Position numbers and translations under genes: made by a program. From Patescibacteria group bacterium (GTDB lineage Bacteria; Patescibacteriota; Patescibacteriia; GWA2-46-9): a DNA stretch of 64,000 bases. Shown piece by piece: positions 1 through 64,000 of the stretch. The notes below the pieces were generated by a model, which saw only the letters and a list, made by a program, of their open reading frames with translations, was not told where the DNA came from and did not search any database. The DNA lies in assembly GCA_041675205.1 (NCBI GenBank), contig JBAYUF010000003.1, forward strand, positions 111,025-175,024, given 5' to 3'. Position 1 is the first letter of the stretch. Every line of letters starts with the position of its first letter.

Positions 1-55
1 AGTTTAGACGGAGATCAAATCGCAGCGGGAAAGGGGATAGTGACTACGGAATAGT

Positions 56-424
56 ATGGGTGCACAGTTTTTTTCAATTGGCGTACGAACAGTTACTGAA
101 GAACTAATCAGTGCGCCGGTCTGGTGGTATTCTCGGGGATTACAGTTGGCATTTCGCCGACTGCTCGATCGGTTCAGTTATGCCAATAGATACTTGGGCG
201 TAACGGTCTGGGCAAGTAACCTTTTTGTTCCAATGTATGGTCAGTGGGACATTGCCGGCCGGGTTATTAGTTTTTTTGTTCGAGTTGTGCAAACGGTGGT
301 GCGATGTGTCGTGTTTGTACTGTGGGCGCTTACCGACGTCATATTATTTGCTCTGTATATTATATTTCCATTGGTCGTACTATGGCGCATCAGTACAACA
401 CTCATTCTCCTGCTAGCCCAGTAG
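56..424 (+). CDS. small hydrophobic/membrane protein (hypothetical)
   Basis: ATG at 56 after an in-frame stop. The 122 aa product has hydrophobic C-terminal segments. It overlaps the next gene by about 43 nt, so it may not be real. Confidence 0.3.
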   Translation: MGAQFFSIGVRTVTEELISAPVWWYSRGLQLAFRRLLDRFSYANRYLGVTVWASNLFVPMYGQWDIAGRVISFFVRVVQTVVRCVVFVLWALTDVILFALYIIFPLVVLWRISTTLILLLAQ

Positions 425-3093
425 GCGCCGCAATCGTTAGTTGCCCCGCCTGTTTTGGCGAAGGTACAGCGGATTACGCGACGTGCGTTTTGTGCGCCGG
501 AGAGGGAAGTGCCATTAAAGTTGGGAATCACATTGCGTGGCTACCAAATGATTTGTCTGCAGCGCAGTTTCACCGTGAACGTCTGGCAAGTATTTGGCGG
601 ATACTGATTCGAGGAACAATCTTTTGCGGTGCGATTACTGCGTTAGTGTATGCCGCGCTGCTGTTTGAAGCTGGCATCACTGAAGCCATTCTATCTGATT
701 TCGTTTCCGCACTCCTCATTTTTTCGGCAACCGGTGACTCATTTCTCTTTTGGGTCGGTGTGCTCTGCGGGTTGTTTGTGTATGTCAGTATTGAGCGTGA
801 TAGTTATGGCATAAAAAAGATTCCGCGCTTGCCCTACGATGCGTCTTCTGCGGCGCAAAAAACATATCGATTAGATATCTACAGTATGGTATCAGGCGAC
901 GCTCGAAGTTACATTGCTGCCGCAATTATTCGCGCAGACAAGTTTCGACGTCCTTTTCGACCCGCCGATTTATTTCTGTCGCTCATTACTAGTTCGGAAG
1001 TCTCCTTAATGTTGTTGCGACTTGGTGTTCAGCCGGCAGATGCTGGTCGGGCTGTTGTTCAAGAGTTACGTGCGGTCACGTCGACAATTGAAACAACCAT
1101 CGGACAAACGTTACTCCGTGCCTACTTGTCGGCTTACTATGATCGTCGCGAACGGCTTGACTGCTCTGCCTTGTTTGAGGCCACCATTGCACTAGACCCG
1201 GTTGTTCGTGACGTACTGTATGAGCGAGGTATAACAGAAAGTAAAATTCGTCACGTACTTTTGTGGCAGCAGAGCGATCGTCAGCTTCGTCAGCGGTATC
1301 AAAGGTTACGTTCGGCCGCTCGGTTTCGACCGCATTCTCGGCTCGACCGTGCCATGACGGCGGTGGCCACGCCGCTTCTCGATGCTTTTTCTGAGGACAT
1401 CACTGAACAAGCGCAGTATGGTGGTACGTTTCCGTTTGTGCGTCGCAGTGAAGCCATGAAAACTGCCTTACGTATATTTGAAAGCGGTGGTATGCCGCTC
1501 CTTGTTGGCGAGCAGGGGGTGGGTAAGCGGGGTCTGTTAGAAGACTTAGCTGACCGAATGGTGGCTGGTGAAGTACCGGCGGAATTAAAGGACAAGCGGT
1601 TAGTCAACCTTATTTTGCCAAAGTTAGTCAGCGGCGCGAATCCGTCTGAAGCGGCAGAGCGCATTTTGCGAGTTTTAAACGAGGCTAGTCGCTCCGGCAA
1701 CATCGTGCTCGCTATTTCCGGCGTGCACGGTGTGCGTGGCATATCGAGTGGTCAGGCGGGCAGCGTGGACCTGGCCGAGGTATTAGCAACGGGTGTGCGA
1801 CGGTTACGCATTAAAGTGATTGCCACAACAACGCCTGAAGCCAACCGTCAGTATTTGGTTGGGTCTGCCCTGGGTGGCTTATTTGAATCAGTGCTTCTGA
1901 CCGAGCCAACCGTGGAAGAAGCGATTCCTATGGTGGAGTCTCATGCGCTGCTCACTGAGCTGTCACACGGCGTCTTTTTTACGTATGACGCCATAGAGCG
2001 GTTGGTCGATCTGACTAGTCGTTTTTTGCCCGATAAGCGGCTGCCAAAAAAAGCTATTGATCTGTTAGACGAGCTGGCGCTGTACATGAAAGAAACAAGG
2101 CAAAAGAAAAAGGTAATTCGCTCAGGGGACGTTGATAGCTTTCTGTCTTCAAAAATTGATATGCCACTTCGTGATGTATCGCATGACGAGTCGTCACTGC
2201 TTCTAAATTTTGAGGACCGAATACACGAACGATTTATTAATCAAGAGCAAGCGGTCAGTGTGGTGGCTGACGCGCTTAGGCGGGCTCGCGCGGAGATTCG
2301 AGATACGAAGCGCCCTATTGTAAACCTTCTCTTTTTGGGTCCAACTGGTGTTGGGAAAACAGAACTAGCGAAGACCGTTGCGGCGCTCTACTTCGGTGAC
2401 GAAAAGAGAATGGTGCGAATTGATATGTCTGAATATGTTGGTGCTGAAAGTGTTGAACGGTTAACTGGTGGTCGAGCGACAACATATGGCATTCTGACAG
2501 AAGCAGTGCGGGCGCATCCGTTTTCGTTGGTGTTGCTCGACGAATTAGAGAAAGCAGATACACGGGTGCTCAATCTATTTTTACAGATACTCGATGACGG
2601 TCGAGTAACTGCTGGTAATGGGGAAGTTATTGATTTTACGAATACCATCATCATCGCTACGTCAAACGCCGGTACTGAGTATATTCAAGACGCTGTCCGA
2701 CGAGGTGACGAAATGGGTGAAATTGAAAAAACACTACATGAAACGGTATTGAGAAAGAATTTTGCACCAGAGTTCATTAATCGTTTTGATGCAGTGGTGG
2801 TTTTCAAGCCGCTTACCTTACCGCATGTTTCGGCCATTGCCAGTTTGTTGTTAAAAAAAGTTGCGAAGCGAATGGAAGTGCATGGCGTTTCGTTTGTGGC
2901 CTTACCTGCGGCGATAGAAGAATTAGCTGCCGCCGGATTTGATCCACTCTTTGGCGCGCGTCCTCTGCGGCGGGTTATTCAGGATAGAGTTGATTCAGTA
3001 CTGGCCAGGTACTTACTTGAAGGTCGGCTACATCGAAGAGATTCTGTAACGTTAGAGCCGGGCGGTATACTGCGCATTGCGCGACCAGAGTAA
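382..3093 (+). CDS. membrane-anchored Clp/Hsp100-family double AAA+ ATPase (ClpC/ClpE-like) with N-terminal Zn-ribbon and degenerate first nucleotide-binding domain
   Basis: The N-terminus carries a CxxC-x10-CxxC Zn-ribbon (CPACFGEG...CVLCAGEG). About three hydrophobic helices follow, then Clp_N-like repeats. D1 has a degenerate Walker A (GEQGVGKRG) and no Walker B DE (LAISGVHGV). D2 is canonical: Walker [10 protein letters not shown], Walker B LLDELEKA, sensor-1 IIIATSNAG, and a GARPLRR arginine/sensor-2 motif. The start is chosen at ATG 382; ATG 304 is also possible. Confidence 0.75.
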   Translation: MAHQYNTHSPASPVGAAIVSCPACFGEGTADYATCVLCAGEGSAIKVGNHIAWLPNDLSAAQFHRERLASIWRILIRGTIFCGAITALVYAALLFEAGITEAILSDFVSALLIFSATGDSFLFWVGVLCGLFVYVSIERDSYGIKKIPRLPYDASSAAQKTYRLDIYSMVSGDARSYIAAAIIRADKFRRPFRPADLFLSLITSSEVSLMLLRLGVQPADAGRAVVQELRAVTSTIETTIGQTLLRAYLSAYYDRRERLDCSALFEATIALDPVVRDVLYERGITESKIRHVLLWQQSDRQLRQRYQRLRSAARFRPHSRLDRAMTAVATPLLDAFSEDITEQAQYGGTFPFVRRSEAMKTALRIFESGGMPLLVGEQGVGKRGLLEDLADRMVAGEVPAELKDKRLVNLILPKLVSGANPSEAAERILRVLNEASRSGNIVLAISGVHGVRGISSGQAGSVDLAEVLATGVRRLRIKVIATTTPEANRQYLVGSALGGLFESVLLTEPTVEEAIPMVESHALLTELSHGVFFTYDAIERLVDLTSRFLPDKRLPKKAIDLLDELALYMKETRQKKKVIRSGDVDSFLSSKIDMPLRDVSHDESSLLLNFEDRIHERFINQEQAVSVVADALRRARAEIRDTKRPIVNLLFLGPTGVGKTELAKTVAALYFGDEKRMVRIDMSEYVGAESVERLTGGRATTYGILTEAVRAHPFSLVLLDELEKADTRVLNLFLQILDDGRVTAGNGEVIDFTNTIIIATSNAGTEYIQDAVRRGDEMGEIEKTLHETVLRKNFAPEFINRFDAVVVFKPLTLPHVSAIASLLLKKVAKRMEVHGVSFVALPAAIEELAAAGFDPLFGARPLRRVIQDRVDSVLARYLLEGRLHRRDSVTLEPGGILRIARPE

Positions 3094-3098
3094 TCTAT

Positions 3099-4181
3099 AT
3101 GCTGTACGCCATAGCTTTTGGGGCAGCTGGTATTGTGGTGCAATTTTTCATTCTGTTGGTACGCGCCTATGCCAACAGTCGTCACATAGTTGACGACCCA
3201 ACGCAGGACGCCGCACGACGGATGCACACCCGACCTATTCCGCTCCTCGGTGGCCTGGCAGTGTTTGCTTCTATCTTTACTGTGGCATTCTATTTTGGAT
3301 TCATTCGAACAGACCTGGTTACCACCTATCTTAACGCGGGTCAGTTGGTCTGGTTCTTTATTGGTGGGTTCATACTCATGCTTGGTGGTTATCTCGATGA
3401 TCGCTATGGTCTGCCTGCGCCCGCCAAACTGGCTTTACCGGTGCTCGCTTCACTTGCCGTGGTGTTTGGTGGGATTGGGGTCAACTTTATTACGAACCCC
3501 TTTGGCGGCGTCTGGCGCATTGATCAAATAAAGCTGCCAGTGACCTTGGCTGAGGCCAGCTATTTCGTAAATCTTGGCTCAGCACTCTTTACGGTTATAT
3601 GGCTGTCGGTCTTAATGTACACGACGAAAGTTCTAGACGGCCTCGACGGACTGGTGAGTGGCATTGGCTTTATTGGTGCGGCAACAATATTTACGTTGTG
3701 CCTCTTGCCACCAGTACTGCAGCCTGATACCGCATTGTTCGCAGCCATTATTGCCGGCGCATTTTTTGGTTTCTTGCCACACAATTGGCATCCGGCAAAA
3801 CAGTTCTTGGGGGAGTCTGGTAGTCTCTTGGCTGGTTACACAATTGGTGTGCTTAGTATCATTGCTGGCGGGAAAATGGCTACCGCAGCGCTCGTCATGG
3901 GTCTTCCGCTCCTCGACGCTTTTGTTGTCGTTGTGAGGAGGGTGCTTGAGCGAAAAAGTATTTTTTCGGCTGATCGTTCACACCTTCATTTTGTGCTCGT
4001 TGACCTCGGGCTTGGGGTTCGTGGTTCGGTGGCGGTGTTTTTTGCCTGCAGCGCCGCCTTCGGTGCGGCTGCGCTTTTCTTGCAATCCACCTATAAACTC
4101 TACGCATTGGCGTTTCTCGGAGTGCTTGCCGGAACGATTATATTCGGTCTACCATTTGCCAAACGGGTTATCGGTAAGTAA
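3099..4181 (+). CDS. GT4-family polyprenyl-phosphate sugar-1-phosphate transferase (WecA/MraY-like)
   Basis: The N-terminal motif ...HIVDDPTQDAARRMHTRPIPLLGGLAV and the DDRYGL and KVLDGLDGL motifs are typical of the MraY/WecA family. The protein is polytopic. Confidence 0.8.
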   Translation: MLYAIAFGAAGIVVQFFILLVRAYANSRHIVDDPTQDAARRMHTRPIPLLGGLAVFASIFTVAFYFGFIRTDLVTTYLNAGQLVWFFIGGFILMLGGYLDDRYGLPAPAKLALPVLASLAVVFGGIGVNFITNPFGGVWRIDQIKLPVTLAEASYFVNLGSALFTVIWLSVLMYTTKVLDGLDGLVSGIGFIGAATIFTLCLLPPVLQPDTALFAAIIAGAFFGFLPHNWHPAKQFLGESGSLLAGYTIGVLSIIAGGKMATAALVMGLPLLDAFVVVVRRVLERKSIFSADRSHLHFVLVDLGLGVRGSVAVFFACSAAFGAAALFLQSTYKLYALAFLGVLAGTIIFGLPFAKRVIGK

Positions 4182-4195
4182 TTCCAGTTAAATCT

Positions 4196-5683
4196 ATGAC
4201 TGATAGGCAAAAGTATCGTTTACTCGAGGCAATTCCAGGTACCCTTACCTGGTTTACCTTTACTTTGGCAATCCTACTTTCAGTGGTCAAACCACTGTGG
4301 GCTATAGCGCTTGTCATTCTTTTTGACCTTTACTGGCTCCTCCGGGTTGGTTATTTCGTTTTCTACCTCATTCATTCCTGGCGCATTCAGCGTCGAGAAT
4401 CGCGACGAGCATGGTGGGATGAATTACGGGTAACGTATCCATCATGGGGTGAGTATTACCATATAATTTTTTTACCAACGTACCGGGAATCGAAGGAGGT
4501 CATTGAAACAACACTCACTCGCTTTACGGAAATTGCGTACGACCCCAAACGACTCATTGTCGTTTTGGCTGGAGAAGAGCGAGATGCTGAAAATTTTTCA
4601 GCACTGGCCCGAGAATTAGAAGCTCGTTACGCGTCGCATTTTCATGCCTTCATTACGACGCTTCATCCGAAAGATTTGCCAAATGAAATTCCGGGTAAAG
4701 GCGCCAACCTAAATTGGTCAGGGCATCGTGTGCAAGAATACGTTGATGAACAAAAACTCGCTTATGACAAACTCATCGTATCTGCGTTTGATGTTGATAC
4801 AATTGTCGCGCCACAGTATTTTGCCTGCTTAACCTATACGTACCTCTCGCAGCCAAATCCGCAGCGGTCAAGTTACCAACCAGCCGTTGTTTATAATAAT
4901 AATCTTTGGGAGTCGCCGGCGTTGGTTCGCATTGCCGCCATGGGCACAACATTCTGGTTGATGACCGAACTCGCTCGGCCAGAGCGACTCTTTACATTTT
5001 CGTCGCACAGCATGAGCTGGCAGGCGCTCGTTGATGTTGGCTTCTGGGAGAAGCGAATTGTCACCGAAGATTCGCGTATTTTCTTGCAGTGCTTCCTGCA
5101 CTATGAGGGTGACTACGTCGTTACGCCAATGTACGTGCCAGTATCGATGGATATGGTGGCGGCTGGTGGGTACGTGAAAAGTTTAGGGGCACTGTATCGA
5201 CAGCAGCGACGCTGGGCGTGGGGCGTTGAGCACTTACCGTTCATGCTGTGGAACTTCCGAAAACACCCAAACATTCCGATGCGAAAAAAATTGTACTACC
5301 TCTGGAATTTGGGCGAGGGTATGTATACGTGGGCCACAGCACCAATTCTTATCACCGTGCTTGGCTATCTACCGCTCTATTTGGCGCCGCTGAACATTGC
5401 AGAAGTTGCGCTCACACAGAATGCGCCGGCATTACTTGAGTTGTTACTACGACTCGCCATGGTGGGTATTTTTGTAAGCGGTATTTTGGGTATGTCGCTC
5501 TTGCCACCTCGGCCAAACACTGTACCGGCGAACAGATACCTCATCATGATTTTACAGTGGGCACTGTTACCGTTCACGCTAATTTTATTTGGTTCGCTAC
5601 CGGCAATTGATGCGCAAACGAGACTCCTTCTCGGCAAGCACCTCGGTTTTAACGTCACACATAAGGTACGAAAGTCGTCATGA
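4196..5683 (+). CDS. membrane processive family-2 glycosyltransferase (cellulose/chitin-synthase-like)
   Basis: There are N- and C-terminal TM segments, a DVD (DxD) motif, and a Q(Q)RRW motif (YRQQRRWAWG) characteristic of processive GT2 enzymes. Confidence 0.7.
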   Translation: MTDRQKYRLLEAIPGTLTWFTFTLAILLSVVKPLWAIALVILFDLYWLLRVGYFVFYLIHSWRIQRRESRRAWWDELRVTYPSWGEYYHIIFLPTYRESKEVIETTLTRFTEIAYDPKRLIVVLAGEERDAENFSALARELEARYASHFHAFITTLHPKDLPNEIPGKGANLNWSGHRVQEYVDEQKLAYDKLIVSAFDVDTIVAPQYFACLTYTYLSQPNPQRSSYQPAVVYNNNLWESPALVRIAAMGTTFWLMTELARPERLFTFSSHSMSWQALVDVGFWEKRIVTEDSRIFLQCFLHYEGDYVVTPMYVPVSMDMVAAGGYVKSLGALYRQQRRWAWGVEHLPFMLWNFRKHPNIPMRKKLYYLWNLGEGMYTWATAPILITVLGYLPLYLAPLNIAEVALTQNAPALLELLLRLAMVGIFVSGILGMSLLPPRPNTVPANRYLIMILQWALLPFTLILFGSLPAIDAQTRLLLGKHLGFNVTHKVRKSS

Positions 5684-6669
5684 GCGTTCGTATCGTACTT
5701 GTCACGAGAAACGGGCTACCCATTGTTGAAGAGTCCTTGTCTGCCATTGCTAGCTATAGCGGTGGTGCACAGGTGAGTTTGCTAGACAATGGTTCGACAG
5801 ACGGAACAAGTGCCGTTCTTCGTGCATGGGCCATGCAGCACAATGCAGAGCTATTAATCTCAGAAACAAACACCGGTTTTTCAGCCGCCTATAATGCTTT
5901 ACTGCGACAGGGGAGTGAGCCATATCTCTTGGTATTAAATCAAGATGCGGTGTTGAGTTCCGGCTATGTGGATGCATTAGAGAAAGTGCTCGGTGAAGTG
6001 CCTGAGCTAGCGTCAGTTAGCGGAACGCTACTCCGCAGGGATGACGTCGTAACAAATGTTATCGACGCGCAGGGGCTTACAATTCATGCAACGGGTCGGG
6101 TAGTTGAGAGAAACCGCGGACAACAATTTAAAAATTCGACCACGGAGTTACAGTACGGTTTTGGTAATCCCGCCACAGCTACGCTGTATCGTCGCTCAGC
6201 ACTGCAAAGTATCGCCCTTGGCACCGCCGTACATCCACAATATTTTGATGAGCACTTCTTTGCCTATAAAGAGGATGTTGACCTCGCGTACCGTCTGGCA
6301 CTTGCCGGTTGGAAGTCTGCGGTCTTACCGAATGTTGTCGCCAGTCACATTCGCTCAGTCCGCGGCATTGCGGACGACCAGCAAGAAATTGGGGGGCGGC
6401 GTACGGCTGCGGCATGGCTTGCCCGGACTGATCTCCAGCAGTACCTTTCTTATCGTAACCACCTATATTTTCTTTTTGGTACCGCGCTCGTGCGGCGAAA
6501 CTATGTTTCATTGCCGCTCGTTATTATGTACGAAAAGATAAAGGCGTTTATGGTACTCATTACCCGACCACGACAATTTTTTCGAGCGTGGGGCGAGGTA
6601 TTTGGTAATCGTGAGTATTTGAAGGAAAAGCGTAAACACACTCGTGCTCTTAAACGGGTTCAGGTATGA
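5680..6669 (+). CDS. family-2 glycosyltransferase
   Basis: A GT2 N-terminal fold is indicated by LVTRNG...LLDNGSTDGT. The gene overlaps the upstream gene by an ATGA junction, consistent with an operon. Confidence 0.75.
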   Translation: MSVRIVLVTRNGLPIVEESLSAIASYSGGAQVSLLDNGSTDGTSAVLRAWAMQHNAELLISETNTGFSAAYNALLRQGSEPYLLVLNQDAVLSSGYVDALEKVLGEVPELASVSGTLLRRDDVVTNVIDAQGLTIHATGRVVERNRGQQFKNSTTELQYGFGNPATATLYRRSALQSIALGTAVHPQYFDEHFFAYKEDVDLAYRLALAGWKSAVLPNVVASHIRSVRGIADDQQEIGGRRTAAAWLARTDLQQYLSYRNHLYFLFGTALVRRNYVSLPLVIMYEKIKAFMVLITRPRQFFRAWGEVFGNREYLKEKRKHTRALKRVQV

Positions 6670-7448
6670 AACTTTCAATTGTTATCGTAAATTATAATAC
6701 CGCTGGATTGCTTCGTGAATTTTTGCGCGCCATTTTTGCGAATCCGCCGGAGATTCCATATGAGATTATCGTTGTTGATAATGGCTCACGGGATAGAAGT
6801 ATTGAAGTACTCAAAGAGTTTTCTGGTCGAGTACAGGTGATAGATACAAAGCGTAATCTTGGATATAGCCGCGGCACTAATGTTGGTATTCAGACGGCAC
6901 AAGGGGAGTTCATACTGCTCGCTAACACCGACCTCGTTTGGGAGCCTGCGGCTGTTCTTTCGCTTGTTGCACATGTAGAGGCAAACCCAAAGGTTGGTGC
7001 CGTCGGACCCAAATTATTGAATCCTGATTCCTCGCTTCAGTATTCCTGCTACCGTTTTCATACACTACTCACCGCGTTGTACCGTCGCACGCCGCTTGGA
7101 CGAACGCAGACGGGAAAGCGTGAGTTAGCCCGATTTCTCATGACGGATTGGTCGCACGACGAAACGCGAGCAGTTCCCTGGTTAATGTCGAGTTGTCTAT
7201 TACTTCGTCGCGCGGCAATGACTGCGGTGGGCAATTTTGATGAACGCTACTTTGTCTATTTCGCCGACACGGATTACTGTCGCCGGTTATGGTTGGCGAA
7301 CTGGGAAGTGCATTACCTGGCTTCGGCCTCGCTGATACACTTTCATAGACGTGAATCAGCTGACGACTGGCGCACTGCGATTATTCATAGTAAGGATCTT
7401 TTGCGATATTTTTGGAAGTGGAGAAGGTCAGTGCCGCCGCGCGTTTAG
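6666..7448 (+). CDS. family-2 glycosyltransferase
   Basis: GT2 signature MKLSIVIVNYNTAGLL...IIVVDNGSRD; ATGA overlap with the previous gene. Confidence 0.8.
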   Translation: MKLSIVIVNYNTAGLLREFLRAIFANPPEIPYEIIVVDNGSRDRSIEVLKEFSGRVQVIDTKRNLGYSRGTNVGIQTAQGEFILLANTDLVWEPAAVLSLVAHVEANPKVGAVGPKLLNPDSSLQYSCYRFHTLLTALYRRTPLGRTQTGKRELARFLMTDWSHDETRAVPWLMSSCLLLRRAAMTAVGNFDERYFVYFADTDYCRRLWLANWEVHYLASASLIHFHRRESADDWRTAIIHSKDLLRYFWKWRRSVPPRV

Positions 7449-7487
7449 GATTGCCAAAGCGGCGTTTTTTCAGTATCATAGAAGACT

Positions 7488-8495
7488 ATGTGGTCAAAGA
7501 AAATTGCCATTGATCTTGGCACAACAAACACATTGGTGCATTTGCCGAAGCGTGGCATTGTTATCAATGAACCATCCGTTGTGGCCATTTCTATCGTGGA
7601 CAAAAAGATTTTGGCAGTGGGGAACGAAGCAAAAGAAATGCTTGGCCGAACGCCAGAAACAATTGTCGCGCTCCGACCACTGAAAGAAGGCGTCATAGCA
7701 GATTACCGAACCACCGAAGCCATGCTTCGTTATTTCATAAATAAAGCTTTAGGTGGTGTTCGTTTTTTTCGACCGGAAGTAATGGTAGCTGTCCCCGCCG
7801 GTATTACCGCCACAGAACGTCGCGCCGTAATCGACGCTTGTATGGCGGCCGGCGCCAAAGCCGCGTTTATCATTAAAGAGCCTATTGCTGCTGCCATTGG
7901 TGCAAACATTCCCATTGGTTCGCCGTCAGGCCACATGATTATCGACATCGGTGGTGGTACATCTGAAATGGCGGTTATCTCGCTCGGTGGCATTGTATCG
8001 AGCACTTCAGTGCGCATTGGTGGCACGAAATTTGATGCCGCCATCATGGAGCATATTAAGAAAAAGTATAACTTGGCTATTGGTGAACGAACGGCAGAAG
8101 AAATTAAAATTGAAATTGGTTCTGCGCTTTACCTCGACGAAAAATTAAGTATGAACGTTCGTGGTCGGGACACCCTTACAGGACTCCCACAAACTATCAC
8201 CGTGACGTCTGACGACGTGACCGACGCTATTCAAGCTGAGTTAGAAGGAATCATTGACGCCACAAAGTCCGTTTTGCAGCACACGCCACCAGAGCTTTCG
8301 GCCGATGTCATCGACAAAGGCATGGTGCTTTCAGGTGGCAGCTCATTACTCAGAAATCTTGACCAACTGTTGAGTCGTGCCACTGGTGTGCCAGCGTACG
8401 TGGCGGATGACGCTTTGCTCTGCGTTGCGAAAGGTACTGGCATTGCCCTCGAGAATTTAGAAGCATATAAGCGAAGTATTTTGGCCACCCGCTAG
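7488..8495 (+). CDS. mreB: rod shape-determining actin homolog MreB
   Basis: Actin-fold phosphate-1 motif IAIDLGTTNTLV and MreB-typical motifs are present along the full length. Confidence 0.9.
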   Translation: MWSKKIAIDLGTTNTLVHLPKRGIVINEPSVVAISIVDKKILAVGNEAKEMLGRTPETIVALRPLKEGVIADYRTTEAMLRYFINKALGGVRFFRPEVMVAVPAGITATERRAVIDACMAAGAKAAFIIKEPIAAAIGANIPIGSPSGHMIIDIGGGTSEMAVISLGGIVSSTSVRIGGTKFDAAIMEHIKKKYNLAIGERTAEEIKIEIGSALYLDEKLSMNVRGRDTLTGLPQTITVTSDDVTDAIQAELEGIIDATKSVLQHTPPELSADVIDKGMVLSGGSSLLRNLDQLLSRATGVPAYVADDALLCVAKGTGIALENLEAYKRSILATR

Positions 8496-8499
8496 CGGT

Positions 8500-9240
8500 A
8501 TGCCGGAAGGAAATAGTCGAGTAAGTGAAACAAGCGGTCCAAATATTAATGACTGGGCAGAGGCGGTTAGACCCATTGATGAAGCGTTCGCCGACCGAAT
8601 CGGAATACCTCGTCAGGAAGGGTATCGAGCTGGGGCGGAAATTGGCTTACCAATGCCAGACAGCCGAACGCTTTCACTTCCTGATTTTTTAATGTCGCCG
8701 AACGAGCATCTCCAGCAGTTTGATTCTGAGTGTTATATAGTTGCACTGCTGCCTCACGATGCAAATTTGCCACGAGTATCAACTGCAAGGCTAGATTCGA
8801 ACGATATAATTTCTCTCGTGCACGATAAAGTTCCGGAAGCGGTTCGTGATTCCTATGATATTCGTTTGATGCCATATTACGACGTAAAATACGGTGGCAA
8901 TATAGTCGCGAATCCCAATGGTACGATGCATGTTGAATTCCGACAGGGACTTCCCGGGCCGGTGGCCTATGGTACCGAAACGCCACCGTTTTCTGCTAGT
9001 CGGGATCAATTTTTGCATAGCTTCAAATACAGTTTCGAAGATGAAGATTTGCGTAAGCAGATTTCGGAGGTTATAGCCCACATCCCGCATTCCGGAGAGG
9101 CGAGGGAAACACAGTATCACCCAGGCTACTATGAATTTATAGTCGTGGATAAGGGTGACAAAGCCCCATTAAAAACCCTCTTTATAGATTATCGTGATGA
9201 CCCAAGTTATTTTACCGATAGTGGCCCCAAGGCGGTTTGA
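8500..9240 (+). CDS. hypothetical protein (occupies the position where mreC is often found but shows no MreC features)
   Basis: A 246 aa ORF lies directly after mreB. No recognisable motifs. Confidence 0.45.
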   Translation: MPEGNSRVSETSGPNINDWAEAVRPIDEAFADRIGIPRQEGYRAGAEIGLPMPDSRTLSLPDFLMSPNEHLQQFDSECYIVALLPHDANLPRVSTARLDSNDIISLVHDKVPEAVRDSYDIRLMPYYDVKYGGNIVANPNGTMHVEFRQGLPGPVAYGTETPPFSASRDQFLHSFKYSFEDEDLRKQISEVIAHIPHSGEARETQYHPGYYEFIVVDKGDKAPLKTLFIDYRDDPSYFTDSGPKAV

Positions 9241-9265
9241 CACGGTCAAGGCACTAATCTATACT
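9237..9265 (+). promoter_or_regulatory. sigma70-like promoter for rplU (TTGACA-17-TATACT)
   Basis: The -35 hexamer TTGACA sits at 9237-9242. A 17 nt spacer follows, then the -10 hexamer TATACT at 9260-9265, about 25 nt upstream of the rplU start. Confidence 0.5.
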
Positions 9266-9290
9266 GGAGCGACTATCTTTACTGAACTAT

Positions 9291-9605
9291 ATGCACGCAG
9301 TAATCAAAACGGGCGGAAAACAGTACGTTGTCACAGAACAACAGCAGCTTGATATTGAAAAAATTGAGGGTGAGGAAGGTGCGGTAATTACGCTGAAGGA
9401 TGTCCTGTTGGTGTCGGACGACAAAAAGGTGACCATTGGCACACCGATGCTCGAAAAGGCAGCTGTTCAGGCAACGATTCTAAAGCAAGGCCGAGCTCGT
9501 AAAATTAGAGTCGTTAAATTTAAATCTAAAGTTCGCTACCACAAGGTACAGGGGCACCGACAGCCTTTCACGAAAATTCAGGTCACGAAAATTTCAGCCT
9601 CCTAG
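9291..9605 (+). CDS. rplU: 50S ribosomal protein L21
   Basis: Sequence MHAVIKTGGKQY...RYHKVQGHRQPFTKI is typical of bL21. Confidence 0.9.
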   Translation: MHAVIKTGGKQYVVTEQQQLDIEKIEGEEGAVITLKDVLLVSDDKKVTIGTPMLEKAAVQATILKQGRARKIRVVKFKSKVRYHKVQGHRQPFTKIQVTKISAS

Positions 9606-9618
9606 AGGCTGAAATTGT
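9592..9618. terminator. hairpin between convergent rplU and recR (possible bidirectional terminator)
   Basis: A 9 bp stem TTCAGCCTC/GAGGCTGAA with a 3 nt loop overlaps the rplU stop codon. A weak T-rich tract follows. Confidence 0.4.
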
Positions 9619-10242
9619 TTATTGTTCTTCCGAGGCTGAAATTCCTTTATCCTCTCGGCGTCCGAGAATCGCGTTTTGCAAGGTAATTTCATCGGCGTAT
9701 TCAAGGAGTGCGCCGGTTGCCATGCCGCGAGCGAGTTGTGTGATTCTGATGTTGGCTCGTTGTCGTAGTTCTTGCTTCAGATAACTTGTGGTTGTTTCGC
9801 CGGCCGTGTCACTATCAAAGGCTAATAACACTTCGGTAACGTCCGGCTTGATTCTCGCCAGCAGCTCCGCAATTGGGAGGTTAGTCGCGTCAATGCCTGC
9901 TACGGGGTCTAATGTGCCGCCTAGGACGAAATAGAGCCCTTGGAAGGCACCTGTTTGTTCAATGGCGGTTATGGCGTTGTCTTCTGCCACTACACACAGC
10001 TGCGAACCGTTGCGTGATGAGTTGGCACAAATAGGGCATAGGACTGCCTCGCTCAGCTGTCGACATTTTTCACACAATCGCAATTCCTGCTGCACGAGGA
10101 GCAATGCCTGACTGAGCTCTTTAACTCGTCGTGAGTCACTGCGAACAATGTGGTAGGCAAAACGAATGGCGGTGCGTCGTCCAACGCCAGGGAGAAGTAA
10201 AAACGTCTCAATGAGACGCTGCAAGGGCAGCGGGTAGCGCAT
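9619..10242 (-). CDS. recR: recombination protein RecR
   Basis: The HhH N-terminus, a C4 zinc finger (CEKC...CPIC) and a Toprim domain are present. Confidence 0.9.
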   Translation of the reverse strand: MRYPLPLQRLIETFLLLPGVGRRTAIRFAYHIVRSDSRRVKELSQALLLVQQELRLCEKCRQLSEAVLCPICANSSRNGSQLCVVAEDNAITAIEQTGAFQGLYFVLGGTLDPVAGIDATNLPIAELLARIKPDVTEVLLAFDSDTAGETTTSYLKQELRQRANIRITQLARGMATGALLEYADEITLQNAILGRREDKGISASEEQ

Positions 10243-10245
10243 ACC

Positions 10246-11634
10246 TTAGAATGACGGGCCGTTGTTGTCAGCTGAGCGATCCAAGTTGCGGAAGCTGGTT
10301 AGACTTTCGTCGAAGTATAAATCTACTTTTCCAGTCGGACCATTACGATGTTTCTCAATATAAATTTCAGCAATGTTTCGGTCTTCAAGTGACACGGTGT
10401 CGCGCAAGCTTCTGTCCATAGCTTTTCGGTAAATGAACATGACCACATCCGCGTCTTGCTCAATGGCCCCAGATTCCCGTAGGTCGGCGAGCTTCGGAAT
10501 TGACGGGCTTCTAGCCTCAACTGCACGTGATAACTGCGACAAGGCCACAACCGGAATCTGCAGTTCTCGAGCTAGCCCCTTAAGTGCACGGCTGATTTCA
10601 GAAATTTCCTGCACGCGGCTTTCGCTCTTTCCTCTGCCTTCCATGAGCTGTAGGTAGTCGACGATGAGCAGTCCCAAACCTCGCTCCATTTGTAAGCGTC
10701 TGGCTCTGGCGCGAATTTCCATGACGTTCGCCATAGCACCGTCATCAATGTAGATTGGTGCTTCGGCGAGTGCGCCCATGGCGCGGCCAATGCGAGAGAA
10801 ATCGTCATCAGCTCCGCGGTCTGATAAACGGCCGGTGCGCATTTTCCAAAGGTCAACGCCAGCCTCGGCGCAGAGCACACGGTCTACGAGTTGTTCCTTA
10901 GACATTTCTAAACTGAAGATGCCCACTGGAATTTTTTCGTGGAGCGCCACATGGCGAGCAATGTCGAGGGCCAGCGATGTTTTTCCAATTGATGGTCGGG
11001 CGGCGATAATGATGAGGTCAGACTTTTGTAGTCCAGCAAGAATGTTATCGATTTCTTTGTAGCCCGTTGGAATGCCTCGAAGTTTGCCGCTCTGCCGGTG
11101 TAATTCATCAATACGGTCGAAAGCTTCGGTGAGCAGCGACTTCATCGGCGTAAAAATATGCCGCAAGTACTTCTGGGTCACCCGAATGAGTCCTTGTTCA
11201 GCCTTGTCGAGCGTCACTTGCAAATCGTCACTTTCGTCGTACCCAAGGCCAGTGATAGTTGTTCCGGCATCGATGAGTCGGCGAAGCGTTGCTTTTCGTT
11301 GCACAATTTCACCATAGTGACTGACGTGCGATGCGGCTGGTACGCTGTTTGAAAGCGATGCGAGGTAGCTGCGCCCACCAACCTTTTCTAGAACACCTTG
11401 CTCTTCAAGACGGGTGCTTAAGCTCAGAACGTCGATTGGCTCTTGCTTGGCAAATAAGCTGAGCATCGACTCATAAATAAGACGATGTTGGTCTTTATAG
11501 AAATCATCAGGTGTCACCGAGTCGGCCACCTTAACGATGGCTTCTTTTGATAGCAAAATTGAGCCGAGCAGTGATTGCTCAGCCTCGATGCTTTGCGGCG
11601 GTATTTTGGCGACTCCTGAATTATTATCTGCCAT
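10246..11634 (-). CDS. dnaB: replicative DNA helicase DnaB
   Basis: The DnaB N-terminal domain (SIEAEQSLLGSILL), a Walker A motif (ARPSIGKTS) and RecA-like motifs are present. Confidence 0.9.
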   Translation of the reverse strand: MADNNSGVAKIPPQSIEAEQSLLGSILLSKEAIVKVADSVTPDDFYKDQHRLIYESMLSLFAKQEPIDVLSLSTRLEEQGVLEKVGGRSYLASLSNSVPAASHVSHYGEIVQRKATLRRLIDAGTTITGLGYDESDDLQVTLDKAEQGLIRVTQKYLRHIFTPMKSLLTEAFDRIDELHRQSGKLRGIPTGYKEIDNILAGLQKSDLIIIAARPSIGKTSLALDIARHVALHEKIPVGIFSLEMSKEQLVDRVLCAEAGVDLWKMRTGRLSDRGADDDFSRIGRAMGALAEAPIYIDDGAMANVMEIRARARRLQMERGLGLLIVDYLQLMEGRGKSESRVQEISEISRALKGLARELQIPVVALSQLSRAVEARSPSIPKLADLRESGAIEQDADVVMFIYRKAMDRSLRDTVSLEDRNIAEIYIEKHRNGPTGKVDLYFDESLTSFRNLDRSADNNGPSF

Positions 11635-11677
11635 AGGTAGTTCATGTACTGTACGCCTGCTTTACGCTTCATTCAAG

Positions 11678-11706
11678 TTGCGCTTTTGTCTGGTATTTCG
11701 TATATT
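11678..11706 (+). promoter_or_regulatory. sigma70-like promoter upstream of tRNA-Lys (TTGCGC-17-TATATT)
   Basis: Hexamers TTGCGC and TATATT are separated by a 17 nt spacer and end about 12 nt before the tRNA 5' end. Confidence 0.4.
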
Positions 11707-11717
11707 TCGTCGCATGC

Positions 11718-11789
11718 GCTCCGGTAGCTCAGTGGTAGAGCAGTGGCCTTTTAAGCCAATGGTCGCAGGTTCGATCCCTGCCCGGGGCA
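11718..11789 (+). tRNA. tRNA-Lys (anticodon UUU)
   Basis: The cloverleaf was folded manually. Acceptor GCTCCGG/CCGGGGC, D-arm GCTC-AGTGGTA-GAGC, anticodon loop CTTTTAA and T-arm GCAGG-TTCGATC-CCTGC fit. CCA is not encoded. Confidence 0.8.
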
Positions 11790-11912
11790 AAAAACCTTAA
11801 GGACAACCCGTCGGGTTTTCCTTAATATTCCTTTCCTTCAGCACAGGTCGCTCGTTTCTTCTTCCGCGCAGTAGCAGGCTTTGCCCTACCGCCACCGTGC
11901 TCAGAAGAAACT
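11790..11912 (+). repeat. conserved ~120 nt tRNA-downstream element (copy A), homologous to 18601-18725
   Basis: The shared core TTCCTTAATATTCCTTTCC plus flanking blocks CCCG.TC, AGGTCG.TC and CCGCCACCGTGCTCA(G/C)AA match at about 70% identity by eye. Confidence 0.5.
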
Positions 11913-11926
11913 CGCTATGATTTGAA

Positions 11927-12493
11927 ATGAACAAAAAAATTACTCTATTCATATTCGTAACTCTTGTCGCTCTGCTCATTGTGGGTGTGAGCTATTTTTT
12001 ATTTACAAAAGAAGTGGTTAAAGTTCCGGATGAAACGCAGCCGATTGTAAATGTGCCAGTGGAGTCATTACCGCCAGAGCCGGTAATGGTTAGCGAAGAG
12101 AGTACTGTTTCTGTTGCTACAGATAAGTCAGTCTATGCACTTGGAGAAACAATTCCAGCCATGGTTACAAATAATACCGAGTCGGCTATATGGCTGAGTA
12201 CCGCTTGCGGTATGCCTATAACGTTATTGAGGAAGAATGGCGAGACGTGGGAGCCTCATGGCGCATACCCTACAAAACGTTGCGCAGCCACCGCACCAAG
12301 TGTCGAATCTGGCGAAACGGTTAGTTACGTCTTGGATTTAGAAAATATGTACGCCCACACTTTTTTCAAAATTGAGCCTGGAACCTATAAGGTTGAAGTG
12401 GAGCATACGATTGTTGACGGAAAACTTTGGCCTGTAGCAAATTTTAGTTTTTTGAAGTCACAATCAGAAGAATTTAGAATTGTTCAGAAGTAG
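11927..12493 (+). CDS. hypothetical exported/membrane-anchored protein
   Basis: An N-terminal TM/signal segment (ITLFIFVTLVALLIVGV) is present. No known motifs. Confidence 0.5.
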   Translation: MNKKITLFIFVTLVALLIVGVSYFLFTKEVVKVPDETQPIVNVPVESLPPEPVMVSEESTVSVATDKSVYALGETIPAMVTNNTESAIWLSTACGMPITLLRKNGETWEPHGAYPTKRCAATAPSVESGETVSYVLDLENMYAHTFFKIEPGTYKVEVEHTIVDGKLWPVANFSFLKSQSEEFRIVQK

Positions 12494-12497
12494 TTTT

Positions 12498-13226
12498 ATG
12501 GACTCAACAAAACTTCTTTATCTCGAAGATTTTAATCTCTACGCTGGCACCGCTACTGTTTTAGGGATAATTGACGAAGAAGAAAGAAAGGTTATTTATT
12601 TGAATCAAACTATCTTTTACCCGCAAGGTGGTGGTCAGCCATATGACCAGGGCATAATTGAAAATGCCTCTGGGAAATTTTTAGTCGAAGAAGTACGTTT
12701 TGTTGAAGGGATTGTCAGACATGTAGGTTCATTTGAATCGGGCGATTTTAAAGAAGGTGAAATCGTTCAATGCTCGATCGATAAAACTCGTCGGGTGCTC
12801 AATAGTCGTCTCCATTCGGCTGGTCATGTTGTTGATATGGCCGTAAGTGCCCTAAAGCTCAATTGGGTTCCTGGTAAGGGATATCACTTTCCGAACGGTC
12901 CTTACGTCGAGTATGAAGCAAGCTTGGAAGGCTTAGACAAAGAAAAGTTGAGAACCAGTATCGAAGATTCATGTAATAATTTTGTTGCTGAAAATAGGAC
13001 AACAAAGCTCCTTTTCATACCAAAGGAGAAAATGCACGAAGTTTGTCACCATGTACCCGATTATTTACCTGAAGGTAAGCCAGCGCGGGTCGTGATGTAT
13101 GGGGATTTCGGTGTTCCTTGTGGTGGTACCCATGTCAGTAATTTATTATCCATTGGGCATATAGTGATTAGAAAAATTAAGTCCCAAGGTGACACTACTC
13201 GTGTGTCCTATGATGTCGATAGGTAA
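12498..13226 (+). CDS. AlaX-like tRNA editing protein (alanyl-tRNA synthetase editing-domain homolog)
   Basis: Contains FYPQGGGQPYDQG, HSAGHVVDMA and CGGTHV (Zn-binding HxxxH...CxxxH) motifs. The start is probably the ATG at 12498; the ORF track gives 12480. Confidence 0.7.
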   Translation: MDSTKLLYLEDFNLYAGTATVLGIIDEEERKVIYLNQTIFYPQGGGQPYDQGIIENASGKFLVEEVRFVEGIVRHVGSFESGDFKEGEIVQCSIDKTRRVLNSRLHSAGHVVDMAVSALKLNWVPGKGYHFPNGPYVEYEASLEGLDKEKLRTSIEDSCNNFVAENRTTKLLFIPKEKMHEVCHHVPDYLPEGKPARVVMYGDFGVPCGGTHVSNLLSIGHIVIRKIKSQGDTTRVSYDVDR

Positions 13227-13273
13227 AATGAATTTATTGCGGTAGGTCATTAAATTCCGTATGATAACCGTAC

Positions 13274-13936
13274 ATGAAAACAAATCTACCCATTACCCTC
13301 CGCGATAGTGAAACTGTACTCTTGGTGTGTCGGGAGCACTGGCTGAAATTGGCTGGTACGATTCTCGGCATCGCTATAATTTTTCTTTTACCCTTTTTTT
13401 TCCTAGCACCACTTTTTGATCTTGGCGTCATCGGCATCGCCGTTTTTGGATTCGTCATTTTTTGCTGCGCTTTTTACGCAATTCGCGAGTACTTTCGCTG
13501 GGACAGAACGCAGCTTGTTATTACCACAGCTCGTTTAGCGTACGTTGACCAACAGGGGTTGGTAACTCGTTTGATTGTAGAAGTTTTCTACCCACACTTG
13601 TTAGATGTAGAGCAGCAAACGAAAGGGGTACTGCAGACGCTTGGCAAATACGGCACGCTCTATATTCGAGCGGCCGGTCGACCAGAGGCGCTCGTAGTGG
13701 CGAACGTTCCGAAGCCTGCCGCAGTTCGCCAAGTTCTGCTTGATGCGCGCGATGCCTCGCTTGGTAGTCGTACGCAAGCGACCAAAGGTAGCTGGTGGTG
13801 GCAGCGTTTTACTGCCATGGAGCCAGTGGAGCAGCAACAGATGCTAGAACGGCTTTTCAGTAAAGTTGACGAGAGCACAATGCGTGATCTTTTCCGACCC
13901 GGAGTTTCGTCACCAGACACTGACGTTACAGAATGA
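13274..13936 (+). CDS. hypothetical membrane protein
   Basis: Two or three TM helices near the N-terminus. Confidence 0.45.
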   Translation: MKTNLPITLRDSETVLLVCREHWLKLAGTILGIAIIFLLPFFFLAPLFDLGVIGIAVFGFVIFCCAFYAIREYFRWDRTQLVITTARLAYVDQQGLVTRLIVEVFYPHLLDVEQQTKGVLQTLGKYGTLYIRAAGRPEALVVANVPKPAAVRQVLLDARDASLGSRTQATKGSWWWQRFTAMEPVEQQQMLERLFSKVDESTMRDLFRPGVSSPDTDVTE

Positions 13937-14316
13937 AGAATCTTCGAGCGCTGCTTCCAACAAGAAGTGAAGCCATGCCCTGGCTCTTGGGGTTGTTTTT
14001 AGTAGCGTTACTAGTTGGTAACACGCGTCTTCTTATTCGCCGACAGCAAATCAAGACCGAAGTGGCCGAGCTTAATGAGAAAGCCACTGAATTACAGCGG
14101 TCCAACCAGCAATTGCAATCGCTCTTGTCATACGTACAAACAGATACGTACACTGAAGAGCAAGCTAGGGTACGATTTAATTTAGCGAAACCCGGCGAGA
14201 AGCTATTTATTTTGCCGCAAGAGGGCGAGGAACTTGCGGCGGGTGGTGAGGAGCCAGCAACCGAGTCGGGTAGTCTAATCGCAAAATGGTGGAGATTCTT
14301 TTTTGTAAAACAATAG
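13933..14316 (+). CDS. septum formation initiator family protein (FtsB/DivIC-like)
   Basis: A single N-terminal TM is followed by a coiled coil (EVAELNEKATELQRSNQQLQSLL) and a C-terminal EEQARVRFNLAKPGEKLF motif typical of FtsB/DivIC. Confidence 0.6.
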   Translation: MKNLRALLPTRSEAMPWLLGLFLVALLVGNTRLLIRRQQIKTEVAELNEKATELQRSNQQLQSLLSYVQTDTYTEEQARVRFNLAKPGEKLFILPQEGEELAAGGEEPATESGSLIAKWWRFFFVKQ

Positions 14317-14317
14317 T

Positions 14318-15262
14318 ATGGCTGACAAAAACAACAAACCAGCAGCGATAACACCGGAAGAAAAAAAACACATGCACGATGTTGTTATAGAGTGGATAGG
14401 GGACACAGAGAAAGAAGAGAAGGAAAAAGCAAAGCCGCGTGTAAAAAAATCTGCACCACCGGTAGTCAAACCAAAAGAGGTTGCACAGCAGCCCGTGGTT
14501 ATGAAGCCTGCACCAGAGCCGAAACCAAAACCTAAGCCAGAAGTTGTCGTTAACCCTTTTGCTGCCGTTGAAACAACTGAAGAAGGTTACGCAGCCCCTA
14601 AAGAGATAACGAGCCCAACACCAGTACTCATGTTGCCAAAGCCGCACGTGCGACTACTGCCGATACTGTATAAGATTGCGCTCGCCTGTTTTATTGCTGT
14701 AGTTCTGACAGCGGGTGTAAGTGCGAAGTACAAAAAGTTTGATTACCCGTATCGGTATGCGCTTTCCTTTGTGCCACTGCCGTACGCCTCTCTTGGGACG
14801 CACCCAGTATTACTGAGTAAGGTCTTGGATGAAGCGGATGCAGTGAATAAATTTTATCAGCAGCAAAGCATCCCAGAATCCGCTCGGCCTTCCTTGGCAG
14901 CCATGCGTGATCAAGTGGCGAGTGAAGCCTTACGGCGCGCAGCGGCGAACGCCATAGCGGGTCGTTATGATGTTCGGGTTAGTAATAGTGAGCTTGCGGA
15001 AGCAACACAGAAACTCATCACAGAAGCTGGCTCACGCGAAATAGCTGAAGACGCTATAAAAAATCTTTGGGGGTGGAGCCTCAGAGATTACCAGCAAAAT
15101 GTCATTGAGCCCTATCTCTTGAAGCAAAAACTTGCTGAGGCATTAGCTAAGGATCCTTTAACAAGTCGCTTAATTCCACCAGGTAGCGATGGAGAGGTAA
15201 TTGATAATTATTTGGATACTATTGTGGAAAGTCGAGCGAGGATTTATTTGCCATTGCAGTAG
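14318..15262 (+). CDS. hypothetical membrane protein with Lys/Pro-rich low-complexity region
   Basis: A PEPKPKPKPE tract and one TM segment. No motifs. Confidence 0.45.
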   Translation: MADKNNKPAAITPEEKKHMHDVVIEWIGDTEKEEKEKAKPRVKKSAPPVVKPKEVAQQPVVMKPAPEPKPKPKPEVVVNPFAAVETTEEGYAAPKEITSPTPVLMLPKPHVRLLPILYKIALACFIAVVLTAGVSAKYKKFDYPYRYALSFVPLPYASLGTHPVLLSKVLDEADAVNKFYQQQSIPESARPSLAAMRDQVASEALRRAAANAIAGRYDVRVSNSELAEATQKLITEAGSREIAEDAIKNLWGWSLRDYQQNVIEPYLLKQKLAEALAKDPLTSRLIPPGSDGEVIDNYLDTIVESRARIYLPLQ

Positions 15263-15334
15263 CGCTTACGTACATGTATTTGACTTTTCTAGGTTTTTCT
15301 GTATAATAACTTTCTTATTTATTAATTAATTTAT

Positions 15335-15523
15335 ATGGAAGAAGAAAAAAAGGTAATTCCCGAGGATTGGAACGCAGATGACGAGTCAGCAGAGTCTGAA
15401 CCAGTGGCTGACGAAAATGCGTTAGAGCATGGGCCACGTATTCCGGCAGATGTTGAAGAGCTTGAAAATGGGCCACGTGTTCCAGCAGACTGGAATAAGC
15501 CAGAAGCAGAAGAAGTAGAATAA
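15335..15523 (+). CDS. small acidic protein with internal tandem repeat (GPR[IV]PAD...)
   Basis: A 62 aa ORF followed immediately by a strong terminator. It contains an internal repeat (EHGPRIPADVEELENGPRVPADWNKPE). Confidence 0.35.
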   Translation: MEEEKKVIPEDWNADDESAESEPVADENALEHGPRIPADVEELENGPRVPADWNKPEAEEVE

Positions 15524-15540
15524 AATCGAAGTTGAGGAAT

Positions 15541-15571
15541 AAAAAATACCGGCGAGAGCCGGTATTTTTTG
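15541..15571. terminator. rho-independent terminator (bidirectional, between convergent genes)
   Basis: AAAAAATACCGGC-GAGA-GCCGGTATTTTTT forms a perfect GC-rich stem flanked by an A-tract and a T-tract. Confidence 0.75.
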
Positions 15572-15595
15572 TATGCGTGACGAGAACAGAGGTTT

Positions 15596-15889
15596 TTAAC
15601 GGTTTTCTATTGAGTCCAGCCGCTGCCGTATGGCGTACAGGTGTGCTTTTGTAAGATCGTCATCCAGTGCGTGTGGGTCACTGGCAACGCGTTCAGCAAT
15701 GATGTCTAAAGCATGCTTTGCTTCGTACGCAAGCATTCGGGTTGCTGTTTCCTCTTTTGGGTCTGTGGTTTCAGCTTCGGGAAGAGGAGCGTTCCAATCA
15801 CGTTGATTCATAGAGCCTTCAGATTCACGTGGGGCCATAACTTTAGGGTTAAATAATAAGAAAAACATTGTATCTATCCTAAGATCCAC
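15596..15889 (-). CDS. hypothetical protein
   Basis: A 97 aa ORF downstream of the minus-strand tRNA pair. No motifs. Confidence 0.4.
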   Translation of the reverse strand: MDLRIDTMFFLLFNPKVMAPRESEGSMNQRDWNAPLPEAETTDPKEETATRMLAYEAKHALDIIAERVASDPHALDDDLTKAHLYAIRQRLDSIENR

Positions 15890-15990
15890 TGCTGTCTTTT
15901 CTACGCGGGATTACTGATCCTTCGCTGCGTATGTATGGCCAAGTCTGACTTGGCTGCGCTCGTCTAACGAAAGCGAGTTAGACTCGCTGG

Positions 15991-16063
15991 AGCCGAAGGT
16001 GGGAATCGAACCCACGACCTCTACTTTACGAAAGTATTGCTCTACCAACTGAGCTACTTCGGC
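15991..16063 (-). tRNA. tRNA-Thr (anticodon CGU)
   Basis: Folded manually from the reverse complement. Acceptor GCCGAAG/CTTCGGC, D-arm GCTC-AGTTGGTA-GAGC, anticodon loop TTCGTAA and T-arm GTGGG-TTCGATT-CCCAC fit. Confidence 0.8.
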
Positions 16064-16211
16064 GCATTCTTTTCTGTCTTCAAACGATAGTGAGTTTTTC
16101 TGAGCACGGCGGCGGTAGGGCATCGCCTGCTGTCGCGCGGAAGAAAAACGAACGGCCTCATGAGAAGGGAGGGAGTAAGGGGGGAACCGGAAGGTTCACC
16201 CTTGAGCTTTT

Positions 16212-16282
16212 AGCGGGATACGGGAATCGAACCCGTACTTAAACCTTGGGAAGGTCTCGTACTACCACTATACTAATCCCGC
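16212..16282 (-). tRNA. tRNA-Gly (anticodon CCC)
   Basis: From the reverse complement. Acceptor GCGGGAT/ATCCCGC, anticodon loop TTCCCAA and T-arm ACGGG-TTCGATT-CCCGT fit. Confidence 0.8.
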
Positions 16283-16292
16283 ACTTTGGGCA

Positions 16293-16403
16293 GTACGCCA
16301 TATGGCGTACGCTATACGATAACACAAAACTCATGGTGTCCTGAGCGTAGTCGAAGGACCATATCCCATACGGCGTACGCTATACGATAACACAAAACTC
16401 ATG
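16293..16403. repeat. intergenic repeats upstream of ftsE: 18 nt perfect palindrome plus 32 nt perfect direct repeat (x2)
   Basis: The palindrome GTACGCCATATGGCGTAC lies at 16293-16310. The repeat GGCGTACGCTATACGATAACACAAAACTCATG occurs at 16304-16335 and 16372-16403. A related GCCGTACGCAATACGCTGTAC lies at 16524-16544. Confidence 0.6.
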
Positions 16404-16567
16404 ATTTTTTATGATTGATTCTGAGCGGTCTTACTATTAGCTATTTGCTATTTGCTATTCGCCACTTAGAATTTGCTATACTATAGGTAACAGTGCTGGG
16501 AATGACAAGGAGTAGATAAGCTATACGCCGTACGCAATACGCTGTACACATTACACGTTAGCAAAGA

Positions 16568-17287
16568 ATGAAAAAAGAAGAAGTACAAAACTCAAAATCA
16601 AACAGAATGGTTTCATTACGTACGGTCAGTAAACATTATCCAGATGGAACGATTGCACTTCGGGGAGTGACGTTCGACGTCGAACCCGGAGATTTTATAT
16701 CTATTGTCGGTCGCTCTGGCGCTGGAAAGAGCACTCTGGTGCGAGTACTCCTCGCTGAAGAGCGGGTTACACGAGGGCAGGTCTCCATTGGTGGCTGGGA
16801 TATTACCGACATCGCTTCTCGGGATGTTGCTAATTTGCGGCGTCAAATTGGGGTCGTTTTTCAAGACTATAAACTACTGCCCAGAAAAACAGTGCTAGAA
16901 AATGTTGCCTTCGCTCTTGAAGTTTGTGGCATTCCGTCACGCCGCATTAACGAGGTTGTTCCGCAAATGTTGAAGTTGGTTGGTTTGGAAGGAAAGCGCC
17001 ACCAGTTTCCAGAGCAGCTTTCCGGTGGTGAGCAGCAACGGGTGAGCATTGCGCGAGCGCTTGTGCATCAGCCGAGACTTTTAATAGCTGACGAACCAAC
17101 GGGTAACCTCGACACTATTAACACGCAAGAAATAATTGAGCTTCTTAGAAAGATTAATCAGCTTGGAACAACTGTGCTTTTGGTTACGCACAATCGAGAT
17201 GTGGTGAACGCACTGAAACGCCGAGTCATAACGTTAGATGGGGGAGCAGTTGTGTCTGATCAATCAGTTGGTCGTTACGTTTTGTAA
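16568..17287 (+). CDS. ftsE: cell-division ABC transporter ATP-binding protein FtsE
   Basis: Walker A GRSGAGKST, the ABC signature LSGGEQQR and Walker B LLIADEPT are present. It is paired with ftsX. Confidence 0.85.
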   Translation: MKKEEVQNSKSNRMVSLRTVSKHYPDGTIALRGVTFDVEPGDFISIVGRSGAGKSTLVRVLLAEERVTRGQVSIGGWDITDIASRDVANLRRQIGVVFQDYKLLPRKTVLENVAFALEVCGIPSRRINEVVPQMLKLVGLEGKRHQFPEQLSGGEQQRVSIARALVHQPRLLIADEPTGNLDTINTQEIIELLRKINQLGTTVLLVTHNRDVVNALKRRVITLDGGAVVSDQSVGRYVL

Positions 17288-17288
17288 T

Positions 17289-18203
17289 ATGTTGACCGCC
17301 CTACTTAGAGTTGGAAAATTTGCCGTGCAATCAATGGTGCGGAATATCTGGCTGACCATTGCAACATTTAGCACCGTTGCGCTTACCGTGTTGGCGCTTA
17401 GCTCGCTGTTAGCGGTAAACGTTGCAGTGAACCAAATCGTGGCTTCGGTTGAGGATCGCATTAACGTAACCCTTTTCTTGCACCCTGTTACCACAGAGTC
17501 GCAAGCTAATTCTTTTATTTTAGCCATCAATGCCTTGCCTGACGTTTCGAACGTAACATTTCAAACCAGAGAACAAGTCTTGGCCGAGCAACTAGCAAGT
17601 GGGGACCCGGTTGTTTTGAAGTCGCTTGAGGCACTCGGTGAAAACCCATTTGGTCCGGCGGTCACGGTAGAGTCAAAATCGCCGGAAGGGTATTTACGCA
17701 TCATCCAAGAATTGCAGCAGCCGCAATTTGCAAACCTTATTGAAGGGGAGCAGAAGAATTTTGAAGAGAACCAGGCGTTCTTAAATGGATTGAATTCGTT
17801 TGCCAAGAAAATACGACTGGCAGGACTGGTAGTGGTTTGCTTCTTTGTTTTAATCAGTGCGTTAATGGTGTTTAACGCCATTCGGGTTGCCATATACACG
17901 CAGCGACAGGAAATAGGCGTTATGAGGCTTGTAGGGGCGTCTGTGGCCTTCATTCGTGGCCCGTTACTGTTAGAGCTAGTGTTTTACGCCATTGGCGCAG
18001 TGGTCATTGCAAATGGGGTAATCATCTATATCTTCAAGCTGGCGCAAGGTAGCTTTGATAGTTACTTCGGGCCCGGCATTATAAATGTGTCGAGCTACTT
18101 TATAGAGAACGCTCCAGCAATAATGGGTGCTGAGTTCCTCCTCATTTCGGTGCTTGGTTCATTAAGCACATATTTGGCTATACGGAGGCACCTTAATAGC
18201 TAA
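17289..18203 (+). CDS. ftsX: cell-division ABC transporter permease FtsX
   Basis: Topology is FtsX-like: TM1, a large periplasmic loop, then three C-terminal TMs. ATG 17289 immediately follows the ftsE stop; the ORF track gives 17238. Confidence 0.8.
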   Translation: MLTALLRVGKFAVQSMVRNIWLTIATFSTVALTVLALSSLLAVNVAVNQIVASVEDRINVTLFLHPVTTESQANSFILAINALPDVSNVTFQTREQVLAEQLASGDPVVLKSLEALGENPFGPAVTVESKSPEGYLRIIQELQQPQFANLIEGEQKNFEENQAFLNGLNSFAKKIRLAGLVVVCFFVLISALMVFNAIRVAIYTQRQEIGVMRLVGASVAFIRGPLLLELVFYAIGAVVIANGVIIYIFKLAQGSFDSYFGPGIINVSSYFIENAPAIMGAEFLLISVLGSLSTYLAIRRHLNS

Positions 18204-18361
18204 TAGCGCGTGGCAAATAGCAAATGGCTGGCGCAGGAACGGGTGCAAGGCGCGGGAGAGAAGGTTTACAGTATTGAGTAAATAGCGTATAGAAAATAGC
18301 TAATAGCACTGAGTGATGAGCCTTCCATAGGCCATTTGCTAACGGCTATTTGCCACCCTGG

Positions 18362-18435
18362 TGGGGGATCGTCTAATGGTAGGACAGCGGCCTTTGAAGC
18401 CGTGAATCATGGTTCGAATCCATGTCCCCCAGCCA
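18362..18435 (+). tRNA. tRNA-Gln (anticodon UUG), CCA encoded
   Basis: Acceptor TGGGGGA/TCCCCCA, anticodon loop CTTTGAA, T-arm CATGG-TTCGAAT-CCATG, discriminator G, then CCA. Confidence 0.85.
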
Positions 18436-18960
18436 AAAAATCTTTAACCCCTGGCGGGTTGGAGATTTTTTGTTTGAGAGATATGATGGATTCGAACCAG
18501 AGGCGAAGGGGTTCCGCCAGAGGCGGACAAGCTAGAGAAGCGATTGACGATGGTTCTAGTCCCGTGAAGCGGGACGGAATCATGTCCCCCAGATATCTTT
18601 AAGAAAAACCTCCCGGTCTTCCTTAATATTCCTTTCCCTCGGCTAAGGTCGTTCAGAAATCATTTCACACGACAGCGAGCTAAGCTCTACGGCCGTCGTG
18701 CTCACAATTTCTTCACTCTAGTAAGACAGAACAATCTAAATAGTTTTAGGGAAGTAAACGAGAGTTGTGACCGATTCCCCCAGCCAAAAATCCTTGGCCC
18801 CCATTGTGGGGCTGAGGTTTTTTGATTGTAGGAGTATAATGGATTCGAACCAGGCGAAGTGGGTCCACCAGAGGGGCACAGGCCAGAAAAGCAGACGACG
18901 ATAGTTCTAGTCCCGAGAAGCGGGACGGAATCATGTCCCCCAGCCATCTTGAGATAGGTT
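18436..18960 (+). repeat. array of degenerate tRNA-Gln-derived repeats (pseudo 3' ends TCCCCCAG(CCA) at 18585, 18776 and 18936), two ~180 nt units plus a copy of the ~120 nt tRNA-downstream element
   Basis: Unit 1 (~18446-18592) and unit 2 (~18796-18946) align along their length. Each ends with GCGGGACGGAATCATG^TCCCCCAG, which is the tRNA-Gln 3' part with the T-arm deleted. Each contains an inverted T-arm-like GGATTCGAACC. Unit 2 starts with a second TTCCCCCAGCCA. Confidence 0.7.
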
Positions 18961-18986
18961 ATTGCGAACGAGGTGTATAGATAAAT

Positions 18987-20204
18987 ATGAATTTGGTTAA
19001 TAAATTTTTTTTAGACAAAGTAAAGCAAGATGAGCTAGAAATGGTACTCTTGTCTTATTTTGGGAGAGGAAATGGTCCACATGAAGGCAAATCTGTATAC
19101 CATAAAGAAGACGATGACAGTTTTTCCGTAACTATTTATTATGGTTCGAGCGGAGAGATCCAGTCAATAGAAAATGGTTCAAAACTTAGCGAGAGAGATA
19201 TAAATGAGATTTTACAGAAAATATCTGATGAGTTAATCGGCGCTCAGGAAGTAGTCGTCGCTAGGGATATTTGTTTTGTAACAGGTTCTAAGGTTGAAGA
19301 GTATTTTACATACAAGGATATATTTCAAATACTGCCCATGCCGTCTGATGCTCCTCAAATACAAAACCAAATGTGGGGGCATCACCCAATTTTATTAGAA
19401 TACAAATATGTTTCATCAAAAAATACTCTAGTAAATGGGTTTAGAAAAAGTAAAAAATTCAGAGAATTAATCACGCTGTTACATTTATTGTCGCAAAGAT
19501 TTTATGGTCCTTCTAGATTTGGTCAGTCTGACTGGGTAGTTATTAGTAATGAAGATATAGAAAAGACAACCAGCGAATTTAAACAGATGGGCTATTGGTA
19601 TAGTAAAAAATTCCAAACCGATAATTCATTTTCATCGACAAAAGGTATAAAAGAGGTTGAATTTGGAAAAAGTAAAAGCAATGAGCTGACTTTTATTGAA
19701 GACGCTGATAAATTGTTAGATATTATTTTTATATTGGATCATGACAGATACTCAAAATTCATCACTTCCTGCTATTGGTTTTATACAGCAAACGAGATCT
19801 GGAAAACTTCGTATTCGGTTTCGTATGTTTGTTTGGTAACGAGTATCGAATGTCTTATGAGCAATGTAGAAAAGTGTGAGTGCGGATCAGCTCTTACAGA
19901 TAAATCTATAGAGAAATGCGAAATATGCGGTGAACCGAAATATAGGATAGGAAAAAGTTTCAAAGACTTTCTAGAAAAATATTCCAATGAGGAATACTCT
20001 AAACTATCCAAGGAAGAGAAAAGTTATATTTACAATATTAGATCCACCATGCTTCATGGAGAAAGAGTATTTACTAGAGACTTTGAACCAATGGGATTCT
20101 TGGGATATCAAAAATCATACGAAAGCGCTTTTCATCGCACGATTTCAAGTTTAGTCTTCGGTGCTTTGATTAACTGGCTTTCTGATAATAAAAAGGTAAA
20201 GTAG
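18987..20204 (+). CDS. hypothetical protein with CxxC...CxxC zinc-ribbon and possible HEPN-like Rx4H motif (defence candidate)
   Basis: Contains CECGSA...CEICGE and, near the C-terminus, NIRSTMLHGE (R-x4-H). AT-rich codon usage. A good RBS GAGGTG precedes the ATG. Confidence 0.5.
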   Translation: MNLVNKFFLDKVKQDELEMVLLSYFGRGNGPHEGKSVYHKEDDDSFSVTIYYGSSGEIQSIENGSKLSERDINEILQKISDELIGAQEVVVARDICFVTGSKVEEYFTYKDIFQILPMPSDAPQIQNQMWGHHPILLEYKYVSSKNTLVNGFRKSKKFRELITLLHLLSQRFYGPSRFGQSDWVVISNEDIEKTTSEFKQMGYWYSKKFQTDNSFSSTKGIKEVEFGKSKSNELTFIEDADKLLDIIFILDHDRYSKFITSCYWFYTANEIWKTSYSVSYVCLVTSIECLMSNVEKCECGSALTDKSIEKCEICGEPKYRIGKSFKDFLEKYSNEEYSKLSKEEKSYIYNIRSTMLHGERVFTRDFEPMGFLGYQKSYESAFHRTISSLVFGALINWLSDNKKVK

Positions 20205-20309
20205 TGTCGCATTTGTCGCTTTGAATCCGTTGCGAAGAGCCTCAAGGTGTTATAATAAAGAACATCAGAAAACACTTTTCTGCTTCCTTCTTGTAATAGA
20301 ATCATTTAT

Positions 20310-21032
20310 ATGAAACACCAACTTCTTTATAAGGATCTCGCTCGTTATTACGATCATATTTATTCATTTAAAAATTACGAGGCTGAGACCAAGGAACTGC
20401 GTAGTCTTATTGAAAAATATAAGCGTTCCAAGGGAAGCGACATGCTCGACATTGCCTGTGGTACCGGGAAACATTTAGCCTATTTCAAGCGTTGGTATTC
20501 GTGTATTGGGGTTGATGTTAATGAGGGTATGCTACGGGTGGCCCGGAAAAAGATTAAAGGTGTCGTTTTTAAAAAAGGTGACATGACGACACTGAAACTC
20601 AATCGGACTTTTGACGTTATTACCTGTTTATTTAGTTCAATAGGATATGTTCGCACCTATGCAAACCTAGGAAAGACTATCATTGCTTTGTCTAAGCATT
20701 TGAAGCCAGGTGGTGTGCTTATTATTGAACCCTGGTTTACGCAAAAAACATATCGGCCAGGCTTACCGCATATGACGACATACAGTTCCCCGGATATAAA
20801 AATTGCGAGACTTAATGTAAGTGAACGTCGTGGCAGTGTGTCGGTCATGGATATGCATTATCTTGTCGCCGAGCGGGGGCATAAGGTGAAATATTTTGTT
20901 GACCGCCATGAACTCGGCATGTTTGAGCCAGATCGTTTGATAGGTCTAATGCGAAAGGCAAACCTCGAGACGCGCCTTGCAAAGTCAAAACTGATGAAGG
21001 ACCGCGGGTTGTATGTTGGCGTTAAGGTTTAA
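20310..21032 (+). CDS. class I SAM-dependent methyltransferase (TylM1/DesVI-like small-molecule methyltransferase)
   Basis: The N-terminal Y..YD.IY...Y..E pattern and SAM motif I (LDIACGTGKH) resemble sugar N,N-dimethyltransferases. Confidence 0.65.
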   Translation: MKHQLLYKDLARYYDHIYSFKNYEAETKELRSLIEKYKRSKGSDMLDIACGTGKHLAYFKRWYSCIGVDVNEGMLRVARKKIKGVVFKKGDMTTLKLNRTFDVITCLFSSIGYVRTYANLGKTIIALSKHLKPGGVLIIEPWFTQKTYRPGLPHMTTYSSPDIKIARLNVSERRGSVSVMDMHYLVAERGHKVKYFVDRHELGMFEPDRLIGLMRKANLETRLAKSKLMKDRGLYVGVKV

Positions 21033-21072
21033 AAAATTTGTATTAGGCGTATTGGCGTGCATTTAAAAAAAT

Positions 21073-21819
21073 ATGGATGAAGAAATAAAGATCAATGAAT
21101 TCAATAAAATTTTAGAGCAGGCAAAAAATGACGATAGGGTTATCGGGCTAATTTTAGCTGGCGGACGCGGCAAGGGCATGTTCACAGAAAATTCTGATTA
21201 CGACGTTGCTATAATTACAACCGATGAATCGATTTTAGGTGTTAAGGAAGATTACAAAGGCACACAAGATATTATTGATATAGGGGTATTATCGATATCT
21301 GAATTTAGAATATATGCAGCAGTAGGAACAGCGGAAGACTGGGATAGATATACTTACGCACATATAAAAGCTCGCATTGATAAAACAGGAGAAATCCAAA
21401 AGATAATTGATGAAAAAGGTATTTTGCCGCAAGAGCAAATATCAAAAGTAGCAAAAAAAGCTTTGTGTGGTTATCTAAATTCTTTGTATCGTGCTTTAAA
21501 AAATCACAGAGACGGAAACGAATTTGCCTCGCGTTTAGACGCTTGTGAATCTTTGCCTTGGTTACTAACCTTTCTCTTTGCAGTTGAGGGGCGAGTTCGT
21601 CCGTACAATAAGTTTCTGAAATGGGAACTTGAGAACTATCCATTAAAGAATCTACCAATCTCATCTGAAGATTTTTTAGCAAAAATCGAATTAATTATCA
21701 AAATAGGCGATATTGAAATCCAAAAAGAATTTCATAAAATTGCAGAAGAAATTGCAGTAAAAAATGATTGTGTTGATGTGATAGACGACTGGGCAGGATA
21801 TTATTTTGCTAGAGAATAA
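21073..21819 (+). CDS. nucleotidyltransferase-fold protein, ANT(6)/AadK-like
   Basis: The N-terminal minimal NTase motif GGRGKG...SDYDVAII and the overall length match aminoglycoside 6-adenylyltransferase-like proteins. Confidence 0.5.
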   Translation: MDEEIKINEFNKILEQAKNDDRVIGLILAGGRGKGMFTENSDYDVAIITTDESILGVKEDYKGTQDIIDIGVLSISEFRIYAAVGTAEDWDRYTYAHIKARIDKTGEIQKIIDEKGILPQEQISKVAKKALCGYLNSLYRALKNHRDGNEFASRLDACESLPWLLTFLFAVEGRVRPYNKFLKWELENYPLKNLPISSEDFLAKIELIIKIGDIEIQKEFHKIAEEIAVKNDCVDVIDDWAGYYFARE

Positions 21820-21825
21820 TTAAGC

Positions 21826-22475
21826 ATGACACTCCTTAAATTCGAAAACATTCCTATACATGAATGCGGAGACGAACTCGTTAATCTAGGCGAATACGAC
21901 TTCGCTCTTGAACCGGTCTATTTCAATTTAGGTTTCTCTCCGGAGCCACGTATTTTTCTTCGTAAATCAGTCGTCGACAAACTTATTGGCATACAGAATA
22001 GTCTGAACGGATATCGCTTTAAGATCTGGGATGGTTTTCGCCCGCGTTCTGTACAGCAGAAGATTTATGAAAAGTTTTGGAATGAGCTGAGTGAAGCACA
22101 TTCCGAATGGGACGAAGAAAGATTGAAGATGGAAGTTGGTGTGTTTGTCACCACGCCTAACGACCAAAACCGCATTCCTCCTCATGCCACAGGTTCAACA
22201 GTTGACCTAACGCTCGTTGACTCGGATGGTAACGAACTCGATATGGGTACGGCATTTGATTATTTTGACCAGAAGCAGCGGCTTTCTACTTTGACGAGAA
22301 TCCGGGAAACTTGACGGCAGCAAAGAATAGAAAGCTACTTCGAGAGACAATGTATGCTGGGGGTTTTGGAGGAGACAAAGACGAGTGGTGGCACTTTGAC
22401 TATGGGAATCAGAAGTGGGCAGTCGAGCTAGGTCACGCTGAAGCGATGTTCGGAGAGGCTGAAATTCCTAAATGA
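21826..22475 (+). pseudogene. VanX-like D-Ala-D-Ala dipeptidase (peptidase M15D), disrupted by a frameshift
   Basis: The N-terminal 162 aa ORF (21826-22314) carries the active site PHATGSTVDLTL and DYFD. The C-terminal conserved part (AAKNRKLLRETMYAGGF...EWWHFDY) is encoded in a different frame, 22269-22475. The shift lies between about 22270 and 22312. Confidence 0.6.
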
Positions 22476-22942
22476 GTTCCTGCATTACTTCTGAGCAAAA
22501 ATCTATGCAACCATCAAAACACCCAAAAGTAGGTTTAGGTATTATTATCGTTAATAGTGAAGGGCGTATTTTAATTGGCAAGCGGATAGGGAGTCATGCC
22601 CAAAAATATTCTATTCCTGGGGGCCACTTAGAAATGGGTGAGACATTTGAGGAGGGAGCTATTCGAGAGGTCAAAGAGGAAACTAATTTGAATATAGTTG
22701 AACCGAAAGTAATTGCCATTACTAATAATTTAGAAACTTTCAAAGAAGAAGGGGAGCACTACATTTCTGTCATTCTTCTGGCACGAAAATATACGGGCGA
22801 ATTAATAAACATGGAGCCGGATAAATGTGAAGAACTTATTTGGGTAGACCCCAAAAATCTCCCTCAGCCTCATTTTGACGCAAGCGCATTAGGAGTATCG
22901 TGCTATTTGAAAGGCAGTTTTTATAGTGGGGCTGATTTTTGA
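22472..22942 (+). CDS. Nudix hydrolase
   Basis: Nudix box GGHLEMGETFEEGAIREVKEETNL. The 3' end runs into a copy of the GGGGCTGA repeat, so the C-terminus is uncertain. Confidence 0.7.
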   Translation: MSSCITSEQKSMQPSKHPKVGLGIIIVNSEGRILIGKRIGSHAQKYSIPGGHLEMGETFEEGAIREVKEETNLNIVEPKVIAITNNLETFKEEGEHYISVILLARKYTGELINMEPDKCEELIWVDPKNLPQPHFDASALGVSCYLKGSFYSGADF

Positions 22943-22977
22943 TTGTAGGAGTATAATGAATTTGAACCGGGCGAAGG
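22926..22977 (+). repeat. third copy of the GGGGCTGA...TTGATTGTAGGAGTATAATG(G/A)ATT(C/T)GAACC...GGCGAAG element
   Basis: Near-identical to 18806-18863 over about 50 nt. Confidence 0.6.
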
Positions 22978-23065
22978 GCTTGGGAATCGGAGGCTGGCAA
23001 ATTGGGTAATCTGATCCAAATACTTTTTAGGAGACTAGTGGTGTAAAGAAAAGGGAGAAATAATT

Positions 23066-24883
23066 ATGGCCAAAATAAAAGACATTCCAAAAGTAGATCG
23101 CCCAAGGGAAAAGTTCCTACAAAAGGGCTCGGAAGCACTTTCAAAAAGTGATCTTTTGGCAATCTTGCTTGGCAGTGGAATAAAAGGGAAAAATGTAAGA
23201 CAGCTTTCCGAGAATATCATTAAAAAATTTGGTAATAAATTTTTAGATATCAAAGTGGATGATTTGCTTCAGGTCTCAGGAATAGGCCAAGCAAAAGCAC
23301 TACAAATTGTTTCTGCTATTTCTTTGGTAAAAAGATTTTACGATGAGCAAAAAAGAAGCGAAATTATAATAAAGAATCAGCAGGATGTCTTAGCCCTGAC
23401 GTACGATCTGACAGATAAGAAGAAAGAGTACTTAGTCTGTCTCTATTTAAACACGAGAAATGTCTTGATAAAAAAAGAGGTTGTTAGTGTTGGATTACTC
23501 GATAAAAGCTTAGTTCACCCCAGAGAAATATTTCATCCAGCCGTTGAATTTAATGCCGCTAGTATTATTTTAATTCACAATCATCCCTCCGGAATATCAG
23601 ACCCGAGTGAGAAAGATATTGAGATTGTTAAAAAAATATCCCAGGCTGGTGACATAATGGGAATTGCTGTAATTGATTTTGTTATTACTGCTAACAATGG
23701 GAGTTATAGTTTTTATGACAAACTACAACAAGGTAAGAAACATTTGGATTACGTTGCTGACGGCATACAAGGAACCTTATTTGATCTTTTAGAGATTGAA
23801 AAGCCGACTTATGAAATAAATGCCGAAAAGATACAAGAAAATTATTTTTATATTCCTCAAATTAAGAAGAATCACCTCCAGTTACAAAATCGGAGATATA
23901 TTGGAAGTAAGCATAAACTAATTGAATGGATTTTTTCTATAATCAATAAAGAATGCGAGAAACGAAGTTCCTTTGCTGATGTCTTTGCAGGCACCGGAGT
24001 TGTTTCGGCTGTCGCGGCTAGGCATTTTGATGAAATCATATTGAACGATTTTCTACATTCAAATTATGCAATCTATCAGGCTTTTTTTGGTAATGGTAAG
24101 TGGGACAAACAAAAGCTTGACGATATAATCAAAAATTACAATAACATCAACGGTGAAGACCTAGAAAAGAATTATTTCTCTGAAAACTTTGGCGGAAAGT
24201 ATTTCAGTCATAATTCCTCAAAGATAATTGGATTCATAAGAGAAAATATTGAGGAAAATAAAAGCAATTTAACTGATAAGGAATATTATATTCTCATTGC
24301 TTCTTTGTTGTATTCAATTGATAAGGTTGCAAATACGGTTGGTCACTACGATGCCTATTTCAAAAAGGATCATTTTGAAGACGGGTTTTTTATGAGACCA
24401 ATTGATCCAATCGAAGTAAAGAGAGTGGCTATCTTTAGAGAAGACACAAATCTTTTAGCAAAAAAAATTAAAGCCGATGTTGTCTATATTGATCCTCCAT
24501 ATAATTCAAGACAATACAGTCGTTTTTATCATGTGCTTGAGACTCTAACGAAGTGGGATAAACCAAGACTTTATGGAACGGCATTAAAACCCGAAGAAGA
24601 AAATATGAGTGATTACTGTAAGGTACGAGCAAGAGATAGACTTGCCGAGTTGGTCCGGGACTTAGATGCCAAATATCTAGTAGTGTCATACAACAATACT
24701 TACGATTCAAAAAGCAACTCTTCAAAAAATAAGATCACCCTGCAGGAAATAAAAGATATTTTAGTCTCTAAGGGTAAAACAAAGGTTTTTGAAAAAGACT
24801 ACAGGCATTTTAATGCCGGAAATACCGATTTCAAAAATCATAAAGAATACTTGTTTGTAACTACCACAGACTATGCAAAGTAA
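23066..24883 (+). CDS. RadC-like JAB/MPN domain fused to Dam-like (alpha-class) N6-adenine DNA methyltransferase (R-M methylase M1)
   Basis: Residues 1-220 carry the RadC HhH plus JAMM motif HNHPSG...SEKD. The C-terminal part carries YIGSKHKL, FAGTG (motif I) and DPPY (motif IV). The RBS is AAAAGGGAGAAAT. Confidence 0.8.
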   Translation: MAKIKDIPKVDRPREKFLQKGSEALSKSDLLAILLGSGIKGKNVRQLSENIIKKFGNKFLDIKVDDLLQVSGIGQAKALQIVSAISLVKRFYDEQKRSEIIIKNQQDVLALTYDLTDKKKEYLVCLYLNTRNVLIKKEVVSVGLLDKSLVHPREIFHPAVEFNAASIILIHNHPSGISDPSEKDIEIVKKISQAGDIMGIAVIDFVITANNGSYSFYDKLQQGKKHLDYVADGIQGTLFDLLEIEKPTYEINAEKIQENYFYIPQIKKNHLQLQNRRYIGSKHKLIEWIFSIINKECEKRSSFADVFAGTGVVSAVAARHFDEIILNDFLHSNYAIYQAFFGNGKWDKQKLDDIIKNYNNINGEDLEKNYFSENFGGKYFSHNSSKIIGFIRENIEENKSNLTDKEYYILIASLLYSIDKVANTVGHYDAYFKKDHFEDGFFMRPIDPIEVKRVAIFREDTNLLAKKIKADVVYIDPPYNSRQYSRFYHVLETLTKWDKPRLYGTALKPEEENMSDYCKVRARDRLAELVRDLDAKYLVVSYNNTYDSKSNSSKNKITLQEIKDILVSKGKTKVFEKDYRHFNAGNTDFKNHKEYLFVTTTDYAK

Positions 24884-25778
24884 AATCAAAAGATCCCCTT
24901 TGTTTTACGTCGGGGACAAGTACAAGCTAATGAAACAGTTGGCTGGTTTATTTCCAAAGGAAGTAAGCAACTTTTATGAGCCGTTTGTTGGTGGTGGAAC
25001 AGTTTTTTTAAATGTTCGTGCCGATAAATATTATTTGAATGATAATGACAAAAATCTCATTAACATACACCGGTTTTTGGTGGGAAGTTCAAATAACCCA
25101 GATGTATTTTTTAAGAATGTAGAAAAGGTAATAAAAAAGTATCGTCTATCACGATCATACAAGGAAGACATAATTCCTGTTTCATTAAAAAGAGAGTGGA
25201 AGAAAACCTATTTTGCTAGATTCAATAAAGAGGGCTACGAGAAGTTAAGGGTTTGTGTAAATAAGAATTTAAAAAATGATCCCCTGGTTCTGTATATATT
25301 GCTAATCTACGGATTCAACAGGATGTTGAGATTCAATGGAGGGGGTAAGTTCAATCTACCGGTTGGCAATGTCGATTTTAATAAAAATGTTGTTAACGCC
25401 CTAAATGAATACTTTGACTTTACTCGGAACAACAAAATAGCTTTAAGCTCGAAAGATTTTAGAAGCTATTTTGTTGGCCGAAAATATTGGGAAAACGACT
25501 TTGTTTATCTCGACCCGCCATACCTGATAACTGCTAGTGAATACAACAAACGGTGGGATCAAAAAGCGGAAGCTGACTTACTAAAAATAATTGATGATCT
25601 CGACAAAAAAGGTGTTAAGTTTGCCCTGTCGAATGTAACTCATTATAACGGTAGTAAAAATGAGTTACTGATTGACTGGATGAAAAAATATAAGACTCAC
25701 AAGATAGTGAGCAATTACATCAGTTATCACAATAACGGCAAGAAACAGATTAAGGAAGTGTTGGTTACCAATTATTAA
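24873..25778 (+). CDS. Dam-like N6-adenine DNA methyltransferase (R-M methylase M2)
   Basis: Contains YVGDKYKL, EPFVGGGTVFLN and DPPY. The gene overlaps M1 by 11 nt. Confidence 0.8.
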   Translation: MQSKIKRSPLFYVGDKYKLMKQLAGLFPKEVSNFYEPFVGGGTVFLNVRADKYYLNDNDKNLINIHRFLVGSSNNPDVFFKNVEKVIKKYRLSRSYKEDIIPVSLKREWKKTYFARFNKEGYEKLRVCVNKNLKNDPLVLYILLIYGFNRMLRFNGGGKFNLPVGNVDFNKNVVNALNEYFDFTRNNKIALSSKDFRSYFVGRKYWENDFVYLDPPYLITASEYNKRWDQKAEADLLKIIDDLDKKGVKFALSNVTHYNGSKNELLIDWMKKYKTHKIVSNYISYHNNGKKQIKEVLVTNY

Positions 25779-25782
25779 ATAT

Positions 25783-27318
25783 ATGAAAACAAAAACAAGA
25801 GAATCAGAATATAAACCATTATTGTTTACTACCACACTCAGAAATCCGGAAAGGCTCAAGTGGTTTTTAGGAGTCCTTAAGGACTATGACGGTAAAGTTC
25901 TCGATGATCAGTTGGCGGAAGAAATCTCCGGAGAAGTCATTAGAGTTGGCTTGTATAAACCGACAAAGATAAGTGCTGCTATAAAGAAAAAAATTGAAGC
26001 AAAAGAGCCATTGTCCGATTCCGAAGTCATAAAGATTCTTGAGGACAATCCGCAGAATCACAAAGAGGCCGGTTTTAGTAAGGGCTGGGCTTCTCGATTT
26101 GATACCTGGTTTAAGATCGCCAAGGAGCTTGGCTTTGTCTATTACAAAAATGGTGAAAAAATCAGATTTTCTGATATCGGATTAAAATTAGTTGATAATG
26201 AACATCCCGAATTTGAACAGCAGGCTTTTCTGAACGCCTTTGTAAAATACCAAAGTAATAGTCCATTTAGACGAGTCCTCAACGAAAATGCGCCACTCAT
26301 TTTATTGCTCAATGTTATCAATGAAGTAAACGCGGATAAGGATTTAAACGGGACCGGAATTTCTAAATTAGAATTACCGCTGATTATCTTTTGGAAAGAT
26401 GATGACGCGCAGGGACTATACAAGCTTATAAAGAAAATCAGAAAAGAACACGGCTATACCCCGAGTTGGGAAGTTATTGTTGGCATTTGTGCTAACCAGA
26501 TTATGAAGGGTGATTTCAAAAAGTTTAATCCGAAGTCAATAATGGTTGACTATCCGGATGAATTCATCAGGAAAATGAGGTTGACCGGGCTGATCTCATT
26601 AAGAGGAGCTGGTCGTTTCGTTGATATAAACAGAAACGAACAATCCAAGGTTGATTATGCTCTAGCTAAATATTCTCAATATGAGAAGTATGCAACGGAA
26701 GAAGAGTATTTTGAGTACATGTCGACCGTGGACAAAAACCTAATCTCGTTTGTTGCTAAACCGGTAAGTGTTGGTGAAAGAGATGCGTTTTTGGCAAAGT
26801 GGGTTGGTATTTACCCTTGGAACAAAATTAAGGCCGAAATGTTAAATCTTGCAAATAAAAAGCTCACGAAAGATGATGTTTTAAAATACCTATCAAATCC
26901 CGTCAGACTTGAGTTTTTAGTGTCTTTGGCCATCAAATCAAAATTTCCAAGTGTTAAGGTGATCCCCAATTATCCTTATGATGACGAAGGAATTCCGACC
27001 TCAACAGCTGGAGGTGTTGGAAACAAAGGTGATATCGAATGCTTCGAAGATGTTAAGGGTATATTGGTTGAAGTAACTATGTCTGAAGGACGTATGCAAA
27101 CCATGATGGAAGTATGGCCGATCTCAAGACACCTGGAAGAATTCAAAAAAAGCGCACCAGATTCAATGTGTTATTTTGTGGCACCTAGCATATTCAAAGA
27201 TTCGGAAATGCAGATTAATTATGTCAAAGAAAAAAAGAATCTTTCAATCTTGCCGAAAACAATTGATGAATTTTTGACTCACATAGAGAGTAGGGAGACT
27301 CTATACGCGGCTACGTAA
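25783..27318 (+). CDS. type IIS restriction endonuclease, AlwI family (N.BstNBI/MlyI/PleI/AlwI-like)
   Basis: Several blocks match N.BstNBI from memory: PLILLLNVINEV...ISKLELPLIIF, RKMRLTGLISLRGAGRFV, and the C-terminal GNKGDIECFEDVKGILVEVTMSEGRMQTMMEVWPISRHL (PD-D/ExK-like). It lies directly downstream of the two methyltransferases. Confidence 0.7.
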   Translation: MKTKTRESEYKPLLFTTTLRNPERLKWFLGVLKDYDGKVLDDQLAEEISGEVIRVGLYKPTKISAAIKKKIEAKEPLSDSEVIKILEDNPQNHKEAGFSKGWASRFDTWFKIAKELGFVYYKNGEKIRFSDIGLKLVDNEHPEFEQQAFLNAFVKYQSNSPFRRVLNENAPLILLLNVINEVNADKDLNGTGISKLELPLIIFWKDDDAQGLYKLIKKIRKEHGYTPSWEVIVGICANQIMKGDFKKFNPKSIMVDYPDEFIRKMRLTGLISLRGAGRFVDINRNEQSKVDYALAKYSQYEKYATEEEYFEYMSTVDKNLISFVAKPVSVGERDAFLAKWVGIYPWNKIKAEMLNLANKKLTKDDVLKYLSNPVRLEFLVSLAIKSKFPSVKVIPNYPYDDEGIPTSTAGGVGNKGDIECFEDVKGILVEVTMSEGRMQTMMEVWPISRHLEEFKKSAPDSMCYFVAPSIFKDSEMQINYVKEKKNLSILPKTIDEFLTHIESRETLYAAT

Positions 27319-27322
27319 ATAT

Positions 27323-28237
27323 ATGAACAAAAAACTAATTACCGTTGCACTTTTCTTGCTCCTGGTGCTAGCTGTTGCTTTCTCGCTCGCATATTTTTTC
27401 ACCCCCAAGACGGGTATTCTCAACAAAGAAGACGCTATAAATGCTGTCATTCGGTTGCACCCCGAATTAGAAGCATATAAAACCACCTCGCTTCCACCGA
27501 GTTCTATTGAGACGAAAGAAGCAAGAGATGGATGGTATGTTGGATTCATTCAAAGCGGAAGCGGCGTGCCGGGAATATTAAATGCAAAGTGCTATAAGGT
27601 TGATGAAAAAAATGTGGCACCAGTCGGAACGTATGCGGGGGATAGCACTAGGACTACGAAAAGTATTGTACTTCAGACGTGCGAACCGGTATTCGCCGAA
27701 CAACCAACTGAAACATTTTTGGCTTACGGTGACGTAGAACTTCAGTTGAATCAACTCGCCACATTTAAGGACATAGCAATTCGCCCACTTTCAATTGAAG
27801 AAGATAGTCGTTGTCCAAATGATGTGCAATGTATTCAAGCGGGAACAGTGCGCGTAAAAGTTGAAATTCTATCAGGTGTGAAATCAAGCACGAGCATTCT
27901 AAAGCTTGGAGAACGTTTTACGACTGAAGGCGAAATTATAACGCTGAATAGTGTCACGCCCGTTACTAATTCCAAAGTGAAGATTACTGATAAGGACTAT
28001 CGTTTTGTTTTCAGTGTTGTTCAAGAGTTAGTAAAAAATCCGGATCCGGAAGGAAAATGTTTTGTTGGCGGATGTTCGTCACAGTTGTGTACAGACCAGC
28101 CAGACGCTGCATCAACCTGTGAATATAAGAGCCAGTATGCTTGCTTTAAAGCAGCAAAGTGCGAGAGGCAATCGAATGGCCAGTGTGGTTGGACAGAGAC
28201 AGAAGAACTTTCCGCTTGTCTTGCAAAAGAGAACTAA
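27323..28237 (+). CDS. hypothetical secreted protein, Cys-rich C-terminus
   Basis: An N-terminal signal/TM segment and 10+ cysteines in the last 70 aa. Confidence 0.45.
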   Translation: MNKKLITVALFLLLVLAVAFSLAYFFTPKTGILNKEDAINAVIRLHPELEAYKTTSLPPSSIETKEARDGWYVGFIQSGSGVPGILNAKCYKVDEKNVAPVGTYAGDSTRTTKSIVLQTCEPVFAEQPTETFLAYGDVELQLNQLATFKDIAIRPLSIEEDSRCPNDVQCIQAGTVRVKVEILSGVKSSTSILKLGERFTTEGEIITLNSVTPVTNSKVKITDKDYRFVFSVVQELVKNPDPEGKCFVGGCSSQLCTDQPDAASTCEYKSQYACFKAAKCERQSNGQCGWTETEELSACLAKEN

Positions 28238-28314
28238 GCCGGGCAAATCTCATAGTCTTCATTCAAGACTCCTTTCAGGAGTCTTGATGACTTTGCTATA
28301 CTTACGGTAAGACA

Positions 28315-28611
28315 ATGCTGAAAGAATACATACAATACATAAAAGACAATCCAGAGCACTATTGGTTTAAACGCAAGCTTTACGGCTGGGGCTGGACACC
28401 TGCTACCTGGCAGGGGTGGCTAGTTCTTGCGATATGGCTTGTACTCGTCTTGATGTTTGCGTTTACTCTCGACGAAAATTCGCCCACGCGCGAAGTAATG
28501 TTCACCTTTATTTTACCAGTTACTTTGTTAACCCTTACGCTTATTCGCATTGGTTACAAAACCGGTGAAAAACCTAGCTGGCAATGGGGATTACCAATCG
28601 ATAAGAAATAA
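28315..28611 (+). CDS. small membrane protein (hypothetical)
   Basis: Two TM segments. 98 aa. Confidence 0.4.
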   Translation: MLKEYIQYIKDNPEHYWFKRKLYGWGWTPATWQGWLVLAIWLVLVLMFAFTLDENSPTREVMFTFILPVTLLTLTLIRIGYKTGEKPSWQWGLPIDKK

Positions 28612-28626
28612 TTAATAACAAACTAT

Positions 28627-29082
28627 ATGAAAGAAACACTGCATTTCGAAATTAACATTCAGGCTCCTGTAGAGAAAGTATGGGACACCATGTTGACGTT
28701 AGAAACTTACAAAGAGTGGACGAGTGTTTTTGAACCAACGTCTTACTATGAAGGGTCTTGGGAAAAGGGAAGTAAAATTCTGTTTCTCGGAGCAGGAGGC
28801 AGCGGCATGGTTTCGGAAATTGCTGAAAATATTCCGCATAAGTTTATTTCCATCAAACACCTGGGTCAGATGAAAGACGGCATTGAAGACACCACCAGCG
28901 ACGAGGTAAAAAAATGGACTCCGGCATTTGAAAACTATACGTTTACTGATAACGGCACAGAAACACTGCTTGCGGTTGATATGGAAATGGAATCAACGCC
29001 AGAGTCGGTGGAATTAAAGGAACAATTTGAAGGCATGTGGCCAAATGCATTGCTGAAATTGAAAGAGATTTGTGAACGGTAA
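28627..29082 (+). CDS. SRPBCC superfamily protein (AHSA1/START-like ligand-binding domain)
   Basis: Pattern ...INAPVEKVWDTM...YKEWTSVF matches AHSA1-like proteins. Confidence 0.6.
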   Translation: MKETLHFEINIQAPVEKVWDTMLTLETYKEWTSVFEPTSYYEGSWEKGSKILFLGAGGSGMVSEIAENIPHKFISIKHLGQMKDGIEDTTSDEVKKWTPAFENYTFTDNGTETLLAVDMEMESTPESVELKEQFEGMWPNALLKLKEICER

Positions 29083-29701
29083 TTTTTCGGCTGACACGAA
29101 AAAATACAATAAAGCACTTACTTCTGAGTACAGTAAGATCTGCGATGTACTGGCTCTGGAAATTTACCGTGCCCTACCCAAAGCAGAAAATAAAATCTGG
29201 CACAGGAGCCCGGTTTGGTTTATAGAAGGCAATCCAATTGTTGGGTACGACAAATTAAAAGACTGCGTGCGGCTTCTTTTTTGGAGTGGTCAGTCTTTCA
29301 AGGAAAAAGGCCTAAAGAAAGAGGGTAGTTTTAAAGCTGCTGAAATTAGGTATACTGCGGCTGAACAAATCAACATTAAAGATTTGAAACGTTGGTTGAA
29401 AAAAGCACAAACGATTCAGTGGGACTATAAAAATATTGTTAAAAGAAGGGGAGTGTTGAAGAAGGTTGTTCCCGCGAAGAAGTCTGTAATTGTTCGTGGT
29501 TTTACTATCAAGTATCACGCGAACGGGAGCACTGTTTGGTCGAAGGGAAAAATGAAACAGGGTAAGCCTGACGGCTTTTGGCAATGGTACCGCCCAGACG
29601 GAACACTTAAGCGTTCCGGCTATTTCAATGCAGGGGAGTCTGTAGGCAAGTGGACGACATACGACCAAAAAGGAAAAATCTACAAAGTGACTCAGAAATA
29701 G
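29072..29701 (+). CDS. DUF1801 (YdhG-like) domain fused to MORN-repeat (YwqK-like) domain
   Basis: The N-terminal 120 aa match the YdhG/DUF1801 pattern. The C-terminus is GKPDGFWQWYRPDGTLKRSGYFNAGESVGKWTTYDQKG, a MORN variant. Confidence 0.5.
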   Translation: MNGNFSADTKKYNKALTSEYSKICDVLALEIYRALPKAENKIWHRSPVWFIEGNPIVGYDKLKDCVRLLFWSGQSFKEKGLKKEGSFKAAEIRYTAAEQINIKDLKRWLKKAQTIQWDYKNIVKRRGVLKKVVPAKKSVIVRGFTIKYHANGSTVWSKGKMKQGKPDGFWQWYRPDGTLKRSGYFNAGESVGKWTTYDQKGKIYKVTQK

Positions 29702-29711
29702 ATTTAATGAA

Positions 29712-30155
29712 ATGGATATCGTTACCTCAGATCGCTACAAACTGATCGCTTCCGTCTACCTGTTGTTCGTAAAGAATGACAAGATTTTGTTGCTCCTTCG
29801 AGCTAATACTGGGTATGAAGATGGCAAATATGGCCTTGTGGCTGGTCACCTTGAATCGGGTGAATCATTAACGAACGGCGCCATACGTGAAGCAAAAGAG
29901 GAATCCGGCGTTGTTATCGAGCCGAGTGATCTTGTGCTAAGAGCCACAATGCATCGCCGACAATTTGACGAGCGATTAGATTTCTTTTTTGAAGTAAAAA
30001 AATGGAGTGGGGAACTTAGGAATGCAGAGCCGGATAAGTGCGATGATTTGAGCTGGTTTCCGTTAGACGATCTACCGGCAAATACTATTCCGTATATTCG
30101 TCAGGCCATAGACTGCTACCGCAAGGATATTGGTTATTCTGAGTTTGGTTGGTAG
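29712..30155 (+). CDS. Nudix hydrolase
   Basis: Nudix box GHLESGESLTNGAIREAKEESGV. Confidence 0.75.
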   Translation: MDIVTSDRYKLIASVYLLFVKNDKILLLLRANTGYEDGKYGLVAGHLESGESLTNGAIREAKEESGVVIEPSDLVLRATMHRRQFDERLDFFFEVKKWSGELRNAEPDKCDDLSWFPLDDLPANTIPYIRQAIDCYRKDIGYSEFGW

Positions 30156-30208
30156 CTCTGTTCTCTCTCCTTATTTTCCAAAGGACTTTCAAAAAATAAA
30201 TTTTAACC

Positions 30209-30727
30209 ATGACAACTTCTCATAAATTCAGTCCAATAGAAAACCGGGGTCAGCTATTAGAAGCGATAATGTATACACATTTTAAATGCTTTGAGCTCTG
30301 CAAAAATAATTTTGGGCGGTATCTTTCTGTTGCTGGCAATATCGGAATATTTTGTCACTTTGAAAACGAATACGAATTTCTTACAAAATTAAGGAAAGAG
30401 CTCACAGAGGAATCCAACAACTGGAATCAAAAGTATTATCGGCTTCTTGAACCCATTTTCATACCCACCAACGGTGACATACCGGAAACAGTGTATACAT
30501 ATCTATATATTCGGAAGCCGGATGAGCACACGGAAGTTGGTGATGTTGATTTCATTTTAGGCGTCGAAGAATTTAACGAATTAAAAAATTCTTTGCAGTC
30601 AGGCAAGGAGATGAAAGGTATTAGATTATTTAGTCGTCCGGATCTTGATCTAATAAGATTGTTTGATGCGTCCACAGACGTTCTTGCCTTTATTGGCAAG
30701 AAAAACATGGCTGAAAACATTTTATAA
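30209..30727 (+). CDS. hypothetical protein
   Basis: A 172 aa AT-rich ORF. No motifs. Confidence 0.4.
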   Translation: MTTSHKFSPIENRGQLLEAIMYTHFKCFELCKNNFGRYLSVAGNIGIFCHFENEYEFLTKLRKELTEESNNWNQKYYRLLEPIFIPTNGDIPETVYTYLYIRKPDEHTEVGDVDFILGVEEFNELKNSLQSGKEMKGIRLFSRPDLDLIRLFDASTDVLAFIGKKNMAENIL

Positions 30728-30834
30728 AGAGTGTTACACTGTAACAGGAAAAATTTAACCTATCTTTTTGTGCTTATCAGAAACAAGTACGCACAAAGAC
30801 GAAATTATTATTCAGTCGTGATTGTCATTGTCTA

Positions 30835-31449
30835 ATGGATTCCAAAGTCACAACGTTCATATTTGACTGCTTTGATGTCTTATTGGCACCAGTTGTTACC
30901 CGCTGGTATAGAGAAAACAGTGCCAAGTTAGGCTTCGTTGATGAAAACCTACAAGACATTTTACGGCAGTTTGACCTCGCGCTTTTATCTGAAGCCGATC
31001 TGATGGAGTATTTACTGAAGTATCCAGGCGTAAACTCTACAGTTGCAAAACTTCAAAGCGAAATTGATGCCCATCTCGAAATTGATGAGGCACTTGTAGT
31101 AGTAATTAAAAAGTTAAAAAACAAAAGCTTCAAGACCGCCTTATTGTCGAACGCCAACCATTCTTTCTTTGAAAGAAAAGTATATTCAACATATCCAGAG
31201 TTCAAAGGACTATTTGATGAGATAGTCATTTCTTCTGCTGTTAAGATGGTCAAGCCAGACAAAAATATCTATTTGTATACTCTTGCCAAAATTAATTCAA
31301 AGGCGGAAGAGTGTTTATTCATCGATGACAACAAAACCAACGTTGCCGCTGCGGTTGCATTAGGCATGAATGGTTACGTCTATACAGACTACAAATCCTT
31401 TGCAGATTTCATTACTGAATCAGGTATCGAGCTTGAGGCGGGCGTATGA
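30835..31449 (+). CDS. HAD-superfamily hydrolase (phosphatase-like)
   Basis: Motif I FDCFDVL, motif III K, and C-terminal DD (FIDDN) are present. Confidence 0.7.
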   Translation: MDSKVTTFIFDCFDVLLAPVVTRWYRENSAKLGFVDENLQDILRQFDLALLSEADLMEYLLKYPGVNSTVAKLQSEIDAHLEIDEALVVVIKKLKNKSFKTALLSNANHSFFERKVYSTYPEFKGLFDEIVISSAVKMVKPDKNIYLYTLAKINSKAEECLFIDDNKTNVAAAVALGMNGYVYTDYKSFADFITESGIELEAGV

Positions 31450-32354
31450 CAGAACAGGTGGCCGCCACAATTGAAATCGGTGGCAAATCATACGAACACG
31501 TAAAGACTCGAGAGTATACACCCGTTGCAATTTATAAATGCGACGGCGAGTTTCTACGTATTGCGCCAAAAGAAGTACTGACGCCAGAATTAACTTTACA
31601 CAAAAAGATTTTGAGCTACGGCTTTCCTGTTCCGAACATTCTCGCCGAGGGTGAATTGGATGGAATGCTTTACTACACAGAGCAGTCGTTTGGGGACAAA
31701 TTACTAGGCGACCTGTTTTGGGAAGACTGTAAACAAGGTGGTGAAATATCTAGCGAGCATTTTAATTTTTTTCTAAACGTTTCAGAGAAGTTTGCTTTAG
31801 CGCAATTAAAAACTGCAATTGATGACAAGGACGACGAAGGTTTTTACATGGGCATTCACGTTAATGATATAATCGAAGAACTTCCAAAGTTAGAGACCAC
31901 CGTTATTGCTGCGTTCGAAAAGACGAAGGAGAGAACTAGAGCTTTGCCAACGGTTCTGACTCACGGTGACTTAAATGCCCATAACATGTTTCAGGCTGGA
32001 ATAATTGATCTTGGCAGTACCCACACGGCTCCAGCTGGGTATGATTTAATCGGTAATATCTACCATACCTACAATTTCCCTAAGACTGGGGAGTATGAAA
32101 GTATGAGAAGGTATGATTTCACAGCGAATCAAATTAGTGAGTACCTTAGAGTAATTGATGCGATTTATACTGAAAGTGGTTTGCCAAGGTTAATCGACTT
32201 TAAAGATGATTTCATTTTCGCGAAGTCCGTTTGGTCTACTGTGAGAATGTACAGATATCCGAAACTGAAGAAGTGGCGCCAAGACCGTTTTAAGAAGATT
32301 TTGGTCAGCTACCTCAATGGGCAACCTCTGGCGCAAATAATTTTTGAGTCATAA
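31446..32354 (+). CDS. aminoglycoside-phosphotransferase-family (APH/choline-kinase-like) small-molecule kinase
   Basis: The Brenner motif LTHGDLNAHNMF and IDLG (DxG) are present. ATGA overlap with the HAD gene. Confidence 0.7.
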   Translation: MTEQVAATIEIGGKSYEHVKTREYTPVAIYKCDGEFLRIAPKEVLTPELTLHKKILSYGFPVPNILAEGELDGMLYYTEQSFGDKLLGDLFWEDCKQGGEISSEHFNFFLNVSEKFALAQLKTAIDDKDDEGFYMGIHVNDIIEELPKLETTVIAAFEKTKERTRALPTVLTHGDLNAHNMFQAGIIDLGSTHTAPAGYDLIGNIYHTYNFPKTGEYESMRRYDFTANQISEYLRVIDAIYTESGLPRLIDFKDDFIFAKSVWSTVRMYRYPKLKKWRQDRFKKILVSYLNGQPLAQIIFES

Positions 32355-32363
32355 TCAACTACT

Positions 32364-32801
32364 ATGCCACTTGACGACAAGGAACAATATTACGTCGCAG
32401 TCAAAGTCTTTTTAAAGAAGGACGGCAGGCTGCTTATTATGAAAGACAAGTTCGGCGACTGGGACTTGCCGGGTGGCAGAATTAGAAAAGATGAATTTTC
32501 TGTACCGCTTCAAGACGTGGTTGAACGAAAAATGCTTGAAGAACTTGGGGGCGACATTCGTTATACAATTGGTAAACCAGTGGTGTTTATGCGCCACGAG
32601 CGTGTTGAGCAAGTACCAGGTAATCCAACCGTACGTATTTTTGCTATTGGATATGAGGGCACGCTTGAAAGTGGTGAAATAGTACCGTCAGAGTTGCACC
32701 CCGAGGTATTGTGGGTTGATCCGAAAAGTTTTAGGCCAGAGGATTACTTTACCGGCGGCTGGCTTACTGGTGTCAAAGAGTATTTAAATCAAAGTATATA
32801 G
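32364..32801 (+). CDS. Nudix-like hydrolase (divergent Nudix box)
   Basis: GGRIRKDEFSVPLQDVVERKMLEELGG approximates the Nudix box but with altered spacing. Confidence 0.5.
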   Translation: MPLDDKEQYYVAVKVFLKKDGRLLIMKDKFGDWDLPGGRIRKDEFSVPLQDVVERKMLEELGGDIRYTIGKPVVFMRHERVEQVPGNPTVRIFAIGYEGTLESGEIVPSELHPEVLWVDPKSFRPEDYFTGGWLTGVKEYLNQSI

Positions 32802-35219
32802 ATGACCTGGATTAAACCATTTTCAGAGATTTCCAAAGATGACGCCGCTATAGCGGGTGGCAAGGGCGCTTCTTTGGGAGAAATGACCCAGGCCGGTATA
32901 CCCGTGCCAGAAGGTTTTGTGTTGCTTGCAACGGCATTCGAGTCTTTTTTTGAAAAAACTAGTCTTGCTACTGAGGTAGCTGCTATCCTCAAAACCGTTC
33001 GGGCTCAAGATATGAAAACAATTGAGCATGCTTCCGAGCAAGCGCAGTCACTTATTCTTCAAAAAGAAATACCAGAAGATATTGTCAAAGAAATTGAGAA
33101 AGAATTTTCTAAACTCGGTGCAGAGTTTGTGGCCGTTCGTTCGAGTGCCACTGCGGAGGACAGCGCCGAGGCAGCATGGGCTGGCCAGCTCGATACATTC
33201 TTGAATACAACAAAAGATACGCTGCTAGAGAATGTGCGCCGATGCTGGGCGTCACTTTTTACACCAAGAGCAATTTTCTATCGTATTGAAAAGGGTTTAC
33301 TTACGGCAAAGATTTCTGTGGCAGTTGTTATTCAAAAAATGGTACAGAGCGAAGTGTCTGGCGTAGCGTTTTCTGTTCATCCAGTCACTGAAGACAGGAA
33401 TCAAATGATTATTGAAGCCGGGTTCGGGCTAGGAGAGGCTATTGTTTCAGGACAAATTACACCAGATTCATACGTGATTACGAAAATACCGTTTGCCATT
33501 TCTGACAAGAATATTTATTTTCAGAAACAACTTCTGCGCAAAGCAAAAGGTGTAGGCAATGAGTGGCATGAGCTCAACGAAAAGGCGGGAAGCAAACCCG
33601 CGCTGTCTGACAAGCAGGCGCTGAGGCTGGCGAAAATAGTTGTCGGCATTGAGGAACACTACGGCGTACCATGTGATATAGAGTGGGCTTTTGAGGCCGA
33701 TCAATTCTTCATTACTCAGAGCAGGCCAATAACAACGCTACATAATGATACTGGTGAAAAGAAACATGCTTATGAGTTTTCTTGGGGCGAGAGGCATTCA
33801 ATTATTTCAGCGGAATCTTGGTTGAGAGGATATATTTCTTTGCGTGATGTCATTGGAAACGAGAACATGAATGTTTTTCTGTACGTTAATAAAGGTCAGG
33901 TAAATACATATAATTCAAAAGAAGATTTGCCAGTAGCCATAGAATCTGGAAGAGAGGTGCTTAATCACAAATTCTTAAAAAAGCACCTAAAGAATACATT
34001 TACAATTCGGGAAAAGTTTAAAGGGTTAGCTGAAAAAGTTAATAAAGTAAAAATGCCGAAGGCCTCGGATGAGGAGTTGCTCTCATATTTTGTGGCCTAT
34101 CAAGATTTATTTGATAAAACTTGGTCCTGGTTTAAAGTTTCTCAGCCTGAGTATCTTGAATTAGCAAAGGAAAAACTGGAAGAATTAATCAATGAAAGAA
34201 AAATTCTAAATCCAAATGAAGTATTTATAATCTTAACGAAGCCCACTGAGATTGATTTAATAAAAGAAGAAGAGTTGGCTGCTCTCAAGTGCTCGCTTGG
34301 AAAGGTTAGTGGCGAAAAATTGTTGCGACATGCAGCGCAATATCCTTGGTTATGTTTCAACACTTATGACCAAAGTACAATTCTGAAATTTTTAGAAAAA
34401 AAATTTGCCGATTTGGCACAAATTCCGGTTGCGGAAAGAAGAAAGAAAATTGAATCCATAGAACTTGAAATCCAAGAGCATCGAAGTAATCGTGACGCTC
34501 TTTTAAGGGAACTTGGAAGCGATAGCGATGTGAAGTATTTATCATCTGTTTTTGGCACCCTTGCTGTTGATCGTTTAAGAATGAAAGCGTGGTGGGGTGG
34601 CGCTGAATATTTGTTTCTGCCACTTTTTCAAGAAATTGCTAAGCGGGCAGGCGTTTCAGTTGAGGATTTATTTATGGGCTACAAAATTGAAGATATTATT
34701 GAGCTACTTCAAAATCGGAATTATCTTGACAATCGGACTATTGCTGAACGAAAAGAAATATATGCCATTGCCATCGAAGAGGGGAAAATGAGGTTTTATG
34801 AAAAAGACGAGGCTCAAGATATTTTTTATTCAATCATAGGCTCACAAAAGACATCCATTAATTCATCTGACACAATTAGAGGTGTTATTGCTAATACTGG
34901 TAAAGCAGAAGGCAGAGTCAAAGTTATTGTAGTTGAAGATTTAAAGACTCTGATTGCAGACATGGATAGATTTGAAAAAGGGGACATCATGGTAACAACC
35001 ATGACTCAGCCTACAATGGTCTCATTGGCTCGCAAGGCAGCTGCAATCGTAACTGACGAAGGTGGAATAACGTCACATGCCGCCATTTTGGCTAGAGAGT
35101 GCAATATTCCGTGCATCGTGGGTACCAAAATGGCCACACAAATCCTGAAGGACGGTGATATTGTTGAAGTGGATGCTGAAATAGGTGTTGTAACCATAAT
35201 AGAAAGAGAGTCTGATTAA
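32802..35219 (+). CDS. PEP-utilising phosphotransferase, rifampin-phosphotransferase-like architecture (PPDK_N ATP-grasp N-domain + C-terminal swivelling phospho-His domain, no PEP TIM barrel)
   Basis: The N-terminus (ISKDDAAIAGGKGASLGEM...) is a pyruvate phosphate dikinase-type ATP-binding domain. The C-terminus (GDIMVTTMTQPTMVSLARKAAAIVTDEGGITSHAAILARECNIPCIVG) is the mobile His domain. The 805 aa length and domain order match RPH/PpsA-like antibiotic kinases. Confidence 0.7.
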   Translation: MTWIKPFSEISKDDAAIAGGKGASLGEMTQAGIPVPEGFVLLATAFESFFEKTSLATEVAAILKTVRAQDMKTIEHASEQAQSLILQKEIPEDIVKEIEKEFSKLGAEFVAVRSSATAEDSAEAAWAGQLDTFLNTTKDTLLENVRRCWASLFTPRAIFYRIEKGLLTAKISVAVVIQKMVQSEVSGVAFSVHPVTEDRNQMIIEAGFGLGEAIVSGQITPDSYVITKIPFAISDKNIYFQKQLLRKAKGVGNEWHELNEKAGSKPALSDKQALRLAKIVVGIEEHYGVPCDIEWAFEADQFFITQSRPITTLHNDTGEKKHAYEFSWGERHSIISAESWLRGYISLRDVIGNENMNVFLYVNKGQVNTYNSKEDLPVAIESGREVLNHKFLKKHLKNTFTIREKFKGLAEKVNKVKMPKASDEELLSYFVAYQDLFDKTWSWFKVSQPEYLELAKEKLEELINERKILNPNEVFIILTKPTEIDLIKEEELAALKCSLGKVSGEKLLRHAAQYPWLCFNTYDQSTILKFLEKKFADLAQIPVAERRKKIESIELEIQEHRSNRDALLRELGSDSDVKYLSSVFGTLAVDRLRMKAWWGGAEYLFLPLFQEIAKRAGVSVEDLFMGYKIEDIIELLQNRNYLDNRTIAERKEIYAIAIEEGKMRFYEKDEAQDIFYSIIGSQKTSINSSDTIRGVIANTGKAEGRVKVIVVEDLKTLIADMDRFEKGDIMVTTMTQPTMVSLARKAAAIVTDEGGITSHAAILARECNIPCIVGTKMATQILKDGDIVEVDAEIGVVTIIERESD

Positions 35220-35243
35220 ATTATTCCGTGATAAACTACTAGA

Positions 35244-35660
35244 ATGACTCAGATTCCAGAGTGTTTTTATCGCGTAAGTATAAAGGGGTTAATACTCGAC
35301 GAAACTCGAACCAAGTTTCTTGTTTGTCTTGAAGACAATGGCTTGTGGGAACTACCGGGCGGGGGATTAGATTGGGGCGAATCAATCGAGAACTGTCTGA
35401 AGCGTGAAATTAAGGAAGAGATGGGCCTCGACACTACGTTCATTAGCACGCACCCACTATACTTCACGACAAGCATTAGTTTAAGAAATACCTGGTTTGT
35501 TAATGTTATCCATGAAGTAAAGGTTAAAGATTTAAATTTCAATCCTTCCGACGAATGCCGGGAAATTCGGTTTGTTTCACCAGAAGATTTGGCGTCTATA
35601 AATGTTTACAATAGTGTGAAAGAATTAGGACTACAGTTCGATAGTTCAAGACATATATAA
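35244..35660 (+). CDS. Nudix hydrolase
   Basis: Nudix box GGGLDWGESIENCLKREIKEEMGL. Confidence 0.7.
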   Translation: MTQIPECFYRVSIKGLILDETRTKFLVCLEDNGLWELPGGGLDWGESIENCLKREIKEEMGLDTTFISTHPLYFTTSISLRNTWFVNVIHEVKVKDLNFNPSDECREIRFVSPEDLASINVYNSVKELGLQFDSSRHI

Positions 35661-35665
35661 CTTTT

Positions 35666-37147
35666 ATGCATGATTCTCACCCGAGCGGCAGAGACCGACT
35701 ACGGCGGATAGCACACAGGGTAATGTTGCAACGTGGTTTGCAGCCAGATTTTCCACCGGCCGCAATTAGTCAAACTGATAAAATAACCGCTCCGGCGAAG
35801 GCAACTGACGCATCGGTCAAAGATTTACGCCACTTGCTGTGGGCTTCAATTGATAACGATGATTCGCGAGACCTCGACCAACTTTCGGTTGCCGAGTCAT
35901 TGCCGGATGGCAGCACGAAGATATTTGTCGCCATTGCGGATGTTGATGCGCTGGTAAAGAAAAATACGGCCATTGATTTGCATGCTTTAAAAAATACAAC
36001 GTCTGTGTACACGGCTGGCGAAATATTTCCAATGTTGCCGGAAAAACTTTCAACGAATCTTACCTCGCTCGCTGAAAAAGAAGAGCGACTAGCCATAGTT
36101 GTTGAAATGACCGTTGCAGAAGACGGACAAGTGACCTCGTCCGACATATATCAAGCGCTTGTTTTTAACCACGCGCAGCTGGCGTATAACGCTCTAGCTC
36201 TTTGGCTGGAAGGCACGGGGCCGGCCCCAGAGAAACTAGAGGCCGTGCCGGGGCTCGCTGAGCAACTGCATCTTCAAGACAAAGCAACCCAGGCGCTTCG
36301 GCAAATACGACATCAGCATGGTGCATTGCAGCTAGAAACAGCCGAGGCGAGAGCAGTATTTGAGGATGATGTACTGATGGATCTTCGACCAGAGGAGCGG
36401 AACAGGGCGAAAGATATTATCGAAGACTTCATGGTGGCGGCGAACGGTGTTACCGCTAAGTTTCTTGAAAAAAATAACTATGCGTCGCTGCGCCGGGTGC
36501 TCAGAACACCAAAACGATGGGACAAAATTGTGCAGCTTGCGGCAGCACTTGGTCACCAACTACCAGCAACACCAAATGCAGCAGCGCTCGATGTGTTTCT
36601 TGATGTTCGTCGAAAAGCCGAGCCGAGTACGTTTCCTGATCTCTCGTTGTCCGTCGTAAAGCTCCTTGGCTCTGGTGAATATGCCCTGGAACTACCAGGC
36701 GAAGACGTGGAAGGGCACTTTGGTTTAGCGGTTCGAGATTACACGCACTCTACTGCCCCAAATCGTCGCTATCCAGACCTTATTACCCAGCGACTGTTGA
36801 AAGCGGCACTCGCCAAAGAACCATCACCGTATACAAACGACGAGCTCGTCGTTATGGCCATGCATTGCACTGAGCAAGAAGATAATGCCCAAAAAGTTGA
36901 GCGACAGGTACGGAAATCTGCCGCAGCGCTACTCCTTGCCAGGCGCATTGGGGAGCACTTTGACGCCATTGTTACCGGCGCCTCAGAAAAAGGTACGTGG
37001 GTACGAATAACTAACCCCGTAGTTGAAGGAATGCTGGTGCGAGGCATTACGGGCTTAGACGTTGCCGATCACATTCGCGTGCGACTTATTCGCACGGATG
37101 TAGAGCATGGCTTTATTGATTTCGAAAGAATAGGAACGAAAGGATGA
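35666..37147 (+). CDS. RNB-domain exoribonuclease (RNase II/R family, lacks N-terminal cold-shock domains)
   Basis: An RNB-like acidic motif (SIDNDDSRDLDQLS) and about 490 aa. GC content is higher than the surrounding island. Confidence 0.6.
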   Translation: MHDSHPSGRDRLRRIAHRVMLQRGLQPDFPPAAISQTDKITAPAKATDASVKDLRHLLWASIDNDDSRDLDQLSVAESLPDGSTKIFVAIADVDALVKKNTAIDLHALKNTTSVYTAGEIFPMLPEKLSTNLTSLAEKEERLAIVVEMTVAEDGQVTSSDIYQALVFNHAQLAYNALALWLEGTGPAPEKLEAVPGLAEQLHLQDKATQALRQIRHQHGALQLETAEARAVFEDDVLMDLRPEERNRAKDIIEDFMVAANGVTAKFLEKNNYASLRRVLRTPKRWDKIVQLAAALGHQLPATPNAAALDVFLDVRRKAEPSTFPDLSLSVVKLLGSGEYALELPGEDVEGHFGLAVRDYTHSTAPNRRYPDLITQRLLKAALAKEPSPYTNDELVVMAMHCTEQEDNAQKVERQVRKSAAALLLARRIGEHFDAIVTGASEKGTWVRITNPVVEGMLVRGITGLDVADHIRVRLIRTDVEHGFIDFERIGTKG

Positions 37148-37878
37148 ATACAACGACCTCATTCAATTCACTCGCAGCTGTTTGGAACGAGCGAGTAGGG
37201 GACGTGGGACTTTGTATTGGAGGAGTCTCAATAAAAGAAACCTTAAAGCTTGTCGGTAACCTCAAAAACAAACGGCTATACGATATAGCCTGCGGCAATG
37301 GTCTTTTGGCTCGTAAGTTTATAAAGTCGGGTGCTAAAGAGGTCTATGCGTCTGATATTGCACCGGCGCTTATACGGATTGCTCAGGAGGAATACAATGC
37401 TGACGGCATTACCTATTTAGTAAGGGACGGTAGCAACTTTAAGGACATTCCAAAGAATTATTTTGATACGGTCGTTATTCATCAAGGAATTTTCTATATT
37501 TCAGATATACGGAAATTAATGAAAGGAGTATCGACTATTCTCAAACCCGGCGGTACTTTTGTGTTTACGTTACCGCACCCGCTGGCACTAGAGGCAAGGG
37601 TCGCCTCAGGTAAAGTAAGAAAAAATTTGAAGGAACTGCTGAAGGTGCAGGAGAATTATTTGAAGTCATATAGTGTGATTGTAAAAAAGGAGTGCCTCGG
37701 TAAAAATGTGACATACAAAACGTACAAACGTTCACTGAGTTACTATGTTAATCTGTGTGGAAATAACAACCTGCACATCAGCGCTATGTGTGAGTTTTTT
37801 TCAAAGGCGAAAGGTTTGAATGGTAAATCTTCTCGGATTCCACATTACATGGTGATCAAGGCAATTAAGGCGGCGTAG
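37144..37878 (+). CDS. class I SAM-dependent methyltransferase
   Basis: Motif I (YDIACGNGLLARKF) and motif post-I (VYASDIAP) are present. Confidence 0.65.
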   Translation: MNTTTSFNSLAAVWNERVGDVGLCIGGVSIKETLKLVGNLKNKRLYDIACGNGLLARKFIKSGAKEVYASDIAPALIRIAQEEYNADGITYLVRDGSNFKDIPKNYFDTVVIHQGIFYISDIRKLMKGVSTILKPGGTFVFTLPHPLALEARVASGKVRKNLKELLKVQENYLKSYSVIVKKECLGKNVTYKTYKRSLSYYVNLCGNNNLHISAMCEFFSKAKGLNGKSSRIPHYMVIKAIKAA

Positions 37879-37886
37879 TTCTTCAA

Positions 37887-38333
37887 ATGAAAAAAAGAAA
37901 GTCGATCACCATTTGCACGAGCGCTTCTTTCTTTAAAGAGGCGCTACGGGTTGAGGAAGAATTGAATGCACTTGGGTTTGCGGTGAAGTTGCCATACACC
38001 GCTAGTGTCATGAAAAAGACCGGGGATTTTAAAGTGTCTACTTACAAAACGTGGTTTAAAGATGCCTCAACGTATAGTCGAAAGTCCTGGCTCATAAAGA
38101 ATCACCTTCGAAAGGTGATTGCCGGGGACGCCGTTTTACTGCTGAACTATGAGAAGAACGGAATGCCGGGCTATATTGGTGGCAACACGCTCATTGAGGC
38201 GGCGATAGGTTTTCATTACAAAAAGCCACTCTTTATCCTGAATCCCATTTCAGATGAGCTTAGTTTTAAAGAAGAAATTCTGGGTATGCAGCCGGTATTT
38301 TTAAATGGGGATGTAAAGAAAATTTCCTTTTAG
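37887..38333 (+). CDS. hypothetical protein (possibly nucleoside 2-deoxyribosyltransferase-like Rossmann fold)
   Basis: Weak pattern resemblance only (ICTSASF ... GGNTLIEAAIG ... ILG). Confidence 0.3.
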   Translation: MKKRKSITICTSASFFKEALRVEEELNALGFAVKLPYTASVMKKTGDFKVSTYKTWFKDASTYSRKSWLIKNHLRKVIAGDAVLLLNYEKNGMPGYIGGNTLIEAAIGFHYKKPLFILNPISDELSFKEEILGMQPVFLNGDVKKISF

Positions 38334-38349
38334 TATTTCCAGCTCGAAT

Positions 38350-38745
38350 TTATTGTTCGGGTATGAATATAGCCGGATAAAATTCAGTAAATTTTTTTAA
38401 ACGAGCTTCGTCACCGCTTAGTTCTAAAACAGCAGCGAGGATATGCTGATCGCTCAATTGGTCTGGCCGAGCGCCCTGCTCAGATTCCTGTGACTCGTTC
38501 GCGGTTGGAGCAACGGGAAATGGTTCCCGCAGGGCGCAGTACAAAGAGACTTCCCCCGAGCTCACCTCTATGTCGGCAGACTCGGCCATATGTTCAGCCT
38601 GTATTTTTGATGCGTTGCGAAATTTGTGCTCTGGATCTGCTACCAGTCTTCGGGCTTCCTCCAAAGCCTTGGCGTTTAATTCAATATGAAACGAGACGAC
38701 TGAATCAGGTGAATATTGTTCTGACTGTTCATGGGAATGCATCAT
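38350..38745 (-). CDS. hypothetical acidic protein
   Basis: A 131 aa ORF and the only minus-strand gene in this stretch. No motifs. Confidence 0.35.
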   Translation of the reverse strand: MMHSHEQSEQYSPDSVVSFHIELNAKALEEARRLVADPEHKFRNASKIQAEHMAESADIEVSSGEVSLYCALREPFPVAPTANESQESEQGARPDQLSDQHILAAVLELSGDEARLKKFTEFYPAIFIPEQ

Positions 38746-38794
38746 AGCTATAATAGTAGGAGCTTCAGAAAAATACGCAATACTCAGTAGAAAT

Positions 38795-39223
38795 ATGAAT
38801 AAACCGCAAATAATTATGTTGACCGTTGAAACAGCTATAGACGCCGTTCCCGAGCAGGTATGGCATTATTGGACTGAGCCAGAGCACATTACAAAATGGT
38901 GCCACGCGTCAGAGGATTGGCACGCGCCCAGCGCAACGAATGACGCACGGGTGGGTGGGAGATTCAAAACAGTAATGGCCGCGAGGGACGGGAGCACCGG
39001 GTTTGATTTTGAGGGAACCTACACAGTAGTTGAGCAACCTCACAAAATCGAATACGCAATGGACGACGGAAGAAAGGTTGTTATTGATTTTTTGGCCGAG
39101 GGCAACATGACAAAAGTGATTGAGGCGTTTGATACTGAAAACGAAAATTCGTTAGAAATGCAAAAGGACGGCTGGCAGTCGATTTTGAACAACTTTAAAA
39201 AATACGTAGAGTCGCAAAAATAA
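38795..39223 (+). CDS. SRPBCC superfamily protein (AHSA1-like)
   Basis: VPEQVWHYWTEPEHITKWC... matches the AHSA1/START-like pattern. Confidence 0.6.
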   Translation: MNKPQIIMLTVETAIDAVPEQVWHYWTEPEHITKWCHASEDWHAPSATNDARVGGRFKTVMAARDGSTGFDFEGTYTVVEQPHKIEYAMDDGRKVVIDFLAEGNMTKVIEAFDTENENSLEMQKDGWQSILNNFKKYVESQK

Positions 39224-39231
39224 TTAAGATA

Positions 39232-39732
39232 ATGTCAAAACCAAAAATTATCATCGTAGATGACAATGACGTTCCGATTGGTCTCATGAACCGAGAAGAG
39301 ATAGACCCCACGAAAGATAACTATCGATGTGCCGGTATTTGGGTTACCAATGCAAAGGGTGAAGTGTTAATCGCCCAGCGAAAGTTTACGAAGCACGTTG
39401 ACCCAGGTAAGTGGGGCCCCGCGGCGGCTGGAACCGTTGACGAGGGGGAAACGTATGAATCAAATGCGCATAAAGAGCTGGAAGAAGAACTTGGCATTAC
39501 TGATGTTACGTTTACGCTTGGTCCAAAAAGATTTGTAACTTCACCGAGAAGATATTTCGTCCAGTACTTTATTTGTGAAATAGATAAACCCGTAACCGAT
39601 TTTATAATTCAAGAAGATGAAGTTGAGAAAATTGAATGGATTAGTAAAGCAGTGCTGTTGCAGGATCTCAAAGACCACCCTGAAAAATACTTACCGCATT
39701 TTTCGGAGAGCGTGAGCCTCGTTATTTCATAG
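39232..39732 (+). CDS. Nudix hydrolase
   Basis: Nudix box GTVDEGETYESNAHKELEEELGI. The gene is immediately downstream of an SRPBCC gene, an arrangement also seen at 28627-30155. Confidence 0.7.
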   Translation: MSKPKIIIVDDNDVPIGLMNREEIDPTKDNYRCAGIWVTNAKGEVLIAQRKFTKHVDPGKWGPAAAGTVDEGETYESNAHKELEEELGITDVTFTLGPKRFVTSPRRYFVQYFICEIDKPVTDFIIQEDEVEKIEWISKAVLLQDLKDHPEKYLPHFSESVSLVIS

Positions 39733-39750
39733 GTCACCACTGTTTTTTCG

Positions 39751-40413
39751 TTACGGCTGAACGACAACTGTTTTTGTCATTCGATCAACAAGGCCATCAA
39801 CATCAAACGATTCTCGCTCAGCTAGGCACTCGGTCTTTTGTGGGTCGTCGTAGTTTAAGCACTGCACGGCTCGCAGGCTGAAGGTAAAAGCAATGAGTTT
39901 ATTCTTCTTCTGTTCGCCGACATAGGTGTAGGTGGTGTATACACTGCCAGCTGCGCCTTCACTTTGTGTGGTGACGCAATACGTGCGGTCGTCAACCATG
40001 CGTTTTTCAACCGAGCCGCCTTTTCTGTTTTCGTTACCTCCCGAGGTGCAACCCAGTGGCCCGTCGAACAGGTTTACGATTGGTGGCCACTCGGCCGCGG
40101 TAATATATTTTGAAGCAAGCACCTCTGGGTATTTAAAGGTAACACCGAGGTCATTGTCGGTTGCTATTTCCCAGCCATCTTCTGGCGGAGCGGGGGAGTC
40201 TACTACCTCAGGGCAAGTTGCAAATTCACAGTTTGGCCCAGTGCGGCCTACGTAAGAGCCGTCGGGACATAGTTTTGCCTCCTGAGTGCATTGTGTGTAG
40301 TCCGGTTCTTTTGCCGTTTTTGGCCACAGTACGAACGCAATGCCAACGAGCAAAAGCACACCAAATAGTGAGAAGAGAGCCTTTCGTTGATTTGAATAGT
40401 GTTCTACTACCAT
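39751..40413 (-). CDS. hypothetical secreted Cys-rich protein
   Basis: An N-terminal TM/signal segment and multiple cysteines. Confidence 0.45.
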   Translation of the reverse strand: MVVEHYSNQRKALFSLFGVLLLVGIAFVLWPKTAKEPDYTQCTQEAKLCPDGSYVGRTGPNCEFATCPEVVDSPAPPEDGWEIATDNDLGVTFKYPEVLASKYITAAEWPPIVNLFDGPLGCTSGGNENRKGGSVEKRMVDDRTYCVTTQSEGAAGSVYTTYTYVGEQKKNKLIAFTFSLRAVQCLNYDDPQKTECLAERESFDVDGLVDRMTKTVVVQP

Positions 40414-40449
40414 AGTTCTACAGTAGCACGTTTATGCTATCATCACGCC

Positions 40450-41127
40450 ATGAAAACAGTATTGATAACCGGTGTTAGTCGCGGCATTGGTTTAGCCACG
40501 GCAAAAAAGTTTTTAGAAAATGGTTGGCAAGTAATTGGTACGTTTAATAAAACTGCCGTTCCAATGACTCACCCAGGCCTCGTTAGTATTAAGCTCGATA
40601 TAACATCTGAAGAAAGCATTGCGAAGGCCGTTGAGAGCATCCAGCAGGTAGCGCCACACCTTGACGTACTCATTAATAATGCAGGGGTAAGCGCAGACGC
40701 ATTTGAAACTTCGCCAAACATGCAAACAGTGCGGGCGACTTTTGAGACAAATGTCTTCGGGCTAATGACGCTTACTGAAAAATTACTGCCCGGAATTGTA
40801 ACCAGTGGTCACATTGTAAACGTTAGTTCTCGCTACGGTGCATTCTCTTTTGCAATCGACGGGCCGGACTCTACGGCGTACAGGATGTCAAAAGCCGCAC
40901 TTAATATGTATACTCGAACACTCGCATTTCGATTAAAAAAGAAAGGCGTCATCGTTTCTGCTATTCATCCAGGGTGGGTGAAGACGGACATGGGTAATTC
41001 TGCTGCCACTGAAAAGGAAAAGCCCACGATAGAGCCCGAAGAAGCGGCAAACGAAATTTACAATCTAATAATGAACAAAAGTGAGTCTGGTCAGTTTTGG
41101 CAATTTGGTAAACAAAGAGAGTGGTAG
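40450..41127 (+). CDS. short-chain dehydrogenase/reductase (SDR)
   Basis: The TGVSRGIG cofactor motif, NNAG, and catalytic S...YxxxK (YRMSK) are present. The ATG at 40450 is preferred; the ORF track gives 40399. Confidence 0.8.
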   Translation: MKTVLITGVSRGIGLATAKKFLENGWQVIGTFNKTAVPMTHPGLVSIKLDITSEESIAKAVESIQQVAPHLDVLINNAGVSADAFETSPNMQTVRATFETNVFGLMTLTEKLLPGIVTSGHIVNVSSRYGAFSFAIDGPDSTAYRMSKAALNMYTRTLAFRLKKKGVIVSAIHPGWVKTDMGNSAATEKEKPTIEPEEAANEIYNLIMNKSESGQFWQFGKQREW

Positions 41128-41167
41128 AAGTGTGGATTTAGTATTGACAAAAGCGTAGAAAATTGAT

Positions 41168-41962
41168 TTGATACATGGTCAACCATTGGGGTTGGCTACA
41201 CTCCCTACCGTTCACTTAACAACCACAGGCTACGGTACTGAGTTGTTTTTTGATTGGACTGAGGAGAATTGCTTCTACGGAAGCGGAGGAAACGAAAGCA
41301 TGGACTTTGAAAACTTCCACATCGAGTGGCTACTTGTGCCGCTCGTTTTCATCTTCAGGGCGACGAACTTCGTCCTGTCGCTCCACTGGGGCTGGTGGAT
41401 CGGCGGTCTCAGCGTCGCCGTGTTCATCGCCCGTTGGCAGTGGCGGGTGAGTCGTCGCCACAAGTTGGCTCTTGCCTACGAGGCAAGCCACGCGAACAGC
41501 TTGGCCGAGAGACAGCTTCAAGAGGCAGTTCGTGATGAGTGGTTGTGCCAGAACACGCTCCAGCTCTACTTCAACGCCATAGGCGGATTGATAGCGGTCA
41601 TGACGCCTCGGCAATATGCCGAGTGCACCCGAATCACCGACGCACAACGCGTGGATGGACGCTGGGAGTCTCAGACCGTTCTCGTTCCGTGGCTGCCAAC
41701 GGTTCTGTTTGCGACAGACTCCGCCTATGAACTGTGCGGGCCATCGATGCCCAAATGGGTGGAACGACCGTTCTTGGTCAGTCACCTGACCCAGCTGCAG
41801 GAACGGTACAACATTCACATGGTTCACAAGGTGGATATTTTTGTGCCATACGTTAACGAGGCTCTCGCTCCGTTCGATGAGCACAAATCGAACTCTTCGC
41901 CCCTTAGCCCCCGGCAGCTGCTCATCTACCCGCAGTTGCCCAGCAATCTGCACCCGTTCTAG
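41168..41962 (+). CDS. hypothetical protein in GC-rich patch
   Basis: A 264 aa ORF in a markedly GC-rich segment. The antisense ORF 41330-42136 is judged a GC-driven shadow. Confidence 0.4.
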   Translation: MIHGQPLGLATLPTVHLTTTGYGTELFFDWTEENCFYGSGGNESMDFENFHIEWLLVPLVFIFRATNFVLSLHWGWWIGGLSVAVFIARWQWRVSRRHKLALAYEASHANSLAERQLQEAVRDEWLCQNTLQLYFNAIGGLIAVMTPRQYAECTRITDAQRVDGRWESQTVLVPWLPTVLFATDSAYELCGPSMPKWVERPFLVSHLTQLQERYNIHMVHKVDIFVPYVNEALAPFDEHKSNSSPLSPRQLLIYPQLPSNLHPF

Positions 41963-41971
41963 GAGGATGCC

Positions 41972-42364
41972 ATGAACCCGATTGATTTCTTTTTCATGCT
42001 TTTCGAGCATTTCGGCTCCATGGGGTCGGTCACAACCTGGGGTGTGCCCTACGCGCGAAATGCGGAGGGCCTTCAGTCCTTCAACATCGTGGTCACGAAT
42101 ATGCCGGCCGATTCTCGTTTGGCCAACGGATGCCACGCGTGTTATTTCGACACGTGGCGCTGGAAAGTGCGGGACGGCGTCAAAGTCATCGATGTCGACG
42201 ATGAGCCAGACCTCGGGCTGGTCATTGCGGATTCGTGCTACGGGGAGCTGGAGGACTCCCTAAGGTACTTCGCCGGCTGCTTGTTGCCCCTCAATGGTGA
42301 GCCGCCTCTTCCGGCCGATGCGGCACTCCTCAAGGGTGCGTTCATCAACGCGCGCAGGCAGTAG
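41972..42364 (+). CDS. hypothetical protein in GC-rich patch
   Basis: A 130 aa ORF followed by a strong hairpin. Confidence 0.4.
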   Translation: MNPIDFFFMLFEHFGSMGSVTTWGVPYARNAEGLQSFNIVVTNMPADSRLANGCHACYFDTWRWKVRDGVKVIDVDDEPDLGLVIADSCYGELEDSLRYFAGCLLPLNGEPPLPADAALLKGAFINARRQ

Positions 42365-42388
42365 GAGCCGGTTGGCGTGCAGTTCAAT

Positions 42389-42424
42389 AGCGGCGGCGGT
42401 TCTCTAACCAGAACTGCCGCCGCT
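42389..42424. terminator. long GC-rich hairpin (likely terminator for 41972-42364)
   Basis: AGCGGCGGCGGTTCT-CTAACC-AGAACTGCCGCCGCT forms a ~15 bp stem. No clean U-tract follows. Confidence 0.4.
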
Positions 42425-42473
42425 AAAAGTTTACAGCGTGGGTAATGCAGCTACTTTGTGTTAAAATACACCT

Positions 42474-42908
42474 ATGAAGAGCGAAATATTTGACTATCTA
42501 AATTCTCAGCGGGTTGGTGTTTTGGCAGTGGAAATGCCAGACGGCTCGCCCCATGGGGCGACTGTTCACTTTGCCTACACGGAGGAACCGTTCGTTTTCT
42601 TTTTTGAAACGAATCGCGATTATCGAAAAACCGAGGCATTGTTTGCGAAGACAACAGTTCGAGCATCGTTTGTAGTGGGTACCGATGAGCTAGCGAAAAA
42701 AACAATGCAGCTAGATGGTATAGCAACGTTACTGCGTGCAGAGGAGAAAGAAATATATGATCATGTGTACTTGGCCAAGTATCCAGAAAAAATCAAGAAG
42801 TCGCTCGACCCCAAAGCAGTATTTTTCAAATTCACTCCAACCTGGTGGCGTTATACCGACTGGGCGCACATAAGCGCGTCGGGCACCCCAATAATCGTAA
42901 CGTCGTGA
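42474..42908 (+). CDS. pyridoxamine 5'-phosphate oxidase-like FMN-binding split-barrel protein
   Basis: ...RVGVLAVEMPDGSPHGATVHFAY... matches the PNPOx-like/general stress protein 26 pattern. Confidence 0.65.
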   Translation: MKSEIFDYLNSQRVGVLAVEMPDGSPHGATVHFAYTEEPFVFFFETNRDYRKTEALFAKTTVRASFVVGTDELAKKTMQLDGIATLLRAEEKEIYDHVYLAKYPEKIKKSLDPKAVFFKFTPTWWRYTDWAHISASGTPIIVTS

Positions 42909-43207
42909 GCACTGTTTTAAAAAATGACAAATACCGTCGGACGCGTGGTGGGCACGCGCGAATACTTGATATTTGCTGCGCCAACTGTTGTACACATTTG
43001 TTCTATTATCAAAAGGATGGGGCAGGGCATTTAAAAAGAATGTACCTCGACAGGATTGTTGGGCAAAAACTTCAGCAAAAGAATTTATCATGCCCGAAGT
43101 GCAAAGAGCTTATTGGTGTTGCTACGGTATACAAGAAAGAGAACAGGCCAGCAATTCGATTGTTTGTGGATTCTGTAACAAAGAAACAATACCGCTTGGT
43201 GGCGTAG
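42845..43207 (+). CDS. uncertain small Cys-rich (zinc-ribbon-like) protein; start and frame uncertain
   Basis: The GTG-start ORF contains CCANCC...CPKC. It overlaps the PNPOx gene by 64 nt. An alternative overlapping ORF at 42973-43320 shares a GVAT...KKE motif, suggesting a frameshift or duplication. Confidence 0.25.
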   Translation: MALYRLGAHKRVGHPNNRNVVSTVLKNDKYRRTRGGHARILDICCANCCTHLFYYQKDGAGHLKRMYLDRIVGQKLQQKNLSCPKCKELIGVATVYKKENRPAIRLFVDSVTKKQYRLVA

Positions 43208-43385
43208 CAACGTTAGTCGACATAGACAAGAAAGAAGTTGATTATTCTCTTCACCTCTCTAAGTTCCCCCAAAAATATAAGCGTCTCTTTATCCCATCTA
43301 GCAGAGGCAGTTTCTATTGATATTCTGATTACGACTTGATAACCTTTGCTAGACCCAAACTATTGGGGTTACAGGAGGAACGAAC

Positions 43386-43670
43386 TTGAAACTGGAAATC
43401 GGAAAGAAGCCAACACCAACCCTCGTCGTGAGGCCGCTCGGGCAACTGAAGCCTGGAGACTGTTTCAGGTACCACGATGGTGAGTGCCTCGAAACGCTGC
43501 TGCTGGATGAAAACCCCGCCGTTTTCATGGTCGTCCCAGGCACTCCCGCTGATGCTGATCGAGTTACCGTCTTTCCCCTCGACGGCAGGTCGGGAGTCAG
43601 CAAGAAAGACAGTGACCGCAAGGTCGTGCTGGTGGAGGCGACCGTGGTCCTGCGCGACGCTCGACGCTGA
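43386..43670 (+). CDS. hypothetical small protein in GC-rich patch
   Basis: A TTG start 8 nt after a consensus AGGAGG RBS. The 94 aa product is followed by a strong rho-independent terminator. Confidence 0.5.
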   Translation: MKLEIGKKPTPTLVVRPLGQLKPGDCFRYHDGECLETLLLDENPAVFMVVPGTPADADRVTVFPLDGRSGVSKKDSDRKVVLVEATVVLRDARR

Positions 43671-43689
43671 GTCGGCGGTTTGGTCATTC

Positions 43690-43735
43690 TGTGGGGGCGC
43701 GATACGAAATCGCGCCCCCACCTTTGATTTTATTT
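43690..43735 (+). terminator. rho-independent terminator
   Basis: A 12 bp perfect GC-rich stem TGGGGGCGCGAT/ATCGCGCCCCCA with loop ACGAA, followed by CTTTGATTTTATTTG. Confidence 0.75.
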
Positions 43736-43749
43736 GCTATAATATAAAC

Positions 43750-44661
43750 ATGACTGGACCACTTCTCATTATGTTTGCCGCTGCGTTGTGGGCCTTAGAC
43801 GGTCTACTTCGCACGCAGTTGACACTCACCATTCCAGCCGCCTGGATAGTCTTCATCGAACACCTCGTGGGACTCATTCTACTCTCTCCTCTGCTGTTCC
43901 GTTATAAGCACGTTATTAAGCAATTAAAGTTGACTGATTGGCTGCAGCTATTACTACTCTCAGCGGTGAGTAGCGTGCTCGGCACTATTCTTTTTACGAC
44001 TGCGTTAGCAAGTAGCTTTGCCGCTGGAGATTTTGCTACGCCAATACTGCTGCAGAAACTGCAACCAATTTTCGTCATCATCTTAGCGGCAATTGTTTTG
44101 AAGGAGCGTTTAACCTTCCGATTTTTAACTCTCGTTCCGGTTGCTTTAGCCGGTAGCTACCTTATTAGCTTTGGCGCAGAAACTGTTCCGTTTGGCCTTG
44201 AAGGCAAGATGCTTGTTTATGTATTGGCAGTTAGTGCGGCCTTGGCGTGGGGGAGCGGCACTATTTTAAGTAAGCGGGTGCTCCGCACGTTACCTTTTGC
44301 TCTTGCAACCGCTCTGCGGTTCCTCCTGGCTGTACCGATTAGTTTAGCTGCGGCACTTTACCTAGCACCAGACTACGCTGTAACTTCACTGTCAGGTTCT
44401 GAATTACTGCGCTTTGTCGTCATCGCTTTCACAACCGGCGCTGGGGCGATTCTTATTTACTACCGAGGGCTCAAACAAACGCCAGCACGGGTTGCCACAA
44501 TTGCCGAACTCGTATTTCCGGTAGTTACGATACTCATCGCTATAACATCTTTAAATCCTTATGGCGCGCCGCAAGTGCTCTCAATTGCAAACAGTATTGG
44601 CATAATCGTTCTGCTCGGTTGCATCCTGGCGGTTACTGTTGACCCTGAAACTAAAACATAA
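43750..44661 (+). CDS. EamA/DMT-family drug/metabolite transporter
   Basis: Ten predicted TMs in two EamA-like halves. The true ATG at 43750 lies downstream of the terminator; the ORF-track N-terminal extension is rejected. Confidence 0.75.
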   Translation: MTGPLLIMFAAALWALDGLLRTQLTLTIPAAWIVFIEHLVGLILLSPLLFRYKHVIKQLKLTDWLQLLLLSAVSSVLGTILFTTALASSFAAGDFATPILLQKLQPIFVIILAAIVLKERLTFRFLTLVPVALAGSYLISFGAETVPFGLEGKMLVYVLAVSAALAWGSGTILSKRVLRTLPFALATALRFLLAVPISLAAALYLAPDYAVTSLSGSELLRFVVIAFTTGAGAILIYYRGLKQTPARVATIAELVFPVVTILIAITSLNPYGAPQVLSIANSIGIIVLLGCILAVTVDPETKT

Positions 44662-44663
44662 CT

Positions 44664-45017
44664 ATGAACATATTTTTTCGTTGGATAATTCAGGCTTTAG
44701 CGCTTCTCGCCATTGCCAATATTGTACCCGGGATTGAATTAGCCGGACCTTTTTATGCGTTTGTCGTGGCCTTGCTACTGGCGCTTGTTAATTTGACGTT
44801 CAAACCCATCCTTATACTGTTGACGCTCCCATTTAACATTCTCACTCTTGGGTTATTTACGTTTGTTATAAACGCGTTTCTCATTTGGTTTGTTGCGGGC
44901 ATCGCTGACGGCTTCTCAATAACCGGTTTTATGCCGGCTTTTGTGGCGGCGCTGTTACTTTCGATAGTGAACGCGCTCGTTAACTGGACGAACAACGACG
45001 TTCGGGTTGGTCAGTAG
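44664..45017 (+). CDS. small membrane protein, DUF360/phage-holin-4-like
   Basis: Four TM segments in 117 aa. A Gly/Ala-rich pattern typical of the family. Confidence 0.55.
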   Translation: MNIFFRWIIQALALLAIANIVPGIELAGPFYAFVVALLLALVNLTFKPILILLTLPFNILTLGLFTFVINAFLIWFVAGIADGFSITGFMPAFVAALLLSIVNALVNWTNNDVRVGQ

Positions 45018-45018
45018 G

Positions 45019-45492
45019 ATGGTGGTTGGTCGTCGCAAACTACTTTCACTACTGCTCGTTACTTGTGCTGCGTTAGCTGCTGCTCTCGTTTACATTGAAG
45101 TTCAGCCCCGAGAGACTCTTCAACTCACCTTAAACGACGCGGCCATTACCGTTGAATTGGCGCAAACGCCGCAGGCGCTTGCCCGTGGCCTTTCAAACCG
45201 GCAGCAGTTGGCTGCAAACGAGGGCATGCTGCTTGATTTTGGTGCACGAAGCTCGGCTGGAATATGGATGCGGCACATGAACTTCCCCTTAGACGTTATT
45301 TGGCTTGATGAAGACCTGAAAATAATTTCAATTACAGAAAACATGGCGCCCGTATCGTATCCAAACGTGTTTTTTCCAACTGAACCCGCCAGGTACGTGC
45401 TTGAAGTCACTTCTGGGTGGGTGCGAACGCACCAGATTACCGTTGGCATGAAGGGAATACTCGCCGCAGACACTGCGACTACGCTATACTAA
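45019..45492 (+). CDS. DUF192 (COG1430) family protein
   Basis: Contains LARGL...GMLLDF...FPLDVIWLD. An N-terminal TM is present. Confidence 0.6.
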   Translation: MVVGRRKLLSLLLVTCAALAAALVYIEVQPRETLQLTLNDAAITVELAQTPQALARGLSNRQQLAANEGMLLDFGARSSAGIWMRHMNFPLDVIWLDEDLKIISITENMAPVSYPNVFFPTEPARYVLEVTSGWVRTHQITVGMKGILAADTATTLY

Positions 45493-45496
45493 ACGC

Positions 45497-47185
45497 ATGC
45501 CTGTTTTCTTTTTGCAGCTCACCGCAATTTTAGCAATCGCAACGGTGCTATCCGTTGTGATGCGTCGACTGGGACAACCGCTCATGGTTGGCTACCTCAT
45601 CACCGGTATGGTGGTCGGCCCTTTTGTTTTGGGAATTGTGCATGAAAATGATGCGGTGGATACCTTTGCTAGCATTGGCGTAGCGCTACTTCTATTTCTA
45701 GTTGGGTTACGACTGAAGCCGCAGATGATTAGAGAGATTGGCCACATGGCCGTGTTCGCAGGTCTTGGCCAAATTATCTTTACTTCAGGCGTTGGTTTTT
45801 TAATTGCCCTGGCGCTTAATTTTAGTTGGCTGACGGCGCTCTATTTGTCGGTGGCGTTCACGTTCTCAAGCACCATCGTTATCTTGCAGCTCCTCTATAC
45901 AAAAGAAGAGCAAGACAGTCTCCATGGTCGTCTGGCTACGGGTGTCATGCTGGTGCAAGACGTCGTGGCCATGATTATCTTTCTTTTTCTGTCGAGCGCA
46001 CCCGAGGGAGCGACCGCCTCAGTTTTTGTTGCGACGATTCTCATCAAGATTACGCTCATTATCACGAGCGTCTACATTCTTTCTGCGTATGTGGTGCCGA
46101 GAATAGATAAATACTTTGCCCAAACGAGAGAGATTCTGTTCCTTTTTGGTTTAACGTGCTGCTTTGTCTTCGCAACTGCTTTTGCTAGTCTTGGCTTTTC
46201 ATATGAGTTAGGTGCTTTACTCGCTGGCGTTCTTCTTTCGGCGTCTCCATATCAGCGGGAGCTAGCGGCGAGCGTCAATACGCTGCGCGATTTTTTCCTC
46301 GTTATGTTTTTTGTGGTTCTTGGAACGCACGTTTCTCTCTCCACCTTTGAGGCAAACTGGGTATGGATTAGTGTTTTTTCAGCTTTCATTCTGATAGGGA
46401 ACCCTTTTATTGTGATGCTTCTCCTCCGGCCCGCCGGCTATACCCTTCGAACGAGCTTCTACACTGGTCTCACGGTGGCGCAAATTAGTGAATTCTCGCT
46501 CATTCTCATTGCAACCGGCGCGGCGCTTGGTCACATACCAACAGAGTTGTTTGGACCAGTGGCAATCATCGGCATCATTACGATATTCTTTTCCTCATAT
46601 TTCATGATGCACAGTCGTAGCATTTTCAATTTTCTTGAACCAATGCTCGTGTTCTTTTTTGGTAAAGACGACGTTACGCCAACCGCTGACCTACCAAAAA
46701 CATGCGACACCATACTTTTTGGTTGCCATCGACTCGGCCGAGGGTTGGTGACCACCCTAAAGACAATGCGCAGAAACTTTATTGTCGTAGAACACAATCC
46801 ACAAATTACAAACCAGTTGGAGCAGGAGAACGTGCCGTACATTTTTGGTTCGGCTGACGACCCGCACCTCGTCGCTGATTTGCCACTCGCGAACGTGAAG
46901 CTGGCCATATCGACAATTCCAGACTTGGAAACAAATATAACCTTGCTCAGCCGACTCAGAGCAAAGAATCAGAAATTAATTTTTATTTGTGCGGCGTACC
47001 AAGAGGCAGATGCCGAACAGCTATATCTCCATGGGGCGACCTACGTGGTTATACCACCATACTTGGGCCGTCGGTATCTCGGCGATATTCTCAAAGCGCA
47101 TAAACTTAATACGGCCGGTTATAACAAAGAGCGTCTCCGACACCAGAAAGACATTCGTTACATTCGTGATACTATACGCATATAA
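45497..47185 (+). CDS. CPA2-family monovalent cation/H+ antiporter with C-terminal RCK (TrkA-N) domain
   Basis: The N-terminus (LTAILAIATVLSVVMRRLGQPLMVGYLITGMVVGP) is KefB/NapA-like. About 12 TMs precede a Rossmann-like C-terminal domain. Confidence 0.8.
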   Translation: MPVFFLQLTAILAIATVLSVVMRRLGQPLMVGYLITGMVVGPFVLGIVHENDAVDTFASIGVALLLFLVGLRLKPQMIREIGHMAVFAGLGQIIFTSGVGFLIALALNFSWLTALYLSVAFTFSSTIVILQLLYTKEEQDSLHGRLATGVMLVQDVVAMIIFLFLSSAPEGATASVFVATILIKITLIITSVYILSAYVVPRIDKYFAQTREILFLFGLTCCFVFATAFASLGFSYELGALLAGVLLSASPYQRELAASVNTLRDFFLVMFFVVLGTHVSLSTFEANWVWISVFSAFILIGNPFIVMLLLRPAGYTLRTSFYTGLTVAQISEFSLILIATGAALGHIPTELFGPVAIIGIITIFFSSYFMMHSRSIFNFLEPMLVFFFGKDDVTPTADLPKTCDTILFGCHRLGRGLVTTLKTMRRNFIVVEHNPQITNQLEQENVPYIFGSADDPHLVADLPLANVKLAISTIPDLETNITLLSRLRAKNQKLIFICAAYQEADAEQLYLHGATYVVIPPYLGRRYLGDILKAHKLNTAGYNKERLRHQKDIRYIRDTIRI

Positions 47186-47197
47186 GTAAATTTCACT

Positions 47198-48277
47198 ATG
47201 TTTAAAAAATACAGAAACCTATTTTTAGCTATCAGCCTGGTTGTACTCATTACCGGTGGTTACGCAGTTACTACGACAGCGCTTCGCGCCGGCGTAACAC
47301 CGAGCGTGGAGGAAGAGGCATTTATCGCCACAATTGCTAAGGCGTTACCCAGTGTGGTGAGTGTCGTTGGCCTTCAAGAACAAAATGGTGTGCGATCTGT
47401 AGTGTCACGGGGTTCTGGTTTTTTTGCTACCAAAGACGGGTTGGTGTTTACCAACCGTCATGTGGTTGAGTCTGTGGGGGTAACGTACCGGGTTTTCCTT
47501 GGAGATGGTCGTCGTTTTACTGTGGATAGTCTGGCCATCGACCCGCTTAACGACATCGCTATTTTGAAAATAAAGGGAACAAATTTCCAACCACTGCCAT
47601 TCGCTGATTCTGACAAGTTGCAGATTGGCGCTACCGTGATGACGATAGGCAATTCACTCGGTCAGTATCAAAACAGTGTAACGCGAGGCGTGGTTAGTGG
47701 TTTAAATCGATCTCTTTCCGCAAGTAATGATGCCACTGGCGGCACCGAAACCTACGAAGATGCTATTCAAACAGACGCAGCTATTAACCCTGGAAATTCA
47801 GGTGGACCACTCGTTAACTCTCGTGGTGAAGTCGTTGGTATAAATAGTGCCGTCAATCGTCAAGGCAATGGGGTTGGCTTTGCGGTTCCTATCAATAATG
47901 CGGCCCAAGCGCTGAAATCGTACCAGAAGCATGGTCGCATTGTTCGTCCGTACGTCGGTGTTCGTTACCTTACGGTTACCCCAGACATTCAAGAAGAGAA
48001 GCGATTAGCGCAGGACTATGGGGCATTGGTGAGCGCCGGCGACATTCCTGCACCAGCCGTGCTCGCCGGTTCGCCGGCTGATAAAGCTGGATTAAAAGAG
48101 AACGACGTCATACTAACCGTGAATGGTGTACTCGTTCGCGGCCAAAACACACTGAAGCGTATGGTTGGAAAATTTAACCCAGGTGACACGCTCACGCTAC
48201 TCGTTAATCGAGGTGGAAAAATTGTAACGATTTCACTGACGCTTTCAGAGCTTGATTCGAAGCCGACGGGACAGTAG
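47198..48277 (+). CDS. htrA: HtrA/DegP-family serine protease with one PDZ domain
   Basis: The catalytic triad context (TNRHVV; DIAILKI; GNSGGPL) and a C-terminal PDZ domain are present, with an N-terminal TM anchor. Confidence 0.85.
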   Translation: MFKKYRNLFLAISLVVLITGGYAVTTTALRAGVTPSVEEEAFIATIAKALPSVVSVVGLQEQNGVRSVVSRGSGFFATKDGLVFTNRHVVESVGVTYRVFLGDGRRFTVDSLAIDPLNDIAILKIKGTNFQPLPFADSDKLQIGATVMTIGNSLGQYQNSVTRGVVSGLNRSLSASNDATGGTETYEDAIQTDAAINPGNSGGPLVNSRGEVVGINSAVNRQGNGVGFAVPINNAAQALKSYQKHGRIVRPYVGVRYLTVTPDIQEEKRLAQDYGALVSAGDIPAPAVLAGSPADKAGLKENDVILTVNGVLVRGQNTLKRMVGKFNPGDTLTLLVNRGGKIVTISLTLSELDSKPTGQ

Positions 48278-48280
48278 CGT

Positions 48281-49498
48281 ATGGTGCCAATCCGCATTGT
48301 TGTATTAGGTAGCGGCTTTGGCGGCGTTTATGCGTATCGCCGTTTAGCGAAGTTGCTTCGAGGTCACCAGAATCATGAGCTCACGCTTGTTTCCCGAGAC
48401 AACTATTTTTTGTTCAGCCCCATGCTGCACGAAGTGGCAACTGGTGGTTTAAATCGACACGATATCGTTCAACCCATTCGACAAATTGTACGGGTGGGAG
48501 AAGGTAAGTTTTTGAAGGCAACAGTGACCGGTATCAATGCAGAACTTCAGACGGTGCAAACTGATATGTGTTCATTGCCGTACGATTATTTAGTAGTGGC
48601 GCTCGGTGCTGAAACCAGATTTTCTGACATTCCGGGGGCTAAGGAGTTTACCCTCGGTCTAAAAACGATGCGCGACGCGGTGTGTATTCGTAATCGCGCC
48701 TTGAAGCTACTAGAAGCGGCTAGCGTCACAAAAGACTCCGGAGAGCAAGAAAGACTACTGCGGTGGGTAGTTGTTGGTGGTGGACCAACCGGCGTTGAGC
48801 TAGCACCTGAACTGGTTGATTTAGCAAACGCATACGCACGATCATCGCCAGAATGTCCGATAGAGAAATTAGATGTGCAGCTGTACCACGCCGGCTCCTC
48901 ACTATTACCACAATTTGGAGTACGAACCAGCAACTACGTTAGTCGTCTGTTGCGATTGAAAAGAATCACTGTTCACCTTACTACTGCAATCGAAAGCGTT
49001 GCAGAAAACAGTATTCAAGTTAAAAACAGTGTGATACCTGTTGGTCTGGTTGCCTGGACGGCCGGTATCTCACCGATAACCGTACCAATCACTCCTTTGC
49101 CCGAGCGTGGTACTACCGGGCGCATAATCGTTTCACCAACCCTTTTGGTGCCAAATACCAAGAACGTTTTTGTGGTAGGAGATTTGGCAGGGGTTGATGC
49201 ACCACAAACCGCACAAGCCGCAGTCGAGCAAGCAAAAGTCGCGGCCATGAATATTGTCGCGCTAATAAACAGAACGACACTGCAGGGGTATAGCTACAAG
49301 GAGCAAGGGCTTCTCGTCTCACTTGGGCAATGGAAAGCCGCCGGAACGGTCTATGGCTATTTCATTTCTGGTGCTTTTGCTTGGTGGCTATGGCGGACAG
49401 TATACCTATCAAAATTAGTTGGTACCGCAAATAAAATTCGTGTTGCCATTGATTGGACGCTCAATCTTTTTTACACCCGAGATACCTCAGAAGTATAG
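48281..49498 (+). CDS. ndh: type II NADH dehydrogenase (NDH-2) / FAD-dependent pyridine nucleotide-disulfide oxidoreductase
   Basis: Two GxGxxG dinucleotide motifs (VVLGSGFGG; VVVGGGPTGVE). Confidence 0.75.
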   Translation: MVPIRIVVLGSGFGGVYAYRRLAKLLRGHQNHELTLVSRDNYFLFSPMLHEVATGGLNRHDIVQPIRQIVRVGEGKFLKATVTGINAELQTVQTDMCSLPYDYLVVALGAETRFSDIPGAKEFTLGLKTMRDAVCIRNRALKLLEAASVTKDSGEQERLLRWVVVGGGPTGVELAPELVDLANAYARSSPECPIEKLDVQLYHAGSSLLPQFGVRTSNYVSRLLRLKRITVHLTTAIESVAENSIQVKNSVIPVGLVAWTAGISPITVPITPLPERGTTGRIIVSPTLLVPNTKNVFVVGDLAGVDAPQTAQAAVEQAKVAAMNIVALINRTTLQGYSYKEQGLLVSLGQWKAAGTVYGYFISGAFAWWLWRTVYLSKLVGTANKIRVAIDWTLNLFYTRDTSEV

Positions 49499-49518
49499 CA
49501 ATTTCAATCAAAATTCCT

Positions 49519-49547
49519 TTGACAAGTCGATAAAAAACTTGTACTCT
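49519..49547 (+). promoter_or_regulatory. sigma70-like promoter upstream of greA (TTGACA-17-TACTCT)
   Basis: A consensus -35 hexamer and a TAnnnT -10 hexamer separated by a 17 nt spacer. Confidence 0.4.
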
Positions 49548-49587
49548 GTAGAGAACATATACTTAATGAAAATATCTGGCTGAGACA

Positions 49588-50034
49588 ATGATAACTGAAG
49601 AGGGGAGACAAAAGGCGGAGCGAGAGCTTGCTGATCTGAAAACTCGTTTGCGACCAGAGATTACAGAGCGTATTCGAAGTGCCAAAGAACACGGTGACCT
49701 CAAAGAAAATGCTGAGTACGCTGCGGCCAAAGATGATCAGAGCTTTACGGAAGCGCGGATAAAAGAATTAGAACAACTGCTTCTGTCAGCCGTTAGTGTG
49801 GCACCGACAACGCACGATAGTGTTTCAATTGGTTCGACAGTAACCGTAAAGGACGACGCTGAAAAAATGCAAACGTATATGATTGTTGGTATGAACGAAG
49901 CAGATCCAATACACGGTAAAATTTCTAACGACTCTCCCGTCGGCCAAGCATTACTCCATCGCCGGGTAGGGGATAGTGTGCCTATCGAAACCCCCCGTGG
50001 AAGTCGGGTACTGACTATTGTAGAAATTCGATAG
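49588..50034 (+). CDS. greA: transcription elongation factor GreA
   Basis: An N-terminal coiled coil with the acidic tip (EHGDLKENAEY) and a C-terminal FKBP-like domain. Confidence 0.85.
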   Translation: MITEEGRQKAERELADLKTRLRPEITERIRSAKEHGDLKENAEYAAAKDDQSFTEARIKELEQLLLSAVSVAPTTHDSVSIGSTVTVKDDAEKMQTYMIVGMNEADPIHGKISNDSPVGQALLHRRVGDSVPIETPRGSRVLTIVEIR

Positions 50035-50035
50035 T

Positions 50036-51514
50036 ATGGCGGAACCGCACGACGAGCTAACGACCCGCCGGGCCAGACTCGTGGCACTTAGAGCGGCAGG
50101 AAAAGACCCCTTCCCAAGCACCGTAGAGCGAACGCACGAACTTATAGCACTGCGGGAACAATTTGAAACACTTCTAACTGAAACTGCCACCGTTAGTGTC
50201 GTTGGGCGAGTTCGAAGCATTCGTGAGCACGGTGGATCGACATTTATGACTATCGACGACGGCACGGCCACGATGCAGCTTTACTGCAAGAAAGATGACC
50301 TGGGAGACGACCAGTATGCGGCGCTGCAGACGATAGATGTGGCCGATTTTGTGTCGGCTAGGGGAACCTGTTTTCTCACTAAGCGTCTGGAGCCGTCGGT
50401 ATTGTGCAACGCAGCGCCAATAATTATTACAAAAGCGCTTCGACCGCTGCCTGAGAAATGGCACGGGCTTAGTGACGTTGAGATACGATACCGCAAGCGA
50501 TATCTTGATTTGCTTGTCAACGAACCAGCCAAAAAAACTGCCTTGACTCGTGCGGCGCTACTTCGCGAACTCAGGAACTTCCTTGATGAAAATAGCTACA
50601 TTGAAGTTGAAACGCCTATTCTGCAAGATATTCCAGGTGGCGCAACTGCCAGGCCATTCATGACACACTTTAATGCACTCGACCTCGACATGTACTTACG
50701 AGTAGCGCCCGAGTTATTTTTAAAACGACTACTGGTTGGTGGCATCCCGAAGGTGTATGAAATCGCTCGTTGTTTCCGAAACGAAGGCATAGACCACAGC
50801 CACAACCCCGAGTTTACGCAAGTTGAAATGTACGAGGCCTTTGCGGATTACGAAGCCTACATGCGGTTTGTTGAAAAAATGCTCTCTACTCTGCTGCTGC
50901 GATTAACTGGCGGCATGACGGTGGTGGGCCCGACTGGAGAGACGATTGACTTTACGCCTCCGTACGCACGAAAAGACTGGATGACCACTTTAAATGAAGC
51001 GGCGAAGATAGACGTAGGTGCCCTTGACGACGTGGCACTCAAGGCGTTTATGGAGGAACGAAATATAGATTGTGAAGTAACCGACGGCCGCGGAACATTG
51101 CTCGATAAGACGTACAAGGTTCTCGTGCGACCAAATATTCTGCAGCCGACATTTTTAATTCACCATCCGGTCAGTCTATCGCCATTAGCGAAACGCCTGA
51201 AAGGTAATAGTGAGCTTACCGAACGTTTTCAGCTTGTGCTTGGAGGAGGCATCGAACTTGTAAACGGCTTCTCTGAATTAAACGACCCAGATGATCAACG
51301 TGAGCGCTTTGAAGGGCAAGAAAAATTACGTGATTCGGGCGATGAAGAAGCACATCGCATTGATGAAAATTTCATTACTGCGCTCGAGCACGGTATGCCG
51401 CCGGCGGCTGGCCTTGGCATGGGGATTGACCGCTTGGCGGCCCTTATTACAGGCAACACTACCTTGAAAGAAGTCATCCTTTTCCCGACATTGCGACCAG
51501 AAGCTGAGAACTAA
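50036..51514 (+). CDS. lysS: lysyl-tRNA synthetase (class II)
   Basis: An OB anticodon-binding N-domain and class II motifs (FRNEGIDHSHNPEFT; GGIELVNGFSEL; GLGMGIDRL). Confidence 0.9.
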   Translation: MAEPHDELTTRRARLVALRAAGKDPFPSTVERTHELIALREQFETLLTETATVSVVGRVRSIREHGGSTFMTIDDGTATMQLYCKKDDLGDDQYAALQTIDVADFVSARGTCFLTKRLEPSVLCNAAPIIITKALRPLPEKWHGLSDVEIRYRKRYLDLLVNEPAKKTALTRAALLRELRNFLDENSYIEVETPILQDIPGGATARPFMTHFNALDLDMYLRVAPELFLKRLLVGGIPKVYEIARCFRNEGIDHSHNPEFTQVEMYEAFADYEAYMRFVEKMLSTLLLRLTGGMTVVGPTGETIDFTPPYARKDWMTTLNEAAKIDVGALDDVALKAFMEERNIDCEVTDGRGTLLDKTYKVLVRPNILQPTFLIHHPVSLSPLAKRLKGNSELTERFQLVLGGGIELVNGFSELNDPDDQRERFEGQEKLRDSGDEEAHRIDENFITALEHGMPPAAGLGMGIDRLAALITGNTTLKEVILFPTLRPEAEN

Positions 51515-51516
51515 GT

Positions 51517-51963
51517 ATGCGTAAACGAGTACTCGTTTTTGGTACGTTTGATGTGCTCCACCCAGGACACGTGCGGTTTTTGACGGCCGCTGCCAAATTT
51601 GGTTCGGTAATGGTGGCGTTAACACCAGATACACTTGTAACTACCTACAAAGGGAGGCCACCAGTTAATAGCTATTCCGTGCGGGAGGGTAGACTGCGCG
51701 ATATGGCCGTTGTTACGGATGTTGTGGCTGCCGACAATACACCAAATACGTACGATATAATCGAAAAGCTTCGGCCAGAGGTACTTGTGCTTGGTTACGA
51801 TCAGACTGGCCTCCGTGCTACTATTACAAAAAAGCTATCAGAAACCGAAATCAGCGCCTCAATTCGTATGATTGAAGCCTACCGGTCAGATGTTTATAGG
51901 TCGTCACGACTACGAGCCTTAGCAGAAAAAACGATTTCAACAACTAGTGCCGCAACGGTATGA
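51517..51963 (+). CDS. cytidylyltransferase-family nucleotidyltransferase (TagD/RibL-like, HxGH motif)
   Basis: VLVFGTFDVLHPGHVRFL matches the GTFDxxHxGH signature. Confidence 0.6.
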   Translation: MRKRVLVFGTFDVLHPGHVRFLTAAAKFGSVMVALTPDTLVTTYKGRPPVNSYSVREGRLRDMAVVTDVVAADNTPNTYDIIEKLRPEVLVLGYDQTGLRATITKKLSETEISASIRMIEAYRSDVYRSSRLRALAEKTISTTSAATV

Positions 51964-53240
51964 TAGATATTGACCTTATTAGAAAAGACCCGGAGCAATT
52001 GCGAGCTTCCGTCCGCCGCCGCGGCGGCAATGAAAGTTCGGTCGATGCTTTAATAGCACTTGACAATGAGTGGCGTGAAGCAACTGAGCGGGTTGACGCT
52101 TTGCGCAAAAAGCAAAAAGAACTTTCCGCAAACCGCAACATTGAGGCTGCAAAAGTAAACAAGGAAGAAATTAAAAAAGAGGAGGTTCTCCTTAACGAAG
52201 TTGCGAGTGCGCGACAAACGGCGTGGCGACTTCTTCCAAATATTTTGGCTGATGACGTTCCTGACGGTAAGGATGATAGTGAAAATGTGGTGCTGAGAAA
52301 ATGGGGGAGTGTACCGCCAGTCGTCTTCCCACCAAAGGATCACCTCGCGCTTGGTGAAGCACTTGGCATAATCGATATGGCCAAAGCAGCGGAGATATCT
52401 GGTGCACGCTTTTATTATCTCAAGGGTGATGCAGCACTTTTAGAATTTGCACTCGTGACCCACGCTATGCGGCGGCTTACGAATCGCGAATGGCTGCGGC
52501 CAATTGCTGAGCGTGCAGGCGTGAGTGACAAGCCATTTATACCAGTTGTGCCGCCAGTCATCATCAAGCCAGAAACCTACATTAGAATGGCTCGGCTTAC
52601 GCCCGGCGTAGATGAGGATGAACGCTACTACCTGCCTCAGGATAATCAGTACCTGGTTGGCAGTGCTGAACATAGCCTTGGACCGCTACATATGGATGAG
52701 ACCTTACCGGCCGACAGTGCCCCCATTCGCTATGTTGGTTTTTCGACCTGTTTCAGACGGGAAGCTGGGTCATATGGAAAAGACACGCGCGGCATGATTC
52801 GTGTTCACCAGTTTGATAAAGTTGAAATGGAAAGTTTTACAACGTCAGCCCTGGGTATTGCTGAACAGAATTTTTTTGTTGGTATCCAGGAGGCACTGCT
52901 GCAGGAACTTGGCATCCCACACGAGGTTATTGCGGTATGTACTGGTGACATGGGTTCACCTGACGCAAGACAACTAGATATTAATTGCTGGCTACCAGCC
53001 CAGCAAACGTATCGTGAGACGCATTCAGCAGACTACATGGCCGACTTTCAGGCCAGAAGGCTCGGTACGAGGCTTAAAACAGCTGCGGGTAATGAATTTG
53101 CCCACATGAACGATGGCACTGTTTTTGCCATAAGCCGCATGGTGGTTGCAATACTCGAAAATTTTCAGAATGAAGATGGATCAGTAACGATACCGGAAGT
53201 ATTGCGGGATTTCATGGGGAAAGACACGATAGCCGCATAG
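51960..53240 (+). CDS. serS: seryl-tRNA synthetase
   Basis: An N-terminal coiled-coil arm and class II motifs (FRREAGS; GMIRVHQFDKVE). Confidence 0.9.
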   Translation: MIDIDLIRKDPEQLRASVRRRGGNESSVDALIALDNEWREATERVDALRKKQKELSANRNIEAAKVNKEEIKKEEVLLNEVASARQTAWRLLPNILADDVPDGKDDSENVVLRKWGSVPPVVFPPKDHLALGEALGIIDMAKAAEISGARFYYLKGDAALLEFALVTHAMRRLTNREWLRPIAERAGVSDKPFIPVVPPVIIKPETYIRMARLTPGVDEDERYYLPQDNQYLVGSAEHSLGPLHMDETLPADSAPIRYVGFSTCFRREAGSYGKDTRGMIRVHQFDKVEMESFTTSALGIAEQNFFVGIQEALLQELGIPHEVIAVCTGDMGSPDARQLDINCWLPAQQTYRETHSADYMADFQARRLGTRLKTAAGNEFAHMNDGTVFAISRMVVAILENFQNEDGSVTIPEVLRDFMGKDTIAA

Positions 53241-53250
53241 TAAGTGGTTC

Positions 53251-54081
53251 TTGATGCGAGTATTTACCCGACAGCAAACTCCACCACGGCAACCATTTCC
53301 TGTTCGTTCAAAGCGCCAAACCGTTTCTAGGAAGTCTCGGCTCATTTTTTACATTGTGCTATTGCTTTTGGCGTACGGAACGTTTGGTACCAATTTCTTT
53401 TACGCCCATACCATTACTGTCGAGGGAACAACCTATTTACGACCACAAACTGTTGCTGCTGAAGCAGCGCAGTATTTAGAGAGCCACCCGAGACTTGGTT
53501 TTATTTCCTCAAGATATTTTTTTACGCTTCCAACCCAAAAACTTCGCGAGGCGCTAACCTCTGTTCGGGTGCAACGAATTGAAATTGACCGGCTGCCACC
53601 AGGCGAACTACGCATTCGAATTACTGAAAATATTCCTGTTGCAAACATCACAGCAGCCAACAGGTGGTACGAGGTTGATGTTGCAGGTACGGTTATCGGA
53701 GAGTCATTTGCACCAAAACCGTCTGGCATTAAAATAGCTCTCGTTGACCACATTGACCCTTTGGTAAATGGTTCAGAAGCGCTGCCACCGGAGATTCTTA
53801 GTTGGTTGCAGAGTGCTGACGCGTTACTACCAGTTGACATTCCTGGTATGGCTGCTCTAGAACGAAATTATTTTGTTGATAAAAATAATCTCTATTCAAT
53901 TAGCGTTGTGATGGATGCTGGTTGGTCGCTCCGGCTCAATAGGGAACTACCGATGGATGTGCAAGTTACCAAGCTCAAAGCATTCTATGAAAACCGAATT
54001 GCTAGCAGTAAACCTTGGCCGGGCAGTTTGCGATACATTGATCTCCGTTTCTCAAATACAAGAGTGTACTACCAGGAATAA
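53251..54081 (+). CDS. FtsQ/DivIB-like cell division protein (POTRA)
   Basis: A short cytoplasmic N-terminus and one TM. The POTRA-like segment is IEIDRLPPGELRIRITENIPVANI...YEVDVAGTVIG. Confidence 0.55.
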   Translation: MMRVFTRQQTPPRQPFPVRSKRQTVSRKSRLIFYIVLLLLAYGTFGTNFFYAHTITVEGTTYLRPQTVAAEAAQYLESHPRLGFISSRYFFTLPTQKLREALTSVRVQRIEIDRLPPGELRIRITENIPVANITAANRWYEVDVAGTVIGESFAPKPSGIKIALVDHIDPLVNGSEALPPEILSWLQSADALLPVDIPGMAALERNYFVDKNNLYSISVVMDAGWSLRLNRELPMDVQVTKLKAFYENRIASSKPWPGSLRYIDLRFSNTRVYYQE

Positions 54082-54852
54082 GGTATTCGTAGATTGTGTA
54101 CCGCTGCCGGCCGTTTATTAACGGTATTACATTGCCCCGCTGCTGGCCGTCTATCGACGGCACAACAGACTTAGTAAACATTCCAACACGGTCGGAATGA
54201 TAGCTGTTGTAGCAGGACTACTATCATTGTAAGCATTTTGATATTTCAAAATGTAAATTAATGTTGTGCGACACTTGGCTTGGTTATATTTAGTACGAGT
54301 CAGGGAAGGGGTAGAATAGGTATATCCATCAAAAACATGCACGCTGAGAGCCGTTTAAATGACCCAGGAGGCCGATGAAAGTTGCTATAGGTAAACTAGT
54401 GCTCAAAAGGAATTTTATAGATTCTGAAAGATTATTTATAAACCCGGAAGTTGGCATTTGTCCTGAATGCATATTTAATCTATCCGCCGGACAGAATATG
54501 GGAACGCAACACCTGCAATAGCGATCAGAACAAAAGGTGAACGTATTGGGAACCACGCCGGATATTAAAAGTATTAGTAGAAGCAAAGAAAACCATGATT
54601 GATGTGTCGCATAAGATATATTGTGCGACGTTAGAGTATCTGTTTCCTTAAGCTATTTGAATACTCCCCTTAGGGTTAACCGCGCGGTCAGGTACTGCTG
54701 ACGACATCTTTTTACGTCTTGTTCTTGTTGTGACAACCAAGACGCAATCATCACACGAATATATTTTTAAAGTAGGGCGTTGCAGTGCGAAAATTGAGTG
54801 TGGCGAAACAATTCAAAGAGGTCTCTCCCCTGCCCCATTATTTAATAATGAA
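54082..54852. other. unusually long (~770 nt) non-coding region between convergent genes, containing tandem hairpin repeats
   Basis: No convincing ORF. CCGCTGCCGGCCGT...hairpin and CCGCTGCTGGCCGT...hairpin lie at ~54100-54170. TTGTGCGAC is repeated at ~54264 and ~54616. Confidence 0.4.
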
Positions 54853-55578
54853 CTAGGTCGCTGTTGGGGTTCTCACCATGTAGGTATCATCGTTCTCCTG
54901 GTCGTGACGCACCAAGATAAACACCAATAAAAATGCGGCACAATATAATAGACGAAAAATAACCAGCGCCCAATCGTCAACAATTTTTGCTAGGTCGATA
55001 CCACCGAGTGCCACGTAGAGTAATATGGCGAGGTCATACCAAATTTCATGGTTGTGGCCGTCGGCCTGTTTGTCGTGTCGATGACGAATAATATTAGTGA
55101 GAAGTAAAAGCGCCACAACAGCAATCTCAACTCTGAATATCATACTCGACACTACATTTGCGACAGCCTCAGCCGTAAAAAAGCTGATTGGTGCAAAAAA
55201 TATTCCGCTTGGCTGAAAAAGAAAGTATGTTCCTATAATGCCTGCTATGGCTGCTTGTCCAGCAAGTAGTCGCGCCACCACCTTGCTTCTAAAAACCTTA
55301 ATTCCGACATAGTAAAACAATGGCACACCACTCAAAAAGACAGTGGCTTGACTGAGGACAGATGACTCATAGCGAGGAAAATCTTCAGCGAAGATACCGA
55401 AACCAAAATTACGAATCGCATTTTGCAACCAGAGAAAGCCAGTCGCGAGCCAAAAAAAACTGTACGAACGATACCGATCATTCTCACGTTTCAATAACTC
55501 ATATACGAGTACAAACGCCACGGCAGCAATAACAGCCGTTACAAAACCGTGAAATACAATTCCGATAGCTATAGGCAT
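54853..55578 (-). CDS. hypothetical polytopic membrane protein (7 TM)
   Basis: Hydrophobic helices throughout. No motifs. Confidence 0.5.
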   Translation of the reverse strand: MPIAIGIVFHGFVTAVIAAVAFVLVYELLKRENDRYRSYSFFWLATGFLWLQNAIRNFGFGIFAEDFPRYESSVLSQATVFLSGVPLFYYVGIKVFRSKVVARLLAGQAAIAGIIGTYFLFQPSGIFFAPISFFTAEAVANVVSSMIFRVEIAVVALLLLTNIIRHRHDKQADGHNHEIWYDLAILLYVALGGIDLAKIVDDWALVIFRLLYCAAFLLVFILVRHDQENDDTYMVRTPTAT

Positions 55579-55580
55579 AC

Positions 55581-56778
55581 TTATGGTAGATAGTTTAATG
55601 GATTAACTGGAGAGCCATTTAAGTGCACCTCAAAATGTAGGTGTGCGCCAGTGCTAAACGGCCCCGATCCTGGTTGATTTGGTAACCCACCTGACAGGGC
55701 AATGGGTTGTCCTTGGGTTACAAATGACCCGGCACTGACGAGCGGCTTAGATATATGCCCAAACACCGTTGTAATGTTTCCGTCGTGAATAAGCACGACA
55801 TACCAATAATTTTTTGGGCTTCCAGTCCTCACTTTAGCAACGTAACCTGCAGCCGGCGCACGAATCGTTGTTCCGGCGGCGGCGCGAATATCAATGGCAT
55901 TATGTTCAAAGAGCTGTTTAAATGGGTAATCAATGTCCCGAAACAGCGTGGTCACTCTGTTTTTTGGTACCGGCCAAATAAGCGGCGGTGCCTGACCAGT
56001 GTCCACTACCCCCTGCTCTTTAAGTTTTTGACGAACACTCACTTCTAGTGCCGCTACATCAGCATTTGCCGCTTCCTGTTCTCGCTTAGCTTCTTGGAGT
56101 AATGCTTCAAATTTCTTCTCTGAGGATTGCGTTACTGAAAGTATACGTTCCTTTAACAGTTGCTGCTCTTCGAGCTTTGAATGTTCGTCTTGCAAAACCT
56201 CTGAAGCGCCGAGTAGCTCATCACGCTTTCCACTGAGTGAATCATGTTGGGTCGCAAGCGTGGCCTTTATTTCGGCGACGCCATCAATGGCTTCACCAAT
56301 ACGCACTTGCAACACCTGCACTTTTTGCAAAGACGTATAGAAATCTGAGAAACTGCCGGTGGCAAAAAATGTATGCAGTGGACTGCGAGACCGCTGCAAG
56401 GCCATGTACCGTAGCAGGCCACCTAAATCAAGCTTTAATTCACTAAGCTCACCTTCACGTAAGCTGATAGCTTCTTCCAGTCCGTTAATTTCAAGATTTT
56501 TTGATTCTATAGAAAGTTGCGTGCTTTCAATTTGGGTTTCTGTTCGACTTACCGTGTCGGCCAGAATGCCTAGCTGGTTCGCCAACGTGCGGCGTTCTTG
56601 TTGTTTTTGACGAAGGCTCGCTTCATATTTTTTCGCAGTATCTTGTAGTCGCTGAATTTGCTCCTGCTTCGCTTTAATTTGTGCCTGTAATTCATCAACA
56701 CTTTCCGCCCTGCTTTGAAGCGGCACAAAAAGCAGTAGCGCGACCAACGTAAGGGTAAGTCCACGAGTAAAGAACATA
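55581..56778 (-). CDS. M23/LytM-family peptidase with N-terminal signal/TM and long coiled coil (EnvC-like)
   Basis: The C-terminal M23 motifs end in TGAHLHFEVHLNG. The coiled coil spans residues 30-250. The start is set at ATG 56778, which has an AGGAAAA RBS; the ORF-track extension is rejected. Confidence 0.8.
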
Positions 56779-56779
56779 G

Positions 56780-58282
56780 TTATTTTCCTTTCGTAAGGCT
56801 GGTGTATGCTCGCTCCACTCTCTCCAGAGACACTTCCCGGCCAAGTACAGTCAAATATATAAACGGGCTTGGGCTTTTTGCCTGGCCGGATAGTGCAACG
56901 CGGAGCGGCCAAAGCACGTCCCCCACTGAACGCCCTTCCTCTGCGATCCATTCTCGCAGTTTCTTTTCAAGTTCTTCAGCATTTCCATACATAGAATCCG
57001 GCAGCGTTCCCAGGTATTCTTTTACCGACTGTAGTATCACTGCCGTACTAGTAGCAGTACTCCCCTTCCAGAGTAATAATTCTGTTTCGTACTCCCGTGC
57101 ATCACTTAACATTTCAGCCACCAGTCCCGGCGCGTCCGCAAGTGTTTGCATCCTATCAACCGTGCCACGTAAGGCGGCTGAAATCATATGCCGACTCACT
57201 ATGTTGCCACTGGCGGTTTTAAAGTTGCCGTTTGCTTCAGTAACAACGTTACTGGCGATGAGAAACGGCAATGTTCGCTCGGTCAGTTCATTTTCTGGCA
57301 TGGCTCGCAGGTATTGCTGATTCATCCATTGCAACTTCTCCATGTTAAATATTGCACCGGCTTTATTGACATCCGCCAACTCAAACAGACCACACAGTTC
57401 AGTCAAAGAGTATAGTTCCCTATCAGTTTTCGGGTGCCAGCCGAGGAGCGCCAAAAAATTTATTAAAGCTGGCTGCACGTAGCCCTGCTCTTGAAACCCA
57501 GCCGCCGCTGCTGCACCATGCCGCTTACTTAATTTCAATCTATCGGTGCCGAGAATGAGTGGCACATGCGCATACTGTGGCGGTTGCCAACCAAATGCGG
57601 CATACGTAACGAGATGCTTCGGCGTCGACGGTAACCATTCTTCCCCGCGAATGACCTGATTAATTTCCATCAAGTGATCGTCGACCACGCTCGCCAAGTG
57701 ATACGTCGGCCAGCCGTCAGACTTTAGAAGCACAGGGTCATCGAGCAACGCATTTTGAAAATTTACCTCGCCGCGAATACTATCTATAAATTTGGTACCT
57801 CCTTCTCGTGGCATACGTAATCGCACGACATGCGGCTCCTGTTCAGCTCGGGCATTTGCCTCGGCAACTGCTAATTCCCTACAGGCGCCATCATAGCCAG
57901 TTGGTGCATGCCGAAGTTCTTGTTCCTTACGAACCTGAGCCAGTCGCTCTGCTGAGCAGAAGCAACGGTACCCTGAACCATTGGCGAGAAGCTGCCGAGC
58001 GTGCTCTTGGTATAAGGCTAGTCTGTCCGACTGGCGGTACGGCCCATATGGTCCGCCAATGTCTGGACCCTCGTCGTACTGTATTCCGTACCAGTGCAGT
58101 GTTTCAATGAGGCGCTCTTCAGCCCCAACGACAAACCTATTTCTATCGGTATCTTCAATGCGTAAAATAAACTTGCCGCCCGTATGTTTTGCATACATAT
58201 AACCAAAGAGCGCCATCCACACGCCACCAATATGGAGCTCTCCCGTGGGGGAAGGCGCAAAACGGGTACGAATATTATTCAT
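56780..58282 (-). CDS. gltX: glutamyl-tRNA synthetase
   Basis: The HIGH motif (PSPTGELHIGG) and KMSKS-like motif (KLSKRHG) are present. Confidence 0.9.
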   Translation of the reverse strand: MNNIRTRFAPSPTGELHIGGVWMALFGYMYAKHTGGKFILRIEDTDRNRFVVGAEERLIETLHWYGIQYDEGPDIGGPYGPYRQSDRLALYQEHARQLLANGSGYRCFCSAERLAQVRKEQELRHAPTGYDGACRELAVAEANARAEQEPHVVRLRMPREGGTKFIDSIRGEVNFQNALLDDPVLLKSDGWPTYHLASVVDDHLMEINQVIRGEEWLPSTPKHLVTYAAFGWQPPQYAHVPLILGTDRLKLSKRHGAAAAAGFQEQGYVQPALINFLALLGWHPKTDRELYSLTELCGLFELADVNKAGAIFNMEKLQWMNQQYLRAMPENELTERTLPFLIASNVVTEANGNFKTASGNIVSRHMISAALRGTVDRMQTLADAPGLVAEMLSDAREYETELLLWKGSTATSTAVILQSVKEYLGTLPDSMYGNAEELEKKLREWIAEEGRSVGDVLWPLRVALSGQAKSPSPFIYLTVLGREVSLERVERAYTSLTKGK

Positions 58283-59519
58283 AGGATTGCTTCAGTGTTT
58301 CAGGTAGGTGTGTTAGCGCAAGCGCCACAATTGGTCGACGAACGGGATGCACGAACTGCATAAGGTCCTTTTGCGAAACCCATTGCCAAGCATCATGTTC
58401 AATAGTATCTAGTGTAATCTCTGTTTCTAAACCCGTAAACTGTAGGTAGACAATTGTTTGTGCCTGTCCTTTGTAGGCACTCCGCCTGCTAAAATTGATG
58501 CCCTGATTGTTCGCTTGATATCGGCGCTTCCAGGAATAACGGTAAAGATTTTCCGCTGTTCTCCCAATCACTGTCAGACTAACCATACCAACTTCTTCTT
58601 TTACCTCTCGAAGGGCTGCCATCTCGATGGTCTCTCCAGACTCCCGACCGCCCTGCGGCAGCTGCCAATGATTCTGATCGCTTACCCGCGAGACAGCCAG
58701 AATGTCTTTATTTGCATTTACAATACACGCCACAACATTCGATCGATAGCGAATTGTACTTTTGGTTGTCCAGGCAATAGCGACGAGTGGGAAAAATGCG
58801 ATAGCGGTGAGAATCCTTCGCCATCGACTTGGTTGTTGTAAAAGTCGCCAGAGCCACTCCAGGTGCAGTCGACGTAGAAATCGTGGCGCCCTCTGAACCG
58901 TACCAGCCAGATAGTCGAGCGTGCCGCCTACCCCCATTGCCACCCGTACTGAGGGTAGTGCGGGTTGAAATGCCGCTATCCACCGTTCTTGCACTCCGTG
59001 ACCCAAGGCAACAAACAAGACATCCGGCCGAGACGCTCGAATAGCGGCAAGTACTTCTTCGTGCGCTGCTGTATTCAGCACGGTAAGGATATCGGCAGAA
59101 ACGGTATATGTGTTGCGGGGCGGTTCAAATGTGCCAACGACGTTTGCACCGAACTGCTGTCGGGCTTTCGTAGCCGCTAGCTCCCCTACCCCGCCTTCAG
59201 CACCAAGAAAAAAGAAACGCGTTTCCGGTGGCAATTCTTTTAATAAACTTTCAACGAAATCTGCACCAGCAATTTTTTCTGGAAGCGGAACGCCAGCTAA
59301 TTTGGCAGCAAAATATAAACCGCTACCGTCAGTTATGCTGAGGCTTGCTCCATCCAATACATTGCGAAAGCCAGCATGTTTAATGGCCATCACGGCCATT
59401 TCTGGATTCGGCGTTATAATATAGTACTGTCCATTGTTATGTAGCCAACCGGATACTTTAGAAACCGCAGCTTTGTGGGTTACAACATCCAGTGGAATTG
59501 AATACGCATAGTTTCTCAT
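58275..59519 (-). CDS. WecB/TagA/CpsF-family (GT26) glycosyltransferase fused to C-terminal Nudix hydrolase domain
   Basis: The N-terminal 250 aa (TPNPEMAVMA...SITDGSGLYFAAKL...VLFVALG...HLEWLWRL) are GT26-like. The C-terminal 150 aa carry the Nudix box GGRESGETIEMAALREVKEEVGM. The gene overlaps the gltX start by 8 nt. Confidence 0.75.
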   Translation of the reverse strand: MRNYAYSIPLDVVTHKAAVSKVSGWLHNNGQYYIITPNPEMAVMAIKHAGFRNVLDGASLSITDGSGLYFAAKLAGVPLPEKIAGADFVESLLKELPPETRFFFLGAEGGVGELAATKARQQFGANVVGTFEPPRNTYTVSADILTVLNTAAHEEVLAAIRASRPDVLFVALGHGVQERWIAAFQPALPSVRVAMGVGGTLDYLAGTVQRAPRFLRRLHLEWLWRLLQQPSRWRRILTAIAFFPLVAIAWTTKSTIRYRSNVVACIVNANKDILAVSRVSDQNHWQLPQGGRESGETIEMAALREVKEEVGMVSLTVIGRTAENLYRYSWKRRYQANNQGINFSRRSAYKGQAQTIVYLQFTGLETEITLDTIEHDAWQWVSQKDLMQFVHPVRRPIVALALTHLPETLKQSYE

Positions 59520-59561
59520 TACGGGTATGCTACCAGGAAGACCGAATAAGCTGAAATGCTA

Positions 59562-59590
59562 TTGACGCTCAACCAAAGCTTTTCTACTAT
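59562..59590 (+). promoter_or_regulatory. sigma70-like promoter for clpB (TTGACG-17-TACTAT)
   Basis: The two hexamers have 17 nt spacing and sit immediately upstream of the CIRCE element. Confidence 0.5.
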
Positions 59591-59594
59591 TCTT

Positions 59595-59621
59595 TTAGCA
59601 CTCAATTTGCTCGAGTGCCAA
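59595..59621 (+). promoter_or_regulatory. CIRCE operator (HrcA binding site) upstream of clpB
   Basis: TTAGCACTC-aatttgctc-GAGTGCCAA matches the consensus TTAGCACTC-N9-GAGTGCTAA with one mismatch. It ends 4 nt before the clpB ATG. Confidence 0.7.
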
Positions 59622-59624
59622 AAT

Positions 59625-62279
59625 ATGACCAACTTCACCAATAAATCTCAAGAAGCACTCCAGCGCGCCTATCACTTAGCGGCTGAGCACGGACATCAGC
59701 AAATAGAAGCTGGTCACCTTCTCGCGGCGCTCCTTCTACAAGAGGCCAGCATTGTTATACCTATTTTAAAACGTCTAGAAATCCCCACCACCAAACTGAA
59801 GAGCAGTGTGTCTGAATTGCTTGAAACCTACCCCAGAGTGGCTGGTGGCGGAGCGGCACAAATCTACCTCAGTCAATCCATGGGGGATGTTATGAAACGC
59901 GCTGAAGCCGAAGCCGCAAACATGAAGGATGAATACATCAGCACCGAGCATCTATTTTTAGCATTGACCGACGTCACGAGCCCTGCACAAAAGTTACTAA
60001 ACACCATAGGGGTCAACTATGCGGACGTACTGCGTGTTTTAGTTGACGTGCGAGGCAATCAACGGGTAACCGACGCAGAGCCAGAAAGTAAATTTCAAGC
60101 TCTTGAAAAGTATGCAAAAAACTTAACTGCCTTAGCACGGCAGAATAAACTTGACCCTGTTATTGGCCGCGACGACGAAATTCGGCGCGTCATGCAAGTT
60201 TTATCCAGACGCACTAAAAATAACCCGGTCCTGATTGGTGAAGCGGGTACTGGTAAAACAGCTATCGCGGAAGGTCTGGCGCAGCGCATTGCCAGTGGTG
60301 ACGTTCCTGAAACACTCAAAGACAAAGAGCTCGTTGCTCTTGATCTTGGTTCTCTATTAGCTGGTGCAAAATTTAGGGGTGAATTTGAAGATCGATTAAA
60401 AGCCGTGCTACGCGATATTGACAGCGCCGCTGGCAAGATACTTTTATTTATTGATGAACTACATACGCTGGTTGGTGCCGGGGCAGCTGAAGGCGCCATC
60501 GACGCCGCCAACATGCTAAAACCAGCGCTCGCCCGAGGTGAACTGCATGCTATCGGTGCCACTACCCTATCCGAATACCAACGCTTTATTGAAAAGGATG
60601 CAGCACTCGAACGTCGATTCCAGCCAGTGTACGTGGGCGAACCATCGATCGAAGATACCATTGCGATTCTCCGCGGACTCAAAGAACGCTATGAAATTCA
60701 TCATGGAGTGCGAATTACAGACGCGGCAGTTGTGGCCGCGGCTGAATTATCACATCGATACGTTACAGAGCGTTTCTTGCCAGACAAAGCGATTGATCTT
60801 ATCGACGAAGCGGCTTCGGCGCTCAGAATGGAAATTGATAGTCTTCCGACCGAGCTCGATAAACTTGAACGAAAAATACGGCAGCTTGAAATTGAGCGGG
60901 AGGCATTAAAAAAAGAAACTGATGCGACGTCACAAGCGCGACTAACAACCCTCGAGGCCGAACTAGCTTCCCTTAAAGAACGGTCAAACCAACTTTCAAT
61001 TCACTGGAAAAGCGAAAAGGAAACGATTGGCAAGATACGCGCCGCTAAAAAACGGGTTGATGAACTCCGACAGGAAGCGGAGTCAGCTGAGCGTAATTCT
61101 GAATTTCAGCGAGTTGCAGAAATTCGCTATGGTGAAATTCCTGCTCGAGAAACAGAAATTAAAACTCACGAAGGTCAACTATTTGATTTGGAAAAGGAAA
61201 CGGGCCAACGTATTTTGAAGGAGGAGGTCATGGCCGAGGATATTGCCAGCGTTGTTGCGAGATGGACGGGCATTCCAGTCGAAAAAATGCTGGAAGCAGA
61301 AAGCGAAAAATTAGTCCGCGCCGAAGCCGAATTATCAAAACGGGTCGTTGGCCAGCGCGACGCAATCAGTGCCGTGGCGAACGCCCTCCGTCGTTCTCGA
61401 GCAGGTATAGGCGAAGAGGGTCGCCCAATCGGCAGCTTCCTATTCGTTGGACCGACCGGCGTTGGAAAAACTGAATTAGCTCGAGCACTCGCCACCTTCA
61501 TGTTCAATGATGAGCAAGCGGTTATTCGTGTGGACATGTCGGAATACATGGAGCGACACAGTGCTGCAAAGTTTATTGGTTCGCCGCCAGGGTACGTTGG
61601 CTACGAAGAAGGCGGACAGCTAACGGAGAAAATACGTCGCCGACCATATGCGGTCGTGCTTTTTGATGAAATAGAAAAAGCACATGAGGATGTCTTTAAT
61701 TTGCTACTCCAGATATTAGAGGATGGTCGATTAACGGACGCTCGTGGACGCACCGCAAACTTCAAAAACACTATCATCATTATGACTTCAAACCTCGGCA
61801 ACAGCCTCATTGAAGAGTTCAATCTCGGTTTTGAAGGTAATAAAATTTCTGTTGCAAAAGCTCGTGAAGAGCAACTCATTGAACAGGTTCAGCTGGCCGT
61901 GCGTAATCATTTCAAGCCAGAATTCATAAACCGCATCGATGATATTGTTGTATTCCATCACCTTTCAAAGGCTGATATGGAGCACATAATTGACCTGCAG
62001 CTAGAACTCGTATCAAAACGACTTCAAGCAAAAGCCATTGTTATTACTGTCAGCGAGAAAGCTAAACAGCATCTCATGGAACAAAGTTACAGTATTGAAT
62101 TTGGCGCGCGTCCACTTAAACGCGCTATTCAGTCTACTATTCTAGATGAAATTGCCCGACGCATTGTCAGTGGAGAACTACCGGCGGGAAGCCAAGTACT
62201 CGTGGATAATGACAAGAACGGATTTACTTTCAAAGTAACTACGGCAAAGAAAACCAAACGACGCACCACTACGAAGTAG
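59625..62279 (+). CDS. clpB: chaperone ClpB (Hsp100 disaggregase)
   Basis: The N-terminal domain, D1 (GEAGTGKTA; [12 protein letters not shown]), a long middle coiled coil, D2 (GPTGVGKTE; LFDEIEKAH) and GARPLKR are all present. The ATG at 59625 gives the canonical MTNFT N-terminus. Confidence 0.9.
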
Positions 62280-62991
62280 TACTGTTGGCATTGTCCGATG
62301 GTATAGAAAGTAAACTGTAATACAGTAAGCTCGTACCCAAAACCATAAGTACTGCGCCCATTATTAAGCGGGTGATATCAAATGCAGTGTGCGCTCCGGT
62401 TGTGGTCAGTACTGACACGGCCGTTATCAATAGAGCCAACATACCGCCAGCCATGGAGAACGACCGTCGTCGCACTATTTTATCTGAATGAGCACGAACC
62501 CCGAGAAGAAAAAAAGTTAGAACAAAAGAAAAAGTGGTAATTCCGGCAACAATTCCTGTCATGGCGCGTAACCACTGAGATGTCTGCGGCCACCAAAACA
62601 CGTATGGGCCGAACGTCTCACGAATACTTGCTTCAGGACTCAGGACTATACCAATGCAGTAAACGAGACCGATAGTGGTAATAATGATACCCGCCACCAC
62701 ACCAGCTTCTCTACGGTTTAAAAAAACAGCGGGAATTTGTATAAGAATAACGCAACTTGCGTAAACGATTACGCTGCCCAAAAAATCAACTACTGCATTA
62801 CCTGCTCCAGTTCGTACCAGAAGCTCGGGCAGAGCATAAACGGCAAACATGACCGTCAATACCCAAAACCAAGCTACAAATAATCGCAACGCATCGCTCG
62901 TATGTTGATGTCGCATTTGCATAAGTCGCACCGTTACGACGGCGCTTATCAGAGCGCAAATGGCGCTGGCAATTGATACGATGGGTAGCAT
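62269..62991 (-). CDS. hypothetical polytopic membrane protein
   Basis: About seven TM helices. The start is set at ATG 62991 to avoid an antisense overlap with priA. Confidence 0.5.
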   Translation of the reverse strand: MLPIVSIASAICALISAVVTVRLMQMRHQHTSDALRLFVAWFWVLTVMFAVYALPELLVRTGAGNAVVDFLGSVIVYASCVILIQIPAVFLNRREAGVVAGIIITTIGLVYCIGIVLSPEASIRETFGPYVFWWPQTSQWLRAMTGIVAGITTFSFVLTFFLLGVRAHSDKIVRRRSFSMAGGMLALLITAVSVLTTTGAHTAFDITRLIMGAVLMVLGTSLLYYSLLSIPSDNANSTTS

Positions 62992-63058
62992 TAAAAAAGT
63001 ATACCACACGCGGGTCAGCGCAGTAACATAAGGCTGAACAACCCTGTATACTATCCGT

Positions 63059-64000
63059 ATGTCATTCGCGAATATAACCCCACGAATTCGACTGCCGAGA
63101 CACGTTCGGCAGTGCTTCACGTACGCAGTACCTGAGGGTCTAGAACCAGCAAAGGGGTCGCTTGTTATAGTGCCATTCAGAAATCGACTGGTGCTGGGCG
63201 TTGTCGACACTGTGGTGGCAAAAACAACCATTAAAAATAAACTACAAACGATTTCACAAATTCTTACCTATGCAGCATTAACAAAAACTCAGCAGTGGCT
63301 ACGTAAAGAACTTGTCAATTACTACGGGGCAACGGAAACTACCGCACTCACTACCCTCTTACCCGATTTGGCACGCCGGCCAGAGATGCACGCCGTGGCA
63401 GCAGTAAAAAAAATAACAAGCATAACACGACAAAAAAAGCCTCTGCTGCCCTTGTCACAAAGTGCCATACTGACGGGTGTACTTCCAAACCCCACCGATG
63501 ACCTTTACGTAGCCCGAACGAAAAGCGCAATTCGTCTGGATCAGCAGTCACTTATACTCCTTCCTGATAGCGAAGAACTATTTCAGGTTACGGCGGCGTA
63601 CAAAAAATTTTGTCGGGCTGAACTGTGGCACGGCAGTCTGTCGCGTACGGAAAGCGCCAGAATTTATAGAAGCGTTGCGCGTGGTGATGTGGAGGTGATT
63701 GTGGGTACACGAAGTGCTCTTTTTTTGCCTTTCGTGAACCTGGGTAATATTATGGTGCACTACCCGACCGCTGACGGACACCGTTCGTGGGACATGCAGC
63801 CGCATTATGACGCCACCGTTTTAGCAAGCACCATGGCTAGTGCATTAAAAATACCTATTTTGGTTTCTTCCACGGTGGCACCAACGACGCTTCTCAACGC
63901 ACTTCCCGTTGCTCATCAAACTGAAAAGCAACGGCGTATTATTATAGCTGATCGTCGGGCTGTACATTCCAAAGAACGACAGCATCCGCTTGATTCAAAT
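63059..64000 (+). CDS. priA: primosomal protein N' (PriA helicase), 5' partial; continues beyond window
   Basis: Hand translation gives MSFANITPRIRLPRHVRQCFTYAVPEGLEPAKGSLVIVPFRNRLVLGVV (3'-DNA-binding domain) and ...VIVGTRSALFLPFVNLGNIMV... The reading frame stays open to the window end. Confidence 0.75.
   Translation, partial: MSFANITPRIRLPRHVRQCFTYAVPEGLEPAKGSLVIVPFRNRLVLGVVDTVVAKTTIKNKLQTISQILTYAALTKTQQWLRKELVNYYGATETTALTTLLPDLARRPEMHAVAAVKKITSITRQKKPLLPLSQSAILTGVLPNPTDDLYVARTKSAIRLDQQSLILLPDSEELFQVTAAYKKFCRAELWHGSLSRTESARIYRSVARGDVEVIVGTRSALFLPFVNLGNIMVHYPTADGHRSWDMQPHYDATVLASTMASALKIPILVSSTVAPTTLLNALPVAHQTEKQRRIIIADRRAVHSKERQHPLDSN

Follow-up and report, generated by a model that had tools for sequence, protein, structure and literature searches.

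The window analyzed here is a stretch of 64,000 nt from the chromosome of an uncultured Patescibacteria (CPR) lineage, and all coordinates are positions within it. Three of its proteins are named by NCBI as Patescibacteria MAG proteins, and the flanks encode DnaB, MreB, RecR, FtsEX, GreA, LysRS, SerRS and ClpB. The features are listed in the table below. The GC content falls immediately downstream of a tRNA-Gln gene: per-gene values are 0.34-0.45 over 18987-35660, against ~0.47-0.51 in the flanks, and return to 0.51 at the RNase II gene. The DNA originally described as AT-rich is thus genuinely lower in GC, but its composition is a mosaic. Within the tandem duplication beside the tRNA, the 3' end of tRNA-Gln recurs twice in degenerate form (18579-18595 and 18930-18946; three matches observed, 0.11 expected); it also carries a terminator/promoter-like 41-mer, another copy of which lies at 22936-22976. 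The adjoining 405-aa ORF has no match in Pfam, NCBIfam, PADLOC or PHROG and no viral relatives.

Features of the accessory region and its left edge, in window coordinates
Feature	Position	Strand	Evidence
tRNA-Gln (UUG), left edge of lower-GC stretch	18362..18435	+	ARAGORN, Rfam
351-bp tandem duplication	18425..18950	+	repeat families D1, D2, D12
405-aa ORF, GC 0.34	18987..20204	+	ORF call
Class I SAM methyltransferase, DesVI/TylM1 homolog	20310..21032	+	Pfam, structure-database profile matches
Two-domain nucleotidyltransferase (NTase core and helical bundle, ANT/Lin fold)	21073..21819	+	Pfam, AF2 model
Frameshifted D-Ala-D-Ala dipeptidase, M15, DdpX/VanX type	21826..22475	+	Pfam Peptidase_M15 fragment, NCBIfam
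Nudix hydrolase 1	22472..22942	+	Pfam E 2e-21; MutT-like, under cutoff
Type IIS restriction-modification (R-M) system, AlwI-type, complete	23066..27318	+	Pfam, PADLOC
RadC-Dam methyltransferase fusion (R-M)	23066..24883	+	Pfam, PADLOC
Second Dam-class methyltransferase (R-M)	24873..25778	+	Pfam, PADLOC
AlwI-family endonuclease (R-M)	25783..27318	+	Pfam, PADLOC
SRPBCC/AHSA1 protein	28627..29082	+	profile search
DUF1801 protein	29072..29701	+	profile search
Nudix hydrolase 2	29712..30155	+	profile search
HAD-IA phosphatase, YihX-like	30835..31449	+	Pfam, NCBIfam, structure-profile match
APH-fold kinase	31446..32354	+	profile 28.5 bits against 23.2; HGDLNAHN (Brenner motif) and IDLG
Nudix-fold protein 3, divergent, degenerate Nudix box	32364..32801	+	28.3 bits
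805-aa small-molecule dikinase	32802..35219	+	Pfam, NCBIfam, structural match
Nudix hydrolase 4	35244..35660	+	profile searches
RNase II/R-family 3'-5' exoribonuclease, RNB and S1, GC 0.51	35666..37147	+	profile searches
Class I SAM methyltransferase, generic	37144..37878	+	NCBIfam/Pfam-level profile searches
Second SRPBCC/AHSA1 protein	38795..39223	+	profile searches
Nudix hydrolase 5, YfcD/IPP-isomerase-like	39232..39732	+	profile searches
Classical short-chain dehydrogenase/reductase (SDR)	40450..41127	+	profile searches

The original prediction singled out seven genes of this region as an antibiotic-inactivation toolkit on an acquired island. All seven ORFs were found at or near the predicted starts, and most family assignments were borne out at the superfamily or fold level. 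The proposed cluster is less compact than claimed: instead of ~15 kb it spans 20.8 kb (20310-41127), with five of the seven genes inside 20310-35219 and at least 15 other genes interleaved. Left out of the prediction were the AlwI-type R-M system (PADLOC MTase_II, E 1.5e-127 and 1.3e-104; REase_II, E 2.1e-127), five free-standing Nudix hydrolases, the two SRPBCC proteins and RNase II. The Nudix proteins are mutually divergent and dense, with five genes in 17.3 kb compared with two in the ~141 kb of annotated CPR context retrieved (~0.25 expected; crude Poisson P ~6e-6). Nudix-fold protein 3, in which a motif scan finds no Nudix box, abuts the dikinase start with a gap of 0 nt. The acquired island is half supported: the GC deviation, the adjacent tRNA-Gln and the R-M system favor it, but searches of the region revealed no integrase or transposase, no distal att repeat, no similarity to phages or plasmids and no phage-like genes.

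The first methyltransferase displays the predicted homology over its full length, both to DesVI (3bxo, E 1.3e-39, residues 9-238 of 240) and to TylM1 (3pfg, E 4.4e-33). Also present are the second methyltransferase and the SDR, each of a generic kind. The predicted VanX-like pseudogene is indeed a frameshifted M15 gene, but it is nearer to DdpX (45 bits) than to VanX (28.3 bits, cutoff 320) and scores under the cutoff of both models. Its N-terminal 162 codons lie in frame 1, whereas the C-terminal catalytic motif EWWHFDYG lies in frame 3, which ends at the stop at 22475 and overlaps Nudix hydrolase 1 via ATGA; the frame breaks near 22270-22290. No van partner gene (vanH, vanA-type) is located nearby.

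The nucleotidyltransferase resembles ANT(6)/AadK at the fold level, whereas its sequence evidence is weak. Its AF2 model (pLDDT 94) matches ANT(6)-Ib best among PDB entries (8vxb, E 1.5e-6), with LinB and ANT(4') next in rank; Pfam NTP_transf_2 gives 23 bits and the ANT(6) family PF04439 11.9 bits (gathering score 22). The family is Patescibacteria-wide, with 285 relatives of ~246 aa at 45-87% identity, constant in length and found in varied chromosomal contexts; D42 and D44 are invariant across 30 homologs. Such a conservation pattern seems more typical of housekeeping genes than of mobile resistance genes.

The APH-family kinase is coupled to the HAD phosphatase as predicted, its start overlapping the HAD stop codon (ATGA). 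Its Brenner motif (HGDLNAHN) is intact, and HGDxNxxN and IDxG are invariant across 28 homologs.

The dikinase comprises an ATP-grasp domain (1-~315), a helical central domain (~320-690) and a C-terminal His-swivel (~690-800). Profile matches cover residues 17-322 (PPDK_N ATP-grasp) and 724-794 (PEP-utilizers mobile domain), with none to a TIM-barrel, which confirms the predicted rifampin-phosphotransferase (RPH)-like order. The catalytic H759, within GGITSHAAILARE, is the conserved RPH histidine and is invariant, like the ATP-grasp residues, in 23 orthologs. Based on their invariant catalytic residues, the dikinase, the APH kinase and the nucleotidyltransferase look active.

Every curated resistance-family HMM was nevertheless far under cutoff or unmatched, an outcome that speaks against the resistance role by the original prediction's own standard. 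The dikinase scored 350.8 bits against NCBIfam RIF_Ptrans_rph (cutoff 999) and 243 bits against Rph NF000283 (cutoff 1700), about a third or less of these equivalog cutoffs, and the APH and NTase proteins matched no resistance model whatever. The predicted resistance role therefore retains the folds, as four genes carry ANT, APH, RPH and VanX/DdpX folds with catalytic motifs intact or at least encoded, but lacks the support of the HMMs, of conserved linkage and of an unbroken M15 gene.

The only physically coupled unit in the region is the run at 30835-38333, ordered HAD, APH, Nudix-like, dikinase, Nudix, RNase II, methyltransferase and ORF148. The gaps along this run (-4, 9, 0, 24, 5, -4 and 8 nt) are so small that it is probably co-transcribed. 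When 33 window proteins were compared by tblastn with 80 dikinase-homolog loci, no counterpart of the APH, HAD, Nudix, NTase, M15 or R-M genes turned up nearby, and this also holds for the closest dikinase orthologs (70, 60 and 56% identity). Five APH-homolog contexts and three NTase-homolog contexts lack co-occurring window genes as well. The linkage is thus not kept in the ~95 related loci sampled around dikinase, kinase or NTase homologs, which argues against a resistance toolkit.

Since no curated resistance test was passed and no linkage exists in relatives, we consider it on balance probable that ~18.4-43 kb is a flexible accessory segment, an ordinary compositional mosaic of stand-alone genes rather than one system; a dedicated antibiotic-resistance cassette is unlikely. 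This segment is set between ftsEX/tRNA-Gln and a housekeeping block, and its group-transfer enzymes most likely each act alone on a small molecule. In the dikinase, ATP would load His759 on the swivel domain, and the β-phosphate would be passed to a hydroxyl of a predicted substrate in the helical central domain, yielding AMP and Pi. This mechanism is proposed because RPH-Lm is the best full-length structural match and because it has been demonstrated in RPH and HpeHI (PMC4844700, PMC12167813). The APH-fold kinase may phosphorylate another hydroxyl via Brenner-motif Asp175, the ANT-fold enzyme may nucleotidylate a putative substrate, and the HAD and Nudix enzymes could strip or trim such phospho- and nucleotidyl groups. 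Gene content, folds, motifs, composition and the missing linkage are observed, whereas the substrates, the co-transcription and the physiological role are inferred. In an organism of minimal biosynthesis, the region likely serves to salvage the metabolites and nucleotides it imports and to control damage to them. On another CPR contig, an APH homolog lies amid a comparable grab-bag of genes (LdcA, Nudix, pyrophosphatase, Ser hydrolase, APH, SDR). Three observations weigh against the mosaic: the dense Nudix genes hint at a shared selective logic beyond independent genes, the tight same-strand packing would fit a common-purpose operon, and it is suggestive that four folds of antibiotic-modifying enzymes lie within 15 kb of each other.

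A region dedicated to salvaging cell-wall sugars and nucleotides from the host is unlikely, yet the scavenging or modification of imported metabolites, also raised by the original prediction, fits slightly better than a resistance toolkit. CPR bacteria rely on imported building blocks. The kinase would then act on sugars, at the anomeric or another position, in the manner of AmgK or methylthioribose kinase; the weak profile matches of its family point to 3csv (E 0.007) and, at E 0.021, to methylthioribose kinase rather than to antibiotic kinases. The HAD would act on sugar-1-phosphates; its closest solved relative is YihX, an α-D-glucose-1-phosphate phosphatase (8pno, E 2.1e-8), in agreement with NCBIfam. 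The decayed DdpX-type dipeptidase would have recycled D-Ala-D-Ala, and a nucleotide-sugar would be the substrate of the DesVI-like methyltransferase, in line with the action of DesVI and TylM1 on dTDP-sugars. Nucleotide pools would be supplied by RNase II and the Nudix enzymes. Among the kinase homologs, one adjoins MurB and a second APH (L083), one a sugar-1-phosphate NTP_transferase in an arrangement as in the AmgK-MurU pair (L084), and one lies close to a gene for the LD-carboxypeptidase LdcA. However, such associations occur in just 2-3 of 6 homolog loci, the others lying beside EF-Tu/ribosomal or copper ATPase genes. Moreover, the profile matches of the kinase are marginal, its homologs elsewhere were found without a HAD partner, the methyltransferase has no flanking dTDP-sugar pathway genes, and the dikinase is left without a role.

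It is rather improbable that the region is a horizontally acquired island whose ANT-, APH- and RPH-type enzymes inactivate antimicrobials or other xenobiotics of neighbors or hosts. The best PDB matches of the dikinase and the NTase are true resistance enzymes, the catalytic motifs are intact, the GC is lower beside a tRNA, and the closest dikinase ortholog (70% identity) lies next to an MFS transporter, with a large serine recombinase as its neighbor on another contig; divergent resistance-like genes are also reported across CPR genomes (PMC8651080). Besides the failed HMMs, the broken, partnerless M15 gene, the unconserved clustering and the missing integrase or transposase, this reading is countered by the Patescibacteria-wide NTase family, the generic second methyltransferase and SDR, and the dissimilarity of the dikinase central domain to that of RPH. 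An anti-phage island gathered at a tRNA hotspot is likewise improbable: the complete R-M system, tRNA-adjacent repeats suggestive of past integrations, matches of all five Nudix proteins to PADLOC candidate system PDC-S07 (best E 8.5e-12), a weak NTase match to PDC-S09 and the defense NTase Hailong HalB among its structural matches speak for it, but any Nudix domain would yield PDC-S07 matches, HalB ranks under a dozen ANT structures, PADLOC gives no match for the dikinase, the APH kinase, the HAD phosphatase, RNase II or the SRPBCC proteins, and phage-like genes are absent.

The mosaic of stand-alone enzymes can be compared with several known systems. RPH-Lm (PDB 5HV1/5FBS) shares the dikinase domain order, including a large helical central domain, and matches it over 914 aligned columns (E 1.8e-38); the ATP-grasp domain superposes on 5hv6 with TM 0.92 and rmsd 2.1 Å. 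The overall structure-based identity is 24%, however, and the rifampin-binding central domain has no detectable sequence similarity in the dikinase. The swivel motif is of the PEP-synthase type (GGxTSH, with Thr), whereas RPH and phenol kinases have Met at this position (HpeHI paper, PMC12167813), and RPH Glu667 (Arg-Glu...Lys block) appears to be Leu, as judged from spacing alone. Distant clades of the RPH superfamily retain phosphotransferase chemistry but not rifampin specificity, and one tested member conferred no resistance (Stogios et al. 2016, PMC4844700). The two-component dikinases HpeHI, CreHI and PpsAB (PMC12167813) have the same chemistry and domain set, and HpeI (9goj) ranks sixth among the structural matches (E 7.7e-25), but the dikinase is one fused chain without accompanying aromatic-catabolism genes (carboxylase, phosphatase). 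Split ATP-grasp and substrate-and-swivel proteins are also seen in many of its CPR/DPANN relatives. These form arrays of one ATP-grasp and up to eight divergent substrate-plus-swivel modules, against one module in HpeHI. PEP synthase and pyruvate phosphate dikinase (PPDK) give the top sequence scores with the ATP-grasp and swivel (8a8e, E 1e-92), which is why sources label the protein 'phosphoenolpyruvate synthase'. These enzymes have a PEP/pyruvate-binding TIM-barrel and a central swivel, whereas the dikinase swivel is C-terminal, and NCBIfam PEP_synth gives 414 (cutoff 740).

The antibiotic NTases ANT(6)-Ib (8VXB), LinB (3JYY) and ANT(4') (1KNY) share the NTase core and C-terminal helical bundle (E 1.5e-6 to 2e-4, TM up to 0.66), and the N-terminal motif is alignable to ANT(6)-Ib. 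Identity is just 12-18%, though, the protein has 248 aa versus 284-306 aa for ANT(6), and it belongs, unlike them, to a conserved chromosomal family. DdpX and VanX share the M15 fold with the dipeptidase gene, which still codes for each of the catalytic elements (Arg, His-x6-Asp, ExxH); they differ in their unbroken reading frame, and the gene scores higher on the housekeeping DdpX model. DesVI and TylM1 are dTDP-3-amino-3,6-dideoxyhexose N,N-dimethyltransferases, biosynthetic and not inactivating, and their homolog here lacks adjoining dTDP-sugar aminotransferase/dehydratase genes or a macrolide cluster. Finally, Maatouk et al. (2021, mSystems, PMC8651080) cataloged rph-, aad-, aph- and vanX-like matches across 4,062 CPR genomes, with a mean of 7.5 per genome, and suggested other functions based on their divergence. 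That study left local clustering aside, whereas here it was tested against relatives and is not conserved; the window exemplifies what they described.

The resemblance of these genes to antibiotic-modifying enzymes at the level of fold is real and was perceptively observed, and all seven open reading frames of the original prediction are present. They span 20.8 kb instead of the ~15 kb proposed, with two of them, the second methyltransferase and the SDR, lying outside 20310-35219. We lean, with modest confidence, towards reading the region as a mosaic segment of accessory genes whose group-transfer and hydrolytic enzymes work independently, plausibly in the salvage and damage control of metabolites imported by an organism with little biosynthesis of its own.

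The accessory genes fill ~18.4 to 43 kb, nearly all on the plus strand, between flanks of common bacterial housekeeping genes. Those on the upstream side encode a ClpB-like ATPase, glycosyltransferases, MreB, RecR, DnaB, an AlaX-like editing domain and FtsEX, those on the downstream side an EamA transporter, a cation antiporter, HtrA, NDH-2, GreA, LysRS, SerRS, an FtsQ-like protein, GluRS and ClpB. The AlaX-like protein is a stand-alone editing protein composed of the C-terminal part of the alanyl-tRNA synthetase core and tRNA_SAD. Two ClpB-family AAA+ genes are present in the 64-kb window; the first has strong AAA-domain matches from residue 670 on only, and no Clp_N match.

The GC content is 0.34-0.43 between ~18 and 35 kb versus 0.45-0.51 outside. 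Per gene, it is 0.34-0.35 for a 405-aa ORF, the nucleotidyltransferase (NTase) and two restriction-modification methyltransferases, 0.38-0.45 for the remaining genes up to 35660, and 0.51 for RNase II. The idea of an acquired island holds in part. Two marks of a genomic island were found, a border tRNA (tRNA-Gln) and a deviating base composition, but the integrase or recombinase and the distal repeat of the tRNA 3' end were not. Repeats of this 3' end are confined to 600 bp from the tRNA, with no copy farther downstream. A terminator/promoter-like 41-mer (TTTTTGATTGTAGGAGTATAATG...) recurs with 93% identity just 5' of the restriction-modification operon; together with the duplication behind the tRNA, it may be a scar of repeated integration or recombination. 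No integrase, recombinase, transposase or phage-like gene was detected in the region (Pfam, PADLOC, PHROGs), bases 18400-35300 had no megablast match among phages or plasmids, and no viral relative of the dikinase was found. The 405-aa ORF beside the tRNA repeats was considered as an integrase or phage gene and rejected, having no match in Pfam, NCBIfam, PADLOC, PHROGs or IMG/VR; a small-RNA reading of the repeats was dropped as well, Rfam returning the tRNA alone plus chance-level matches. A metagenome scan with FtsX, sought for a comparison of loci with and without the island, gave relatives that were only 34-36% identical. Given a GC shift and tRNA repeats but no mobility gene, no distal copy and no phage, plasmid or IMG/VR match, acquisition is plausible for parts of the region, yet not as one clean island.

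Features of the accessory region and its flanks (positions in the window)
Feature	Position	Remark
ClpB-family genes	304-3093; 59556-62279	
AlaX-like editing protein	12480-13226	
tRNA-Gln	18362-18435	left edge of lower-GC region
Tandem duplication, 351 bp	18425-18950	after tRNA-Gln; carries two degenerate tRNA 3'-end copies
DesVI/TylM1-like methyltransferase	20310-21032	
NTase	21073-21819	
M15-type dipeptidase gene	21826	broken
Five free-standing Nudix genes	22472, 29712, 32364, 35244, 39232	mutual identity 23-34%
Repeat of 41-mer	22936-22976	
First restriction-modification methyltransferase	23066-24883	
Cys-rich protein, 304 aa	27323-28237	
HAD phosphatase	30835-31449	stop overlaps APH start by ATGA
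APH-fold kinase	31446-32354	HGDLNAHN (Brenner motif), IDLG
Closely packed run	30835-38333	
Dikinase, 805 aa	32802-35219 (+)	
Second methyltransferase	37144	generic
SDR	40450	generic
Nudix-WecG/TagA fusion	58275-59519 (-)	

The dikinase has the predicted domain order of a rifampin phosphotransferase (RPH), namely an N-terminal ATP-grasp domain, a central substrate-binding domain and a C-terminal phosphohistidine swivel (residues 724-794), on which Pfam positions, an AF2 model (built from 23 orthologs, pLDDT 87) and a full-length Foldseek match to 5hv1 agree. The expected catalytic swivel histidine, H759 in GGITSHAAILARE, is invariant across the 23 orthologs; its counterpart in the Listeria enzyme RPH-Lm is His825 (PMC4844700). 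Among PDB structures matched by the model, five RPH entries from Listeria rank first, with full-length alignments (~912-922 columns, E 1.8e-38 to 2.4e-28); the HpeI ATP-grasp component comes next, and PEP synthase covers just 357 columns. [quoted passage not shown]

The curated RPH models score the dikinase at about one third of their cutoffs or lower (NF041857, 350.8 vs 999 bits; NF000283, 243.3 vs 1700), and its best-scoring stretch on the RPH model spans residues 4-315 only. It does not conform to PEP synthase either: PEP-utilizers_C (the TIM barrel) gives no match, the swivel is C-terminal, and TIGR01418 reaches 414 vs 739.75. The swivel motif is of the PEP-synthase type with a Thr, whereas RPH and phenol kinases have a Met at that position, as described in the HpeHI paper (PMC12167813). 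According to Stogios et al., distant clades of the superfamily keep the phosphotransfer residues without rifampin specificity, and one such enzyme gives no resistance (PMC4844700). Based on the structural matches, the sub-cutoff RPH scores, the Thr motif and these clade data, we class the protein as a small-molecule dikinase of the RPH/HpeHI superfamily, neither an RPH nor a PEP synthase. By analogy with the mechanism in the RPH and HpeHI papers, ATP would yield a pyrophospho-His and then a phospho-His plus Pi, before transfer to a substrate hydroxyl. Further paralogous modules were sought with tblastn using the 805-aa protein, which returned itself alone; the window thus holds the single-module form.

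The kinase adjoins a HAD phosphatase as predicted, in a run with gaps of -4 to 24 nt throughout, a packing from which its genes are probably co-transcribed. It scores 28.5 bits against the Pfam APH gathering threshold of 23.2, and H173-G-D175...N180 of its Brenner motif (HxDxxxxN) and the downstream metal-binding D188 are invariant in 28 homologs. It has no NCBIfam family at E up to 0.01, no PDB sequence match, and no curated resistance-kinase model or solved antibiotic kinase among its matches; the profile of its family reaches just 3csv (E 0.007) and methylthioribose kinase (E 0.021). Since PDB searches by sequence only gave nothing useful for this kinase or for the NTase, profiles and a structure model were needed to place both.

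For the NTase, the proposed ANT(6) likeness stands for the fold but not for the family. Its two-domain ANT fold and acidic residues are present (D42 and D44 invariant), and the AF2 model (pLDDT 94) has 8vxb as top structural match (E 1.5e-6), the PDB ranking being ANT(6)-Ib, then LinB and ANT(4'). The NTP_transf_2 match is weak, and the ANT(6) family PF04439 gives 11.9 bits vs a gathering score of 22; this family matches 20/30 NTase family members at E up to 1 (best E 2.6e-5). The NTase has 285 relatives of ~246 aa in Patescibacteria, with 45-87% identity among the 120 listed, and the family looks like a conserved chromosomal gene.

The presumed VanX pseudogene is indeed a broken M15-type gene, but its assignment to vanX is not supported. 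Frame 1 stops at 22314, the catalytic motif EWWHFDYG lies in frame 3, whose stop at 22475 overlaps the ATG of the next gene, and the frameshift does not fall on a long homopolymer. The VanX model gives 28.3 bits vs 320, the model of the housekeeping DdpX scores higher, and no vanH-type dehydrogenase or van-ligase partner occurs among the annotated ORFs. The first methyltransferase is, as proposed, homologous over its full length to DesVI (3bxo, E 1.3e-39, residues 9-238) and TylM1 (3pfg, E 4.4e-33). These are dTDP-aminosugar N,N-dimethyltransferases, biosynthetic in kind; no other domains of that pathway (aminotransferase, 4,6-dehydratase) were present in any ORF scanned across the window.

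Linkage was compared in 80 loci with dikinase homologs and in the contexts of the three closest dikinase orthologs, five or six APH-fold kinases and three NTases. In a tblastn of all region proteins against these loci, no other gene of the supposed toolkit was found near any homolog, and the HAD-APH pairing did not recur. A conserved operon was rejected likewise, as the remaining genes do not co-occur near the homologs. The dikinase neighbors vary (MFS transporter and serine recombinase; RecA, FtsK and ribosomal genes; glycosyltransferase and MreB genes), as do those of the kinase (MurB; NTP_transferase; EF-Tu; a grab-bag of Nudix, SDR and hydrolase genes). With no neighbors shared across loci, these genes do not form a conserved functional unit. 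A narrower reading, which we regard as unlikely, is salvage confined to cell-wall sugars and nucleotides; the occurrence of MurB, NTP_transferase and LdcA beside kinase homologs and the YihX-like nature of the HAD phosphatase point to it. A resistance toolkit, for which the shared folds speak, is very unlikely: the resistance-family HMMs all remain below threshold, an outcome named beforehand as counting against it, the DesVI-like methyltransferase is of a biosynthetic kind, the dipeptidase gene is no longer intact, the second methyltransferase and the SDR are both generic, the NTases look like a conserved chromosomal family, and no synteny is seen elsewhere.

The mosaic segment also contains genes that the original prediction omitted, including two SRPBCC proteins, a DUF1801 protein, RNase II and a PNPOx-like protein. 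Pfam delineates a complete AlwI-family type IIS restriction-modification operon of two methyltransferases and an endonuclease (spacings -11 and 4 nt; PADLOC E 1.5e-127, 1.3e-104 and 2.1e-127). Its first methyltransferase carries an N-terminal RadC/JAB fusion (UPF0758_N and RadC), an unusual partner for a Dam-class methyltransferase. The Cys-rich protein encoded directly 3' of the restriction enzyme gene resembles, at its C-terminus, the 'eight-cysteine-cluster / CGP-CTERM-anchored' family (NCBIfam E 1.2e-9, below cutoff). The clearest statistical oddity of the region is its density of Nudix genes, five in 17.3 kb (22472-39732) vs two in ~141 kb of Pfam-annotated context from CPR (Patescibacteria), a rate at which ~0.25 would be expected in the 17.3 kb (crude Poisson P ~6e-6, against background contexts that are neither random nor large). 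Recent duplication of these genes is ruled out by the mutual identities in the table; a WecG/TagA glycosyltransferase carries a sixth Nudix domain as a fusion. A defense island, suggested by the restriction-modification system and by generic Nudix matches to PADLOC PDC-S07, is highly improbable.

The dikinase family has a very large membership among CPR bacteria and DPANN archaea, nearly all 8,000 scored candidates passing E 1e-10. The ATP-grasp of relatives is 52-69% identical to that of the window dikinase wherever it aligns as a separate segment, while central-plus-swivel segments show 26-57% identity or no alignment. A single ATP-grasp is present in 78/80 loci, with 0-8 swivel modules per locus and at least three in 24 of the 37 loci that are 15 kb or longer. 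In such arrays, a tandem of as many as eight modules, each with a C-terminal catalytic His-swivel, comes after one ATP-grasp (retrieved loci L045, 9989-22648, and L007, 9989-18433; also L017, L021 and L074); the modules are either fused into giant ORFs or encoded by consecutive separate genes. The largest fused ORF (L045, 9989-17155; 2,388 aa) has four catalytic GGxx[SC]H motifs. The pre-swivel regions, presumed to bind the substrate, mostly lack detectable similarity inside an array (1-6 of 10-28 pairs match, at 24-38% identity). An intein, considered as many homolog matches extend over ~3.4 kb with a 2.4-kb query, was rejected after HSP mapping and ORF inspection revealed extra swivel-containing modules.

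Some multi-module relatives (P0019, P0025-P0029 and others) bear a UDP-GlcNAc 2-epimerase (Epimerase_2, PF02350) or AcnX-swivel (PF01989) domain, and in three loci (L014, L022, L065) the array is flanked by a GT2 glycosyltransferase gene and mreB; these domains and this setting may point to sugar or cell-envelope substrates. The closest dikinase ortholog (70% identity; L089-L091) adjoins an MFS_3/MFS_1 transporter and, on another contig, a large serine recombinase, which hints that this subfamily travels on mobile elements along with a transporter. No published description of CPR/DPANN dikinase arrays was found in the literature, which is not proof of absence. A joint reading would place the window dikinase, as a single-module form, in a large CPR/DPANN branch of RPH/HpeHI-type dikinases that has apparently not been described. 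In this branch, one ATP-grasp would serve up to eight dissimilar modules as a polyvalent phosphorylation battery that detoxifies or captures many host or environmental compounds; the genes of the HAD-APH-Nudix-dikinase-Nudix-RNase II-methyltransferase run would then be transcribed together, and their products would phosphorylate, nucleotidylate and afterwards recycle imported small molecules. We consider this combination quite unlikely.

The family is the more useful lead of this case. It is routinely misannotated as PEP synthase, which would inflate the gluconeogenic capacity inferred for CPR/DPANN, and its hypervariable central domains and arrays point to unexplored small-molecule phosphorylation in ultrasmall symbionts. 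Fold-level likeness to resistance enzymes can mislead in CPR: four 'resistance folds' occur together here, none of which passes a curated family test or is linked in relatives, and published CPR 'resistomes' should not be taken as functional resistance. Divergent rph-, aad-, aph- and vanX-like genes have been catalogued across CPR genomes by Maatouk et al. (2021), who remarked that such divergence may mean other functions (PMC8651080). The window is one more instance of this phenomenon, with new members of known superfamilies; the sole potentially new element, the dikinase arrays, is located in its relatives.
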